This document shows, piece after piece, positions 1-32,144 of a stretch of DNA of 32,144 nucleotides. A program made the translations under genes and the position numbers. The stretch comes from Thermoplasmata archaeon (GTDB lineage Archaea > Thermoplasmatota > Thermoplasmata > UBA10834). Each line of letters begins with the position of its first letter. Positions within the stretch are counted from its first letter, which is position 1. The notes under the pieces were generated by a model. The model did no database searches. It was not told the DNA's origin and saw only the letters and a list, made by a program, of their open reading frames with translations. The stretch covers positions 1-32,144 of the forward strand of contig JBFEPA010000002.1 of assembly GCA_041550275.1 (NCBI GenBank), read 5' to 3'.

Positions 1-930
1 CTCCCGTGGGACTTGAACGGGAAGGTGATGGAAACCGCTGCTGAGGAAGGCGTCAACTACGTAGATTTCTGCATAACGAAGGAGGCGTTCGACGATTTCG
101 ACAAGATCGATCGGATGTGCCGAGACGCAGGGATAACCGCAATCACCGCAGTTGGACTTGAGCCTGGAATATCAGACACGCTCGCCAGATACGCCGCCAA
201 TAAACTGGACAGCGTAGAGGAGGCGCATGTGATCGATGGTGACAACGGAACGGTGGAGGGCGGTGGATTCGTCCTCACATGGTCACCGGTGGACTGGATC
301 GACGAGCTCTGTGTTCCTGCTGCGGTGTACAGAGAGGGGAAGATAGAGTATGTACCACCACTTCACGAGAAGGAGATCTATGAGTTCCCCCAGCCGCTAG
401 GCAGGCTTCCAGTCTACAAGACGCTCCATGATGAGACATTCCTCATGCCCAAACACATCGAAGGAATCCGAAACGCTGATTTCCGTATAGGGGTTGACGA
501 CGAATTCGCCAACTTGGCACGAATCGTCAAGAAGCTCGGACTCAACAGCAAGAAGCCGGTGAACGTCAAGGGAGTCGTGGTACGCCCACTGGATGTCGTC
601 GTCGCTCTGTTGCCGAGACCGGTGGACCTTGCGGGGAAGATCAAGGGAGAAGGGGGCACCGTAGTCGAGATTGTCGGTCAGAAGGATGGTAAGAGAACAA
701 TGGTGAGGATGTGGGCGTTCGCGTCGCATGAGAAGGCATACGCCCGATATGGCACCAATGCCACGGGCTATCTCGTCGGCATAGGCGGCGCAGTCCCGAC
801 GGAAATGCTCGTCGAGGGAATCGTCACGGAGAAAGGATTGCTCGTGCCCGAGCAACTTCCTGCCGAGGAGTTCGTCAGGAGGCTCAAAGACAAAGGGCTC
901 GAAGTGAACGAGGAAATCGCAACAATCTAG
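1..930 (+). CDS. Saccharopine dehydrogenase-like NAD(P) oxidoreductase, 5'-truncated by the window edge
   Basis: The frame is open from nt 1 (LPWD precedes the listed TTG at 13). The C-terminal-domain-like sequence (GLEPGISDTLARY, TWSP, VYKTLHDE) resembles the saccharopine/carboxynorspermidine dehydrogenase family. Family call is from memory only. Confidence 0.65.
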   Translation, partial: LPWDLNGKVMETAAEEGVNYVDFCITKEAFDDFDKIDRMCRDAGITAITAVGLEPGISDTLARYAANKLDSVEEAHVIDGDNGTVEGGGFVLTWSPVDWIDELCVPAAVYREGKIEYVPPLHEKEIYEFPQPLGRLPVYKTLHDETFLMPKHIEGIRNADFRIGVDDEFANLARIVKKLGLNSKKPVNVKGVVVRPLDVVVALLPRPVDLAGKIKGEGGTVVEIVGQKDGKRTMVRMWAFASHEKAYARYGTNATGYLVGIGGAVPTEMLVEGIVTEKGLLVPEQLPAEEFVRRLKDKGLEVNEEIATI

Positions 931-1499
931 TCCACAATCGGGGGGCTCTCCTGTGGCTCAGGCGAAGCGCGCAGCGCTTCTTTGACGGCTATGTAGGTCA
1001 TGAACGTAAAAGTGGCTCCGATAATGCCTCCAATGATGCCAAGAGCCAGGAAGGCTGCTCCTATGCCGTCGTCGATCCATCCCACAAGCCACTGAAGAAA
1101 CGACGGAAGGACATCGGCGACATACTCGAAATCAAAAGGGAACCTGACGAACAGCACCGCGTGTGCAATAGTGAATAGGAGGAAACTGGCAACATCCAGT
1201 GGTCTAAGGATGTTGCGTCTGCGGACGATAACCCTGAGGACAGCTAATAGGACGGCGAAGCCTCCAGCAGAGAACAGCATGGTCATCTCGAGGGAGCCGA
1301 ACTCGGACGTATAGAACCCTGTGTCCTCCAGCTTGTGAGCGACGAAGAACCAAAGCAGCGAGGATATGAACACTAGCCCCACGAACTCGCCTATGATGTC
1401 CGGCCATCCGATCCTGTCCTTCTTCGCCTCTTTGTTCCCGAGCACGATGATCCATCGTTTGAGGCTCGGGGGAACGGATGGCGTGATTGGCTCCTGCAT
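927..1499 (-). CDS. Hypothetical integral membrane protein (about 4-5 predicted TM helices)
   Basis: 190-aa ORF with several long hydrophobic stretches (FVGLVFISSLLWFFV, MLFSAGGFAVLLAVL, FLLFTIAHAVLFV, AAFLALGIIGGIIGATFTFMTYI). No recognisable motif. Its ATG at 1499 lies ~28 nt from an ATTTAA box. Confidence 0.5.
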   Translation of the reverse strand: MQEPITPSVPPSLKRWIIVLGNKEAKKDRIGWPDIIGEFVGLVFISSLLWFFVAHKLEDTGFYTSEFGSLEMTMLFSAGGFAVLLAVLRVIVRRRNILRPLDVASFLLFTIAHAVLFVRFPFDFEYVADVLPSFLQWLVGWIDDGIGAAFLALGIIGGIIGATFTFMTYIAVKEALRASPEPQESPPIVD

Positions 1500-1533
1500 G
1501 CTTACCTGGAACGCACTGCGACCGATTTAACCT

Positions 1534-1560
1534 TAATGTGTCCATGGCGATGGCACATTA
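1534..1560. promoter_or_regulatory. Imperfect palindrome TAATGTGtCCAT-GGCG-ATGGCACATTA between divergent promoters (candidate operator)
   Basis: Perfect 7-bp arms TAATGTG (1534-1540) and CACATTA (1554-1560). The arms extend through CCAT/ATGG with one bulged T. It sits between the TATA-like boxes of the minus-strand membrane gene and of hypB. Confidence 0.3.
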
Positions 1561-1563
1561 GGG

Positions 1564-1576
1564 CGAAAAGATTATT
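1564..1576 (+). promoter_or_regulatory. BRE/TATA-like box (CGAAAA-GATTATT) for the hyp operon; spacing implies a leaderless hypB mRNA
   Basis: The A/T-rich box is centred ~28 nt upstream of the hypB ATG (1601). The same CGAAAA-G-(A/T-rich) pattern recurs upstream of mobA. No SD is present before hypB. Confidence 0.3.
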
Positions 1577-1600
1577 CTGCCAGGCCCGCTTCTCCGCAAC

Positions 1601-2251
1601 ATGCACAAGGTAGTCACGGTCGACATGGAGAAGGATATACTCGCGGCCAACCAACAGCTAGCCGATGAGAACAAAGCTCTGCTGGAGGAGCATGGCATCA
1701 GGTCATTTGACTTCCTGGGGGCAATAGGTTCTGGCAAGACGCTCATCATCGAGAAGCTCGTCGAGCGGTTGAAGGCCAAAGGCAAGAGGTGTGCCGCCAT
1801 AGCTGGCGACGTGTCAGGGGACGACGACTACAGACGTTTCACTTTCCACGACATCCCTGCGGTCAATGTCAGCACGGGCAAGGAGTGCCATCTGGATGCA
1901 CATCTCGTTGATCATGCGCTCGAGAAGCTGCCGCTCCACGAGTTGGACTACCTCTTCATCGAGAATGTCGGCAACCTGGTCTGCCCGGTCGACTTCCCGC
2001 TCGGCTCACATACGCGGGTCGTGGTGATAAGCGTGACCGAGGGAGACGACATGGTCAGGAAGCATCCTGCGATATTCGCGTTTTCCGATGTGATAGTGAT
2101 AAACAAGATCGACCTTGCGGATGCCATGCAGGTCGACCCGTCTGTTCTCGAGAGCGACGCGAGGAAGATCAATCCGAGAGCGAAGATCGTTACCATGGGT
2201 GCTAGGGGGGATGTGGGCATCGACGAACTGCTCTCATCGCTCGGGCTCTAG
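1601..2251 (+). CDS. hypB: HypB, [NiFe]-hydrogenase nickel-insertion GTPase
   Basis: P-loop GAIGSGKT, plus ENVGNLVCP and VINKIDL motifs typical of HypB/UreG-type G3E GTPases. First gene of the hypBFCAD order. Confidence 0.9.
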   Translation: MHKVVTVDMEKDILAANQQLADENKALLEEHGIRSFDFLGAIGSGKTLIIEKLVERLKAKGKRCAAIAGDVSGDDDYRRFTFHDIPAVNVSTGKECHLDAHLVDHALEKLPLHELDYLFIENVGNLVCPVDFPLGSHTRVVVISVTEGDDMVRKHPAIFAFSDVIVINKIDLADAMQVDPSVLESDARKINPRAKIVTMGARGDVGIDELLSSLGL

Positions 2252-2261
2252 GGGCCGCAAG

Positions 2262-4469
2262 ATGAAGATAACTGTATACGGTGTCGTACAGGGTGTCGGG
2301 TTCCGGCCGACCGTCTACAGGGTAGCCAAGGCAATGGAGCTGACGGGCTACGTCCAGAACAACGGGTCGAATGTCGAGATATTTGTGGACCGCGACGCCG
2401 ACGAGTTTCTGTCGAAGCTCAGGGAGGCACTACCCGCTCTGGCGCGCATAGACAGGGCGGAGGTCGAGGAGTGCGACGGAGGCTACCCGGACTTCACCAT
2501 CGTGCCGAGCGCGCAGGGTAGGAGGGTCTCACTGATACCGACCGACACTGCACTCTGCCCGAGCTGTGCGCGGGATTTCAAGACTACGGAAGACAAGAGG
2601 CATCTGTACCCTTTCACGAACTGCACGGAGTGCGGTGCGCGATTCACCGTCATAACCGATGTCCCTTTCGACCGCGACAGAACCAGCATGTCAAGATTCA
2701 AGATGTGCGAGTCGTGCTTGACAGAGTACGGGTCTCCCGCAGACAGGAGGTTTCATGCGCAAACGATCTCATGCCCAGAATGCGGACCCAGATACGAACT
2801 CTGGGATGAGAAGGGCAACAGCGTGTCCGGGGACCCATTCGTTTTGTTCTCTCAGTGGATAGACGATGGACTGGTCGGCATATTGAAGGGTTGGGGGGGC
2901 ATGCACATAGTCTGCGCCCTCGAGAACTCGTCGAGACTGCGAAGCATCTATCGCAGAGGAGACAAGCCCTATGCCATCATGGCGAAGGACCTCGAATCCG
3001 CCAGACGATACGCCTCGGTGAGTGAGGAGGAGGGGGCGATGCTCACGTCGCCTCAGCGGCCGATAGTGCTGTTGAGGAAAGCCGATGGCGCTGTACCTAG
3101 ACTGGAGGGGGTCGCCCCGGGCTTGGGCAACGTCGGCGTCATGTTGCCGTACTCTGCTGCACATATGCTTCTGTTCACTCATCTCGACGCGGATGCCGTG
3201 ATAATGACTTCTGCGAACCCTCCAGGGGAGCCCATGGTCACGGAGAACCAAAGGGCGCTCGACCTCGGGCTGGACTGTTACCTCATGCACAACCGAGACA
3301 TAATACACCGATGCGATGACAGCGTGGTCAAACCACGAGGCAGCACATACACATTCATCAGGAAATCCCGTGGCTTCGTTCCAGTTCCGCTCCAGACCGG
3401 GCACGACAAGACCGTAATAGGCGTTGGTGCGCAGTGGGACGTGACAGCGTCGATAACGAGGAACGGGGAGATCTTCCTGACGCAGTACATCGGAGAGTCG
3501 CAGCAACACCCGACGCTCCACTTCCTCGGAGACGCGATACATCATCTGTCGAGGCTGCTGGGAATCCATGAGGTTGACGCAATCGCACTGGACAAACATC
3601 CTAGATACTCCACGAGGATAATGGCCAAACGGCTGGCAAAGGAATACGATTGCGAGATGGTTGAGGTGCAACACTATCACGCACACGCTGCGTCGTTGAT
3701 GGTGGACAGTATGATAGATAACCCGATTGTCTGCCTGACATGGGACGGCACTGGGTATGGTGACGACGGCACTTCGTGGGGCGGGGAGACATTGCTCGCG
3801 GACTTCACGAGATACGAAAGGCTCTGCGCGCTTCAGAACATCCCACTCCTGGGAGGAGACCGGGCCGTTCTGAACCCGAAACGCGTTGTGACCGCGCTGC
3901 AGCTGATGACAGGGGCGGAACCGACCCTTGTTAGGCACGAAGAGGTCGACGTCTACTCAAAGATGCTCTCCAAGAGCGTCGTCACTTCCAGCATGGGGCG
4001 GGTGCTCGATGCGGTCTCATGCATACTCGATATCTGCTGCAAACGGACCTACGAGGGTGAGCCTGCAATCAAGCTTGAGAGATGGTTGGAGAGAGGGGCG
4101 GTCGGCAAGGACTTCGAGTTCGCATTCGAGACGAGGGACGGGATTGAGCACGCCATGACCGTGCCCATGCTCAGCATGCTGCTCGAAGCGAGGCGCGACT
4201 CCGATCAGCGGAGGGCGGACCTTGCAGCTTCGTTCGTCTGCTCGCTCGTCACGGCACTGACTGAGAGGGCATGCGACATTGCAGACAAGAAGGGTATCGA
4301 GTGCGTCGGCTTGACGGGCGGGGTCTCCTACAGCAACCCGATCGCGGATTGGGTCCAGAGGGCCGTGGAGGGGAGCGGGCACACGTTCGTCTGTCACGAA
4401 CGAGTGCCCAACGGCGACGGAGGGATATCCGTCGGTCAGAATGCGATAGCTGGCAGCAGGCTCGGCTAA
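2262..4469 (+). CDS. hypF: HypF carbamoyltransferase (CN-ligand synthesis)
   Basis: Acylphosphatase-like N-terminus (VYGVVQGVGFRP). Two zinc-finger pairs (CPSC...CTEC and CESC...CPEC). YrdC-like and Kae1-like C-terminal parts. The start is set to ATG 2262 because the 49 upstream codons of the listed ORF overlap hypB; an AGGGG SD lies 7 nt upstream. Confidence 0.92.
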   Translation: MKITVYGVVQGVGFRPTVYRVAKAMELTGYVQNNGSNVEIFVDRDADEFLSKLREALPALARIDRAEVEECDGGYPDFTIVPSAQGRRVSLIPTDTALCPSCARDFKTTEDKRHLYPFTNCTECGARFTVITDVPFDRDRTSMSRFKMCESCLTEYGSPADRRFHAQTISCPECGPRYELWDEKGNSVSGDPFVLFSQWIDDGLVGILKGWGGMHIVCALENSSRLRSIYRRGDKPYAIMAKDLESARRYASVSEEEGAMLTSPQRPIVLLRKADGAVPRLEGVAPGLGNVGVMLPYSAAHMLLFTHLDADAVIMTSANPPGEPMVTENQRALDLGLDCYLMHNRDIIHRCDDSVVKPRGSTYTFIRKSRGFVPVPLQTGHDKTVIGVGAQWDVTASITRNGEIFLTQYIGESQQHPTLHFLGDAIHHLSRLLGIHEVDAIALDKHPRYSTRIMAKRLAKEYDCEMVEVQHYHAHAASLMVDSMIDNPIVCLTWDGTGYGDDGTSWGGETLLADFTRYERLCALQNIPLLGGDRAVLNPKRVVTALQLMTGAEPTLVRHEEVDVYSKMLSKSVVTSSMGRVLDAVSCILDICCKRTYEGEPAIKLERWLERGAVGKDFEFAFETRDGIEHAMTVPMLSMLLEARRDSDQRRADLAASFVCSLVTALTERACDIADKKGIECVGLTGGVSYSNPIADWVQRAVEGSGHTFVCHERVPNGDGGISVGQNAIAGSRLG

Positions 4470-4504
4470 AACTATATGAACGGACCACTCATACCGACGA
4501 CCCG

Positions 4505-4732
4505 ATGTGTCTAGCCGTTCCAGCAGAGATAAAGTCCATAGACGGCGTGACCGCCAAGGTCGACTTCGGCGGTGTCATCAGACCTGTGAACATCTCCCTG
4601 GTCAGCGCGAAGGTCGGAGAATTCGTCATCGTGCACGCAGGGTATGCGATCGAGGTGCTCGACCGTGAGGAGGCTGAGAGGACTCTTCAGCTATTCCGCG
4701 AGCTGCTATCGCAGGACGACATCGAGGCGTAG
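4505..4732 (+). CDS. hypC: HypC/HupF hydrogenase assembly chaperone
   Basis: MCLAVPAEI N-terminus (essential Cys2), ~75 aa, typical HypC length. The listed longer ORF (4271) is an Arg-rich out-of-context extension. Confidence 0.9.
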   Translation: MCLAVPAEIKSIDGVTAKVDFGGVIRPVNISLVSAKVGEFVIVHAGYAIEVLDREEAERTLQLFRELLSQDDIEA

Positions 4733-4735
4733 GCC

Positions 4736-5110
4736 ATGCACGAATTCTCCGTTATGAGCCAGATTGTCAGCAGCGTAATCGAGGAGGGGAAGGCGAGGAA
4801 CGCCTCGAAGATCGAGAAGGTCACGCTCGAGCTTGGAGAGTTCATGATGCTAGGGCACGACCAGCTGAAGTTCGCCTTTAAGTTGCTGTCCAAGGACACC
4901 ATCCTGGACGGTGCCGCGCTCGATATCAGAACTATAAGGGGGGAGGTTGAGTGCGGGTGCGGATTCAAGGGAGCGGCTTCGCCGACTGACGACTCGCTTC
5001 ATCAGCTTACATCGTCCTTCGAATGCCCGAAATGCGGCGGCCTCGCAAAGGTCACAGGCGGCCGAGATTGCATCATAAGAAACATCAGCATGGTGGTGCC
5101 TGATGTTTAG
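4736..5110 (+). CDS. hypA: HypA nickel metallochaperone
   Basis: MHEFS N-terminus (MHE nickel motif) and a C-terminal Cys cluster (ECGCG ... CPKCGG). Lies between hypC and hypD. Confidence 0.88.
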   Translation: MHEFSVMSQIVSSVIEEGKARNASKIEKVTLELGEFMMLGHDQLKFAFKLLSKDTILDGAALDIRTIRGEVECGCGFKGAASPTDDSLHQLTSSFECPKCGGLAKVTGGRDCIIRNISMVVPDV

Positions 5111-6188
5111 GTTGAGGGACAAGGAGATGTCCCGCAAGATCATGGGCGAGCTGGAAAGGATGCGGCTCGACATAACGCTGATGCACGTGTGCGGCACTCA
5201 TCAGGATACTCTGATAAGGTTCGGCCTCGACGGCGAATTCCAGAGGGTGGGGATTGACATTCGTCAAGGCCCGGGATGCCCGGTATGCGTAACGCCTCCT
5301 AAAGAAATCGAGGCGGCGATGGCTCTGGCCAGGGCTGGGATTACAATCGCCGCCTTTGGGGACCTGATGAAAGTGCCGGGCGAGACTCAATCCCTGAACG
5401 ACATAAAGGCCGAAGGAGGCGACGTCCGAATTGTATTCGGCGTTGATGACGCTGTGGACCTCGCCAGGAGAATCCGAGGAGAAGTGGTCTTCGTGGGTAT
5501 AGGCTTTGAGACGACGGCGCCCACGACGGCCTCCGCTCTGTTGTCGAGTCCGCCGGAGAACTTCTCCGTCCTGAGCTGCCACAGAACCGTCCCTCCCGCA
5601 CTGGAGGCGATATCCTCCATGGGTGAGATCAGACTCAATGGCATGATTCAGCCTGGCCATGTCAGCACGATCATAGGCACCGCTCCCTATGAGTTCCTTT
5701 CGAAGGAGCACGGAATCCCCCAGGTAGTCGCGGGATTCGAACCATTGGATCTCATGATGGGAGTATTCATGCTGGCAAAGCAGCATTCAGAGGGGAGGGC
5801 CGAGGTCCAGAACGAATATTCCCGGGTGGTGAGACCTGAAGGCAACCCTGGAGCACTTCTTGCGATGAGGAGGGCATTCACACCGGTGAATGCGCCCTGG
5901 CGTGGGTTCCCGGTGATACCCAATAGCGGCCTGCAGGTGAAGGACGATCTCGAGCATCACGACGCAGCTAAGAGGTTCTCCGAAGTCATAACCCCTGTAC
6001 TAGAAAGGGAATACGTGGAGCCCGTGGGATGCAGATGCGGCGAGATGTTGAGGGGCATCATCACCAGCGAGGATTGTCCCCTGTTTGGCACGATGTGCAC
6101 ACCTAAGAGCCCGATCGGACCATGCATGGTATCGCGCGAGGGAAGCTGCTACATTTCTCACCGGTACCGTCGGTCGAAAAGGGTGTAA
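5103..6188 (+). CDS. hypD: HypD Fe-S scaffold protein
   Basis: GPGCPVCVTP and GIGFETTAPT motifs, with Cys-rich C-terminal CRCGEML...CPLFG...C. Overlaps the hypA stop by 8 nt. Confidence 0.92.
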   Translation: MFRLRDKEMSRKIMGELERMRLDITLMHVCGTHQDTLIRFGLDGEFQRVGIDIRQGPGCPVCVTPPKEIEAAMALARAGITIAAFGDLMKVPGETQSLNDIKAEGGDVRIVFGVDDAVDLARRIRGEVVFVGIGFETTAPTTASALLSSPPENFSVLSCHRTVPPALEAISSMGEIRLNGMIQPGHVSTIIGTAPYEFLSKEHGIPQVVAGFEPLDLMMGVFMLAKQHSEGRAEVQNEYSRVVRPEGNPGALLAMRRAFTPVNAPWRGFPVIPNSGLQVKDDLEHHDAAKRFSEVITPVLEREYVEPVGCRCGEMLRGIITSEDCPLFGTMCTPKSPIGPCMVSREGSCYISHRYRRSKRV

Positions 6189-6407
6189 CGATATCCGGCA
6201 GCGGCATCAGGGTACACCTCGCGAGTGGAAAGAGGGCGAAAAGCTGCGCAACCTTCGCCGCGCCCAAATGACGAGATGGATTCATCGCGAGACCTGGAAA
6301 TAACGGATTTCGAATATCCTGGTGGATATCAGCACAACATACTATCCCTTGATAAGGTGCAACCTAACGATTATCGCTAAATACGCTGCGTTTTTCGAAA
6401 CATGGAC

Positions 6408-6423
6408 AACGAAACCTATATTA
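6408..6423 (+). promoter_or_regulatory. BRE/TATA-like box (AACGAAAC-C-TATATTA) for the hdr/mvh gene train
   Basis: It is the only strong A/T box in the 363-nt hypD-hdrA spacer. The AACGAAAC 8-mer recurs at 15263-15270. It would give a ~100-nt 5' leader before the hdrA ATG at 6552. Confidence 0.3.
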
Positions 6424-6551
6424 GGAGTCCCTTTATTACACCCTCCCGTCAGGATTGCCAGAGCCGAGTGGATGCGCCAGACTGACACGGCGATCTCTGC
6501 GGGGTCACTCGGGCTGTGTCAATTCATTTGGCCCCAGCCAGGAGGGGAATC

Positions 6552-8645
6552 ATGAATTCAGATGGACCACTCGGAGAGAATGCCACGGGAGAATCGCGGA
6601 TGCCGCACACGAAGGATTCACCGGCACCAAGGATCGGGGTTTTTGTATGTCATTGCGGCAGCAATATCGCTGGCACAGTTGACCCTTCCAAGGTAAGGGA
6701 GGCTGCCGAGAAGGTCCCAGGCGTTGTTATTGCAAAGGAGAACAAGTACACCTGCTCCGATCTCGGCCAGGATGAGATAATCAAGGCGATCAGAGAAAAC
6801 GATGTTGACAGGGTCGTCGTCGCCGCATGTTCCCCAAGGATGCACGAACCGACTTTCAGGAGTTGCATCCAGGAGGCCGGTCTGAACCCATATATGCTGC
6901 AAATGGTAAACCTCAGAGAGCAGTGTTCGTGGGTTCACTCTCGAGAGAAAGACAAGGCGACAGCGAAAGCTGCCGACCTGGTGAGGATGGGTATCGCGAA
7001 GGCGACAAAGCTCGTACCTCTGGAAGCCAGAGAGGTGCCCGTCGAGCAATCCTCGATGGTGATTGGAGCGGGCGTGGCAGGCATCCAGGCTGCACTCGAT
7101 TTGGCCCAGATGGGGTTTAAAGTGTATGTCGTCGAGTCCGAGCCGAGCATCGGAGGGCGCATGGCACAGCTGGACAAGACTTTCCCCACCGGTGATTGTG
7201 CAATTTGCATACTGGCCCCGAAGATGGTCGAGATGGCGAGACATCCAAACATCACGCTCTTTTCGTATTCAGAAGTGGAGGAAGTCAAAGGCTTCATAGG
7301 CAGCTACACTGTGAAGATAAGGAGAAAGGCCCGCTATGTCGTAGAGGACAAGTGCGTCGGTTGCGGTGTCTGCGTGGATGCTTGTCCAGTCAAGGTGGAT
7401 AACGAATTCGACATGGGCTTCGGGAAGAGAAAGGCGATTTACGTGCCATTCCCGCAAGCGGTGCCGCTCAAGTACACCATAGACAGAGACAACTGCATCT
7501 TCTTCAAGACCGGCAAGTGCAAAGCCTGTGTCAAGGCATGCGCGAATGAAGCGATTGATCACGAGATGGAGGACGAGTTGGTCGAGCTCAAGGTTGGCAC
7601 GATAATCTGCGCCACAGGGTTTGACACCTACATCCCGATGAAGCGCGGGGTCTACAAGTACTGGGAATACCAGAACGTGATCACGGCCCTTGAGCTCGAG
7701 CGATTGTTGAATGCATCCGGACCGACCGGTGGACATCTCATCAGACCTTCCGATGGGAAGACGCCGAAGAGAGTCGCATTCATACAGTGCGTCGGCTCGA
7801 GGAACAAGAAGATCGGCACAAACTACTGCTCACGCGTCTGCTGCATGTACTCGATCAAGAACGCGCAGATAATCAAGGAGCACGAGCCTGACACCGAGAT
7901 CGCCGTCTACTACAACGATATCCGGGCGTTTGGCAAAGGCTTCGAGGAGCTGTACCATCGCGTCAGAGAGGAATACGGGGTCGAGTTCATAAGAGGACGG
8001 CCTGCGAAGCTGAGCCAGAACGCAGATACAAATTCCATCACGATAAGAGCGGAGGAGACCCTGCTCAACAAGATCACCGAGAGAGAGTTCGACCTGATAG
8101 TGCTAGCGACTGGACTCACACCTTCCGAGGGAAGCAAGAGGATCAGCAAGATACTCTCCTTATCTCTCAGTCCAGATGGCTTCTTCATGGAGGCTCATCC
8201 GAAGCTAAGACCAGTCGATACGGCCATCGACGGCATCTATCTTGCCGGATGCGCTCAGGGTCCCAAGGACATCCCTGATTCAGTAGCCCAGGCGAAGGCG
8301 GCAGCCGCATCCGCAGCCTCGATTATGGCAGGTAAGAAGGTGAAGATCGAACCCTTGACCGCGCTGGTCGATGAGAACCTCTGCATAGGATGCGGGCTGT
8401 GCGTCGAGATGTGCCCCTATAGCGCCCCCGAGATTGTCGACAGCGATGGAAAAACTAAGGCGAAGATCATAGAAGCGCTCTGCCATGGGTGTGGAACCTG
8501 CGTTGCCGCATGCCCGCAGAAAGCCATAACAGCGAACCAGTTCACTGACGAGCAGATAGCATCCGAAATCGTCTCGGCTCTTGAAGGCGACGGAGTGGAA
8601 ACTGATAAGGCGAAGAGGGCCGCAAAGAAGGCGGAGGAGGCGTGA
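6552..8645 (+). CDS. hdrA: HdrA, canonical heterodisulfide reductase flavoprotein subunit (unit 1)
   Basis: All canonical parts are in one ORF. N-domain [15 protein letters not shown]...CSPRMH...[11 protein letters not shown] module [15 protein letters not shown]...[19 protein letters not shown]. Inserted ferredoxin [12 protein letters not shown] / C..C..C. QCVGSR...CSRVCC motif. C-terminal ferredoxin [12 protein letters not shown] / [15 protein letters not shown] 6552 follows GGAGGGG; ATG 6600 is an alternative start. Confidence 0.92.
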
Positions 8646-8647
8646 TT

Positions 8648-9226
8648 ATGGGAGAAGCTGAGAAGACCTTCATCAGTGGCCTGCACGAGAAGCTGGTCGA
8701 AGACAAGGTCATCGATGAGTCACAACTTGAGCCGGAATTCGCCAAGGAGATTGTGAAGCATGGAGGCAAGGATGTCATGACTTGTCTCCAATGCGGCAAC
8801 TGCACAGGTGTCTGTCCGATCAGCCTCAAGATCGACTATAAGACCAGGAGCATAATCAAGTTCTGTCAATTCGGGCTGAAGAAATTCACCCTCGGAACCA
8901 GGTGGGTTTGTGCCACGTGCTACAGGTGCTATGAGCACTGTCCGGCAGACATCAACCCAGCTGAGGTGATGATAGCGCTCAGGCACATCGCAGTCAAGGA
9001 GGGAGTGATACCTCCGTTCATCAAAATGGCCGCGACGAACCTAGTGAAGTATGGCCAGAGCGTGAAGCCAGACCCCGAGATAGAGCGGGTCAGGAAGGAG
9101 CTCGAGCTGGGTGAAATACCGTCACGGAGTCAGGAATACTCGAAGGTCGTCCGGGAGATCAATCTGCTGATTCGTTCGACCGGTTATGATAAGCTCATAG
9201 GCATAGAAAGCGAGGTGAAGATTTGA
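8648..9226 (+). CDS. hdrC: HdrC, 2x[4Fe-4S] subunit
   Basis: CLQCGNCTGVCP and CATCYRCYEHCP motifs, ~190 aa. ATG 8648 lies 7 nt after GGAGGAGG; the listed GTG at 8642 is too close to the SD. Confidence 0.88.
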   Translation: MGEAEKTFISGLHEKLVEDKVIDESQLEPEFAKEIVKHGGKDVMTCLQCGNCTGVCPISLKIDYKTRSIIKFCQFGLKKFTLGTRWVCATCYRCYEHCPADINPAEVMIALRHIAVKEGVIPPFIKMAATNLVKYGQSVKPDPEIERVRKELELGEIPSRSQEYSKVVREINLLIRSTGYDKLIGIESEVKI

Positions 9227-10140
9227 CCCAATATACCTACTTCTTCGGCTGCATCATACCTAACAGATACCCGGGGATTGAGTACGCTGTGAGAAGCATC
9301 TGCGGCAAGGACGGGTTCGACATTGACGTAGAGGACACAAAGGAGTTCTCCTGTTGCCCGGTTCCTGGCATCTTCTACTCATCCGATAAGAACACCTGGT
9401 TGCTCCTGGCTGCTCGGAACCTTACTCTCGCCCAGAACGAAAGGAGGGAGATCCTCACCGTCTGCAACGGTTGTCTCACCTCCTTGCTGAAGGCGACGGA
9501 GTATCTCGCCGACCCGAAGAACCTCGGCAAGGTGAATCGTGTACTCTCCCAGATAGGCAGAAAGTATACGGGCATTCCGATGAAGACCGAGGGACGGCGA
9601 CGCATAATGGAGCCTGTAAAGGTGCGGCATTATGTCGACGTGATGGTCAACGATATCGGCCTCGAAAGCCTTGCGGAGAAGACGAAGAGACCGCTCAAGA
9701 ACATCAGAGCAGCCGTGCACTACGGCTGCCATTACCTGAGACCAACAGAGAACCAGACGATCGACGAGCCGAATGATCCAGTCAACATAGACAGGATTAT
9801 CGAGGCTTGCGGAGCCACGAGTGTTGAGTACGAGGACAAGCTGGACTGCTGCGGCGCCGGCGGCGGCGTGCGGTCTCATGTTGTGGAATTGGCCAACTCG
9901 CTCACAGAGGACAAGTGCAGGAACATTGCCGCGGCGGGCGCGGACTGCATAGTAACTGGGTGTCCGTTCTGCCTACTCCAGTTCGACAACGCGCAGAAGT
10001 CCTTCACAAAGGAGGGGATACCGGTCATGCACATATCACAGTTCCAGGCCTTGGCCATGGGGGTAGACCCGATCTCACTCGGTTTCGATACCCATCACGT
10101 CTCTGCGCACTCATTCCTCAGGAAGATCAGGGGGAGCTGA
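9223..10140 (+). CDS. hdrB: HdrB, catalytic subunit with two CCG domains
   Basis: N-terminus YTYFFGCIIPNRYPGIE. First CCG set (GC..., SCCPVPG, CNGC) and second set (GCHYLRP, DCCGAGGG, GCPFC). TTG start at 9223 overlaps the hdrC stop (TTGA), with a GAGGTGA SD upstream. Confidence 0.9.
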   Translation: MTQYTYFFGCIIPNRYPGIEYAVRSICGKDGFDIDVEDTKEFSCCPVPGIFYSSDKNTWLLLAARNLTLAQNERREILTVCNGCLTSLLKATEYLADPKNLGKVNRVLSQIGRKYTGIPMKTEGRRRIMEPVKVRHYVDVMVNDIGLESLAEKTKRPLKNIRAAVHYGCHYLRPTENQTIDEPNDPVNIDRIIEACGATSVEYEDKLDCCGAGGGVRSHVVELANSLTEDKCRNIAAAGADCIVTGCPFCLLQFDNAQKSFTKEGIPVMHISQFQALAMGVDPISLGFDTHHVSAHSFLRKIRGS

Positions 10141-10142
10141 CG

Positions 10143-10586
10143 ATGGAGATGGAGTCGGAATCCAAGGAGGAGCGCGCGAGATACAGCCCGAAGATAGTCG
10201 CCTTCTGCTGCAACTGGTGCTCCTATGCTGGTGCTGATCTTGCAGGTACCACGAGGCTGCAGTACCCCACGAACGTCAGAATCATCAGGGTGATGTGTTC
10301 TGGCAGGGTCGACCCGGCCTTTGTGCTGAAAGCATTCTCACTCGGAGCGGACGGCGTGATCATCGCGGGCTGCCATCCATCAGACTGCCATTACATCAAC
10401 GGGAACGAGAAGGCTGCGATGAGAGGCACGTTCCTCTCGGAGTTCCTCGAGGACGCTGGCCTTGAATCGCAACGTTTCAGAGTCGAATGGATTGCTGGCT
10501 CTGAAGGACAGAAGTTCGCGAACGTCGTCAAGCGAATGGTTTCGGAACTGGAGGCGCTCGGCCCAATTGCCGAGGAGAGTGCGTAG
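10143..10586 (+). CDS. mvhD: MvhD-type [2Fe-2S] electron-transfer subunit, copy 1
   Basis: [24 protein letters not shown] and AGCHPSDCHY motifs, ~147 aa. ATG lies 2 nt after the hdrB stop, with a GGGGGAG SD. Confidence 0.9.
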   Translation: MEMESESKEERARYSPKIVAFCCNWCSYAGADLAGTTRLQYPTNVRIIRVMCSGRVDPAFVLKAFSLGADGVIIAGCHPSDCHYINGNEKAAMRGTFLSEFLEDAGLESQRFRVEWIAGSEGQKFANVVKRMVSELEALGPIAEESA

Positions 10587-10588
10587 TG

Positions 10589-13500
10589 ATGGAAGAGATG
10601 AACGTCGTCGGCGCAGCCCTGGTTGTGGGCGGGGGCCCCGCGGGGATGCAGGCCGCATTGGACCTCGCAGAATCTGGATACAAGGTCTACCTTTTGGAGA
10701 CGACACCAAGCATCGGGGGAACAATGGCTCAATTGGACAAGACTTTCCCCACGAACGACTGCTCGATGTGCATACTGTCACCAAAGCTCGTCGCCACTGG
10801 AAGGCACGAAAACATCACCCTTCTCACGAACGCTGAGCTCAAGGAAGTGAAAGGAGAGGCAGGCAGGTTCCACGTGACTGTGACAAGACATCAACGTTTC
10901 ATAGTAGAGGAGAAGTGCACGGGCTGTGGTGTGTGCGCGGAGCATTGTCCCATCGAAGGCGCCAACTCATTCGACAGAGACCTAGCACCTGCCAAGGCGG
11001 TGTACGTCCCCTTCCCTCAGGCAGTGCCGTTGATATACACCATCGACAAGGGCCTCTGCATCGGCTGCGGCATATGCGAGAAGTTCTGCGAGGCGGGAGC
11101 GATTGAATACAGCATGGACTCGGAAGTCAACGAGACCATTGAGGTTGGGGCAATCATTCTCGCCCCTGGCTACGAGGTCTATGACGCATCAAGGAAGAGC
11201 GTGTATGGTCATGGCGCTTACCCTAATGTCGTCAGCAACATCGAGTTCGAGAGGATGCTCAGCGCTTCAGGCCCGACAGAGGGGCACGTGATCAGACCTT
11301 CGGACGGCGATATCCCGACGAAGATCGCGTTCATACAGTGTGTAGGGTCTCGGGATGCCCAGACCCTGACCACCTACTGCTCGTCGTATTGCTGCATGGC
11401 AGCCCTGAAACAGGCTGTAATCGCTCAGGAGCACGTGCCGGGACTCAAGACAACTATATTCTTCATGGATACACGCGCGTTCGGGAAGGAATTCGAAGAG
11501 TATCTCCACCGGGCGGAGAATGAGTATGGAGTCAGGGTACTCAGAAATAACCGGATATCGAAGGTGCAACAAAACCAGGAGACGGGCGATCTTGTGCTCA
11601 GCTTCATAGATGGCGCTGACATCAGCGAGGAACACTTCGACATGGTCGTCCTCTCGGCTGGCGCCAAACCGCCAGAAATGGCGCATCAGCTCGCCAAGAT
11701 GCTTGGCATCAAGACGAACAAGTTTGGCTTCTGTGAGACGGATGAACTCTCGCCGGTCGACAGCTCTTCGCCCGGCATCTACGTTTGCGGAGCGTTCTCC
11801 GGTCCTAAGGACATCCCCGATTCGGTGGCCCAGGCAAGCGGCGCAGCGGGCAAGGCCGCAGCGCTGCTCGCCAGTCAGAGGGGGAAGCTAGTCACCAAGA
11901 GAGAGTACCCCGAGGAGAAGAACCTGGAAGGCCAGGAGCCGCGCTTAGGCGTGTTCGTATGTCATTGCGGCATAAACATCGGAGCGGTCGTGAATGTTCC
12001 AGAAGTGATGGAGTACGCATCGAAACTGCCAGGTGTGGTCTACGCTGAGGCGAACCTGTATACTTGCTCCCAGGATACACAGAAGAAGATCAAAGAGATG
12101 ATCGAGAAGCACGGCCTCAATCGCGTGATCGTGGCGAGCTGCACACCACGCACACACGAACCGCTGTTCCAGAACACCGTGAGAGAGGCCGGACTCAACA
12201 AGTACCTGTTCGAGATGGCCAACATAAGGGACCAATGTTCGTGGGTCCATCGGTTGGAACCCGAGGCTGCGACGAAGAAGGCGAAGGACTTGGTGAGGAT
12301 GGCTGTGGCCAAAGCCAGCATACTGGAGCCACTCCCCCAGCCGAAGATACCAGTCACTCCAGTTGCGCTCGTCATAGGTGGGGGGCTAAGCGGAATGACT
12401 GCCGCTCTGGAGATTGCGAAGGCGGGATACGAAGTACACTTGGTCGAGAAGCAGAAGGACCTAGGTGGTCATCTGAGGACGCTCTACTCAACCCTAGCCG
12501 GTGTGGACCCGCAGGAAACTTTGGCAAACCTGGCGAAGGAAGTGCTCAATCACGACAAGATCAAGGTTCATCTAGAGGACACCGTCGATGAGATCAAGGG
12601 ATACATCGGCAACTTCGAGACCGCTCTGAAGAGCGGCGAGAAGATAGAGCACGGCGCAATCGTGGTCGCGACGGGAGCGATAGAGTACGAACCCAAGGAA
12701 TATCTGTACGGTAAGCATCCCAGGGTAATTAGACAGACTGCCCTCGGAGAGATGCTGGCCAGCGGCAAGTTCGATGCTGAATGCGTTGTGATTGTCCAGT
12801 GTGTCGGATCAAGGAACGACGAGCACCCAAACTGCTCGAGGATCTGCTGCTCGACTGCGATGGCCAACGCTCTGAAGATCAAGAGAGGGTACCCGGACAC
12901 AGACGTGTTCGTTCTGTTCAGGGACATCCGTACGTATGGCTTCGCCGAGGAGAACTACAACGAGGCTGCCCGTCTTGGCGTCAGGTTCCTGAGGTACGAT
13001 CCCGCGACGCCGCCGGAGATCAGTGTGGACGAGGGAAAATTGGAGGTTCACATTGACGAGCAGTTCATCGAAGAGAAGATTGTAATCAAGCCGGATTACC
13101 TAGTGCTCAATGCAGCGGTCCATCCCAATCCCGACAACAAGGGCCTCGCGCAGTTACTTAAGGTCCCCCAGAACAAAGAGGGTTTCTTCCTTGAGGCCCA
13201 CATGAAGCTGAGGCCGGTCGATTTCGCGACCGACGGCATCTTTGTTTGTGGTCTCGCACACTCGCCGAGACTCATTGATGAGAGCATCTCACAAGCCTTG
13301 GCAGCCGCTGCCAGGGTAAACACCGTGTTGTCCAAGCCATTCATAGAGGCTGAAGGCGTAGTTAGTGTCGTGGATGAGGACAAGTGCATCGGATGCGGAA
13401 GATGTGAGGATGTCTGCGAATACGGGGCTCCCGTCGTGGAGGAGATCTCACCTGGCATTTTCAAGTCACGTATTAAGGAAGCGCTCTGCAAGGGCTGTGG

Positions 13501-13624
13501 CTCATGCGCAGTAGAATGCTGTACGAGAGCCATACGACCTAAGCACTTCAGAAGCGACCAGATAATCACGATGATAGAGGCGGCACTCGCCGATGAAGAG
13601 CCGGCACAGGAGGCGAAGACATGA
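10589..13624 (+). CDS. Tandem (double-module) HdrA-like flavo-iron-sulfur protein, copy 1 (unit 2)
   Basis: The N-half has the [12 protein letters not shown] module plus the inserted ferredoxin. It lacks the CHCG N-domain and the C-terminal ferredoxin. The C-half (from ~11930) has the CHCG N-domain ([14 protein letters not shown]), a second Rossmann fold ([27 protein letters not shown]), QCVGSR...CSRICC and the C-terminal ferredoxin ([11 protein letters not shown] / [11 protein letters not shown]). Confidence 0.88.
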
Positions 13625-15216
13625 CGGATGAAGGCTTCGAGCCAAACATAGTCGCCTTCTGCTGCAACTGGTGCTCCTACGCCGGCGCAGATCTGGCAGG
13701 TGTCAGCAGGATGCAGTACCCTCCGAACGCGCGAATAATACGCGTCATGTGCTCGGGCAGGATAGAACCATACTTCGTGCTCAGGGCGCTCGAGCTCGGC
13801 GCTGACGGTGTGCTCGTCGCGGGATGCCACATAGGTGACTGTCACTACATCTCCGGGAATGTCGAGGCGGAGAAGAGGATGAAAGCCACGCAGGAGATGC
13901 TGGACGTGGTAGGCATTGGGAGAGACCGCATGAGACTGGAATGGATTTCCGCCTCCGAGGGACAGAAATTCGCCTCGACGATGAAGGAGTTCACAGACAG
14001 TATCCGCGAGCTAGGCCCCAACCCGATGCCAAGGCTTGCGAAGAAAGTGTACGACCCCGCCAAGCTGAAGTCGAGAGTCGATCACCTGATCGAGGACACT
14101 GGTGCCTTTGACTGCGTCGAGTGCGGCAAGTGCACGACGGTATGCCCGGTAGCCAAGTACGATTCGGAGTTCGCGCCCAGGACCATCGTGCTGAAGGCGA
14201 CGGAGGGACAGGCAGATTCAATCGTCGCCAGCAAAGATATCTGGACCTGCATCACATGTGAACAGTGCAACTCGATGTGCCCGTACAAGGTAGACTACTC
14301 TGGATTCATAAGAGGACTGAGAACCGAAGCTGCGGCAAAGGATGCAACGCCCGCCTGCAGTCAGGGCGGCCTCATGCAGGGGATGATGCGCATACAGGCG
14401 CACGGCGACTTCAAGCAGAACAGGCTGGGATGGCTGACCCCGGAGTTGAAGATCGCGGACAAGGGCGACGTATTCTACTTCACTGGATGCGTAGCGTATT
14501 TCGATGCCGTCTTCAGCGACAGAGAGCTCAACCTCGCTGGCATACCACAGGCGGTAGTCAAGATAATGAACAGCGCTGGCATTACCCCAGTCGTGAGCAA
14601 CGACGAGGTGTGTTGCGGACACGATCTTAACTGGACTGGCGACGAGGAGGGGCTGCAGCGGCTCATGAAGAAGAATGTGGAGGTCATCAAAGCCTCCGGA
14701 GCGAAGACCGTCGTGTTCTCGTGCCCTGAGTGTATGAGGACCTTCGATATGGACTATCAGGACTTCTTGGGTGACTTCGACTTCGAGATGACCCACGTGT
14801 CCGAGTTCGTTGACAATCTAATCCAAGATGGGAAACTGAAGTTCAAGAAGGGCAGTGACAAGCTAACCTTCCAGGATTCGTGCAGACTCGGCAGGCACCT
14901 TGGTATCTACGACCCGCCGAGGAACGCCATGAAGGGCGTCGGAGCGAATGTCGTGGAGATGGAGAACACGAGAGACAAGGCGATATGCTGCGGTGTGAGT
15001 TCTTGGGCCACATGCGACGATATTGCGCGCAAGCTGCAGGTGGAGAGGTTGAAAGAGGCGAAGAAGACTGGAGCTGACTGCCTTGTCACGGGATGCTACA
15101 AGTGTCTGATCCATCTGGCTTGTGCCCGAGACAACAAGCTCGAAGGAGTGCCTAAGGATCAGGTAGACATCAAGATCAAGGACCTCAGTGTAGCGATAGC
15201 GGAGGCGTTGGAATGA
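13621..15216 (+). CDS. MvhD::HdrC-like::HdrB-like (HdrD-type, two CCG domains) triple fusion
   Basis: Residues 1-~135 are MvhD ([32 protein letters not shown]). They are followed by [12 protein letters not shown] / [12 protein letters not shown] (HdrC-like). Then come two CCG sets (FTGC, VCCGHD, SCPEC; DSCRLG, ICCGVSS, TGCYKC). ATGA overlap with the upstream gene. Confidence 0.85.
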
Positions 15217-15262
15217 CGGATTGGATGGGCGGTGCTCATCGCACAAGACTCGCCATCACCCA

Positions 15263-15278
15263 AACGAAACACATAAAA
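15263..15278 (+). promoter_or_regulatory. Candidate internal BRE/TATA-like box (AACGAAAC-AC-ATAAAA)
   Basis: Lies in the only sizeable gap (158 nt) inside the gene train. It shares the AACGAAAC 8-mer with the box at 6408-6415, followed by an A/T-rich hexamer. Confidence 0.25.
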
Positions 15279-15374
15279 GAAGAGACTCAATACCGCAAAG
15301 GCAAAAGGGGTTCGTTGATTGCAGTAGGCACAATGCAAATGCAACTGAATATGAGATTTGAAGGGGGCTTTTGA

Positions 15375-18080
15375 GTGAAGAAATCCGTAATGGTGATTGG
15401 AGGCGGAATTGCCGGAATACAGGCTGCTTTGGACCTAGCCGACAAGGGAATCACGGTCGACCTCGTCGAGAAGATGCCAAGCATTGGCGGAAGAATGGCA
15501 CAGTTGGACAAGACATTCCCTACGAACGACTGCTCGATATGCATACTGGCGCCGAAGATGGCGGACTGCTACGCGCACCCCAACATCAACGTGATGACCT
15601 ACTCGGAGGTAAAGGACATTTCTGGAAAGGCCGGGGATTTCAAGGTTGACGTGCTCAAGAAGGCCAGGTTCGTTGACGAGGAGAAGTGCACGGGTTGTGG
15701 CGACTGCTTCAAGGTGTGCCCTGTCAGCCTCCCGAACGAGTTCGACATGGACATGAGGGAGAGACCTGCCATATACATGCCGTTTCTCCAGTCAGTTCCG
15801 AGAACGGCTACCATAGACAGGGCGGGCGTCGCGCCGTGCTCCGACAAGTGCCCAGCGGGTTTGAGCGCTCAGGGATATGTGGCACTCATACGGGCCGAGA
15901 AGTTCAAGGAAGCGGTGGACCTCATACGAAGGACTATCCCCCTCCCCTCGGTGTGTGGACGCATATGCCATCACCCGTGCGAGGAAGGCTGCAACAGAAC
16001 GGAAGTCGACGATCCAGTGGCCATCGCAGGATTGAAGGCATTCGTGGGGGACTACGTTCGAGAGCAGGGTATGGACGCGCCAGTCCCGATCGAAGTGGAC
16101 CGGAAGGAGAAGGTCGCTGTTGTCGGAGCGGGCCCGGCTGGCCTGGCGGCAGCCTACCGCCTCGCCCTCAAAGGATTCAAAGTCAAGATTTTCGAGGCCA
16201 CGTCGAAGCCAGGTGGTATGCTCTGGTGGGGCATCCCCGATTACCGTCTTCCCAAGGACGTACTGTCAGCAGAGGTTGATCACCTGTTGGCCCATGGCAT
16301 AGAGATCGAGTACGGCAAGACCATCGGCAAGGACCTCACGATCGAGGACCTGAAGAGGGACTACGGCGCCGTCTTCCTGGCTATAGGTGCTCACAAGAGC
16401 CTCAAGCTGGACTTGCCTGGCGAGGACCTCGAAGGCGTCGTCCACGGCGTGGACTTCCTACACAAAGTCGCCGACAAGGAGAAGGTTAGAATCGGCAAGA
16501 AGGTGGCCGTTATAGGCGGAGGAAACGCCGCGATGGACGCTGCAAGAACAGCCCTGCGGATGGGCTCCGACGTGACGGTTATATACCGCCGGACGAAGGA
16601 CGAGATGCCCGCGATTGCGGCCGAGATCAAGGGGGCGGAAGACGAGGGCGTCAGATTCGAGTTCCTGGCATCGCCTGTGAAGATTGAGGGAAAGGGCGGC
16701 AAGATTACCGCCATCGAGTGCATCAGAATGAAGCTTGGAGAGCCGGACAAATCGGGCCGGCCCCGCCCAGTGCCGGTTGAAGGATCGGAATTCACGATCG
16801 AGGTCGACACGGTCATTCCGGCCGTTAGCCAGGCACCGAATCTGGACGCTCTCAGCTCGAAGGCCCTTGCTGTCACGAAGTGGAACACCCTCGAGGTCAA
16901 TCCTGGCAACCTGAGCACGAACATCGAAGGTGTCTTCGCGGGTGGAGATGCTGTGTCTGGACCTGCATCTGCCGTGGAGGCATTCGCAGCAGGCAACAAG
17001 GCCGCGCTGTACATCGAGAAGATGCTGAACGGAGAGAGCATCGAGCCGGAGCCCGAAGAGAAGGACGATCATGTCATCACGCTTGAAAACATCAAAGCAA
17101 GAATGAAGGGTGAGATCACGAAGAGCGAGCGCATCCTCAGGCAACACCTTTCGGACGACAAGCGCAGGACCTCCTTCGAGGAGGTCGAGAAGGTGTTCAC
17201 GAAGGAGGAGGCGATGAAGGAGGCGGCTCGATGTGTGAGCTGCGGACCATGCTCACAGTGTGAGGCGTGCGCCCCTGCCTGCGGTCCGAATGCAATTGAC
17301 TACAAGATGAAGGACAAGGTCGTCACAATGAACCCAGCGGCGATCATAGTCGCCACCGGCTTTGATGTATGGGACCCGACGCCCGCGTCAGAGTACGGCT
17401 ACAAGAAGTACCCCAACGTCTACACGGCGATGGAGTACGAGCGCATGATCAACGCTGCGGGGCCCACTGGCGGGCACATAGTCAGGCGATCCGACGGCGA
17501 ACACCCGAAGAAGCTGGCGTTCATACAGTGCGTAGGATCGAGAAATCCGCAGGTTGGGCATCCCTATTGTTGCGCGGTGTGCTGCATGCACGCCACAAAA
17601 GAGGCGATGCTCGCTCGGGAACACTACGAGGACATCAACTCAACGATATTCTACAAGGACATGAGAGCCTGTGCGAAGGGATTCAATGAATACGTCGAAA
17701 GGGCGAAAAGCGACTATGGAGTCAGCTACGTCAACTCCGACGCGACCGTGCAGGAGAACGCGCAGACGCACAACCCAGTCGTCGTATTCGACGTAGGAGG
17801 CAAGCAACAGTCGGAGGAGTTCGACGCGGTCGTGCTTGCGACCACACTCGTGCCCAGGAAAGATACCGTCGAATTGGCTGAGAAGCTCGGGCTGAAGCTG
17901 ACGGAATTCGGTTTCTTCGAGTCTCCAGACAGCATCCTGGACTTCGGCAGGAGCGAAGTGCCCGGGATATACCTTGCAGGATACTGCGCCGGACCGGCCG
18001 ACATACCGGAATCGGTTGCCCAGGGCTCAAGCGCCGCTGCCAAGGCAGCGGAGATACTCGCCAATTCAGGAGGGGGGTGA
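15375..18080 (+). CDS. HdrA-like FAD module with an inserted NfnB/GltD-like NAD(P)H:flavin module (HdrL-type; unit 3, first half)
   Basis: GTG start 7 nt after AAGGGGG. N-part [15 protein letters not shown]...[19 protein letters not shown] plus CTGCGDCFKVCP. Residues ~150-550 are GltD/NfnB-like (PLPSVCGRICHHPCEEGCNR, VVGAGPAGLAAAYRL, GGGNAAMDAART, FAGGDAV). The sequence then returns to HdrA (EYERMINAAGPTGGH, QCVGSRN...CCAVCC, GIYLAGYCAGPADIPESVAQ). No CHCG N-domain and no C-terminal ferredoxin. Confidence 0.85.
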   Translation: MKKSVMVIGGGIAGIQAALDLADKGITVDLVEKMPSIGGRMAQLDKTFPTNDCSICILAPKMADCYAHPNINVMTYSEVKDISGKAGDFKVDVLKKARFVDEEKCTGCGDCFKVCPVSLPNEFDMDMRERPAIYMPFLQSVPRTATIDRAGVAPCSDKCPAGLSAQGYVALIRAEKFKEAVDLIRRTIPLPSVCGRICHHPCEEGCNRTEVDDPVAIAGLKAFVGDYVREQGMDAPVPIEVDRKEKVAVVGAGPAGLAAAYRLALKGFKVKIFEATSKPGGMLWWGIPDYRLPKDVLSAEVDHLLAHGIEIEYGKTIGKDLTIEDLKRDYGAVFLAIGAHKSLKLDLPGEDLEGVVHGVDFLHKVADKEKVRIGKKVAVIGGGNAAMDAARTALRMGSDVTVIYRRTKDEMPAIAAEIKGAEDEGVRFEFLASPVKIEGKGGKITAIECIRMKLGEPDKSGRPRPVPVEGSEFTIEVDTVIPAVSQAPNLDALSSKALAVTKWNTLEVNPGNLSTNIEGVFAGGDAVSGPASAVEAFAAGNKAALYIEKMLNGESIEPEPEEKDDHVITLENIKARMKGEITKSERILRQHLSDDKRRTSFEEVEKVFTKEEAMKEAARCVSCGPCSQCEACAPACGPNAIDYKMKDKVVTMNPAAIIVATGFDVWDPTPASEYGYKKYPNVYTAMEYERMINAAGPTGGHIVRRSDGEHPKKLAFIQCVGSRNPQVGHPYCCAVCCMHATKEAMLAREHYEDINSTIFYKDMRACAKGFNEYVERAKSDYGVSYVNSDATVQENAQTHNPVVVFDVGGKQQSEEFDAVVLATTLVPRKDTVELAEKLGLKLTEFGFFESPDSILDFGRSEVPGIYLAGYCAGPADIPESVAQGSSAAAKAAEILANSGGG
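15822..17300 (+). other. Domain-level: NfnB/GltD-like insertion within the HdrA inserted-ferredoxin position
   Basis: Boundaries were estimated from where HdrA collinearity with the paralogues is lost (after TIDRAG) and regained (before MNPAAIIVATGFD). Confidence 0.6.
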
Positions 18081-18086
18081 ACGGAC

Positions 18087-19961
18087 ATGGCCGAGAACGC
18101 AAACAGTGAGAAGAAGAAGCCGCGGATAGGGGTATTCATATGCCACTGCGGGTCCAACATAGGCGGTTTTGTCGACGTGAAGGCCGTGACTGAGTATGCG
18201 GCAACCCTTCCGGACGTCGCATATGCGACCGACAATCTCTATACATGTGCCGAGGACGGCCTCAACAACATCAAGGAGAGCATCAAGGAGCACGACCTTG
18301 ACAGAGTAGTCGTATCGAGCTGCACACCACGGACGCACGCCCCGCTCTTCCAGCGCACGTGCGAGGCTGCTGGCGTGAACAAGTATATGTTCACATTCGT
18401 CAACATCCGTGAGCACTGCTCATGGGTCCACATGAAGGAGAGGGAGAAGGCGACCCAGAAGGCAAAGGACTTGGTCAGGATGGGCGTTGCGAGAGCCCGA
18501 TTCCTAGAACCTCAGGAGGAGACGAAGATCGATGTGACGCCCGCCGCACTCGTAGTAGGAGGAGGCGTGTCTGGGATGACGGCAGCGCTGTCACTTGCGA
18601 ACATGGGATTCCCTGTGCATCTCGTCGAGAAGGAAAAGGAGCTTGGAGGATTCGTGAAGAACCTGCACGGCCTCATGATGACCAAGAAGAACGCCAACGA
18701 GACGATCAAGCCGCTCATCGACAAGGTGAACGCCCAGAAGAACATCACCCAGTACCTCGATTCGCACGTCGCGACGGTTGAGGGATTCATAGGCAACTAC
18801 GATGTCTCCATTGGCGGAGAGGGGGCCGAGCCCAAGGAAGTCAAGGTGGGCACCATCATCGTGGCCACGGGCGCGGTTCCGCTGGTACCCGAGGGACTGT
18901 TTGGGTACAAGGAGCACCCGAACGTCGTCACATCCACGGAGTTCGAGGAACTCTGCAACAAGAAGGAGGTCCCCAGACTGAAGAGCGTCGCCTTCATACA
19001 ATGCGTTGGGGCGAGGGGACAGAAAGTCTCTTACTGCTCCAGGATCTGCTGCAATATCGCAGTCAAGACCGCGATAAACATCGCCGAGAACCGCGACAAC
19101 TTGCTGGGCGTGACAGAGGAGAAGGCGGATGCGGGTCAGGCCGTCGAAGAGCCAACCGCGGACATGAAGGCGGATGAAGAGGGAACGGAGCGAAGGCGGA
19201 GGAGAAGGGGCAGAGGACGGCGCGAGGACGACCAGGCCTCTGACGAAAGCGCTGCACCATCCAGTGGAGTCGAGATTACGGTGTTCAACAGGGACGTTAT
19301 GGCGTACGGTGTCGAACACGAGCTCGAGTTCAACAAGGCCAGGGAGAAGAGAGTCAAGTTCATCAGATACCTGCCAGACAACCTCCCGAAGGTATCTGCA
19401 AAGGACGGGAAGCTCGAGGTCGGATACTTCCACGAGACGCTGAAGATGGAGAGGACCATGCCGGTTGACATGGTCATACTCTCGACTCCGCTCGTATCGC
19501 AGCCGGACGCTGCCACACTATCGCAGCTACTCAAAGTACCGCTAGGACAAGATGGCTTCTTCCAGGAGGCGCACGTCAAACTGAGACCGGTCGATTTCGC
19601 GACCGATGGTGTCTACGTGTGCGGAACCTGCAGAGGGCCGGCCGACATAGCAGAGGCAGTCTCCCAGGCGGCCGCAGCTGCCTCGAGGGCAGCGATACCT
19701 CTCGCGAACGGCTTCGTCCAGGCCGAGGCCCTCACGTCGAGGGTCGATGAGACGAAATGCACAGGCTGCGGGACTTGCGTCGAGGTGTGCCCGTACGGCG
19801 CTCTCAGGAAGAACGATGAGGGCATCAGCGAGGTGATCGTAGCAGCGTGCAAGGGTTGTGGTGCCTGCGGTGCCACGTGCCCGGAGAGTGCAATCACTAT
19901 GACGCATTACACGGACCAGCAACTGCTTGCTGAGGCCAAGGCGGCCTTGGAGGAGGTGTGA
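18087..19961 (+). CDS. Second-half-type HdrA (CHCG N-domain + Rossmann + C-terminal ferredoxin) with a charged disordered insert (unit 3, second half)
   Basis: RIGVFICHCGSNIGG...SCTPRTH...REHCSWVH, VVGGGVSGMTAALSLANMGFPVHLVEK, QCVGARG...CSRICC, CTGCGTCVEVCP / CKGCGACGATCP. Collinear with the C-halves of the two tandem proteins. ATG lies 6 nt after the hdrL-type stop, behind GGAGGGGGG. Confidence 0.85.
   Translation: MAENANSEKKKPRIGVFICHCGSNIGGFVDVKAVTEYAATLPDVAYATDNLYTCAEDGLNNIKESIKEHDLDRVVVSSCTPRTHAPLFQRTCEAAGVNKYMFTFVNIREHCSWVHMKEREKATQKAKDLVRMGVARARFLEPQEETKIDVTPAALVVGGGVSGMTAALSLANMGFPVHLVEKEKELGGFVKNLHGLMMTKKNANETIKPLIDKVNAQKNITQYLDSHVATVEGFIGNYDVSIGGEGAEPKEVKVGTIIVATGAVPLVPEGLFGYKEHPNVVTSTEFEELCNKKEVPRLKSVAFIQCVGARGQKVSYCSRICCNIAVKTAINIAENRDNLLGVTEEKADAGQAVEEPTADMKADEEGTERRRRRRGRGRREDDQASDESAAPSSGVEITVFNRDVMAYGVEHELEFNKAREKRVKFIRYLPDNLPKVSAKDGKLEVGYFHETLKMERTMPVDMVILSTPLVSQPDAATLSQLLKVPLGQDGFFQEAHVKLRPVDFATDGVYVCGTCRGPADIAEAVSQAAAAASRAAIPLANGFVQAEALTSRVDETKCTGCGTCVEVCPYGALRKNDEGISEVIVAACKGCGACGATCPESAITMTHYTDQQLLAEAKAALEEV
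19089..19268 (+). other. Domain-level: ~60-aa low-complexity acidic/Arg-rich insertion (…EEKADAGQAVEEPTADMKADEEGTERRRRRRGRGRREDDQASDESAAPSSG)
   Basis: It is in frame. Both flanks align to the paralogues, where only a short GYPDTD / KNPDAE loop occupies this position. Confidence 0.7.
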
Positions 19962-19965
19962 GGAC

Positions 19966-20790
19966 ATGACGCAGAAGCATCACACCGCTCACCACGGCAA
20001 GAAGCACGAGACTGACAATGAGTGGGAGCCGAAGATCGTCGGTTTCCTCTGCAACTGGTGCTCGTACGCCGGCGCTGACCTGTGTGGCGTCAGCAGGTTC
20101 CAGTATCCGACGAACATACGCCTCGTCAGAGTGATGTGCTCTACGCGAGTCAGCCCACACCTCGTGCTCGATGTCTTCGAGGCAGGCGCGGACGGCATAC
20201 TCGTTGGAGGATGTCACATCAACGACTGTCACTACATGACCGGCAACTTCCACACTGAGAAGCGCGTGAACCTCATGAAGAGGCTGCTCAAAGAGGCTGG
20301 GATAGACGAGAGCCGATTGAGACTCGAGTGGGTCTCCGCATCCGAAGGGGAGAAGTTCTCCAAGGTGGTCACGGAATTCACAGAGGAGATCCAGAAGCTG
20401 GGACCGAGTCAAGTGCTCTCGGACGACATGGTGAAGACGAAGATCTCGGCCGCTGACGACGCCTCCGAGACATTCAGATTGAAAGCCCTGGTGGGTAAGG
20501 AGTTCAACCTCCTTACTAAGGGGAACGCATACGGTGAGAAGCTGGACCCTGACAAACTCGCGGGCATCATCGATGCCGCTGCTGAGGACGAGTTCGAAAG
20601 GGCGCTCATACTGGAGCTTGCGAGGATAAGGCCCATGTCGGTCAAGCAGTTGGGAATGGTTATGGACGTCCCGACAGACAAGATACTCAGGCACATCGTT
20701 CTGCTCAGGCAGAACAGCAAGATTGCGATGGAACATCCAGAGGGATTCACTCCGGTATACAAGACCATCGCTATTGGAGGTGAGCAGTGA
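19966..20790 (+). CDS. MvhD-type subunit, copy 3, with His-rich N-tail and C-terminal winged-helix-like extension
   Basis: N-tail MTQKHHTAHHGKKH. MvhD core ([33 protein letters not shown]). A ~127-aa Cys-free extension is homologous to ORF 24286-24669. ATG lies 4 nt after the upstream stop, with a GGAGGAGGTG SD. Confidence 0.85.
   Translation: MTQKHHTAHHGKKHETDNEWEPKIVGFLCNWCSYAGADLCGVSRFQYPTNIRLVRVMCSTRVSPHLVLDVFEAGADGILVGGCHINDCHYMTGNFHTEKRVNLMKRLLKEAGIDESRLRLEWVSASEGEKFSKVVTEFTEEIQKLGPSQVLSDDMVKTKISAADDASETFRLKALVGKEFNLLTKGNAYGEKLDPDKLAGIIDAAAEDEFERALILELARIRPMSVKQLGMVMDVPTDKILRHIVLLRQNSKIAMEHPEGFTPVYKTIAIGGEQ
20407..20787 (+). other. Domain-level: winged-helix-like C-terminal extension of MvhD copy 3
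   Basis: ERALILELARIRPMSVKQLGMVMDVPTDKILRHIVLLRQNSKIAMEHPEGFTPVYKTI has a helix / helix-turn-helix / beta-wing pattern. It aligns by eye with ELERNLLLLQMEQQSKTVHELHDATGIPKPEIVHHIIALKRWRMVEQVGTTGQSPQYKAV of the free ORF. Confidence 0.55.
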
Positions 20791-23700
20791 TGGCAGCAAG
20801 TGACAAGGTCGGTGCAGTCATGGTGGTTGGAGGCGGCATATCGGGCCTGCAGTCCTCCCTTGATCTGGCCGATTCTGGATTCAAGGTATATCTCGTTGAG
20901 AAGCAACCCAGCATAGGCGGCACGATGGCCCAGCTGGACAAGACATTCCCCACGAACGACTGTGCCATGTGCATTATGGCGCCCAAACTCGTGTCGACGG
21001 GGAGACACCACAACATCGAGTTGGTGACGAATGCTGACATCCTGGCGGTGGAAGGCAAGGCGGGCGATTTCACGGTCACCGTCAAGCAGAGGGCGTTGAG
21101 GGTTGACCCCACCAAGTGCACTGGCTGTGGCTCGTGCGCTCAGACCTGCCCGATCGAGACCTCCGATGAGTACAACGAGAGCACGAAGATACGCAAGGCG
21201 ATCTATGTTCGGTACCCACAGGCGGTCCCGCTGGTATACTCCATCGACAAGGACAAGTGCATAGGCTGCGGCATATGCGCAGAGGAGTGCAAGGCCAAAG
21301 CAGTCGTCTATGATCAGGAGGAGAGCACCTCGGAGATCAAAGTGGGCTCGATCATCCTCTCGCCCGGCTTCGACGAGTTCAACGCGCGTCTGAAGGGGGA
21401 ATACGGATACGGCGTCTACAAGAACGTCGTCAACAGCATAGAGTTCGAGAGGATGCTCAGCGCCACGGGACCGTACTTCGGCACAGTCATGCGTCCCTCG
21501 GACGGCGACATCCCGGAGAAGATAGCTTTCATACAATGTGTCGGCTCCAGAGACGAGCAGGTGGGAAACGAGTACTGCTCAGGCGTCTGCTGCATGTACT
21601 CGATCAAGGAGGCCATAATAGCCAAGGAGCATGGAGGGAATATCAAACCCAAGATATTCTTCATGGACATGAGGGCGTTTGGCAAGGAATTCGATGAGTA
21701 CTACAACAGAGCGCAGAACGAGTACGGCATCGAGTTCGTGCGCTCGAGAGTCGCATCCGTATTCGAAGACCCCGAAACGAAGAATCTGATCGTGAAATAC
21801 GTCGAGAAGGGGGAGCCGAAGGAAGAGGAGTTCGGCCTCGTGATCCTTGCCGTAGGCCTCAGGCCACCGGCGGATGCCGAGGCTCTCAGCAAGGTCATTG
21901 GATTCGAGCTGAACTCAGACGGGTTCTGCAAGACGACGACGCTAGAACCGGTCAGTTCCTCGAAGGCAGGCGTCTTCGTCAGCGGCGCATTCTCATCGCC
22001 CAAGGACATCCCGATGACCGTTGCCGAGGCGAGCGGAGCCGCTGCGAAGGCGGCCACGGAGATAGCGTCTGCGAGGGACAGCCTCGTCACCAAGAAGGAA
22101 TACCCAGCGGAGCTGGACATAACAGATCAGGAACCGAGGATAGGCGTGTTCGTATGTCATTGCGGCATAAACATCGGAGGCGTCGTCAAGGTGCCCTCCG
22201 TAACGGAGTATGCCCGGACCCTGCCGAACGTCGCGTACGCTGAAGAGAACCTGTACACGTGCTCCCAGGACACTCAGGAGAAGATCAAGGAGATGATCAA
22301 GGAGCACGACCTCAACCGGGTCGTGGTAGCGAGCTGCACTCCACGGACGCATGAGCCGCTGTTCCAGAACACGATAAAGGAGGCGGGTCTGAACTCGTAC
22401 CTGTTCGAGATGGCGAACATACGCGACCAGTGCTCGTGGATTCACATGCACGAGGCCGAGTCGGCTACGAAGAAGGCGAAGGACCTCGTTCGGATGGCCG
22501 TTGCGAAGGCCCGGTTGCTCGAGCCGCTGGAGAACCTGACCATCGACGTCAACCAGCAGGCGCTGGTGATAGGTGGAGGCGCCACGGGGATGGCTGCCGC
22601 CCTTGAGCTGGCGAAGCAGGGAGTAAAGGTCCACCTGGTCGAGAAGGAGAAGGAGCTCGGAGGCAACATGCGCAAGCTACACTATCTGCCGTCCGGAGAG
22701 GACCCGACGGAGCACGCTGAGGCGATGGCCAGGGAGGTCACCTCCAACGGCAACATCACCGTGCACACGGGAACCGGCATCAAGATGATCGAAGGATACG
22801 TGGGCAACTTCAAGACAGCGCTGGAGAGCGGAGAGGAGATAGAGCATGGCGCTGTGATACTGGCGGTGGGAGGACAGGAGTACAAGCCGAAGGGAGAGTA
22901 CCTTTATGGCGAGAACCCCAACGTCCTCACTCTCCTCGAGTTCAAGGAGAAGCTGAAGAAAGGTGAGGCAAAGGGTGATTCGTATGTGTTCATCCAGTGC
23001 GTCGGCTCGCGTGAGGAAGGCCACCCGAACTGTTCGCGCGTATGCTGCACGGGCACGATGACCGCGGCGATAAAGATTAAGGAGAAGAACCCCGACGCCG
23101 AGGTGTACGTCCTCTACAGGGACATACGGACATACGGCTTCAGAGAGGCCTACTACAAGGACGCCGCCGAGAAGGGCGTCACGTTCATCAGGTTCGAGGA
23201 CGACGTCAAACCGAAGGTCGAGGACAAGGGAGGCAAGCTGCAGGTGACCGTCACGGACGAGGACACTGACAAGGAGGTTGTGCTGACATCTGACTACCTG
23301 GTACTCGCATCGGGAACACGACCATACCCAGAGTCGGAGGCGCTCGCGCCGATGCTCAAGGTCCCGATGACCAAGGAGGGCTTCTTCCTGGAGGCGCATA
23401 TGAAGCTGAGGCCAGTAGATTTCGCAACTGAGGGAGTGTATCTAGCAGGCCTGTCGCACGGCCCCAAGTTCCTCGATGAGAGCATCGGACAGGGGTTGGC
23501 TGCAGTCGCGCGCGCGATGACGATCCTGTCGAAGAAGACGCTCGAAGCGGAAGGCATCGTGGCAAGTGTGGACGAGACGCTTTGCGACGGATGCGGCATA
23601 TGCGTCCCGACGTGCGAGTACAAGGCGCTCGAAATCATCGCCGACAAGAAGGATGAGACGAAGAAGACTCTGGACCTCAACATCGGCCTGTGTAAGGGCT

Positions 23701-23828
23701 GCGGCGCGTGCGTTGGCTCATGCCCATCGGGCGCGCTCACGCAGAAAGGATTCAGGGATGAGCAGATCGTCGCCATGATCGATGCAGCGCTTGAGGATGA
23801 TGCGGAGAAGCAGGAGGTGAGGCAATGA
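20790..23828 (+). CDS. Tandem (double-module) HdrA-like flavo-iron-sulfur protein, copy 2 (unit 4)
   Basis: Same layout as 10589-13624. N-half VVGGGISGLQSSLDL...[19 protein letters not shown] plus inserted ferredoxin. C-half [49 protein letters not shown]...CSRVCC, C-terminal CDGCGICVPTC / CKGCGACVGSCP. ATG overlaps the upstream TGA (TGATG), with a GGAGGTGA SD. Confidence 0.88.
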   Translation: MAASDKVGAVMVVGGGISGLQSSLDLADSGFKVYLVEKQPSIGGTMAQLDKTFPTNDCAMCIMAPKLVSTGRHHNIELVTNADILAVEGKAGDFTVTVKQRALRVDPTKCTGCGSCAQTCPIETSDEYNESTKIRKAIYVRYPQAVPLVYSIDKDKCIGCGICAEECKAKAVVYDQEESTSEIKVGSIILSPGFDEFNARLKGEYGYGVYKNVVNSIEFERMLSATGPYFGTVMRPSDGDIPEKIAFIQCVGSRDEQVGNEYCSGVCCMYSIKEAIIAKEHGGNIKPKIFFMDMRAFGKEFDEYYNRAQNEYGIEFVRSRVASVFEDPETKNLIVKYVEKGEPKEEEFGLVILAVGLRPPADAEALSKVIGFELNSDGFCKTTTLEPVSSSKAGVFVSGAFSSPKDIPMTVAEASGAAAKAATEIASARDSLVTKKEYPAELDITDQEPRIGVFVCHCGINIGGVVKVPSVTEYARTLPNVAYAEENLYTCSQDTQEKIKEMIKEHDLNRVVVASCTPRTHEPLFQNTIKEAGLNSYLFEMANIRDQCSWIHMHEAESATKKAKDLVRMAVAKARLLEPLENLTIDVNQQALVIGGGATGMAAALELAKQGVKVHLVEKEKELGGNMRKLHYLPSGEDPTEHAEAMAREVTSNGNITVHTGTGIKMIEGYVGNFKTALESGEEIEHGAVILAVGGQEYKPKGEYLYGENPNVLTLLEFKEKLKKGEAKGDSYVFIQCVGSREEGHPNCSRVCCTGTMTAAIKIKEKNPDAEVYVLYRDIRTYGFREAYYKDAAEKGVTFIRFEDDVKPKVEDKGGKLQVTVTDEDTDKEVVLTSDYLVLASGTRPYPESEALAPMLKVPMTKEGFFLEAHMKLRPVDFATEGVYLAGLSHGPKFLDESIGQGLAAVARAMTILSKKTLEAEGIVASVDETLCDGCGICVPTCEYKALEIIADKKDETKKTLDLNIGLCKGCGACVGSCPSGALTQKGFRDEQIVAMIDAALEDDAEKQEVRQ

Positions 23829-24283
23829 GCAGCGCAACGCCCAACGCCGGTGGTCAGCCCAAGGCGGAGGAAGAGGATTTCGAGCCGAAGATAATCGTGT
23901 TCTGCTGCAACTGGTGTTCATACGCTGGCGCTGACCTCGCAGGGGTCAGCAGGCTGCAGATGCCCCCGTACTTCAGGGTGATAAGGGTCATGTGCTCTGC
24001 TAGAGTCGACCCTGAGTTCGTCCTGAGGGCGATTCAGAAGGGGGCAGATGGAGTCCTCGTCGCAGGATGTCATCCAGCGGACTGCCACTACATCGGAGGT
24101 AACTACAGGACGCGGAGGAGAGTTGCGCTCCTTCAGATGCTGCTCCAGCAGTTCGGCTATGACCCTGGCAGGCTTAAACTGGAATGGATATCCGCTGGTG
24201 AGGGAGAGAAATTCCAGAAGACCATTGTCGAGTTCACGAACACGATCAACGAGCTAGGGCCGTCTCCGATGGGTGGTGACTGA
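23825..24283 (+). CDS. mvhD: MvhD-type [2Fe-2S] subunit, copy 4 (adjacent to the hydrogenase genes)
   Basis: [38 protein letters not shown] overlap with the upstream gene. Confidence 0.9.
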   Translation: MSSATPNAGGQPKAEEEDFEPKIIVFCCNWCSYAGADLAGVSRLQMPPYFRVIRVMCSARVDPEFVLRAIQKGADGVLVAGCHPADCHYIGGNYRTRRRVALLQMLLQQFGYDPGRLKLEWISAGEGEKFQKTIVEFTNTINELGPSPMGGD

Positions 24284-24285
24284 AC

Positions 24286-24669
24286 ATGACACCGAGGGAC
24301 GGTAGGATCAGGGCGGCGCTGAGGACGCTCGAGGGTGAGCGCATAAGGTGGCTCCTTGGTAAGAAAGAGATGCTTACGACGGGTGAGAACGTGTTCGGCG
24401 AGACAATCACTGACGCGAGATACAGCTTCATACTCCAGAAGGCGGCCGCTGTGGAACTGGAGCGGAACTTGCTGCTTCTTCAGATGGAGCAGCAGTCCAA
24501 GACCGTGCATGAACTGCACGACGCCACAGGCATACCGAAGCCAGAGATCGTCCATCACATCATCGCCCTCAAGAGATGGAGGATGGTCGAGCAGGTCGGC
24601 ACGACGGGGCAGTCGCCGCAGTACAAGGCTGTTCCCAAAAGCATATCCTCGGATGAGGAGGTGAGCTGA
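24286..24669 (+). CDS. Small Cys-free winged-helix-like protein of unknown function (free homologue of the MvhD copy 3 extension)
   Basis: 127-aa ORF tightly coupled on both sides (2 nt after the mvhD stop, 1 nt before the mvhG ATG), with a GGTGGTGA SD. wHTH-like pattern in the C-terminal half. No match to a named family that I can recognise. Confidence 0.7.
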   Translation: MTPRDGRIRAALRTLEGERIRWLLGKKEMLTTGENVFGETITDARYSFILQKAAAVELERNLLLLQMEQQSKTVHELHDATGIPKPEIVHHIIALKRWRMVEQVGTTGQSPQYKAVPKSISSDEEVS

Positions 24670-24670
24670 G

Positions 24671-25687
24671 ATGGCAGACAAGATTAAGATTGCGCAGTAC
24701 TGGGGCGCTGGATGCGGAGGATGCGACGTCGCCCTGCTGGACATAGACGCGAAGATACTGGATGTACACGCCATTGCCGAGGTGGTCTTCTGGCCAATCG
24801 GGTTCGACGGCAAGCTCTCCGAGATAGAGGCGATGCCTGACAAGTCGATCACGGTGTCGTTCTACAACGGCGCGATAAGGAACAGCGAGAACGAGCATGT
24901 CGCGAAGGTGCTTCGAGAGAAGTCTGCGGTCATGATAGCATTCGGATCTTGCGCATGTTTCGGCGGAACGCCAGGCTTGGCGAACGTGACGAACAGGGAG
25001 GAGATCTTCCAGACTGTGTACAAGGACACCGTTTCCACTGACAACCCTGACTTCGTGACGCCACAAACGCATTGCACGGTTCCAGAGGGCGAGGTTGACC
25101 TCCCTGTGTTCTATGAAAGCGTCAAGACGCTCGACGAGGTCGTGGATGTTGACTACTTCATGCCTGGATGCCCACCAACGGTGAACCTCATCGCTTTGGC
25201 GGTCGACGCGGTGGCAAAGCATGTTACGGAAGGCGCGGACCTGCCTCCGAAGGGCACCATCATCGCCTCGGACAAGACGCTTTGCGACGAATGTGACCGC
25301 GAACGCGTCGAGAAGGATAGGCGAATCGAGAGGATCTACCAGTCGTACGAGATCAAGGCGGATCCGAAGAAGTGCCTTCTCGACCAGGGAATCATCTGCA
25401 TAGGCCCCGCGACGAGAGCTGGCTGCGGATCCATGTGTCCGAAAGCCAACATGCCCTGCAGGGGATGCATGGGCCCGACGAAGGCCGTCATGGACCACGG
25501 TGGAAGCATGCTGAGCGCACTGTCGTCGCTCCTGAATATCACAGATTCGGAGTCAAAGTTAAGTGAGGAGCAGATAATGGAACTAATGATGCAGGTGAAG
25601 GATCCGCTCGGAACCTTCTATGCCTTCACGCTCCCGAAGTCGCTGCTCAAGAGGACTGTGACCGAGAAGCGCAAGAAGAAGGGGTGA
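24671..25687 (+). CDS. mvhG: MvhG, small subunit of F420-non-reducing (Mvh-type) [NiFe] hydrogenase
   Basis: N-terminal WGAGCGGCDVALLD proximal-cluster motif, GSCACFGG, MPGCPP, and C-terminal CIGPATRAGCGSMCP...PCRGCMGP cluster motifs. Confidence 0.92.
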   Translation: MADKIKIAQYWGAGCGGCDVALLDIDAKILDVHAIAEVVFWPIGFDGKLSEIEAMPDKSITVSFYNGAIRNSENEHVAKVLREKSAVMIAFGSCACFGGTPGLANVTNREEIFQTVYKDTVSTDNPDFVTPQTHCTVPEGEVDLPVFYESVKTLDEVVDVDYFMPGCPPTVNLIALAVDAVAKHVTEGADLPPKGTIIASDKTLCDECDRERVEKDRRIERIYQSYEIKADPKKCLLDQGIICIGPATRAGCGSMCPKANMPCRGCMGPTKAVMDHGGSMLSALSSLLNITDSESKLSEEQIMELMMQVKDPLGTFYAFTLPKSLLKRTVTEKRKKKG

Positions 25688-27207
25688 TGCACATGCCAGG
25701 ACCAATAATCAACGACACAACGACGAAGACTACGGAGAAGAAGCTGACGATTGACCCAATCACGAGGCTCGAGGGACACGGCAAGATAGAGATATTCCTG
25801 AACGACCAGGGCAACGTGGCGAATGCATATCTCCAGGTCCCCGAACTCAGAGGATTCGAACGCTTCTGCATCGGCAGGCATGTGCAAGAACTACCCGTGC
25901 TGACCAACAGGTTGTGTGGCGTTTGTCCTGCGGCGCATCACATCGCGTCGACGAAGGCTCTCGACGCGGTGTTCAACGCAGAACCCACTGAGACTGCGAA
26001 GAAGCTCAGGGAGCTGTTCTACATGGGACAGTATACCCACAGCCACATAGCACACTTCTACGCCCTAGCTGCGCCTGACTTCGTGCTCGGACCGTCCGCA
26101 CCGGCCAACAAAAGGAACGTCCTAGGTGTAGTCGACGCCGTGGGTGTAGAGATCGGCGGAGAGGTCATCAAGCACAGGTCGTACGGTCAGAAGGTTCAGG
26201 AGATCGTCGGCGGAAGGGCGACTCATCCGTGCTTCGGTCTTCCAGGCGGAGTGTCCAAGCAGATAAGCGAGGAAGAGCGCGCCCAGATGGAAGAGATGGC
26301 GAAGTCCTGCGTCGAGTTCGGGAAGTTCACCGTGAAGCTCTTTCACGATGTCGTGCTGGCCAATCAGGATTACATGAACCTTGTCCTGAACCAGGACGCA
26401 TACTATCTCGAATCGTACTACATGGGCATGGTTGACAAGAACAACAAGTCGAACTTCTACGACGGTGACATCCGCGTGGTGGACCAGACTGGCAAGGAGG
26501 TAGTGAAGTTCAAGCCGAGCGAGTATCTCGATGTCATCGCAGAACACGTCGAGCCTTGGACTTACATGAAGATGCCGTTCCTGAAGCAGGTGGGATGGAA
26601 AGGCTTCTCCGTCGGCCCGTCAAGTGGAATCTACAGAGTCGGACCGCTCGGCAGAATCAACGTTTGCGAGGGTTACACGACACCGCTTGCTCAAGCCGAA
26701 TACGCGGCACTGGCGAAGACGGTAAAAGACCTGGGAGTGACAGGACCAGTCCATCACACACTCGCGTACCACTGGGCGAGGGTGGTCGAGCTGCAGTACG
26801 CCACAGAGAGGATGCTCGAGCTGGCGAGCGACAAGAGCATTACGAGCGACGATACCCGTGGCGAAGTCAACGAACCCACAGAAGGCGTCGGCATATGCGA
26901 GGCACCGAGGGGGACTCTGATACACCACTATGCCTCAGATAAGGAAGGGCTGTGCACGATGATTAACATGATCGTGGCTACGACGAACAACTACGCTGCC
27001 ATCAATACCAGTATCACCCAGGCGGCGAAGGCGCTGATCAGGAATTGGGAGATCTCCCCCGGCCTGCTGAACAAGGTCGAGATGGCGTTCCGATGCTACG
27101 ACCCGTGCAACTCATGCGGGACTCATGCGCTCAACGGTTCGCCCGCGCTGGAGATAGCGGTGCGGCGCGCAGACGGGTCCACACTCGAGAGGCAGAGAAA
27201 CTTCTGA
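25687..27207 (+). CDS. mvhA: MvhA, large subunit of Mvh-type [NiFe] hydrogenase
   Basis: TRLEGHGKIEI, N-terminal ligand motif RLCGVCPAAHH, and C-terminal DPCNSCGTH followed by a 26-residue tail (a protease-cleaved extension is expected). Start is ambiguous among GTG 25684, ATG 25687 and ATG 25693. Confidence 0.93.
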   Translation: MHMPGPIINDTTTKTTEKKLTIDPITRLEGHGKIEIFLNDQGNVANAYLQVPELRGFERFCIGRHVQELPVLTNRLCGVCPAAHHIASTKALDAVFNAEPTETAKKLRELFYMGQYTHSHIAHFYALAAPDFVLGPSAPANKRNVLGVVDAVGVEIGGEVIKHRSYGQKVQEIVGGRATHPCFGLPGGVSKQISEEERAQMEEMAKSCVEFGKFTVKLFHDVVLANQDYMNLVLNQDAYYLESYYMGMVDKNNKSNFYDGDIRVVDQTGKEVVKFKPSEYLDVIAEHVEPWTYMKMPFLKQVGWKGFSVGPSSGIYRVGPLGRINVCEGYTTPLAQAEYAALAKTVKDLGVTGPVHHTLAYHWARVVELQYATERMLELASDKSITSDDTRGEVNEPTEGVGICEAPRGTLIHHYASDKEGLCTMINMIVATTNNYAAINTSITQAAKALIRNWEISPGLLNKVEMAFRCYDPCNSCGTHALNGSPALEIAVRRADGSTLERQRNF

Positions 27208-27219
27208 TGTTTTCGAACG

Positions 27220-27252
27220 CGAGGGGAAACCCCCCTCGACAACATGTTTTTT
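27220..27252 (+). terminator. Hairpin CGAGGGG-aaacc-CCCCTCG followed by a T6 run (terminator/attenuator-like)
   Basis: A 7-bp perfect stem (27220-27226 / 27232-27238) begins 13 nt after the mvhA stop. T6 lies at 27247-27252; oligo-T tracts are the usual archaeal termination signal. Confidence 0.35.
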
Positions 27253-27282
27253 AAGTTCAACCAGGATGAGAGGACCGACTCC

Positions 27283-27768
27283 ATGACTCAAACCGAGGAT
27301 CCGAACGCAAAGAAGACTCTTGTGGTAGGTGTCGGCAACCCCATACTCTCGGATGATGGCGTGGGGATTCACATCGCGAGGAGACTCAGGGAGATGGGAA
27401 TCTCCGGCATCGATGTCGAGGAGCTGCCAGCGAGCGGGCTGGAACTGCTGGACATGGTCCTCGACTACGACCGCGTAGTCATCATAGATGCCATAAGGAC
27501 TGAGGGAGGCACCCCGGGACAGTTCTACATCCTGGAGGAGAGCGATTTCGAGAGGACCGTTCACGGCGCCTCACCGCACGGGATTAACATAGCCACGGCT
27601 TTGGCCCTCGGGAGACAGCTGGTAAACGACAGGATGCCGACCGATACGCAGTTCATCGCGATCGAGGTGGCAGACATAGTCAATGTCAGCGAGAGCATGA
27701 CACCTGCAGTGGCAGCGGCGGTCCAATTGGTCGTTGACAAGGTCGTGGCCGAACTGAGCAAGCCATAA
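27283..27768 (+). CDS. [NiFe]-hydrogenase maturation endopeptidase (HycI/HybD/FrhD family)
   Basis: LVVGVGNPILSDDGVG, VVIIDAI and HGASPHG motifs. ATG 27283 is preferred because it has a GAGAGG SD and lies downstream of the hairpin/T6. ATG 27244, which contains the T6, is the alternative. Confidence 0.85.
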   Translation: MTQTEDPNAKKTLVVGVGNPILSDDGVGIHIARRLREMGISGIDVEELPASGLELLDMVLDYDRVVIIDAIRTEGGTPGQFYILEESDFERTVHGASPHGINIATALALGRQLVNDRMPTDTQFIAIEVADIVNVSESMTPAVAAAVQLVVDKVVAELSKP

Positions 27769-27787
27769 GCGGCCCATGGACGATGGG

Positions 27788-28834
27788 TCAGCATATTCTT
27801 GGAACCGGGTCGCCAACGGGGGGCTCGATGATGCGCTTTCCTCCCGTATGAGTCTCGAGCATAACCCCGTCGAAATCTGCTGATGCAGCACCGACAATGC
27901 ACGCGCCTCGTCCCTCTGGCGTGGCCTTGACTGCCCTGAGAACCTCCTCAGCAGCCTCGGGGACGACCGCAATGACGACCTTGCCCTCGTTGCCTATCTC
28001 CAGCGGGTCGATCCCCAGCATCTCGCAGGCGGAGAGCACGCCTTCATCCAAGGGAAGGTCCTCCTCCCTGACAGATATCCCCACCGATGATTTATCAGCC
28101 CATTCGTTGAGCAGATTGGCAACGCCTCCTCTCGTGGGATCCTTCATGGCAACGACACCTCCCACTCTCAAGGCTGCCTCGATCAGCTTGTTGAGAGGGG
28201 CAGCGTCGGTCTTCACGGTCGTCTCGAACCCGTATCCTTCACGAAAAGACAGGAGGGCGACGCCATGGTTGCCTATCGGTCCTGACACGATCAGCATATC
28301 CCCTTCGAAGATGGCAGAGTCGTTCGGCCAGTTCCAAGCGTACTCCCGCGACGCACGCACGCGTTCGAGATTCCCGTCGAGATATTCGGAGCGCTTGCCG
28401 ATGCCGCTGGTATTGATGAAGAGGCGGTCCGCGGCCCCCTTCTCTACCACTTTGGTATCGCCGGTAACTATCCTCACATCTGCTCTTCGGGCCGTGTCAC
28501 TCATGCTTCGCATGATTGTGTGGAGTTCGTCGGACGAGAACCCTTCCTCGATAATCATCCCACATGACAGAGCCAACGGTCTGGCGCCCATCACAGATAC
28601 ATCGTTGACCGTGCCCGCGACGGAAAGGAGGCCTATGTCCCCTCCCGGGAAGAAGAGTGGTTTGACGGTGTAAGAATCCGTCGTGAACACGATCCCTTCG
28701 ATCACGGCAGCGTCATCCAAGGCTGAGAGGGGTATCTCACCGCTATCGTGCTCCAGCTCTTTGAGTATGAACTCCTTGATGAACTCCAACATCCCCTCTC
28801 CGCCCGCTCCTTGGGCCATTGTGATCTTCGACAT
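27788..28834 (-). CDS. hypE: HypE (thiocyanate-forming maturation ATPase)
   Basis: N-terminal ITMAQGAGGEG, AIR-synthase-like body and the diagnostic C-terminal PRIC. ATG 28834 is preferred over the listed TTG at 28849. Confidence 0.92.
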   Translation of the reverse strand: MSKITMAQGAGGEGMLEFIKEFILKELEHDSGEIPLSALDDAAVIEGIVFTTDSYTVKPLFFPGGDIGLLSVAGTVNDVSVMGARPLALSCGMIIEEGFSSDELHTIMRSMSDTARRADVRIVTGDTKVVEKGAADRLFINTSGIGKRSEYLDGNLERVRASREYAWNWPNDSAIFEGDMLIVSGPIGNHGVALLSFREGYGFETTVKTDAAPLNKLIEAALRVGGVVAMKDPTRGGVANLLNEWADKSSVGISVREEDLPLDEGVLSACEMLGIDPLEIGNEGKVVIAVVPEAAEEVLRAVKATPEGRGACIVGAASADFDGVMLETHTGGKRIIEPPVGDPVPRIC

Positions 28835-28871
28835 CGTATTGTCTCGCAAGTGCTCGAAAATGCTAGGTGGC

Positions 28872-28885
28872 TATAACCTTTTTGG
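28872..28885 (-). promoter_or_regulatory. BRE/TATA-like box for hypE (minus strand CCAAAAAG-GTTATA)
   Basis: A/T box in the divergent hypE/mobA spacer. It lies ~25 nt from TTG 28849 and ~40 nt from ATG 28834. Confidence 0.25.
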
Positions 28886-28914
28886 CAGACCGGCGTGCCG
28901 CAACGGTGGCTGTC

Positions 28915-28927
28915 CGAAAAGTTTGAT
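28915..28927 (+). promoter_or_regulatory. BRE/TATA-like box (CGAAAA-GTTTGAT) for mobA; leaderless spacing
   Basis: Same CGAAAA-G-(A/T-rich) arrangement as upstream of hypB, centred ~30 nt upstream of ATG 28954. No SD. Confidence 0.3.
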
Positions 28928-28953
28928 GACCAACCTGCGTCTACCCCTATCTA

Positions 28954-29595
28954 ATGATTACGGGCGCGGTTCTCGCAGGAGGGACTAGTAGCCGATTCGG
29001 CAGCGAGAAAGCGATAGCGCCGTTCCGGTCGGAGCATATGATATCACACGTTATAAGAGTGCTCCTTCGAGTGACTGATGAGCTAGTCGTTGCGGTTGCG
29101 CCCGGGCGAGGGACATTCTACCGCGACCTTCTGGGCGAGGACATCACCGTCGTAGAGGACGTCGAGTCGGGCATCGGGCCGATACAGGGACTTGTAACCG
29201 CGCTAGGGGCGGCGGGTGGTGACTACGTGTTGGTCAGTCCATGCGACACACCCTTGTTGCGGGAAGAGTTATGCGAGATGACGATACGCTACGCTGATGG
29301 CAGAGACGGAGCGGTCCCCGTTGTCGGCGGGTTCCTTGAGCCTCTTCACGCATGCTACAGCAGGCTCACATGTCTGGAAGCTTTCACAGAGTCGATGGCT
29401 GAAGGTATGAGAAAGCCAAAGGACGCCTATCGCCTGCTCAACCTGGCGACCATCGATGAAGCGGATTTGAGGAGTGTCGATCATGACCTCGTCAGTTTCG
29501 TGAATGTAAACTCGGAAGATGATCTCGCCGCCGCGATTCGACGCAGCGATTCTTCGGCAGTCAACCGCCTTGACGACTCTTCCTCTTCTCGATGA
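28954..29595 (+). CDS. mobA: MobA-like molybdenum cofactor guanylyltransferase
   Basis: N-terminal GAVLAGGTSSRFGSEK (LAGGxxxRxG signature), a PCDTP-type motif (VSPCDTPLL) and ~210 aa. Confidence 0.8.
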   Translation: MITGAVLAGGTSSRFGSEKAIAPFRSEHMISHVIRVLLRVTDELVVAVAPGRGTFYRDLLGEDITVVEDVESGIGPIQGLVTALGAAGGDYVLVSPCDTPLLREELCEMTIRYADGRDGAVPVVGGFLEPLHACYSRLTCLEAFTESMAEGMRKPKDAYRLLNLATIDEADLRSVDHDLVSFVNVNSEDDLAAAIRRSDSSAVNRLDDSSSSR

Positions 29596-30226
29596 TTGCG
29601 CCGACCTTCTCCTTCGCCGCTGACATCTGCATGCTTTCGACGAAGTGATCCACTGAAGTATGACTCAGGTAGTAGGCGCCAGCGGAGGCAACGAGCAGAC
29701 CACCAATCGTGTCGAACAACAGGTCCCTCATCGTATCATCAAGGGAGTACTGAAGATGGCTGCCCGTCGCCAAATCGACAATGAACTCCATGAGCTCCCA
29801 AATCACGCCTACCGCCATCGTGAGCATGACGATGAACAACGCCAGGAACGCCCTTGGGAGATAGATGGTCTCGGCGTACTTGTCTATCGTGACGACCACT
29901 ATGAAACCGAGCGCCGCGATGAGCGACGCGGACATCGCATGCGTCAAATGGTCCCAGCCAGGTAGGTTGTCATAGAATCCGGAGAAGCTGCCTACAATAT
30001 GGGTGAACAGCGCGAGCACGATCAGGAAGTTGAGTTCCACTGGTAGAACTATCTTCAGATCCCTCCGCACAAGGCTGGGCAATTCGCTCATTGCCAGGAC
30101 AACTATCGCTGCGGGAACGTACGTGAACTCACGGGTGACAATACCGGACAGGGCGAGGCCGACCATGCCTGCCTGCATCGCTCTTGAGGCTAGCCTCAGT
30201 CGTTCCTTCAGTCGACCACCTCCCAT
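29561..30226 (-). CDS. Hypothetical integral membrane protein, paralogue B
   Basis: Multi-TM ORF sharing layout and motifs with the upstream gene (W.H/DLT...GF...V..D.Y...F..F.VM.T......W...E.I.D). Start is set to ATG 30226 so that the basic N-tail matches paralogue A. The listed start (30325) would overlap the upstream gene by 118 nt. Confidence 0.5.
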   Translation of the reverse strand: MGGGRLKERLRLASRAMQAGMVGLALSGIVTREFTYVPAAIVVLAMSELPSLVRRDLKIVLPVELNFLIVLALFTHIVGSFSGFYDNLPGWDHLTHAMSASLIAALGFIVVVTIDKYAETIYLPRAFLALFIVMLTMAVGVIWELMEFIVDLATGSHLQYSLDDTMRDLLFDTIGGLLVASAGAYYLSHTSVDHFVESMQMSAAKEKVGAIIEKRKSRQGG

Positions 30227-30861
30227 GCTGTTGAAATCCCGAGCAGGCGCTGTCGCCTCTCGGACATCGCCTTCGTGTACGCCGCGTAGACAAAACCCAT
30301 GATTATGCCGCCGATGAGCACCCATAGAATCTGCCTCATCACGCTGTCGTTCGACAACAGGTTGGTCGAGCCAAACAACTCGTCACTGATGTACTCTCCC
30401 AGCATCCAGAACCCCGAGGCGGAGAGTGTGAACATCACCACGAAGAACAGGGAGAACGGACGATTCATGCGAACGCTCGTGTACATATCTAGCTCGACCG
30501 TCAACAGGAACCCTATGGTCGAGAGAGAGAATGCAAAGGCCAACGATGTCAGATCGTCCCACCATGCAAACTGCTCGGCCATCGTCTGCGAGCCACCAGA
30601 TATGTGAAGGAGCATCGGCAACGACAACAGGATGGTTATCTCCCACGGAATCGCCTTGAACGGGTCGAGCAGCGACACAATCGGGAGAACGTACAACGAC
30701 AGCGCCGTTATGCCGAAGACTACCCACAGCACATCGAGATTCAGCATGGCGTACACCGTAGAGAAGAACAGGACCAGGCTTGAGATCCACGACGCCTGCG
30801 CCTCAATCACGCGCTGACGAGACCTCCCGAGCGGCTTGTCAACTGCAGATTGCACGCTCAT
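30208..30861 (-). CDS. Hypothetical integral membrane protein, paralogue A
   Basis: 217-aa ORF with 5-6 hydrophobic helices. A TTTTAAG box lies ~25 nt upstream of ATG 30861 (leaderless spacing). Confidence 0.55.
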   Translation of the reverse strand: MSVQSAVDKPLGRSRQRVIEAQASWISSLVLFFSTVYAMLNLDVLWVVFGITALSLYVLPIVSLLDPFKAIPWEITILLSLPMLLHISGGSQTMAEQFAWWDDLTSLAFAFSLSTIGFLLTVELDMYTSVRMNRPFSLFFVVMFTLSASGFWMLGEYISDELFGSTNLLSNDSVMRQILWVLIGGIIMGFVYAAYTKAMSERRQRLLGISTAWEVVD

Positions 30862-30916
30862 CGTATGCCATCAGCCCCCGCTTAAAAGAAGCGGTCTCCA
30901 CTAATAACGGTTGCCT

Positions 30917-32144
30917 CTAATGACTCTCTGCTTTCGCACGGTAGCTATTGACTGGCACGTGGATTTCGAACCTTGCACCCTTTCCATGCTCACCGACCTC
31001 CCTTATCGTCATTTGACAGGTCTTGAGGAGCTCTCTGACCAAGTAGAGGCCGAGGCCCGTGCCCTTACCGACCCCTGCGTCGAAAATCGTTTCCTTCTCC
31101 TGTGGAGGCACCCCCACGCCATCATCCGAGTAGACGATTCTGAGGCCATCATCCTGCTCTTCAGCCTCAACCGTGATCTGCCTGGAATGCTGGCCGTGCT
31201 TGATTGTGTTCGTGAACAGGTTCTGGAACACCTTGCTGAACATTGGATCGGCGAGAATCTCAAAGTCATGAACACTACACTCAACCTCGAGGTTACCAGC
31301 GCTAATAGCCGATTGGGCTTCTGAACACGCATTGCGAAGATCGATCCATTCCAACGGGGCCGTCCCTATCCGTTCGTATTCGGCTGCGAACTCCATCTGA
31401 GATTGGAGAGCGTCGACGGCTGTTTGCATGTTCGATGCCAGCTTTGCCATTTCCGCGAATTCCTTTTGCTCCGTTGCCAACGCCAACCATCCTTGGAGAA
31501 TCATGAGCTGGTTTAGGGTATCATGTCTGGTGAGGTTTCCGAGTAACCTGAGCTTCTCGTTGGCCGTTCTCAACGCTGATTCGACCCGGCGCATGTCAGT
31601 GACATCAATCGACATGCCACCTAGCAACTTCGAATGGGAAGCGATGTCCGTCATCGGGAATTTAATTGTGAGATATTCGTGGACGCCATCCTCTTGGGGA
31701 ACGACCTCAATCAGACTCAGGCCCTTGCATTCATTAAGTACGCGCGAATCATCCCCCTGAGAGCGGCGGGCGGCTTCCCCTGGCCAGATGTCCATGTCCG
31801 TGCGTCCGATAATCTTGTCTTCACCCGTTCTGAAGAATTCTGTGAAACGACGATTGACGAATGTGTATTGCCCTTCAGCATCCTTTATGAAGGCGAAGAA
31901 GGGGCAGTTGTCCATGAACAGCTTAAACTGCTCCTCCATCCCTCTGATGGATGCAACATCGCGCTCGTGAACGACCGCCATCGCGTATATGTGGGCGAGT
32001 TGGGAGATGACCTCGATGTCGCCTGTCGAGTATCCCTGTGGGGAATTGGCCAGTGATATCTGCCCGACGAGTCTATCCCCGATTATGACTGGAACTGATA
32101 GAAAGCTCTCGAGTTCGATATGACCCTCGGGCAGGCCGACGGAC
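30917..32144 (-). CDS. GAF-PAS sensor histidine kinase, N-terminus beyond the window
   Basis: The frame stays open upstream of the listed Met (31981) to nt 32144 and reads like a GAF C-terminus (LSVPVIIGDRLVGQISLANSPQGYSTGDIEV). Then comes PAS (FMDNCPFFAFIKDAEGQYTFVNRRF), the H-box LTRHDTLNQL, the N-box FQNLFTNTIKHG and G-boxes DDGVG / GTGLGLYLV. Confidence 0.85.
   Translation of the reverse strand, partial: SVGLPEGHIELESFLSVPVIIGDRLVGQISLANSPQGYSTGDIEVISQLAHIYAMAVVHERDVASIRGMEEQFKLFMDNCPFFAFIKDAEGQYTFVNRRFTEFFRTGEDKIIGRTDMDIWPGEAARRSQGDDSRVLNECKGLSLIEVVPQEDGVHEYLTIKFPMTDIASHSKLLGGMSIDVTDMRRVESALRTANEKLRLLGNLTRHDTLNQLMILQGWLALATEQKEFAEMAKLASNMQTAVDALQSQMEFAAEYERIGTAPLEWIDLRNACSEAQSAISAGNLEVECSVHDFEILADPMFSKVFQNLFTNTIKHGQHSRQITVEAEEQDDGLRIVYSDDGVGVPPQEKETIFDAGVGKGTGLGLYLVRELLKTCQMTIREVGEHGKGARFEIHVPVNSYRAKAESH

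Follow-up and report, generated by a model that had tools for sequence, protein, structure and literature searches.

Gene content of the island

The window analysed here, a contig stretch of 32,144 nucleotides, is DNA of a Thermoplasmata archaeon that has not been cultured and belongs to the Ca. Gimiplasmatales (UBA10834)/Methanomassiliicoccales radiation. The window contains a hydrogenase island in which hypBFCAD are followed by 14 hdr/mvh genes, a maturation protease gene and a convergent hypE, all on the plus strand except the last. The upstream maturation block opens with a hypB-like Ni-insertion GTPase gene (1601-2251; Pfam cobW/HypB/UreG, E 7.8e-23) and continues with hypF, encoding the carbamoyltransferase (ORF limits 2115-4469, with the real start probably near 2250; Pfam HypF_C_2, E 7.7e-59, zf-HYPF, Sua5 and Acylphosphatase), hypC (ORF limits 4271-4732, the Pfam HupF_HypC match, E 1.5e-25, being restricted to the last 64 codons), hypA (4736-5110; Pfam HypA, E 6.4e-24) and hypD (5103-6188; Pfam HypD, E 9e-125). 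On the far side lie a hydrogenase maturation endopeptidase gene (27283-27768; Pfam HycI; NCBIfam hydrog_prot, 107.7 bits, exceeding the cut-off of 47) and minus-strand hypE (27788-28849; Pfam AIRS/AIRS_C), which closes the island.

The hydrogenase/HdrA-MvhD array itself consists of 15 tightly joined plus-strand genes at 6552-27768, the protease gene being the last. With the start codons chosen in an earlier, sequence-only reading of this DNA, neighbouring genes overlap by 4 or 1 nt or are separated by 1-6 nt, as that reading had described, and only two spacers are wider, 158 nt (15217-15374) and 75 nt (27208-27282). GGAGG-like Shine-Dalgarno sequences are found at almost all starts. The overlaps extend across unit boundaries (MvhD1 and HdrA2t, 1 nt; MvhD::HTH and HdrA4t, 4 nt), a layout that would suit a fixed-stoichiometry assembly as well as separate complexes.

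The same reading had parsed the array into four units sharing one hydrogenase, one NAD(P)H-type module and two CCG units, and both this parsing and its domain map are borne out by exact motif counts and Pfam profiles. There are four Cys197-type HdrA flavin modules (FAD-module motif in the genes starting at 6552, 10586, 15375 and 20787), four N-domains (GVFxCHCGxNI, C[ST]PRxH and CSW[VI]H, in the genes at 6552, 10586, 18087 and 20787) and four MvhD modules (VMCS...GCHxxDCHY, in the genes at 10143, 13621, 19966 and 23825; four Pfam FlpD/MvhD matches, E 2e-53 to 6e-56), together with two CCG units (two Pfam CCG stretches per gene, in 9223-10140 and 13621-15216), one GltD/NfnB insert and MvhG/MvhA. 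Oxidored_q6, NiFeSe_Hases and HycI profiles mark the final three genes. The claim of one FAD module per unit stands at the level of the motif but not of the HMMs, which detect two thioredoxin-reductase-type Rossmann domains in each of units 2-4, seven altogether; the GltD insert adds two further Rossmann folds.

Architecture of the four units

Unit 1 encodes a canonical type I HdrA (HdrA1, 6552-8645; PDB 5ODC_A, E 3.7e-270), 59% identical to 5ODC and retaining every cluster cysteine, followed by HdrC1 with 2x[4Fe-4S] (8642-9226; Pfam Fer4_9; NCBIfam CoB_CoM_SS_C, 122.8 bits, under the cut-off of 160), HdrB1 with two CCG domains (9223-10140; Pfam CCG, E 4.8e-30, two stretches; NCBIfam CoB_CoM_SS_B, 317.5 bits, slightly under the cut-off of 345) and MvhD1 (10143-10586; Pfam FlpD, E 3e-54).

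The HdrAs of units 2-4, as judged by alignment to 5ODC, are asymmetric pseudo-heterodimeric (type II) proteins whose halves carry complementary domains; two are fused and one is split into two genes. Their cluster cysteines are perfectly complementary, both halves together amounting to one full canonical HdrA set. The published bifurcation-signature residues E356 and K409 (5ODC numbering) are both present in the four motif-bearing FAD modules and in gene 18087-19961, and the C-halves of 10586-13624 (G/A) and 20787-23828 (K/T) lack both, a pattern conserved among orthologues. Complementary N-domain and Cys197 are a published signature of tandem, type II HdrA, and the NfnB/GltD insert ("type III") and the pseudo-heterodimer concept have likewise been described (PMC9012536, PMC12054007). 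The 1:1:1 count of FAD module, N-domain and MvhD is therefore no new stoichiometry and is explained by a known HdrA architecture.

In unit 2, the N-half of the fused HdrA2t (10586-13624; assigned from the 5ODC alignment) bears C197, E356/K409, an inserted Fd domain and the TrxR cluster, and the C-half bears the N-domain, the TrxR cluster and a C-terminal Fd domain, without C197 and with Ala instead of K409; this K,A pattern recurs in 23 orthologues. It is followed by a fusion of MvhD to an HdrC/HdrB-like (HdrD-like) part with 2x[4Fe-4S] and two CCG domains (13621-15216; Pfam FlpD, E 5.7e-56, CCG, E 5.5e-26, and Fer4_17; PDB MvhD chains, E ~1e-53, and HdrC, E ~1e-10), which corresponds to separate MvhD and HdrCB genes in loci L036, L046 and L054.

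Unit 3 is the split case. HdrA3N (15375-18080; Pfam Fer4_20 and Pyr_redox_2, E 1.2e-49) has C197, E356/K409, the inserted Fd domain and the TrxR cluster, and lacks the N-domain and C-terminal Fd domain. Within the second cluster motif of its inserted ferredoxin domain lies a GltD/NfnB-like insert of ~470 aa (about nt 15822-17250, with limits set by comparison with insert-free orthologues) displaying an NADPH-type motif (GGGNAA...YRR); the protein matches NCBIfam PRK12771 (551.7 bits, over the cut-off of 516) and, in the PDB, NfnB 4YLF_B (E 2.5e-98) and 5JCA_L. HdrA3C (18087-19961; 5ODC alignment) supplies the N-domain, the TrxR cluster and the C-terminal Fd domain and lacks C197. Unlike the other C-halves, it keeps E356/K409 (K409 is retained in 40 orthologues), and it contains a conserved acidic/poly-Arg insertion (ERRRRRRGR). 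The unit ends with an MvhD::HTH/winged-helix-like fusion (19966-20790; Pfam FlpD, E 2.2e-53), its HTH part spanning aa 159-268.

Unit 4 comprises a fused HdrA4t with halves complementary as in HdrA2t (20787-23828; Thr replaces K409 in the C-half), MvhD4 (23825-24283; Pfam FlpD, E 2.4e-55), a free, cysteine-less HTH/winged-helix-like protein of an MvhD-associated family (24286-24669; Pfam HTH_5, E 7.5e-6), the [NiFe]-hydrogenase small subunit MvhG (24671-25687; Pfam Oxidored_q6; NCBIfam VhuG, E 2.2e-65) and the group 3c/3d-like large subunit MvhA (25684-27207; NCBIfam VhuA, E 1.6e-122). The latter is extended at its C-terminus, has the motifs RLCGVCPAAHH and DPCNSCGTH, and matches PDB 7T2R_D (E 3.7e-112) and 5ODC_F (MvhA; E 1.9e-111).

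The two HTH-like sequences share 29% identity over 110 ungapped aa (E 3e-12). They might be transcription factors, the free protein acting as an autoregulator bound to a promoter motif shared within the array and the MvhD::HTH fusion as a regulator sensing redox state through the MvhD [2Fe-2S] cluster, which would leave unit 3 without a catalytic MvhD. HTH_5 exceeds its Pfam cut-off, ArsR 8QKF is matched in the PDB (E 1.4e-4), family members are annotated as ArsR regulators in the source records, and the motif common to both promoters (see below) could be an operator. We nevertheless regard this role as very improbable. The family is tiny: just 179 relatives turn up in a set of 1.84 billion representatives, and about half are fused to MvhD (FlpD in the same polypeptide in 70 of 149 scanned members); some lie within HdrA::MvhD::HTH polypeptides 685-810 aa long, which are enzymes, not regulators. 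Moreover, the MvhD::HTH fusion occupies the exact place of plain MvhD in other units, the fused copy is acidic (pI 5.4), and none of the wHTH regulators significantly matches the AF2 model. New here is the assignment of the "winged-helix" part to a small family whose members are often fused to MvhD.

Promoter-like elements and variation among genomes

The BRE/TATA-like element CAACGAAACnnATA has just two matches in the window (0.07 expected), upstream of gene 1 and gene 7. P1 (CAACGAAACCTATA; 6407-6420, plus strand) lies 132 nt upstream of gene 1, and its motif is found 143-155 nt upstream of gene 1 in orthologous loci (L003, L006, L008, L021, L027 and L034). P2 (AAACGAAACACATA; 15262-15275, plus strand) lies 100 nt upstream of gene 7 and is the sole conserved block of an otherwise divergent intergenic region (18 loci); in about 25 loci its motif sits ~110-140 nt ahead of gene 7, with essentially no occurrence in the rest of those loci. 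Since both elements are kept in orthologues, the array, for which a single promoter had been proposed, would form two co-regulated operons, with promoters assigned by motif conservation. Operon 1 (genes 1-6) holds every CCG disulfide-reductase module, and operon 2 (genes 7-14) the hydrogenase, the HTH-like modules and, in this sublineage, the NADPH-type GltD/NfnB insert.

The gene order, together with its hyp flanks, is shared by over 25 independent Thermoplasmata assemblies, which include three closed chromosomes and belong to Ca. Gimiplasmatales/UBA10834 and one Methanomassiliicoccales family. This synteny excludes the mis-assembly that could have refuted the earlier reading. The hyp genes border the array in many genomes: hypB/C/A/D lie upstream also in L014 and L018, hypD is immediately upstream in L001-L008, L014, L016 and L018, and more than 20 loci keep hypE downstream. 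Gain and loss affect whole units at a time: a genome has 3 (L014/L016/L018, where hypD adjoins gene 5), 4 or 5 (L011/L017) of them. The NAD(P)H module is missing from most orthologous arrays, the GltD insert, a lineage-restricted insertion, being confined to L001-L008 and L009. Components are thus dispensable one by one.

Orthologues are 70-95% identical and paralogues 30-57%, indicating that the units have been maintained separately over a long period. The closest paralogue pair is formed by units 2 and 4 (HdrA 56-57%, MvhD 61%), and the similarity patterns among HdrA paralogues match those among MvhD paralogues, which fits co-duplication of cognate HdrA-MvhD pairs.

Probable separate bifurcating complexes and known relatives

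Collectively, we lean towards a reading in which the cores form separate co-regulated bifurcating complexes, each with its own MvhD and all with a common MvhAG; the CCG units are probably also common to several modules. The island encodes a single cytoplasmic [NiFe]-hydrogenase of MvhAG type and, alongside it, four paralogous HdrA-MvhD cores predicted to bifurcate electrons, the first a canonical homodimer-type HdrA with HdrC, HdrB and MvhD. In the pseudo-heterodimers, the first half is predicted to supply Cys197, the E356/K409 flavin site and the inserted (ferredoxin-exit) domain, and the second half the N-domain cluster and the C-terminal (MvhD-entry) ferredoxin domain, so that every core would possess just a single entry, a single low-potential exit and a single cognate MvhD. 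Electrons from H2 may be bifurcated to ferredoxin and to a higher-potential acceptor differing by core: two disulfides via HdrBC and via the MvhD-HdrCB fusion, and NADP+ via the GltD/NfnB insert. Unit 4 would rely, like its counterpart in Methanomassiliicoccales, on a CCG unit whose gene lies elsewhere. Anatomy, complementarity of domains, conservation, promoter motifs and the block-wise gain and loss of units are observed here; we infer the substrates, the direction in which electrons flow and the identity of the MvhDs that dock on MvhAG.

Four MvhDs facing one MvhAG would be unexplained if all four dock. As for the disulfide acceptors, these lineages are reported without Mcr, and this speaks against such a view, as do the scores of HdrB1 and HdrC1 below the NCBIfam equivalog cut-offs.

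An obligate heteromeric super-complex of all four units, coupling H2, NAD(P)H, ferredoxin and one or two disulfides, is less likely and, in our estimate, quite improbable. Translational coupling is tight throughout the array, gene order is kept across a wide phylogenetic range, four MvhDs accompany a single hydrogenase, and acceptors and donor lie on different operons, so some cross-operon partnership is needed; very large methanogen Hdr super-assemblies are reported (PMC13518236, PMC13580544). Yet block-wise variation in unit number and the minority distribution of the GltD module argue against it, as do the two putative promoters and the full cluster-cysteine set already held by each pair of halves.

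It is also possible, albeit rather unlikely, that only unit 4 is hydrogenase-linked and that in units 1-3 MvhD serves as a generic [2Fe-2S] link to donor or acceptor modules encoded elsewhere (F420H2, formate, reduced ferredoxin or MetFV-type methylene-tetrahydrofolate reductase modules), the array then being a set of functionally unrelated Hdr complexes merely adjoining a hydrogenase. Hydrogenase-free MvhD complexes are known, namely Methanosarcina HdrA2::MvhD, Moorella MetFV-HdrABC-MvhD and FdhB/Molybdop clusters (PMC9012536, PMC12054007). The top NCBIfam match of HdrA1 is of the HdrA2 type, and a tetrahydrofolate Wood-Ljungdahl pathway is predicted for Gimiplasmatales. Against this, no alternative donor module was found in cis in any of about 50 loci, the hyp genes and hydrogenase protease bracket the whole array, and both operons share the same promoter motif.

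The observation behind the sequence-only reading is confirmed, and its interpretation is partly supported. In a literature search we found no paper describing the composition of the array, consistent with the suggestion that no such system had been characterised; papers on these lineages list only 'HdrA-D, MvhAGD'. The array is real and widely conserved, and is assembled from part types already described; the conserved BRE/TATA-like motif marking two operons and the range of 3 to 5 units among genomes are new here. Among the known systems, the HdrA of Moorella is a fused double HdrA resembling HdrA2t of unit 2 (PMC9012536), a likeness that also favours hydrogenase-free partners for that unit. 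Unit 4 corresponds to the hdrA-mvhDGA cluster of Methanomassiliicoccales, in which hdrBC is encoded elsewhere (PMC4153887), and shares its layout without linked hdrBC (context in L054). HdrA4t is 62-66% identical to proteins of Methanomassiliicoccales MAGs and is the orthologue of the long HdrA of that order. The H2 partner proposed for unit 4 is present as MvhG/MvhA, and the unit's missing acceptor is ordinary for this type of cluster (PMC4153887).

The gene train and its hydrogenase island

The train at 6552-27768 consists of 15 plus-strand genes that, with the start codons of the sequence-only reading, overlap their neighbours by 4 or 1 nt or leave gaps of 1-6 nt. Wider spacing occurs at just two places, where it measures 158 nt (15217-15374) and 75 nt (27208-27282). 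A GGAGG-like ribosome-binding site is found at nearly all gene starts, and both GC content and GC skew are even across the whole train. Regular expressions recovered exactly the counts that had been claimed, four each of FAD-motif modules, CHCG N-domains and MvhD signatures, in the genes named, and the accompanying domain map was borne out by Pfam and NCBIfam profiles. Pfam detected four FlpD/MvhD domains (E 2e-53 to 6e-56; comparison of MvhD with the PDB 5ODC chain gave E ~1e-53) and a GltD/NfnB-type block (Fer4_20 and Pyr_redox_2) within gene 15375-18080. The two profile collections together identified two CCG-bearing proteins, MvhG (24671-25687; NCBIfam, E 2.2e-65 to VhuG), MvhA (25684-27207; E 1.9e-111 to PDB 5ODC_F), a maturation protease and a 127-aa ORF with an HTH_5 match. 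As in the HdrABC-MvhAGD system, the MvhD [2Fe-2S] adaptor is co-encoded with an MvhAG [NiFe]-hydrogenase.

Unit 1 (6552-10586) encodes HdrA1, HdrC1, HdrB1 and MvhD1, with two CCG domains in HdrB and two [4Fe-4S] clusters in HdrC, and both of these proteins score under the NCBIfam equivalog cut-offs (HdrB, 317.5 versus 345; HdrC, 122.8 versus 160). The second gene of unit 2 (13621-15216) displays, at aa ~150-531, an HdrD-type layout, with Fer4_17/Fer4_8 at aa 164-225 followed by CCG twice, and resembles TfrB, LdhH, GlpC and DsrK, every NCBIfam score being far under the cut-off. Unlike classical HdrD, which lacks an N-terminal MvhD, it carries MvhD fused N-terminally to the HdrC/HdrB-like part.

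The train is framed by a complete maturation set, with hypB, hypF, hypC, hypA and hypD upstream (1601-6188) and convergent hypE downstream (27788-28849). Beyond hypE lies a gene for a MobA-like NTP transferase (28954-29595) of the type involved in molybdopterin-guanine dinucleotide synthesis, which recurs at the matching position in many related loci of other genomes (L012, L015, L018, L021, L022, L025, L028, L029, L032 and L052). Two overlapping minus-strand ORFs (29561-30861 and 30917-31981) encode hydrophobic, probably membrane proteins and are adjoined by a PAS-domain histidine kinase gene (HATPase_c, PAS_4).

HdrA cores and flavin sites

HdrA1 is a canonical HdrA (59% identity and E 3.7e-270 to PDB 5ODC_A), which keeps all 27 of the 27 cluster cysteines of 5ODC_A as well as Cys197 and E356/K409 (5ODC numbering). 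Alignment of all modules to 5ODC showed that in units 2-4 this cysteine set is split over two halves in a strictly complementary manner. In the first halves (gene 10586, aa 1-445; gene 15375; gene 20787, aa 1-443), Cys194/Cys197, the TrxR-domain cluster and the inserted ferredoxin domain with its eight cysteines are preserved; the second halves are their mirror image. Two TrxR domains with complementary N-domain/Cys197 and ferredoxin domains, the hallmark of type II HdrA, are thus found fused in 10586-13624 and 20787-23828 and split between 15375-18080 and 18087-19961. This pseudo-heterodimer pattern, already published for type II HdrA, explains why the sequence-only reading arrived at one FAD module, one N-domain and one MvhD per unit; the count itself stands, yet at the HMM level the array contains seven TrxR-type domains.

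E356 and K409 have been proposed as marks of the bifurcating HdrA flavin (PMC12054007). HdrA1, gene 18087-19961 and all three first halves possess both residues, which are gone from the second halves of 10586-13624 and 20787-23828; orthologues keep the residue-409 pattern (K,A in 23; K,T in 22; K in 40). From this distribution, the array holds four or five bifurcation-type HdrA flavins, plus the NfnB-type flavin of the insert described below. Each core has one MvhD entry, at the C-terminal ferredoxin domain, and one low-potential exit, by which the N-domain/Cys197 cluster connects to the inserted ferredoxin domain, and is served by one cognate MvhD. Similarity patterns run parallel in the HdrA and MvhD paralogues, with units 2 and 4 being the closest pair in both, and the identity of orthologues far exceeds that of paralogues, which argues for cognate HdrA-MvhD pairs that were anciently co-duplicated and have been kept distinct.

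The ~470-aa GltD/NfnB module occupies approximately aa 150-625 of gene 15375-18080, where it interrupts the inserted ferredoxin domain, as mapped against insert-free orthologues. It matches NfnB structures with E-values of 1e-95 to 1e-98, scores above the cut-off of NCBIfam PRK12771 and carries the NADPH-type motif GGGNAA...YRR (GxGxxA...YRR). The insert occurs only in the subclade of the window itself (L001-L008) and in the distant locus L009, and most orthologous arrays possess a plain 430-aa first half; hence, the NAD(P)H module is an add-on that lies outside the conserved design. The claim that the train contains such a module is upheld, but not as a feature of a common design. In the second half of unit 3 (gene 18087-19961), ~55 aa of acidic, low-complexity sequence are inserted at aa ~342-395 (19110-19270) and include the conserved motif ERRR(R)RRGR. 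Orthologues from Gimiplasmatales to Methanomassiliicoccales MAGs keep both this insertion and its poly-Arg core, whereas the remaining second halves lack it.

Conservation, predicted operons and an MvhD-associated HTH-like family

Using gene 15375-18080 as a query, with one genome per species, we retrieved 53 loci, all from uncultured Thermoplasmata or Methanomassiliicoccales MAGs, three of which are closed chromosomes. The clade is linked through L017 (RBG_19FT_COMBO_56_21) and L035 (UBA10834) to Ca. Gimiplasmatales, an order reported to be non-methanogenic and to possess the Wood-Ljungdahl pathway. ORF-by-ORF comparison revealed the complete order hypD, genes 1-15, hypE in L001 and L003-L008, at 65-95% identity, and the same order minus the GltD insert in L012, L015, L021, L027-L030, L032 and others. 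The full array is also present in a genome of the Methanomassiliicoccales family JACIVX01 (L054). Mis-assembly, which the sequence-only reading had named as something that would refute the train, is excluded by this conservation: over 25 assemblies produced by different studies share the order, among them the closed chromosomes CP070748.1, CP070732.1 and OY970070.1.

Around this conserved order, units come and go. Three-unit arrays without unit 1, in which hypD adjoins gene 5, are found in L014, L016 and L018; five-unit arrays are found in L011 and L017; and in some arrays of Methanomassiliicoccales-labelled MAGs, MvhD and HdrCB are encoded by two genes. To judge from gene order, the array is old and modular. 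Turnover of entire units at a time speaks for separate complexes and against one obligate particle, and we consider a single super-complex of all units very unlikely.

Several loci show peculiarities of their own. In L009, which belongs to a distant Thermoplasmata MAG from a hot spring, a single 1505-aa HdrA combines a GltD-bearing first half with a second half and is followed by MvhD (9887-14401), with an MvhD/HTH/MvhG/MvhA/protease block 5 kb away on the opposite strand and a second, divergent MvhGA-like pair upstream. In L054, the place taken in the window by the 158-nt spacer alone holds a 136-aa gene without a Pfam match (5528-5938), flanked by the HdrCB gene and the first half of unit 3. 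Several hdrA/mvh genes look fragmented in the long-read MAGs L036 and L046; a Sec/Pyl codon splitting the unit-4 HdrA of L046 (14361) was considered and rejected, the local translation (VYLHR*EQ versus VYSIDKDK) pointing to a frameshift-type assembly error.

Transcription of the train from one promoter, an option raised from the sequence alone, is not supported, given a motif that is conserved in orthologous loci upstream of both gene 1 and gene 7. With one mismatch allowed, CAACGAAACnnATA has just two matches in the window, the plus-strand sites 6407 and 15262, where 0.07 would be expected. It is the sole conserved block in the aligned gene 6/gene 7 spacers of 18 orthologous loci, apart from a short TAC(C/G)G conserved ~24 nt past it, and across loci it occurs almost exclusively ~110-155 nt upstream of gene 7 and gene 1. 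The motif is a putative BRE/TATA promoter and, together with its position, predicts two operons: A, comprising genes 1-6, and B, comprising genes 7-14. All CCG modules fall within predicted operon A, and the hydrogenase, the HTH-like modules and the insert within predicted operon B. A T-rich run after mvhA (27240-27252) may act as a terminator before the protease gene. A scan of 14900-15500 for sigma-70 promoters and intrinsic terminators found none, as expected for an archaeon, and an Rfam search of the window returned no family at gathering score, the 100-130-nt leaders matching no known riboswitch. Within 6380-6430, a second copy of CGAAAC is embedded in a TTTCGAAA palindrome (~6388-6395), 20 nt ahead of CAACGAAAC of the first promoter-like element (6407-6420); this copy may serve as an operator or as another BRE-like site.

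The free 127-aa protein (24286-24669) is homologous to the C-terminal 110 aa of the product of gene 19966-20790 (29% identity, no gaps, E 3e-12), where the fused HTH-like domain covers aa 159-268 (20440-20770). The free protein matches HTH_5 (26.2 bits, cut-off 22), as do 50 of the 149 scanned family representatives; the fused copy has no Pfam match, and neither protein contains cysteines. The AF2 model (pLDDT 75.8) is all-helical with no wing predicted, and a Foldseek search of the PDB with it gave nothing significant (best E-value 1.6). A word-indexed homologue search with the HTH part of 19966-20790 was uninformative (11 mostly truncated matches); an exhaustive profile search of 1.84 billion representative proteins returned 179 relatives at E <= 1e-3. 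An MvhD/FlpD domain lies N-terminal to the HTH-like domain in 70 of the 149 scanned representatives, and the family includes HdrA::MvhD::HTH proteins of 685-810 aa and a Bathyarchaeota Fer4::MvhD::HTH protein (RLI10842.1). That the domain is so often fused to MvhD favours a role in association with the enzymes; it is an MvhD-associated module, with a docking subunit and a regulator as candidate functions. We found no description of this association in the searchable literature, the coverage of which is incomplete. Should the domain prove to be a subunit, the picture of MvhD as a simple electron wire would have to be revised.

Electron routing and comparison with known systems

Acceptors fall within predicted operon A and the donor within predicted operon B, the two have the promoter motif in common, and hyp genes frame the whole; these three features point to complexes that work on the same hydrogenase and exchange CCG partners. 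We therefore lean towards the cores being separate complexes that share one hydrogenase and swap CCG modules, a model in which we infer the substrates, the direction of electron flow and the docking. Use of H2 by unit 4 only, the unit that encodes MvhG and MvhA, appears unlikely. Similarly speculative is an extension of the shared-hydrogenase model in which MvhAG would be a hub time-shared by 3-5 interchangeable HdrA-MvhD 'cartridges', each coupling H2 to ferredoxin and a different acceptor (two disulfides, NADP+, other). The HTH-like domain, which in units 3 and 4 is either joined to MvhD or encoded beside it and which other archaea fuse to MvhD or HdrA-MvhD, would there be a previously unrecognised subunit that selects or docks cartridges or couples the MvhD redox state to transcription of both operons.

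The part types, namely, type I, II and III HdrA, the hdrA-mvhDGA cluster and HdrD-like CCG proteins, are already catalogued. New are the 3-5 unit array, conserved within a hyp-framed island; the hybrid of type II and III HdrA that is split over two genes; the fusion of MvhD to HdrCB; the pattern in which two second halves have lost K409 and the third retains it; the predicted two-promoter structure; and the MvhD-associated HTH-like family. For the array, the searchable, incompletely covered literature yielded no description under these lineage names. The array represents a compact, widely conserved natural set of one canonical, two fused and one split, GltD-bearing HdrA, each with its own MvhD, beside a single hydrogenase. 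As such, it is of moderate interest to specialists, useful for type II/III HdrA biochemistry and a good heterologous-expression target for electron routing in pseudo-heterodimeric HdrAs. It also informs the energy metabolism of uncultured Methanomassiliicoccales relatives, for which current papers merely tick 'HdrABC/MvhADG present'.

Unit 1 with MvhG and MvhA provides every subunit of the HdrABC-MvhAGD complex of hydrogenotrophic methanogens (5ODC). Unlike in that system, hdrACB-mvhD and mvhGA reside in separate predicted operons 14 kb apart, HdrB and HdrC fall under the equivalog cut-offs, and three more HdrA-MvhD cores accompany unit 1. Given that the host lineage is reported to be non-methanogenic, CoM-S-S-CoB may not be the substrate here.

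Pseudo-heterodimeric HdrAs were reported in ANME and Moorella (PMC9012536), and the designation type II followed later (PMC12054007). The HdrAs of units 2-4 share with those of ANME, methanogens and Moorella the two TrxR domains and the complementary N-domain/Cys197 and ferredoxin domains, but in ANME HdrA3/4 the halves are in the opposite order, the first half here having Cys197 and lacking the N-domain. Two bifurcation-competent sites have been proposed for most type II HdrAs (PMC12054007), whereas in units 2 and 4 just one flavin looks bifurcation-competent, since the second halves lack K409 and E356. The partners differ as well, being FdhB/Molybdop there and MvhD with the HdrCB fusion or with MvhGA here. 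With type III HdrA (ANME-1 HdrA9-11, the Bathyarchaeota cluster and HdrL-type proteins of sulfate reducers), unit 3 shares the NfnB/GltD-like module within the inserted ferredoxin domain; the Bathyarchaeota cluster has been reported in association with mvhADG (PMC12054007). [quoted passage not shown] Its motif is of the NADPH type, whereas NAD+ was inferred for the type III HdrAs studied in PMC12054007, according to which no type II or III HdrA has been studied biochemically.

Unit 4 has its closest parallel in Methanomassiliicoccales, in which an unusually long HdrA with two FAD sites is encoded beside mvhDGA, with hdrBC elsewhere (Borrel et al., PMC4153887). The order at 20787-27207 is the same, a long two-FAD-site HdrA (20787-23828) preceding mvhD (23825-24283), mvhG and mvhA without adjacent hdrBC, and orthologues of gene 20787-23828 in Methanomassiliicoccales MAGs are 62-66% identical and share this order. 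A unit without its own acceptor is thus normal in this radiation and implies the use of CCG modules encoded outside the unit. Unit 4 differs from the published cluster in the extra HTH-like gene between mvhD and mvhG and in being the last unit of a 3-5 unit array. The full array in the JACIVX01 genome makes the cluster of cultured gut strains look like a reduced state, which hints that their simple hdrA-mvhDGA is a remnant of a larger array.

Follow-up and report, generated by a model that had tools for sequence, protein, structure and literature searches.

A single open reading frame of an uncultured Thermoplasmata archaeon joins an MvhD-type [2Fe-2S] adaptor to an HdrD-like module (protein P0001, Table 1). 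The MvhD::HdrD-like fusion is real, and it is not an unusual one: two neighbouring genes behind hdrA are commonly joined in this way. On balance, we favour the view that P0001 unites the MvhD adaptor of an HdrA-type flavin-based bifurcating unit with its high-potential exit arm, the two being tethered to each other and not rewired. The direct observations comprise its domain content and cysteines, the synteny of the locus, the recurrence of fused and unfused forms and the substitutions in the pocket of its CCG site.

In the favoured reading, a single chain would hold two subunits of the same flavin-based bifurcating unit of HdrA type. The N-terminal MvhD domain would be the [2Fe-2S] adaptor, supplying the bifurcating FAD of the upstream-encoded tandem HdrA with electrons that most plausibly derive from the MvhAG hydrogenase of the same island. 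The HdrD-like part would be the exit arm, to which high-potential electrons pass from the FAD through the cluster in the HdrA thioredoxin-reductase domain. The fusion would then represent a covalent tether between partners that stay adjacent separate genes in related organisms, and would create no new circuit. It is the complex with the tandem HdrA, the direction of electron flow, the H2 donor and the nature of the acceptor that we infer.

Table 1. Features of the fusion gene and its surroundings in the window (the whole 32,144-nucleotide stretch analysed)
Feature	Position	Strand	Basis
mvhD::hdrD-like fusion gene (531 aa, P0001)	13621..15216	+	Open frame; Pfam FlpD, Fer4 dicluster and two CCG; fused homologues
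GGAGG ribosome-binding-like motif	13609..13613	+	8 nt before the P0001 ATG; read in the sequence
MvhD/FlpD domain, predicted [2Fe-2S] site C15, C44, C69, C74	13648..14016	+	Residues 10-132; Pfam FlpD, Foldseek
Linker, residues ~133-150	14017..14070	+	Sequence and length vary among fused homologues (alignment A1 columns ~147-175)
HdrC-like 2x[4Fe-4S] ferredoxin domain	14110..14295	+	Residues 164-225; Fer4_17, Fer4_8 and related models
First CCG (non-cubane cluster) motif C290, C331, C332, C368, C371	14488..14733	+	Family hallmarks CCGHD and C(P/A)EC (E370)
Second CCG motif C421, C456, C457, C492, C495	14881..15123	+	Plus invariant R422, C465, K494, H498, C501
Tandem (pseudo-dimeric) HdrA, presumed flavoprotein partner	10586..13624	+	phmmer to 8rvu_a in three segments; Pfam, NCBIfam
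mvhD copy 1 (147 aa)	10143..10586	+	Between hdrB and tandem hdrA; FlpD 183 bits
Canonical hdrA-hdrC-hdrB, second CCG site of the locus	6516..10140	+	Family models; solved HdrB match
mvhD copy 4, small winged-helix-like ORF, mvhG, mvhA	23825..27207	+	Pfam FlpD, Oxidored_q6, NiFeSe_Hases

Domain composition and cluster ligands

The fusion gene stands directly behind the tandem hdrA, its ATG overlapping the upstream stop codon in an ATGA (13621-13624). The 531 residues of P0001 are filled by FlpD (residues 10-132), a 4Fe-4S dicluster domain (164-225) and two CCG matches in Pfam, with no membrane domain among them. The FlpD match (PF02662) scores 188.3 bits against a cut-off of 22.3 and covers the profile throughout (1-123/123). 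This part shares about 61% identity with MvhD chains of solved structure (5odc_D, 3e-53; 9sw2_D, 4e-54), keeps all six aligned cysteines of 5odc_D, and gives Foldseek TM-scores of 0.85-0.90, normalised to the MvhD chains. The ferredoxin domain, with motifs C165xxC168xxC171xxxC175P and C210xxC213xxC216xxxC220P, matches the HdrC chains 8rvv_C and 5odc_C at 1e-10 to 1e-11. The spacing of the two cysteine sets that follow is C290-x40-C331C332-x35-C368xxC371 and C421-x34-C456C457-x34-C492xxC495, and hhalign aligned the first CCG region with HdrB at 97.8% probability. Pfam and the reading of the motifs agree with a preliminary description of the DNA, in which this frame combined a complete MvhD core, two CxxCxxCxxxCP motifs and two full CCG sets.

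It had also been considered that cluster-binding cysteines might prove missing or substituted on careful alignment. Instead, the complement is full and highly conserved: among 18 fused homologues with identities as low as 31%, C15, C44, C69 and C74, all eight ferredoxin cysteines and eight of the ten CCG cysteines are invariant, C371 and C492 being at least 90% conserved.

Integrity of the fused frame

Separate genes exist in close relatives, with stop and start falling within what is here the linker region, and about 39 nt identical to mvhD copy 1 create a branch in the assembly graph at 13648-13688. Both facts could mean that mvhD and hdrD are in truth separate, and that a stop codon or frameshift between them is masked by a sequencing or assembly error; a hidden stop codon was a concern of the preliminary description as well. 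Examination of run contigs revealed no such error. In three sequencing runs, which belong to one study and maybe to the source sample, single contigs cover 13650/13656-14139 across the MvhD/HdrC junction with no differences and no indels; contigs from 14112 onwards (reaching 15104, 15304 or the end of the sequence compared, depending on the run) differ solely by a synonymous C>T at 14178. The 39-nt repeat sits within the MvhD domain, away from the junction. Moreover, the same single fused frame occurs in the same synteny in five other Thermoplasmata assemblies, besides the numerous homologues described below. On the strength of the error-free contigs over the junction the sequencing-error explanation was rejected, and its likelihood is negligible.

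Genomic context

The island contains four HdrA units, each followed by one MvhD. The tandem HdrA comprises an FAD/thioredoxin-reductase region with an inserted ferredoxin (residues 6-425), an HdrA N-domain (443-603) and the end of a second thioredoxin-reductase fold with a C-terminal ferredoxin (854-1006). The mvhD copy that precedes its gene occupies the same place in five related loci (L001, L002, L011, L015, L017). Further upstream, the hdrBC pair previously proposed at 8648-10140 is genuine, HdrC scoring 123 bits to TIGR03290 and HdrB matching 5odc_B at 6.6e-83. Identity to 5odc_D is highest for the fused MvhD, at 78 of 128 positions vs 72-76 for the three other copies of the window; as the most canonical of the four, it fits the retention of canonical contacts.

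The mvhG and mvhA genes encode the sole hydrogenase of the island, and MvhAG is a possible electron source of the unit. No input module is encoded next to the tandem HdrA and P0001. Inspected for substrate hints, the window showed only hyp, hdr and mvh genes, one MobA-like gene and one of histidine-kinase type (PAS and HATPase_c). Genes for ETF, DsrC, TusA or a lipoate carrier are absent from the window, as are AOR-type (BamBC) and NuoEFG/HydBC-type (BamGHI) genes, and no HdrE-type cytochrome b gene is present among the annotated ORFs of its 32 kb. None of the RNA runs searched contains the stretch.

Distribution and evolution of fused and separate forms

A search for the FlpD+Fer4+CCG+CCG architecture, recommended in the preliminary description, recovered it widely, in archaea and some bacteria. 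More than 100 full-length fused homologues are found among the matches listed, and every named one comes from Thermoplasmata-type archaea. Fused frames are likewise present in about 20 clusters at 50% identity. Fused forms occur additionally in Alkanophagales, Desulfobacteraceae and Planctomycetota. The two parts are encoded by adjacent separate genes in several loci of Thermoplasmata and Methanomassiliicoccales (L015, L017, L013, L021, L032) and likewise in Cytophagia, WOR-3, Chloroflexota and Glassbacteria MAGs. An hdrA lies directly upstream in every fused-form or adjacent-form relative with readable upstream DNA, and is of the tandem type, of about 590 aa, or of 670-680 aa (two Chloroflexota loci). 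One locus of group B (L005) has unrelated neighbours, with an AOR gene about 5 kb off, beyond genes on the opposite strand.

In the full-length tree the fused clade of the window (99*) is sister to an unfused pair (support 92); five state changes are needed, and the starred branches force at least two events of fusion or fission. MvhDs with a fused or adjacent HdrD-like gene fall on one side of a branch of the MvhD tree (weak support, 79). A single origin of the fusion, allowed by the tree of the HdrD part alone (support 77), was rejected, since the MvhD and full-length trees need at least two changes.

Other arrangements occur in nature. One chain of 1146 aa lacks an HdrA domain and consists of a GltD/NfnB-like module, a ferredoxin domain, FlpD and CCG. 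In P0204 and P0144, FlpD+CCG units are fused to other input modules, and these chains contain no HdrA domain either. Many homologues of P0001 carry the JGI label 'heterodisulfide reductase subunit D'. A term for an 'MvhD-HdrD' fusion was not found in the literature searched, and in the Hdr, ANME and Desulfobacterium literature searched the only related cases were fusions of the HdrA::MvhD type and hdrA clusters that include HdrD-like genes.

The CCG site and its likely acceptor

In HdrB, the residues contacting CoM/CoB are R14, G46, G198, R201, F233 and R240 (PMC13261682). The canonical HdrB of the window keeps five of these six (R14, G46, G198, R201, F233). By hhalign and motif-anchored comparison, P0001 has N304, L336, S461, T464, K494 and C501 at the six positions, respectively, and retains none of the four side-chain contacts to CoB (0/4). 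In addition, the position of HdrB G80 is taken by an invariant glutamate (E370, in C[P/A]EC), and that of the proton-relay residue H154 by R422. The earlier suggestion that the locus encodes two potentially different CCG sites is thus supported, HdrB keeping the CoM/CoB contacts and the fused module replacing them all. Against the NCBIfam equivalogs TfrB, LdhH, GlpC, DsrK, TmcB, HmcF, HdrB and HdrC, P0001 falls far below every curated cut-off, its best scores being 125 for LdhH (cut-off 800) and 123.5 for TfrB (cut-off 385). The acceptor at the CCG site of P0001 is probably not CoM-S-S-CoB bound in the manner of HdrB. The nearest named relatives of the lineage of the window (order UBA10834) are reported to be non-methanogens (bioRxiv 10.1101/2020.03.09.984617), and any assignment of the host as a non-methanogen rests on this literature about its relatives.

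The CCG module might be no disulfide reductase at all, and serve instead as an electron-transfer exit to a protein or quinone-type acceptor, a tentative and rather doubtful possibility that would fit either wiring of the chain. BamD passes electrons to ETF, and EtfD/EMO works between ETF and menaquinone. Structurally, the HdrD-like part finds its best match in EtfD of M. smegmatis (9OJN; Foldseek E 5e-15, phmmer 1e-28), and the loss of all four side-chain CoB contacts, the replacement of H154 and the reported non-methanogenic nature of the relatives all speak for such an exit. So does the glutamate at the G80 position, where EMO has a histidine (CPHC in MsEtfD); H534 of SaEMO, at this same position, blocks the CoM site (bioRxiv 10.64898/2026.08.18.745454). 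However, P0001 keeps all ten CCG cysteines, whereas the distal cluster is degenerate or missing in each of BamD, SaEMO, MsEMO and DsrK. The lack of ETF, DsrC, TusA and lipoate-carrier genes in the window and of a membrane domain in P0001 also argue against it.

Comparison with known systems

The closest solved counterpart of P0001 and the tandem HdrA is BamE/BamF/BamD of the class II benzoyl-CoA reductase of Geobacter metallireducens, in which cryo-EM shows the MvhD-like BamF and the HdrD-like BamD serving the same bifurcating FAD, and BamE to be a fused-dimer HdrA with one such FAD (bioRxiv 10.64898/2026.04.10.717634). Both sets comprise a fused-dimer HdrA, with the same domain order in BamE and in the window, an MvhD-type [2Fe-2S] adaptor and an HdrC+HdrB fusion as exit. 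They differ in that adaptor and exit arm are one polypeptide in P0001, which keeps the full CCG cysteines where the distal cluster of BamD is degenerate. The MvhD domain of P0001 is short and without the extra domains of BamF, there is no selenocysteine in P0001, and BamBC (AOR-type), BamGHI and ETF genes have no counterpart in the window.

P0001 resembles the MvhAGD-HdrABC complex, the H2:heterodisulfide/ferredoxin oxidoreductase of methanogens (5ODC, 8RVU, 7BKB, 9SW2), in its MvhD, of about 61% identity and with the same cysteines, in its HdrC-like dicluster and in an HdrB-like fold (hhalign 97.8%; Foldseek TM-score, normalised to the HdrB chain, about 0.65-0.69). The island likewise contains both mvhGA and a gene for an HdrA partner. 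In contrast to that complex, MvhD, HdrC and HdrB form one chain and HdrA is a tandem pseudo-dimer; the P0001 family has the extra invariant residues C465, H498 and C501, and the relatives of the lineage, unlike the hosts of the complex, are reported non-methanogens.

The arrangement of a single-chain HdrC+HdrB with two CxxCxxCxxxCP and two CCG motifs is that of HdrD of Methanosarcina HdrDE, to which P0001 adds an N-terminal MvhD and HdrA as genomic partner, with no hdrE-type gene in the window. EtfD/EMO of M. smegmatis (9OJN) is the best solved match of the HdrD-like part in both structure and sequence; where HdrB has G80, both carry a side chain, which is His in EMO and Glu in P0001. EMO is a haem protein of the membrane that works with ETF and quinone and whose distal cluster is degenerate, whereas P0001 is soluble and has both full cysteine sets and an MvhD; only the cytoplasmic part of 9OJN (residues 396-721) aligns, the transmembrane haem b domain being absent from P0001. 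In HdrA2B2C2 of Methanosarcina acetivorans, HdrA2 is an HdrA::MvhD fusion (PMC5296606). There too MvhD is fused to a partner subunit of an Hdr complex without an adjoining hydrogenase of its own, although it stands at the C-terminus of HdrA and not, as in P0001, at the N-terminus of an HdrCB-type module.

Tethering or direct wiring

In methanogen complexes the [2Fe-2S] cluster of MvhD is the last station beside the bifurcating FAD (PMC12350162, PMC13518236), and HdrC or BamD lies one cluster away from that same FAD (bioRxiv 10.64898/2026.04.10.717634). The preliminary description had placed MvhD opposite HdrBC on HdrA, which is true only in a topological sense. With the MvhD cluster this near to the FAD, a short linker between the two parts of P0001 is plausible. 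The same description took the tethering to imply a different wiring. This is not supported: given that the same parts are adjacent separate genes in relatives and in bacterial phyla, and that fusion or fission took place at least twice, the fusion would join two partners of an existing complex. Also in line with a tether are the complete and conserved ligands, the ATGA overlap with the tandem hdrA, the constant upstream hdrA where the DNA is readable, the BamE-like layout of the tandem HdrA and the single MvhD after each of the four HdrA units.

Structure prediction provides a counterargument. AF2 gave a pTM of 0.88 for the whole 531-residue P0001, with a linker pLDDT of 83-87. By itself the 396-residue HdrD-like part could yield a pTM no higher than about 0.75, so the position of the MvhD domain against it is predicted with confidence. 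On this model the two modules may touch, the values suggest a rigid two-module body, and the [2Fe-2S] cluster may be near enough to the cubanes for tunnelling. MvhD sits on a mobile arm in the solved complexes, and a rigid tether may therefore change gating. The 1146-aa chain with no HdrA domain, whose MvhD domain could be an in-line relay, and the lack of an adjoining input module of the unit's own likewise count against a mere tether.

An alternative is direct wiring. MvhD would then be fixed rigidly against the HdrC-like domain, with electrons moving between its [2Fe-2S] cluster and the cubanes directly. The didomain would act either as an in-line relay from a flavoprotein to the CCG site, as the preliminary description had proposed, or as a non-bifurcating bypass from MvhAG to the CCG site that avoids the HdrA flavin. 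The segregation of MvhDs accompanying an HdrD-like gene from other MvhDs in the tree (weak support, 79) and the HdrA-free chains P0204 and P0144 are consistent with it. Nevertheless, bifurcation would be short-circuited if electrons could pass straight from a mid-potential input cluster into the high-potential arm, hdrA is found directly upstream wherever this could be read, the fused MvhD is the most canonical of the four copies, and the AF2 confidence may stem merely from co-variation within fused sequences. Direct wiring is therefore considered unlikely. Less probable still is a rigid didomain with the [2Fe-2S] cluster coupled to the cubanes, in which one chain would be both entry and high-potential exit of the bifurcating flavin, gated differently from the swinging MvhD arm of methanogen complexes, and the CCG site, with family-specific invariant residues (E370, R422, C465, K494, H498, C501) replacing the CoM/CoB contacts, would represent a distinct catalytic subtype for a non-methanogenic acceptor, perhaps acting via a C465/C501 redox pair.

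Implications

The fusion alone reveals no new kind of system. HdrA-type flavin-based electron bifurcation is widespread outside methanogens, where the acceptor and the subunit layout are mostly obscure. Repeated independent fusion of MvhD with an HdrCB-type module constitutes Rosetta-stone evidence that these are partners on the same HdrA, and gives a hint that entry adaptor and exit arm lie close together. As a single chain, P0001 is a handy object for expression and structural work, and its pocket signature can help to sort the large number of proteins that bear the annotation 'HdrD'.

Architecture and genomic context of the fusion gene

The fusion of MvhD to an HdrD-like module was confirmed. 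Translation of the window gives a 531-residue open frame (protein P0001), whose start codon shares bases with the TGA of the tandem hdrA gene (1012 aa) just before it, as ATGA; a GGAGG is located 8 nt 5' of this ATG. Pfam recognizes in this protein a full-length FlpD/MvhD domain (188 bits), a 4Fe-4S dicluster domain and two CCG domains, and every motif that the preliminary description had named for an MvhD plus HdrC/HdrB-type fusion was located. The MvhD part is approximately 61% identical to the MvhD chains from solved Mvh-Hdr, Elp-Hdr and Fdh-Hdr complexes, with all cysteines present. Inspection of the alignment for absent or substituted cluster ligands revealed none missing from P0001 and high conservation in the family: across 18 fused homologues that reach down to 31% identity, no change occurs at the four MvhD cysteines, at any of the eight ferredoxin cysteines or at eight CCG cysteines, and the other two of the ten CCG cysteines are at least 90% conserved.

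A sequencing or assembly error hiding a stop codon between the MvhD and HdrC-like parts, a concern raised at the outset, is ruled out both by contigs and by homologous loci. The stretch from 13650/13656 to 14139, which extends from the MvhD domain through the linker to the first ferredoxin motif, is covered with 0 mismatches and 0 indels by contigs of three runs, all from one study and possibly from the source sample, and the same single ORF lies behind the same tandem hdrA in five other Thermoplasmata assemblies (L001, L002, L003, L011 and L053). Over the remainder of the gene the contigs depart from the window at one base only, 14178 in the third position of the Pro186 codon, where those of all four runs read T instead of C, a synonymous change. 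About 39 nt of the MvhD domain (13648-13688) are identical with mvhD copy 1, and there the assembly graph branches and several runs' contigs break or branch, with loose ends running into that copy. This shared repeat lies within the MvhD domain, away from the MvhD/HdrC junction.

The window is a single hyp/hdr/mvh island, consisting of hypB, hypF, hypC, hypA and hypD; hdrA, hdrC, hdrB and mvhD copy 1; the tandem hdrA and the fusion gene; an hdrA with a GltD insertion plus a second-half hdrA, followed by mvhD copy 3 with a C-terminal extension; another tandem hdrA followed by mvhD copy 4, a small ORF, mvhG, mvhA and a maturation protease; and hypE on the opposite strand. One MvhD thus follows each of the four HdrA units. 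Counterparts of mvhD copy 1 occur at homologous loci L001, L002, L011, L015 and L017. The tandem HdrA upstream of the fusion gene matches solved HdrA in three segments, a layout corresponding to the pseudo-dimers of ANME HdrA3/4 (PMC9012536) and of BamE (bioRxiv 10.64898/2026.04.10.717634), the HdrA-like subunit of class II benzoyl-CoA reductase.

Features of the fusion gene and its surroundings
Feature	Nucleotides (strand)	Residues	Remarks
hdrB	9223-10140 (+)		canonical HdrB
mvhD copy 1	10143-10586 (+)		147 aa; FlpD 183 bits; between hdrB and tandem hdrA
Tandem hdrA	10586-13624 (+)		pseudo-dimeric
Tandem HdrA, segment		6-425	FAD/TrxR domain + inserted ferredoxin
Tandem HdrA, segment		443-603	HdrA N-terminal domain
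Tandem HdrA, segment		854-1006	second TrxR fold end + C-terminal ferredoxin
Start/stop overlap	13621-13624
Fusion gene (P0001)	13621-15216 (+)
FlpD/MvhD domain		10-132	Pfam
4Fe-4S dicluster domain		164-225	Pfam
Ferredoxin motifs			C165xxCxxCxxxCP; C210xxCxxCxxxCP
First CCG set			C290-x40-CC(331/332)-x35-C368xxC371
Second CCG set			C421-x34-CC(456/457)-x34-C492xxC495
Fused-protein position		N304	HdrB R14
Family residue	14728-14730	E370	HdrB G80
Family residue	14884-14886	R422	HdrB H154 (proposed proton relay)
Fused-protein position		T464	HdrB R201
Family residue	15013-15015	C465
Family residue	15100-15102	K494	HdrB F233
Family residue	15112-15114	H498
Family residue	15121-15123	C501	HdrB R240
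HypE-like gene	27788-28849 (-)		AIRS/AIRS_C
ORF overlapping HypE-like gene	27897-28673 (+)		without Pfam match

Distribution and history of the fused form

The MvhD::HdrD-like architecture is common in sequence databases. A word-indexed search listed at least 120 matches, all with FlpD+Fer4+CCG, the great majority full length and 56-91% identical and a few truncated; among the matches listed, those named are all from Thermoplasmata, Methanomassiliicoccales or 'Methanobacteriota' MAGs. When the representatives clustered at 50% identity were searched exhaustively, about 20 more fused clusters appeared, down to 33% identity; their named members belong to Candidatus Alkanophagales, Desulfobacteraceae or Deltaproteobacteria, and Planctomycetota. 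Database annotations are generic ('hydrogenase iron-sulfur subunit', 'Fe-S oxidoreductase/F420-reducing hydrogenase delta subunit', 'HdrD'), and none of the papers searched names or characterises the architecture.

In species-representative genomes, two Thermoplasmata groups carry fused genes: group A, that of the window, 3' of the tandem HdrA, and group B, 3' of a 593-aa HdrA-like gene. Other lineages have separate mvhD and hdrD-like genes, directly adjacent in this order, with a stop and a start at the linker region. Such pairs occur at the syntenic loci L015, L017 and L013, and at L021 and L032 (Thermoplasmata, Methanomassiliicoccales), as well as in bacterial MAGs (Cytophagia, WOR-3, Chloroflexota, Glassbacteria). 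ANME-2 and Methanoperedens have the order hdrD-like, hdrC, hdrB, tandem hdrA, mvhD, placing the two parts at opposite cluster ends. An hdrA gene accompanies the pair in every relative whose upstream DNA was available.

In the HdrD-part tree the Thermoplasmata sequences, fused and unfused alike, group in a single clade (100, starred), with the bacterial unfused pairs outside. In the full-length tree the window's fused clade (99, starred) has the unfused L015/L032 pair as its sister group (support 92), and five state changes are needed, at least two of them forced by starred branches; groups A and B are likewise separate in the MvhD tree. The fusion thus reflects the repeated joining (or splitting) of two genes whose pairing is old and conserved, and the unfused orthologues show that the MvhD/HdrD-like partnership is older than the fusion.

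Several related arrangements were also observed. The SpSt-1159 MAG holds both the unfused mvhD and hdrD genes (L015, syntenic) and a fused paralogue (L004), the latter 3' of a single HdrA-like gene. The unfused MvhD of a Cytophagia MAG (L012) has an in-frame TGA at 10190-10192, exactly at the Cys69 position, probably a selenocysteine codon; selenocysteine has been reported in BamF, the MvhD-like benzoyl-CoA reductase subunit, and in Desulfobacterium MvhD. Four larger natural fusions were also noted, each a chain without an HdrA domain: P0204 (L081, 2279-5719; 1146 aa), with a GltD/NfnB-like NAD(P)H module, ferredoxin, FlpD and CCG; P0133 and P0178 (864 and 947 aa), with GltD-like, dicluster and two CCG domains; and P0144 (618 aa), with ferredoxin, FlpD, dicluster and CCG.

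The CCG site

In HdrB, the CoM sulfonate is held by the backbone of G46 and G198, whereas R14, R201 and R240 bind CoB and F233 lines the tunnel (PMC13261682). Residue numbering was rebuilt from the alignment to 5odc_B, the HdrB chain of the solved methanogen complex, and then verified; positions were matched to the fused protein by profile-profile alignment (97.8% probability) and a cysteine-anchored comparison, which were concordant. The proposal that the locus holds two differently built CCG sites was borne out: the window's canonical HdrB keeps R14, G46, G198, R201 and F233, with N at R240, a position also non-Arg in the compared HdrB homologues from Thermoplasmata, ANME-2 and bacterial loci, whereas the fused module replaces R14, R201, F233 and R240.

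The six family residues are invariant in the 18-homologue alignment, E370 lying in a C[P/A]EC and R422 in a CRLGRH motif. When motifs were compared, unfused, ANME and Asgard relatives had the same residues, with one exception (Ser at the R422 position in the second copy of L021), and HdrB and EtfD lacked them; C465 and C501 fall at or beside the positions of CoB-binding R201 and R240. The ETF:menaquinone oxidoreductase EMO/EtfD has His at the G80 position (CPHC in M. smegmatis EtfD, 9OJN), where the fused protein has E370; in Syntrophus EMO this His fills the CoM site (bioRxiv 10.64898/2026.08.18.745454). In BamD (the HdrD-like Bam subunit), EMO and DsrK the distal cluster is degenerate or absent, whereas the fused protein keeps 10/10 CCG cysteines. 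With its HdrB contacts replaced and its ten cysteines intact, the fused site thus resembles neither HdrB nor the known types that only transfer electrons. The window's closest named relative, L011 (83% identical), is from a MAG of order UBA10834, an order reported to be without mcr (bioRxiv 10.1101/2020.03.09.984617).

Predicted structure and wiring

AlphaFold2 modeling of P0001 with a 70-sequence alignment gave a mean pLDDT of 85.4 and a pTM of 0.88, with pLDDT 83-87 in the linker (133-150). Since the HdrD-like part (396 of the 531 residues) could by itself account for a pTM no higher than about 0.75, the MvhD domain is confidently placed relative to the rest of the model. In Foldseek comparisons normalised to the target chain, the MvhD domain matched solved MvhD chains with TM-scores of 0.85-0.90 and the CCG part matched HdrB with about 0.65-0.69; the best match of the whole HdrD-like part was 9OJN (E 5e-15).

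The preliminary description had also taken the fusion to imply a new wiring, and this part was not supported, although the fusion and the difference between the two CCG sites were. Its premise was that MvhD and HdrBC lie on opposite sides of HdrA. Published structures have the MvhD [2Fe-2S] cluster, carried by a mobile arm, beside the bifurcating FAD (PMC12350162, PMC13518236), and the HdrC or BamD clusters one cluster from the same FAD (bioRxiv 10.64898/2026.04.10.717634), so that the two parts could be spatial neighbours. A direct exchange of electrons between the [2Fe-2S] cluster of P0001 and the cubanes, with the modules in close contact, is consistent with the high pTM of the model and with natural fusions such as P0204, which join FlpD to CCG without an HdrA domain, yet we consider it unlikely. 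The most economical reading is that the tandem HdrA and the MvhD::HdrD-like protein, the second unit of the island, would make up a bifurcating core of the HdrA type, the counterpart of BamE/F/D, in which MvhD would be the final station ahead of the FAD, the HdrD-like module the high-potential exit, and the fusion a tether between two neighbouring subunits. BamDEF is the closest analogue of this unit, and the MvhD::HdrD-like fusion is a variant among HdrA-type bifurcating complexes rather than a new system.

Follow-up and report, generated by a model that had tools for sequence, protein, structure and literature searches.

Our analysis of the window, by which we mean the whole stretch of 32,144 nucleotides from this Thermoplasmata archaeon, suggests that two adjacent genes, A and B, together with the long MvhD gene that follows them, encode a two-gene version of the HdrL/HdrA-NfnB proteins. 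The most likely role of a module inserted in A is to connect NADPH with an electron-bifurcating heterodisulfide reductase. In the proposed arrangement, NADP(H) would sit on the arm that otherwise reduces ferredoxin, and H2-driven reduction of NADP+ would be coupled to disulfide reduction; we give this reading as a whole a probability of about 0.5. It builds on observed domain identities, insertion site, ligand conservation, complementarity of A and B, fused relatives and gene neighbours.

The two genes and their relatives

ORF A (15375..18080, + strand, as are the other features of A and B and the neighbouring genes described below) starts with GTG and encodes 901 aa of the HdrA N-half type, and ORF B (18087..19961) starts with ATG and encodes 624 aa of the C-half type. 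Six bases lie between the TGA of A and the ATG of B, and a ribosome-binding site for B, GGAGGGGGG, is found at 18069..18077, within the last codons of A. The ORF coordinates, the spacing and the Shine-Dalgarno sequence reported in the first-pass annotation of this DNA were confirmed in the sequence. A is composed of a TrxR-like FAD domain with an inserted ferredoxin domain, the latter broken by an NADPH module; neither an N-terminal domain nor a C-terminal ferredoxin domain was found in it by domain searches and alignment to 5ODC. B comprises an N-terminal cluster domain, a C-terminal 2x[4Fe-4S] ferredoxin domain and a further FAD domain that has four cluster Cys of its own as well as Lys327, and domain searches and alignment detected no CxxC pair and no inserted ferredoxin domain in it. 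The four domains of HdrA (N-terminal cluster domain, TrxR domain with Cys197, inserted ferredoxin domain and C-terminal ferredoxin domain) do not occur together in one chain here, Cys197 and the inserted ferredoxin domain being in A and the N- and C-terminal domains in B, and A and B summed hold one full set of HdrA domains. Both score below the curated NCBIfam equivalog cut-offs for HdrA, HdrA2 and hdrA_Methbact; for HdrA2 (cut-off 1100), A reaches 523 bits and B 521, and the canonical HdrA of the window (6516-8645), with 953, is also below.

In a three-way alignment, A plus B was collinear end to end with the tandem HdrAs T1 (10586-13624) and T2 (20787-23828); relative to them, A carries one large insertion and B a charged loop of 56 aa. 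The assignment of A and B to the N- and C-halves of the tandem proteins was borne out, but the idea that they are a split copy of these neighbouring paralogues was not: identities are 45-48% for A minus its insertion against the N-halves and 45-47% for B against the C-halves, and A/B belong to a separate, widespread family, known as HdrL in sulfate reducers and HdrA-NfnB in ANME-1. Full-length relatives of A plus B are present in Syntrophobacteraceae, Desulfococcus and Syntrophaceae MAGs. The usual form in this family is a single polypeptide of ~1,480 aa, 50-58% identical to A. Among the 120 closest relatives, 119 are longer than 800 aa, and 89 of these 119 hold A and B in one such chain, the other 30 being split. 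HdrL and HdrA-NfnB proteins are typically single large polypeptides (~1,400-1,600 aa); at this locus there are two genes, with halves collinear with the fused proteins. The split form occurs in several clades, gene fission having taken place three to five times in the family, and the fused relatives provide Rosetta-stone evidence for the predicted interaction of A with B.

The frames of A and B are identical (18087-15375 = 2712), only the TGA and two codons part them, and the majority of relatives are fused, as would suit a gene that is normally fused and was broken here by an assembly error, by a frameshift or by decay to a pseudogene. We consider this highly improbable, since the split is kept in relatives of 55-92% identity from independent samples with differing junctions, about 30 database proteins terminate at the end point of A, and B has a ribosome-binding site and an ATG of its own. 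The shared frame is incidental; the split relatives have out-of-frame or overlapping junctions (a 5-nt spacer, out of frame, in L001; out of frame in L003; a 4-nt overlap in L086). In the 158-nt gap upstream of A, a conserved block, CAAACGAAACACATAAAAGAAGAG, lies at 15260..15283. When this gap was aligned with the equivalent gaps of a 91% relative (L087) and an 81% relative (L085), AACGAAACACATAA was invariant and the flanks had diverged, and we infer that the A-B-MvhD unit may have its archaeal promoter element in this block.

The inserted GltD/NfnB-type module

The insertion in A is a complete GltD/NfnB-type module for FAD and NADPH (15831..17249, residues ~153-625) with two [4Fe-4S] sites. 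The first-pass annotation had recognized its type but underestimated its size, which is about 470 aa and not ~400. In an HMM domain map, the match to GltD/NfnB families held, with scores above the cut-offs for Pfam Fer4_20 (73.4 bits; cut-off 25.8), Pfam Pyr_redox_2 (169.8; 26.1) and NCBIfam PRK12771 (551.7; 516). Against solved chains, E-values of 2e-130, 2e-123 and 1e-117 were obtained for NfnA (9BOV, 9N5U) and StnC (8OH5), and 2e-99 for NfnB; for ORFs this long, such values are well past chance. A Foldseek search with the AlphaFold2 model of A (pLDDT 89.3, pTM 0.85) gave rmsd values of 2.1-2.8 Å over ~480-505 columns against NfnA and StnC, and NfnB and HdrA chains were matched too.

Both dinucleotide-binding motifs noticed in the first pass are intact: the FAD motif GAGPAG at 16125-16142 (residues 251-256) and the NADPH motif GGGNAA at 16515-16532 (residues 381-386). 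The module also carries a YRR motif at 16584-16592 (residues 404-406) and a GGD motif at 16941-16955, and its cluster ligands are C155, C159, C194/C198, C202, C206, K221, C620 and C623. In the 120 relatives, these motifs for FAD, NADPH and the clusters vary little or not at all, with K221 invariant and YRR kept in 114 of them. The specificity residues after the second GxGxxA motif, which it had been suggested to examine, are these YRR residues. Because YRR is common to NADPH-using relatives (the NADPH-binding 9BOV, 9N5U, 8OH5, 4YLF and 5JCA), it points to NADPH rather than NADH as the probable nucleotide. The module most resembles the NADPH-input domains of StnC and of the NfnA of Bfu-type NfnABC, which do not bifurcate and in which the same type of module oxidises NADPH and hands the electrons on singly. 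GltD-type modules are usually NADPH-oxidising inputs, an observation that was counted against the direction of flow proposed below.

Within the window the insertion is confined to A, as had been claimed, since alignments showed it to be absent from the canonical HdrA, T1 and T2. It is placed between the two cluster motifs of the HdrA inserted ferredoxin domain. The same site is used in L005, L007, L009, L014 and L015, which are single-unit and tandem-type HdrA-NfnB proteins of bacteria and archaea, and also in the HdrA-NfnB of ANME-1 (Chadwick 2022, PMC9012536).

HdrA cofactor sites of A and B

Ligands were mapped by aligning A and B to HdrA 5ODC_A. In A, the sequence CSIC (15531..15542) corresponds to HdrA Cys194/Cys197 (A Cys53/Cys56) and is invariant in the 120 family members. 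In HdrA, the N-terminal domain of one subunit needs Cys197 of the other to complete its cluster (Chadwick 2022, PMC9012536). As would be expected for such a partner-dependent site, the model of the A monomer seems disordered here, with block means of 54 and 63 in pLDDT for residues 41-60 and values under 50 for residues 47-51. The first CxxCxxCxxxCP motif of the inserted ferredoxin domain aligns at 15687..15722, and the second, CSQCEACAPAC (17250..17282), begins two residues past the RCVSC of the module. The four Cys of the FAD-proximal cluster, with Lys742, are at 17529..17600 (C719, C732, C736, C737 and K742, equivalent to HdrA C386, C399, C403, C404 and Lys409), and the proximal site of B consists of C306, C317, C321, C322 and K327. 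Lys409 is the N5 contact of the bifurcating FAD in HdrA (PMC6405883). Its equivalent is found in 120/120 relatives of A, and B keeps it as do 79 of the 91 C-halves of the family, whereas the tandem paralogues and BamE have lost it there. The FAD GxGxxG motifs, GGGIAG at A 9-14 and GGGVSG at B 158-163, are both invariant in the relatives.

A thus has the equivalents of C194/C197, both inserted-ferredoxin motifs, the four proximal Cys and K409, and B has the Cys of the N-terminal domain, its own four Cys with the K409 equivalent and the eight Cys of the C-terminal ferredoxin domain. Conservation in the family extends to each of the eight cluster sites in the HdrA parts. As judged by alignment, the cofactor sites of A and B are complementary, as in heterodimeric HdrA. 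This pattern has been reported for tandem and fused HdrA, where it implies a heterodimer (Chadwick 2022, PMC9012536), and was seen in the structure of BamE, where bifurcation takes place at the flavin of the N-half (10.64898/2026.04.10.717634).

Neighbouring genes

The third MvhD copy of the window (19966..20790, 274 aa) begins 4 nt past the stop of B and has an MvhD [2Fe-2S] domain and a C-terminal extension of ~125 aa ending in a winged helix; A/B-type genes are always followed by such a gene, which occupies the same position in L001, L003, L004, L085, L086 and L087. Directly upstream of A is a gene for an MvhD-HdrC-HdrB fusion (13621..15216, 531 aa), a candidate disulfide-reducing partner of T1 or of A/B. 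This fusion gene also occurs in L085 and L087, and its parts are separate genes in L001. No HdrBC gene was found within 10 kb in L086, so the disulfide branch is not universal, and the window's three extra HdrA units are matched by only one spare HdrCB; both points were counted against the electron path proposed below. The [NiFe] hydrogenase encoded by the MvhG and MvhA genes (24671..27207) is a candidate for feeding electrons from H2 into the HdrA units of the cluster. The order A, B, long MvhD, T2, MvhD, winged-helix protein and MvhGA is kept in L001, L004, L085, L086 and L087.

HdrA-NfnB genes directly adjoin mvhDGA in four other loci (L007, L009, L014, L015), in operons of the order HdrCB-HdrA(NfnB)-MvhD-MvhG-MvhA, so the module coexists with all the canonical Mvh-Hdr partners. 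Four further loci (L004, L005, L006, L008) have only HdrL, MvhD and sometimes HdrBC. Neither hydrogenase nor formate dehydrogenase genes occur near the HdrL genes in these loci and in sulfate reducers. Their absence from many HdrL loci favours NAD(P)H as the donor there and was counted against the direction that we propose.

Proposed electron path and alternatives

In the following proposal, we infer that A and B form a heterodimer, how far apart the clusters lie, which way electrons flow and which disulfide is reduced. A and B would form a pseudo-symmetric HdrA heterodimer with each cofactor domain once. B would give the N-terminal cluster domain, completed by Cys56 of A, and the C-terminal ferredoxin domain, which would be the docking and entry side for MvhD, and the contribution of A would be the inserted ferredoxin domain, the FAD site with Lys742 and the FAD-proximal cluster on the way to HdrC/HdrB. 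Hydride would be exchanged between NADP(H) and the FAD of the inserted module, and single electrons would pass by way of the two [4Fe-4S] clusters of the module and the two of the ferredoxin domain to the HdrA flavin of A. Because the module is wired into the inserted ferredoxin domain, NADP(H) would stand on the arm where canonical HdrA reduces free ferredoxin. Input would most likely come from H2 through MvhAG and MvhD, in favour of which we counted the presence of mvhGA in the same cluster, and of each electron pair one would go downhill to the disulfide at HdrCB and one uphill to NADP+. H2 by itself cannot reduce NADP+ at the pressures at which it occurs in the environment. Low-potential electrons leave HdrA-type enzymes by way of the inserted ferredoxin domain (BamE study, 10.64898/2026.04.10.717634).

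The main rival is flow in reverse, possible but on the unlikely side in our estimate. NADPH would then be the donor, with no hydrogenase involved, and electrons would go from the inserted FAD to the flavin of A, to be bifurcated there, one branch leading to the disulfide at HdrCB and the other, by way of the ferredoxin domain of B and MvhD, to a low-potential acceptor such as ferredoxin. This parallels the F420H2-driven HdrA2B2C2, and the cellular redox potential of NADPH is near that of F420H2. It is also the reading of HdrL in the sulfate-reducer literature, which proposes that HdrL accepts electrons from NADH (Strittmatter 2009, PMC2702500; Sedano-Nunez 2018, PMC5947623), and it would fit both the many loci with only HdrL, MvhD and sometimes HdrBC and the role of the StnC, NfnA and GltD modules as NADPH inputs. 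However, the module is wired to the low-potential output arm of the solved HdrA-type enzymes, so entry of NADPH would require a different internal electron route, and the gene adjoins mvhDGA in several genomes, with mvhGA in this window as well.

The first-pass annotation had placed the unit between the pyridine-nucleotide pool and the HdrA/MvhD network, which is still the natural reading, but the NADH that it considered is disfavoured by YRR, and the NfnAB-like bifurcation that it offered is less likely. If the inserted flavin were a second bifurcation site, as raised for ANME-1 HdrA-NfnB (Chadwick 2022, PMC9012536), a two-site enzyme would result. With NfnB and NfnL, which bifurcate, the insertion shares 41% identity, and the Arg contacting the flavin N5 in NfnB is kept as R291 in 120/120 relatives; the same Arg, however, is present in StnC, where it makes no N5 contact and the flavin is not a bifurcating one. 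In its segment order the module agrees with StnC and the Bfu NfnA and is permuted relative to NfnB, Lys221 (equivalent to the StnC cluster ligand K170) replaces the Glu of the NfnB Gx2ER motif, and a Pfam scan found no NfnA-like partner among the ORFs of the window, all of which make a second site quite improbable. Still more doubtful is a simple NADPH:disulfide oxidoreductase or NADPH:MvhD electron-transfer protein, without energetic coupling and with a purely structural second HdrA half. The second flavin of BamE is indeed regarded as structural (10.64898/2026.04.10.717634), and HdrBC is missing at some loci (L086), but the Lys409 equivalent, invariant in A and mostly kept in B-type halves, and the conservation of all eight HdrA cluster sites would be hard to explain for a linear reductase. 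Because B keeps this Lys, its flavin may not be merely structural, a point that was also counted against our main proposal.

A further reading, unlikely in our view, is that the whole conserved cassette, from A to MvhGA, forms one supercomplex that couples two HdrA-type bifurcation modules one after the other, the first with NADP(H) on its low-potential arm. The order kept in five loci and the Lys409 equivalents at both A/B flavins are compatible with it, and an analogous coupling of two bifurcation modules has been described for class II benzoyl-CoA reductase. If true, this would be a "geared" machine, yielding NADPH or a product of still lower potential from H2 at environmental pressures.

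Comparison with known systems

HdrL, known from Desulfobacterium autotrophicum HRM2 and Syntrophobacter fumaroxidans by genomics and proteomics only (Strittmatter 2009, PMC2702500; Sedano-Nunez 2018, PMC5947623), combines a large HdrA-like protein with an NAD(P)H-binding domain of the glutamate-synthase type; mvhD follows, hdrABC is often near, and a link from pyridine nucleotides to disulfides has been proposed. A/B share these traits but are two genes in an archaeon, have no selenocysteine and are predicted to use NADPH instead of NADH, the likeness being drawn from descriptions and family relatives. In agreement with the first-pass annotation, which had called such proteins known from genomes and biochemically unresolved, our literature search found no biochemistry or solved structure of an HdrL or HdrA-NfnB fusion.

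In ANME archaea, an NfnB-like insertion of ~500 aa likewise breaks the inserted ferredoxin domain of HdrA9-11 (HdrA-NfnB), and in tandem and fused HdrAs the N-terminal domain and Cys197 are complementary between halves (Chadwick 2022, PMC9012536). The ANME-1 proteins are described with the insertion within HdrA, whereas in A/B it lies in the N-half of a two-half architecture; single-unit HdrA-NfnB proteins with their own N- and C-terminal domains are L007, L009 and L015. The order of the halves is also reversed, the half with the N-terminal domain being first in the ANME fusions described.

In BamE, a fused HdrA dimer, the flavin that bifurcates is that of the N-half, where the Lys is present, and the low-potential electrons leave through the inserted ferredoxin domain. 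BamF, like the 274-aa MvhD, is an MvhD-like adaptor more than 100 aa longer than usual with a winged helix-turn-helix (10.64898/2026.04.10.717634). Unlike A/B, however, BamE has no NADPH module, pyridine-nucleotide input being left to BamGHI, a separate HydBC-like unit; at the second flavin of BamE, Gln stands in the position of the Lys of B, and BamF contains selenocysteine.

The best sequence and structure matches of the insertion, StnC and the NfnA of Bfu-type NfnABC (44% identity), share its segment order, with RCxxC after the Rossmann domains, the Lys at the StnC K170 position and YRR. Their module is embedded in a NuoG/FdhF-like subunit feeding a HydBC-type bifurcating core, whereas that of A is embedded in HdrA. 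NfnB/NfnL (4YLF, 5JCA) has the same fold, FAD, NADPH and two [4Fe-4S] clusters but is permuted, NfnB 9-43 corresponding to A ~590-624 and NfnB 45-462 to A 153-554. Instead of the contiguous RCx2Cx4Cx3CPV motif of NfnB, A has PCSDKCP (154-160) before the module and RCVSC (619-623) after it, and in place of the Glu of Gx2ER it has Lys221.

Finally, MvhADG-HdrABC of methanogens (5ODC) shares with A/B the HdrA fold, all cluster ligands and the Lys409 equivalent, as well as the MvhD, MvhGA and HdrBC genes of the cluster; its HdrA is a homodimer of one full-length chain, with ferredoxin and not NADP(H) at the inserted ferredoxin domain. The A/B locus is a clean example of a known, never purified type of flavoprotein rather than a new kind of system.

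Organization of the gene cluster

According to the Pfam and NCBIfam scans, the whole window, which comes from an uncultured archaeon, is a single long gene cluster on the + strand. It begins with hypB, hypF, hypC, hypA, and hypD, followed by a canonical hdrA (6516–8645) with hdrC and hdrB, and by mvhD copy 1, which lies between hdrB and the gene for the tandem HdrA protein T1 (10586–13624). Downstream are a 531-aa fusion of MvhD, HdrC, and HdrB in one protein (13621–15216), ORF A (15375–18080, 901 aa), ORF B (18087–19961, 624 aa), a long mvhD (copy 3; 19966–20790, 274 aa), the second tandem HdrA, T2 (20787–23828), mvhD copy 4 (23825–24283), a small winged-helix ORF (24286–24669), and, after it, mvhG, mvhA, and the gene for a maturation protease. 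The nearest database proteins are 91%–92% identical and are labelled Thermoplasmata or Methanobacteriota archaeon, and the 1.70-Mb chromosome CP070748.1 carries a syntenic copy of the cluster.

The MvhD-HdrC-HdrB fusion is kept in the CP070748.1 locus (L087, a 91% relative) and in an 81% relative (L085); in the related locus L001, mvhD and hdrCB are separate genes. In the gap 5′ of ORF A, the block AACGAAACACATAA (15260–15283) is invariant, between diverging flanks, in relatives with as little as 81% protein identity, and may be an internal promoter. The start codon of ORF A varies among the aligned relatives (GTG, TTG, or ATG).

ORFs A and B are a genuine split

The first-pass annotation had proposed that A and B are a split version of the tandem HdrA proteins. 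Both ORFs are present as described, 6 bases apart and with an GGAGGGGGG site for B, and in a three-way alignment the pair was collinear with T1 and T2 end to end. Alignments also confirmed that, among these proteins, only the split copy carries an additional module, which canonical HdrA, T1, and T2 lack. The insertion spans residues ∼153–625 of A, so that its size is nearer 470 aa than the ∼400 aa first estimated, and the two dinucleotide-binding motifs quoted for it were found at residues 251–256 and 381–386.

A search with A gave a family set of 120 close relatives, and length-based counts were made on the 119 longer than 800 aa. Single chains of 1,426–1,565 aa that span both A and B make up 89 of the 119, and the other 30 are proteins of ∼900 aa ending where A ends. 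In neighbor-joining trees (60 bootstrap replicates), the root state was fused, and three to five changes between the fused and split states were found, never one. The split halves are out of frame in L001 (70% identical, with a 5-nt spacer) and in L003 (55% identical), they overlap by 4 nt in L086 (58% identical), and a Dehalococcoidales MAG (L005) is split as well. The full-length relatives among the matches listed come from Dehalococcoidales, Syntrophobacteraceae, Desulfococcus, Syntrophaceae, Thermotogae, and other MAGs.

In the window, A and B share a reading frame, with a TGA and two codons between them (18078–18086), as is also the case in the 81% and 91% relatives. This in-frame TGA is incidental, because the more distant split relatives differ in frame and junction. 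Read-through or selenocysteine insertion at the TGA was excluded by the split relatives with out-of-frame spacers or a 4-nt overlap. A recent origin of A/B by splitting of T1 or T2 was also excluded, since the identity is 45%–48%, compared with 56% between T1 and T2.

Both A (17991–18008) and B (19635–19652) read GPADI at a position where GPKDI is the sequence of HdrA and of most fused relatives. In this C-terminal motif (GPKDIP), the Lys is present in 85 of the 89 fused relatives, and Ala, Met, or Gln takes its place in 30 of the 31 split N-halves, the A of the window among them; at the same position, all six split B proteins (those of the window, L001, L003, L085, L086, and L087) have A or S. 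Within the family, the split state and the loss of this Lys go together, over three to five independent fission events.

The insertion resembles non-bifurcating NADPH modules

The GltD/NfnB-like character proposed for the insertion was supported by its domain map, which consists of Fer4_20 and Pyr_redox_2 (Pfam), with PRK12771 above the cut-off (NCBIfam). In a sequence search of solved structures, it matched NfnA of the Caldicellulosiruptor NfnABC complex (9BOV_A, E = 2e-130), Thermococcus sibiricus NfnA (9N5U_A, E = 2e-123), Sporomusa StnC (8OH5_C, E = 1e-117), and Thermotoga NfnB (4YLF_B, E = 2e-99). The AlphaFold2 model of the A monomer was confident (pLDDT 89.3, pTM 0.85), and Foldseek searches with it again returned NfnA, StnC, and NfnB chains (rmsd 2.1–2.8 Å), as well as HdrA chains; no single chain combining HdrA and NADPH modules was found in these searches.

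By its segment order and by one cluster ligand, the insertion is of the StnC/NfnA(Bfu) type and not of the classical NfnB type. Residues 9–43 of NfnB (ending in RCLQC) correspond to residues ∼590–624 of A, and residues 45–462 to residues 153–554. Owing to this permutation, the contiguous RCx2Cx4Cx3CPV motif of NfnB is interrupted in A, where PCSDKCP opens the insertion and RCVSC closes it; StnC and NfnA have the same segment order as A. The ligand is Lys221, invariant in the 120 relatives, which is equivalent to Lys170 of StnC, an experimentally shown ligand of the FAD-proximal cluster; in NfnB and NfnL, this place is taken by the Glu of the conserved Gx2ER motif. The flavin of StnC and NfnA is non-bifurcating: a hydride enters from NADPH, and electrons leave singly. 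As for the choice between NADPH and NADH, the residues after the second GxGxxA motif are YRR, as in the NADPH enzymes NfnA, StnC, and NfnB, and they are kept in 114 of the 120 relatives, so the module is predicted to use NADPH. Its FAD, NADPH, and cluster motifs are intact, with little or no variation among the 120 relatives.

A TIDR segment precedes the second cluster motif in the inserted ferredoxin domain; the insertion starts directly behind this segment and ends 2 residues ahead of the motif (RCVSCGP-CSQCEACAPAC). Whether from bacteria or archaea, and in either of two architectures, the HdrA-NfnB proteins compared (L005, L007, L009, L014, and L015) have the identical site, and an insertion at the same site has been reported for HdrA9-11 of ANME-1 (Chadwick 2022, PMC9012536). 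In one architecture, a single full-length HdrA carries the module within hdrCB-hdrA-mvhDGA operons (L007, L009, and L015), and the hosts of this single-unit type are Saprospiraceae MAGs, Actinomycetes MAGs, and an archaeon. The second architecture is a two-half type with the module (L005 and L014, in Thermotogae and Dehalococcoidales); L014 shows an apparent partial duplication within the module.

Distribution of cofactor ligands between the halves

The sequence of 5ODC_A, the solved Methanothermococcus HdrA, was rebuilt from the match alignment and then aligned to the HdrA modules of the window. ORF A retains the Cys194/Cys197 pair and the equivalent of Lys409, together with the two CxxCxxCxxxC motifs that mark the inserted ferredoxin domain and all four Cys ligating the FAD-proximal cluster; the cluster domain at the N terminus and the ferredoxin domain at the C terminus are missing. 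ORF B has the Cys of the N-terminal domain, its own four-Cys cluster, a Lys409 equivalent, and a complete C-terminal ferredoxin domain (8 of 8 Cys), and has neither the Cys pair nor an inserted ferredoxin domain. Lys409 of HdrA forms a hydrogen bond to the flavin N5 (PMC6405883). The Lys of GPKDIP was also considered for this role and was excluded by the 5ODC_A numbering, as Lys409 is the K of CCMYAMK, found in both A and B. Directly after the Lys409-equivalent helix, B has a charged, Arg/Glu-rich loop of 56 residues (…EEGTERRRRRRGRGRREDD…; 19101–19268), which is limited to the lineage of the window, with 51 residues in L001, and is absent (0–2 residues) from all 89 fused relatives.

Candidate partner proteins

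The long MvhD gene directly follows B in all the related loci compared, and its product is strongly conserved, with 66%–91% identity among 120 matches. Its model has the MvhD fold, with a match to 5ODC_D at 54% identity, and its C-terminal extension was modeled as a helix-helix-helix-strand-strand winged helix of the ArsR/SmtB type. This fold was recognized from the predicted structure; a Pfam scan of the extension alone gave no match. The [2Fe-2S] motif of this copy, FLCNWC (20044–20061), is alone among the four copies in having no extra Cys beside the cluster ligands, the other three being FCCNWC (10203–10220, 13657–13674, and 23900–23917), and L28 of the long MvhD does not vary in an alignment of 38 long-MvhD sequences.

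The small "ArsR-like" ORF at 24286–24669 is homologous to this extension (29% identity over 110 aa, E = 2e-13). It lies between mvhD copy 4 and mvhG, and is also found in L001, L085, and L087. Hence, the split pair A/B is followed by a fusion of MvhD with the winged helix, and the fused T2 by the two as separate genes. The small ORF probably encodes a structural adaptor and not a regulator.

Genes for HdrC and HdrB frequently adjoin, L086 being an exception, and in L007, L009, L014, and L015, hdrCB lies 5′ and mvhD-mvhG-mvhA 3′ of the HdrA-NfnB gene.

Proposed electron flow

In the wiring that we propose, NADP(H) would communicate with the HdrA flavin of A through the inserted FAD, two [4Fe-4S] clusters, and the two clusters of the ferredoxin domain, so that, on the inserted-ferredoxin arm, it would replace free ferredoxin. 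From the HdrA flavin, one route would lead through the proximal cluster toward HdrCB, and the other through the domains of B to MvhD. The direction that we favor, which is inferred, is an H2-driven bifurcation to disulfide and NADP+, because the module is found together with the complete set of Mvh-Hdr genes in the cluster of the window and in several genomes, and because, from textbook redox potentials, H2 alone is insufficient at environmental pressures to maintain a highly reduced NADPH pool.

The main rival is flow in reverse, with NADPH as the donor for the reduction of both disulfide and ferredoxin, as many HdrL loci have no hydrogenase; the co-occurrence with Mvh-Hdr genes inclines us toward the H2-driven direction. 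The first-pass annotation, which suggested a link between the pyridine nucleotide pool and the HdrA/MvhD network, was mostly right. Less likely is the NfnAB-like bifurcation that it considered, in which the inserted flavin would be an additional bifurcation site: the module has StnC-type features, and no NfnA gene is present in the window.

Comparison with known systems

HdrL, or HdrA-NfnB, was named in Desulfobacterium autotrophicum in 2009 (Strittmatter 2009, PMC2702500) and found in the Syntrophobacter proteome (Sedano-Nunez 2018, PMC5947623); literature and structure searches found no enzyme data, purification, or solved structure for it. Such proteins abound in anaerobic organisms (sulfate reducers, syntrophs, Dehalococcoidia, ANME-1, and Thermoplasmata), and they have repeatedly been put forward as the link that is missing between NAD(P)H and the chemistry of disulfides or ferredoxin. 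The locus offers a tractable target for this long-uncharacterized enzyme type: it comes in naturally separate, smaller pieces (901, 624, and 274 aa), the predicted cofactor ligands are all intact, and the plausible partners all adjoin, making it convenient for expression and cryo-EM. The present results restrict the hypotheses to a non-bifurcating StnC/NfnA-type module, predicted to use NADPH and to be wired to the ferredoxin arm.

The complementarity of A and B is the same as in tandem or fused HdrA proteins, whose halves have been interpreted as a built-in heterodimer (Chadwick 2022, PMC9012536). The structure of BamE, from the class II benzoyl-CoA reductase, shows the same arrangement, in which the bifurcating flavin is that of the N-half, with a Lys, the low-potential exit is the inserted ferredoxin domain, and the second flavin, with Gln768 instead of Lys, is regarded as structural (2026 preprint, bioRxiv 10.64898/2026.04.10.717634). 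The long MvhD with its winged helix recalls the extended adaptor BamF described in the same preprint. In the alignment, T1 and T2 are like BamE: their N-halves keep Lys at the Lys409 position (11390–11410 and 21588–21608), and their C-halves have Ala and Thr, respectively (12845–12865 and 23043–23063). ORF B, in contrast, keeps the Lys, as do 79 of the 91 C-halves of the family. The A/B pair is a clear example, in split form, of a family known from genomes, and not a new kind of system.

Follow-up and report, generated by a model that had tools for sequence, protein, structure and literature searches.

What a small, cysteine-free protein is doing in the middle of an [NiFe]-hydrogenase operon is the question raised by a free-standing gene, here called X, in a stretch of Thermoplasmata archaeon DNA (the window; 32,144 nt in all), where it lies between mvhD and mvhG. 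It belongs to a block that runs, in order, split tandem HdrA, MvhD-X, 1013-aa HdrA, MvhD copy 4, X, MvhG, MvhA, HycI:

15375 to 18080, + strand: N-terminal part of an HdrA, "type III" (901 aa), with an inserted GltD-like NAD(P)H module
18087 to 19961, + strand: HdrA-like C-terminal part (624 aa), directly upstream of MvhD-X
19966 to 20790, + strand: long MvhD copy 3, consisting of FlpD, linker and X
20787 to 23828, + strand: tandem HdrA, "type II" and BamE-like (1013 aa), with two thioredoxin-reductase cores
23825 to 24283, + strand: short MvhD copy 4 (152 aa), FlpD domain
24286 to 24669, + strand: free-standing X module (ATG start, 127 aa), between mvhD and mvhG
24671 to 25687, + strand: MvhG/VhuG-like [NiFe]-hydrogenase small subunit
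25684 to 27207, + strand: MvhA/VhuA-like [NiFe]-hydrogenase large subunit
27244 to 27768, + strand: HycI-type hydrogenase maturation protease, the last gene of the conserved block

The 901-aa and 624-aa genes together make up a split tandem HdrA upstream of MvhD-X copy 3, and the 1013-aa tandem HdrA sits between this long MvhD and the short copy 4. The 624-aa product has a low-complexity charged insert (…EEGTERRRRRRGRGRREDDQASDESAAPSS…) at about residues 345–400. Further upstream, a first tandem HdrA (10586-13624) is directly followed by a 531-aa fusion (13621-15216) of MvhD (FlpD), an HdrC-like 4Fe-4S part and an HdrB-like CCG part, a composition like that of BamD plus MvhD. Hydrogenase maturation genes (HypB-like of the CobW family, HypF, HypC, HypA, and HypD) occupy 1601-6188, and an AIR-synthase-type (HypE-like) gene lies downstream on the other strand (27788-28849, - strand); the Hyp genes on both sides of the hdr/mvh block form a near-complete [NiFe]-hydrogenase maturation set. 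A PAS/histidine-kinase gene is found at 30917-31981 (- strand).

A preliminary description of this locus had reported a 127-aa ORF with a Shine-Dalgarno sequence, 2 nt past the mvhD stop and 1 nt before mvhG, and had proposed that its translation is coupled to that of the hydrogenase genes. Both points hold. The TGA stop of mvhD copy 4 is at 24281-24283 and the X ATG follows after a 2-nt gap, at 24286; a Shine-Dalgarno-like GGTGGTGA run is found at 24272-24279, 6 nt 5′ of this ATG. At the other end, a single base separates the X stop codon (24667-24669) from the mvhG ATG at 24671, and the Shine-Dalgarno sequence of mvhG is encoded within the final X codons (GAGGAGGTGAGC). The disordered C-terminal tail of X (24650-24669, and its counterpart in homologues) has a conserved ending, …E-V-S or …E-V-A; the mvhG Shine-Dalgarno sequence that overlaps it, rather than protein function, is probably what keeps this ending constant. 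X is a real, conserved gene and not a chance ORF, since it has 141 close homologues (123–130 aa long) in Thermoplasmata/Thermoplasmatota MAGs and is under purifying selection (dN/dS 0.15–0.19 for the window copy compared with those of loci L001 and L004). A six-frame scan of the window found exactly two copies of the X module, and four FlpD domains.

The protein has two parts:

Residues 1 to 55: N-terminal helical part, with a RIRWLLGK...ENVFGE motif
Residues 55 to 116: winged helix-turn-helix, with a disordered tail after it

The window copy contains no cysteines by count, as had been claimed, and four histidines, with a pI of 8.1; favouring a structural adaptor, as the preliminary description did, over a part in thiol or Fe-S chemistry was reasonable. 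Pfam HTH_5 matches residues 60-102 with 26.2 bits (cut-off 22), HTH_IclR is slightly under threshold, and the NCBIfam model for an ArsR/SmtB subfamily, NF033788, gives 20.2 bits against a cut-off of 55; Pfam and NCBIfam have no model for the X module as such. An AF2 model of X, made from a 19-sequence alignment (mean pLDDT 80, above 90 at residues 55–115), has helices at 43-69, 74-81, and 85-97 and a beta hairpin at 101-115, after which there is nothing but the disordered tail, and so no post-wing helix. Foldseek searches with this model matched ArsR/SmtB and Z-alpha winged helices. The HTH_5 match, the confident part of the model and the Foldseek matches all agree with the winged-helix C-terminal half proposed from the letters of the sequence.

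Two identities suggested by fold were considered and dropped. The likeness to Z-alpha (Z-DNA binding) domains was set aside as generic winged-helix similarity. DsrC also has an HTH-like fold; a DsrC/TusE-like thiol carrier was ruled out, X having no Cys and no C-terminal arm.

Positions A10, A11, R19, L23, K26, E57, R60, V74, H91, P111, and Y113 are invariant in the family alignment. The strongest conservation of the family is in the N-terminal, non-HTH segment (RLRWLxGK...GNVYGE), while the recognition-helix motif (VLRHIxxLRxKGL) is still ArsR-like. H91, within an HTH helix, is the sole conserved His; there is no conserved Cys/His cluster, and family members have a mean of 0.45 Cys per domain, none of them conserved. 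Most members (64%) are acidic, with a median pI of 6.3. X is an accessory module of ~115 aa, composed of a short helical motif segment and an ArsR-derived winged helix.

The second copy of this module in the window forms the end of MvhD copy 3. The ORF of copy 3 opens with a TTG at 19927, but the ATG at 19966, directly past the upstream stop, is the likely start; in the 287-aa ORF, FlpD covers residues 37–159 and is followed by 128 aa with the winged helix, the X part spanning about 20425-20787. The homology between X and this C-terminus, already pointed out in the preliminary description, was recovered (29% identity over 110 aa, E = 3e-12), and in the family alignment it runs end to end, covering the whole module and not the winged helix alone. 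The AF2 model of the fused protein (57-sequence alignment) has a pLDDT of 91 and a pTM of 0.86, so that FlpD, helical linker and winged helix are modelled as one body; the chain ends 7 residues past the beta hairpin. Its N-terminal half superposes on solved MvhD chains with TM scores of 0.93–0.97, and no solved chain among the PDB fold matches spans both halves.

Copy 4, by comparison, stops at an "ELGPSP" linker, the exact point at which the fused forms run on into X. In the window, as at L001 and L004, copy 4 and X are read in different frames; the split is therefore an old gene fission, not a sequencing break. Read-through or frameshifting that would join copy 4 to X was ruled out, given the different frames and the start and Shine-Dalgarno sequence that each gene has of its own. 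Most likely, then, X is a split-off copy of the winged-helix domain that is normally fused to the end of MvhD.

How general the fused arrangement is can be judged from the X family, defined here by full-length matches to its own profile: a domain of ~110–120 aa consisting of a segment of RLRWLxGK/GNVYGE type and a winged helix. The window ORF scores 204 bits against this profile (positions 1-127) and the fused copy 3 scores 165 bits (positions 2-122). An exhaustive profile search gave 314 clusters (at 50% identity) with E up to 1e-3, 171 of them with E up to 1e-10; together with the 141 close homologues, these do away with the "orphan" status initially given to X. (A word-based search with the fused domain had found only 7 fragments, and when the search was repeated with a 116-sequence alignment, a single deltaproteobacterial group with Sec made up most of the result.) Among the best 150 of the 314 representatives, 77 have FlpD/MvhD directly N-terminal of X, with a linker of ~10 residues; 67 are short and without FlpD, and 6 have other architectures. 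Genomic loci were collected in two scans: one of GTDB species genomes with a single conserved motif ([EKV]GNVYGEK), yielding 48 loci, and one of metagenomes with the pattern GNKYGE[VRK]F, yielding 80 loci of a second subgroup. X is fused to FlpD in 40 of 52 cases at the GTDB loci and in 70 of 76 at the metagenome loci. The Rosetta-stone link to MvhD, proposed on the basis of copy 3, is thus far more general than had been suspected.

Many of the bacterial "free" X copies are in fact artefacts, because an in-frame selenocysteine TGA breaks the MvhD-X gene. In L005 and L007, a TGA within the sequence GG(U)HxGDCHY splits an MvhD-X of ~250 aa; as a result of such breaks, gene callers report 66-aa FlpD fragments and 117–163-aa "hypothetical" or "ArsR" proteins. 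Both MvhD-X and the neighbouring tandem hdrA are broken by TGA codons in L005 (9743-10492), in L007 (9599-10354) and in most of L065-L144, and the in-frame TGA codons of these bacterial genes are evidently selenocysteines. Several close homologues of X are labelled "ArsR family transcriptional regulator" in public records.

X is also found inside large redox polypeptides: HdrA-MvhD-X (810 aa), ferredoxin-MvhD-X, MvhD-X-GltD/HdrA (P0260, 744 aa), and HdrA-MvhD-X-HdrA/GltD (P0266, 1737 aa). In these megafusions (P0266, P0260, and L144 from 5360 on), one chain combines HdrA, MvhD and X with an HdrA part that contains a GltD insert. As a Rosetta-stone hint, they suggest that MvhD-X and a GltD-type NAD(P)H module may belong to one complex.

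The loci found in the GTDB scan are spread over archaea (Bathyarchaeia, Hadarchaeota, Thermoplasmata, Methanomassiliicoccales, Odinarchaeota, and Archaeoglobi) and other groups (Chloroflexi, Thermodesulfobacteriota, Syntrophobacterales, WOR-3, and Bacillota), and their gene order is nearly constant: a tandem HdrA, often in two parts of about 435 and 560–620 aa; MvhD-X; a second tandem HdrA of ~1000 aa; a short MvhD; and a variable module. A tandem HdrA comes directly after MvhD-X in 34 of 42 cases, and MvhG comes after the X module in 2 of 42. The variable module is HdrC-HdrB-MvhG-MvhA in Bathyarchaeia; Flx-like FrhB/Fer4_22/NAD-binding genes plus HdrCB in Archaeoglobi and Bacillota; MetV-MetF in Deltaproteobacteria; and X-MvhG-MvhA in the lineage of the window (L001-L004, L015, L026). 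The block in the window conforms to this overall order. In the metagenome subgroup, 46 of 49 X modules have a GltD-like NAD(P)H oxidoreductase downstream, together with a conserved protein of ~295 aa. The genes upstream encode an HdrD-like protein and a split tandem HdrA. The ~295-aa protein (L059-L144; e.g., L059:12590-13471), whose gene always comes directly after the GltD-like gene downstream of MvhD-X, has no Pfam match and is weakly similar to part of HdrA. The homologues form a conserved family associated with FlpD/MvhD and HdrA genes.

The clade of the window X consists of genuinely free copies: its members are 41–76% identical and none has FlpD, while fused copies are at most 35% identical to the window X. 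The arrangement MvhD-X-MvhG-MvhA-HycI is kept in MAGs of Thermoplasmata and Methanomassiliicoccaceae down to 42% X identity; this lowest value is that of L061, where MvhG is 73% identical and the MvhD-X-MvhG context is intact. Overall, free copies are found after mvhD, or before hdrC-hdrB, hdrA or mvhG. In L063 (8001-9736), a free copy of 114 aa without the GNVYGE loop comes first in an X-hdrC-hdrB operon, which is divergent from a CCG-domain gene and adjoins an hdrA/mvhD cluster; in L145 and L146 a free X precedes hdrA, after an intergenic gap, and in L062 one follows a polyferredoxin gene. The earlier statement that MvhDs beside HdrB/C lack X accordingly stands for the window (its units 1 and 2) but fails as a general rule, given the X-hdrC-hdrB order of L063. 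A Methanomassiliicoccales MAG (L025:3358-4870) has a tandem HdrA-MvhD-MvhG-MvhA block without a free X, so free X must have been gained or lost within the class. Since MvhD is joined to MvhGA without X in canonical Mvh, in the Bathyarchaeia loci and in L025, X is not required for hydrogenase docking generally.

A fairly likely explanation, and the one preferred here, is that X arose from an MvhD adaptor domain by gene fission and is present stoichiometrically as a subunit of the Thermoplasmata Hdr-Mvh complex. It is taken to be an adaptor docking domain because the X family shares the architecture, neighbourhood and bacterial selenocysteine of BamF, a subunit of class II benzoyl-CoA reductase discussed below. 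In most organisms, X would be a C-terminal extension of one MvhD paralogue in tandem-HdrA complexes; in the lineage of the window, the MvhD before the hydrogenase genes would have been split at the linker, giving two translationally coupled polypeptides, MvhD (152 aa) and X (127 aa), made together with MvhG and MvhA. X most likely rebinds MvhD copy 4, as in the fused form, and may offer a surface for protein-protein docking, by which the [2Fe-2S] adaptor MvhD would be held to a neighbouring module of the electron-bifurcating complex. By analogy with BamF and BamI, and by gene order, the partner of free X would be the [NiFe]-hydrogenase MvhGA; on the same two grounds, that of the X of fused copy 3 would be the GltD-type NAD(P)H module. 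Homology, the fused and split architectures, synteny, purifying selection and the fold were all observed; we infer from them the stoichiometric role of X, its packing on MvhD and its contact partner, and gene order, with X directly before mvhG, is only suggestive of an interface between X and the input module. A structural adaptor, the first role proposed in the preliminary description, is thus the best supported, but its specific idea that X docks MvhD onto HdrA finds no support here: in BamF, the one solved example, the winged helix touches the electron-input subunit BamI instead.

It is conceivable, if rather doubtful, that X does something further, as an exchangeable "plug" choosing which electron-input module is wired to the tandem-HdrA cores. 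These modules would be an [NiFe]-hydrogenase, a GltD-type NAD(P)H oxidoreductase, or NuoEFG/Fdh, and in the lineage of the window X would have been freed, so that one complex would have two plugs, one fused and one free. In a more radical variant, the free X would shuttle between the complex and DNA, coupling redox state to hdr/mvh transcription.

DNA binding is also central to the main alternative, namely that X is an ArsR-type regulator, co-transcribed with its targets and autoregulating the hdr/mvh operons; a fused MvhD-X would then act as a one-component redox sensor, with the MvhD [2Fe-2S] cluster as input and X as output domain. This is improbable. HTH_5 matches above its cut-off, with HTH_IclR slightly under, but NF033788 reaches just 20 bits of the 55 needed; ArsR/SmtB repressors are the best PDB sequence and fold matches, but the X model lacks the alpha5 dimerisation helix and the metal-site Cys; the recognition helix keeps the ArsR-like motif, but conservation is strongest outside the HTH; and the basic pI of the window X would suit a DNA-binding protein, but the family is mostly acidic. 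The ArsR names on close homologues in public records count in its favour, as do the free copies of L063 and L145, which head operons after an intergenic gap, a position that would suit a regulator too; against it, X lies mid-chain in redox enzymes of 744–1737 aa. Nor does copy 3 look like a sensor: its FlpD part is a complete MvhD (54% identity with that of 5ODC, TM 0.93), and it is the only MvhD encoded beside the upstream split HdrA. No palindrome is common to the intergenic regions 6150-6560 and 15180-15400, where one weak palindrome was found in the former and none in the latter. Finally, the winged helix of BamF is a protein interface. Binding of DNA by X is therefore unlikely, the redox-coupled DNA-binding alternative of the preliminary description fits poorly (X being mid-chain in polyproteins, conserved outside the HTH and below the NF033788 cut-off), and X probably belongs to the enzyme as a structural part instead of controlling genes.

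Two further roles would leave X a protein-binding domain but not a clamp between modules of the mature enzyme, and both fit less well because X is covalently fused in most lineages. If it were a chaperone that helps to assemble or mature the MvhD-MvhG interface or tandem-HdrA complexes, it would be required during biogenesis and missing from the finished enzyme; X would then be at home in a block with hyp maturation genes and hycI, could be dispensed with in L025 and in the Bathyarchaeia loci that keep MvhD-MvhG-MvhA, and might be expected to evolve faster than MvhG, as it does in L061 (42% vs. 73% identity). The covalent fusion to MvhD, however, implies a permanent 1:1 presence, and BamF retains its winged-helix domain in the mature, active complex; a chaperone role is thus quite improbable. 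Alternatively, X might be where a soluble partner or a substrate carrier docks, candidates being a ferredoxin, a thiol or protein substrate, and a membrane anchor. In favour of this, the free-X block (tandem HdrA, MvhD, X, MvhG, MvhA) lacks HdrB/C genes and so an evident electron acceptor, and HdrC-HdrB take the place of X in Bathyarchaeia. The idea seems very improbable: operons with HdrB/C also hold fused X copies, and X has no conserved Cys/His cluster, only H91 in an HTH helix.

If X is a structural subunit, as preferred here, its recognition has some practical consequences. Complexes built on tandem "type II" and GltD-inserted "type III" HdrAs occur widely among anaerobes not yet in culture (Thermoplasmata, Bathyarchaeia, Archaeoglobi, Asgard archaea, Chloroflexi, Desulfobacterota, and Bacillota) and are biochemically uncharacterised; a 2025 survey of HdrA diversity does not mention the X module. 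Recognising X corrects "ArsR transcriptional regulator" annotations, adds a subunit to metabolic reconstructions of tandem-HdrA complexes, and gives a handle on how input modules dock to bifurcating HdrA cores, tying archaeal operons to one structurally solved case, BamF of benzoyl-CoA reductase. It is useful for annotation, but no new principle.

Four kinds of known systems can be compared with X. The ArsR/SmtB regulators (SmtB, CzrA, NolR, HlyU, BigR, SqrR) have a winged-helix core and recognition-helix motif in common with it. They have a five-helix fold, in which a C-terminal alpha5 dimerisation helix follows the wing. X differs in having no post-wing helix, no metal or thiol ligands, and an extra conserved N-terminal segment and, unlike these regulators, is usually covalently attached to an Fe-S protein.

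The FlpD domains of copies 3 and 4 resemble those of canonical MvhD/VhuD (5ODC, 7BKB, 8RVU; E = 5e-53, 54% identity, TM 0.93–0.97), and the same role is expected for them as in the HdrABC-MvhAGD, Fdh-Hdr and Elp-Hdr systems, that of a [2Fe-2S] adaptor between input module and HdrA. Solved MvhD chains are just 129–141 aa long, X is absent from all of them, and the Pfam FlpD model ends where X starts. FlxD (in FlxABCD-HdrABC) and MvhD (in MetFV-HdrABC-MvhD) are adaptors that join modules of NAD(P)H or methylene-THF type to HdrA. Loci with Flx-like or MetVF genes also have an MvhD-X upstream of a tandem HdrA; the MvhD beside the Flx or MetVF genes is the short one, and the X-bearing MvhD is the other paralogue.

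The closest comparison is with BamF, the one long MvhD found described in the literature searched. BamF, part of the class II benzoyl-CoA reductase BamBCDEFGHI of Geobacter metallireducens (deposited models 29QY, 29RC, and 29RN), exceeds other MvhD adaptors in length by more than 100 aa and is described as two Rossmann-fold domains plus a winged helix (bioRxiv 10.64898/2026.04.10.717634). In the cryo-EM structure its winged helix-turn-helix interfaces with BamI, and BamF connects BamGHI, the input module, with the fused HdrA dimer BamE (bioRxiv 10.64898/2026.04.10.717634). An MvhD domain with a winged-helix extension of more than 100 aa is also the layout of copy 3, the two being compared by description alone; for the ORF studied here, this layout is reached only when MvhD copy 4 and X are taken together. 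The copy 3 model, in which a helical linker joins one alpha/beta domain to the winged helix, differs from BamF in the number of Rossmann-fold domains, two being described for the latter. PDB sequence searches with the X profile and the fused protein, and fold searches, returned short MvhD chains and generic winged helices only.

There are likenesses in gene neighbourhood too. The BamF gene adjoins that of the fused-dimer HdrA BamE, as MvhD-X and MvhD copy 4 plus X adjoin that of the 1013-aa tandem HdrA, and bacterial members of the X family are also selenoproteins encoded next to HdrD-like and tandem HdrA proteins, as in the Bam genes. The GTDB scan with [EKV]GNVYGEK included no Geobacter locus, and no full bamB-I cluster was present among the metagenome loci from the GNKYGE[VRK]F scan; one of these is AOR-linked (L136), with an AOR-family gene, an HdrD-like gene, a split tandem HdrA, and MvhD-X, which is the module order of bamB-D-E-F. 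There are also differences between the Bam system and the window: the BamF extension is in one chain with MvhD, while the window X is a separate, archaeal polypeptide, and the input module is the NuoEFG-like BamGHI in the former and the [NiFe]-hydrogenase, or for copy 3 a GltD-type module, in the latter. X as found here is probably a split, archaeal, hydrogenase-linked variant of a module structurally seen so far only in BamF.
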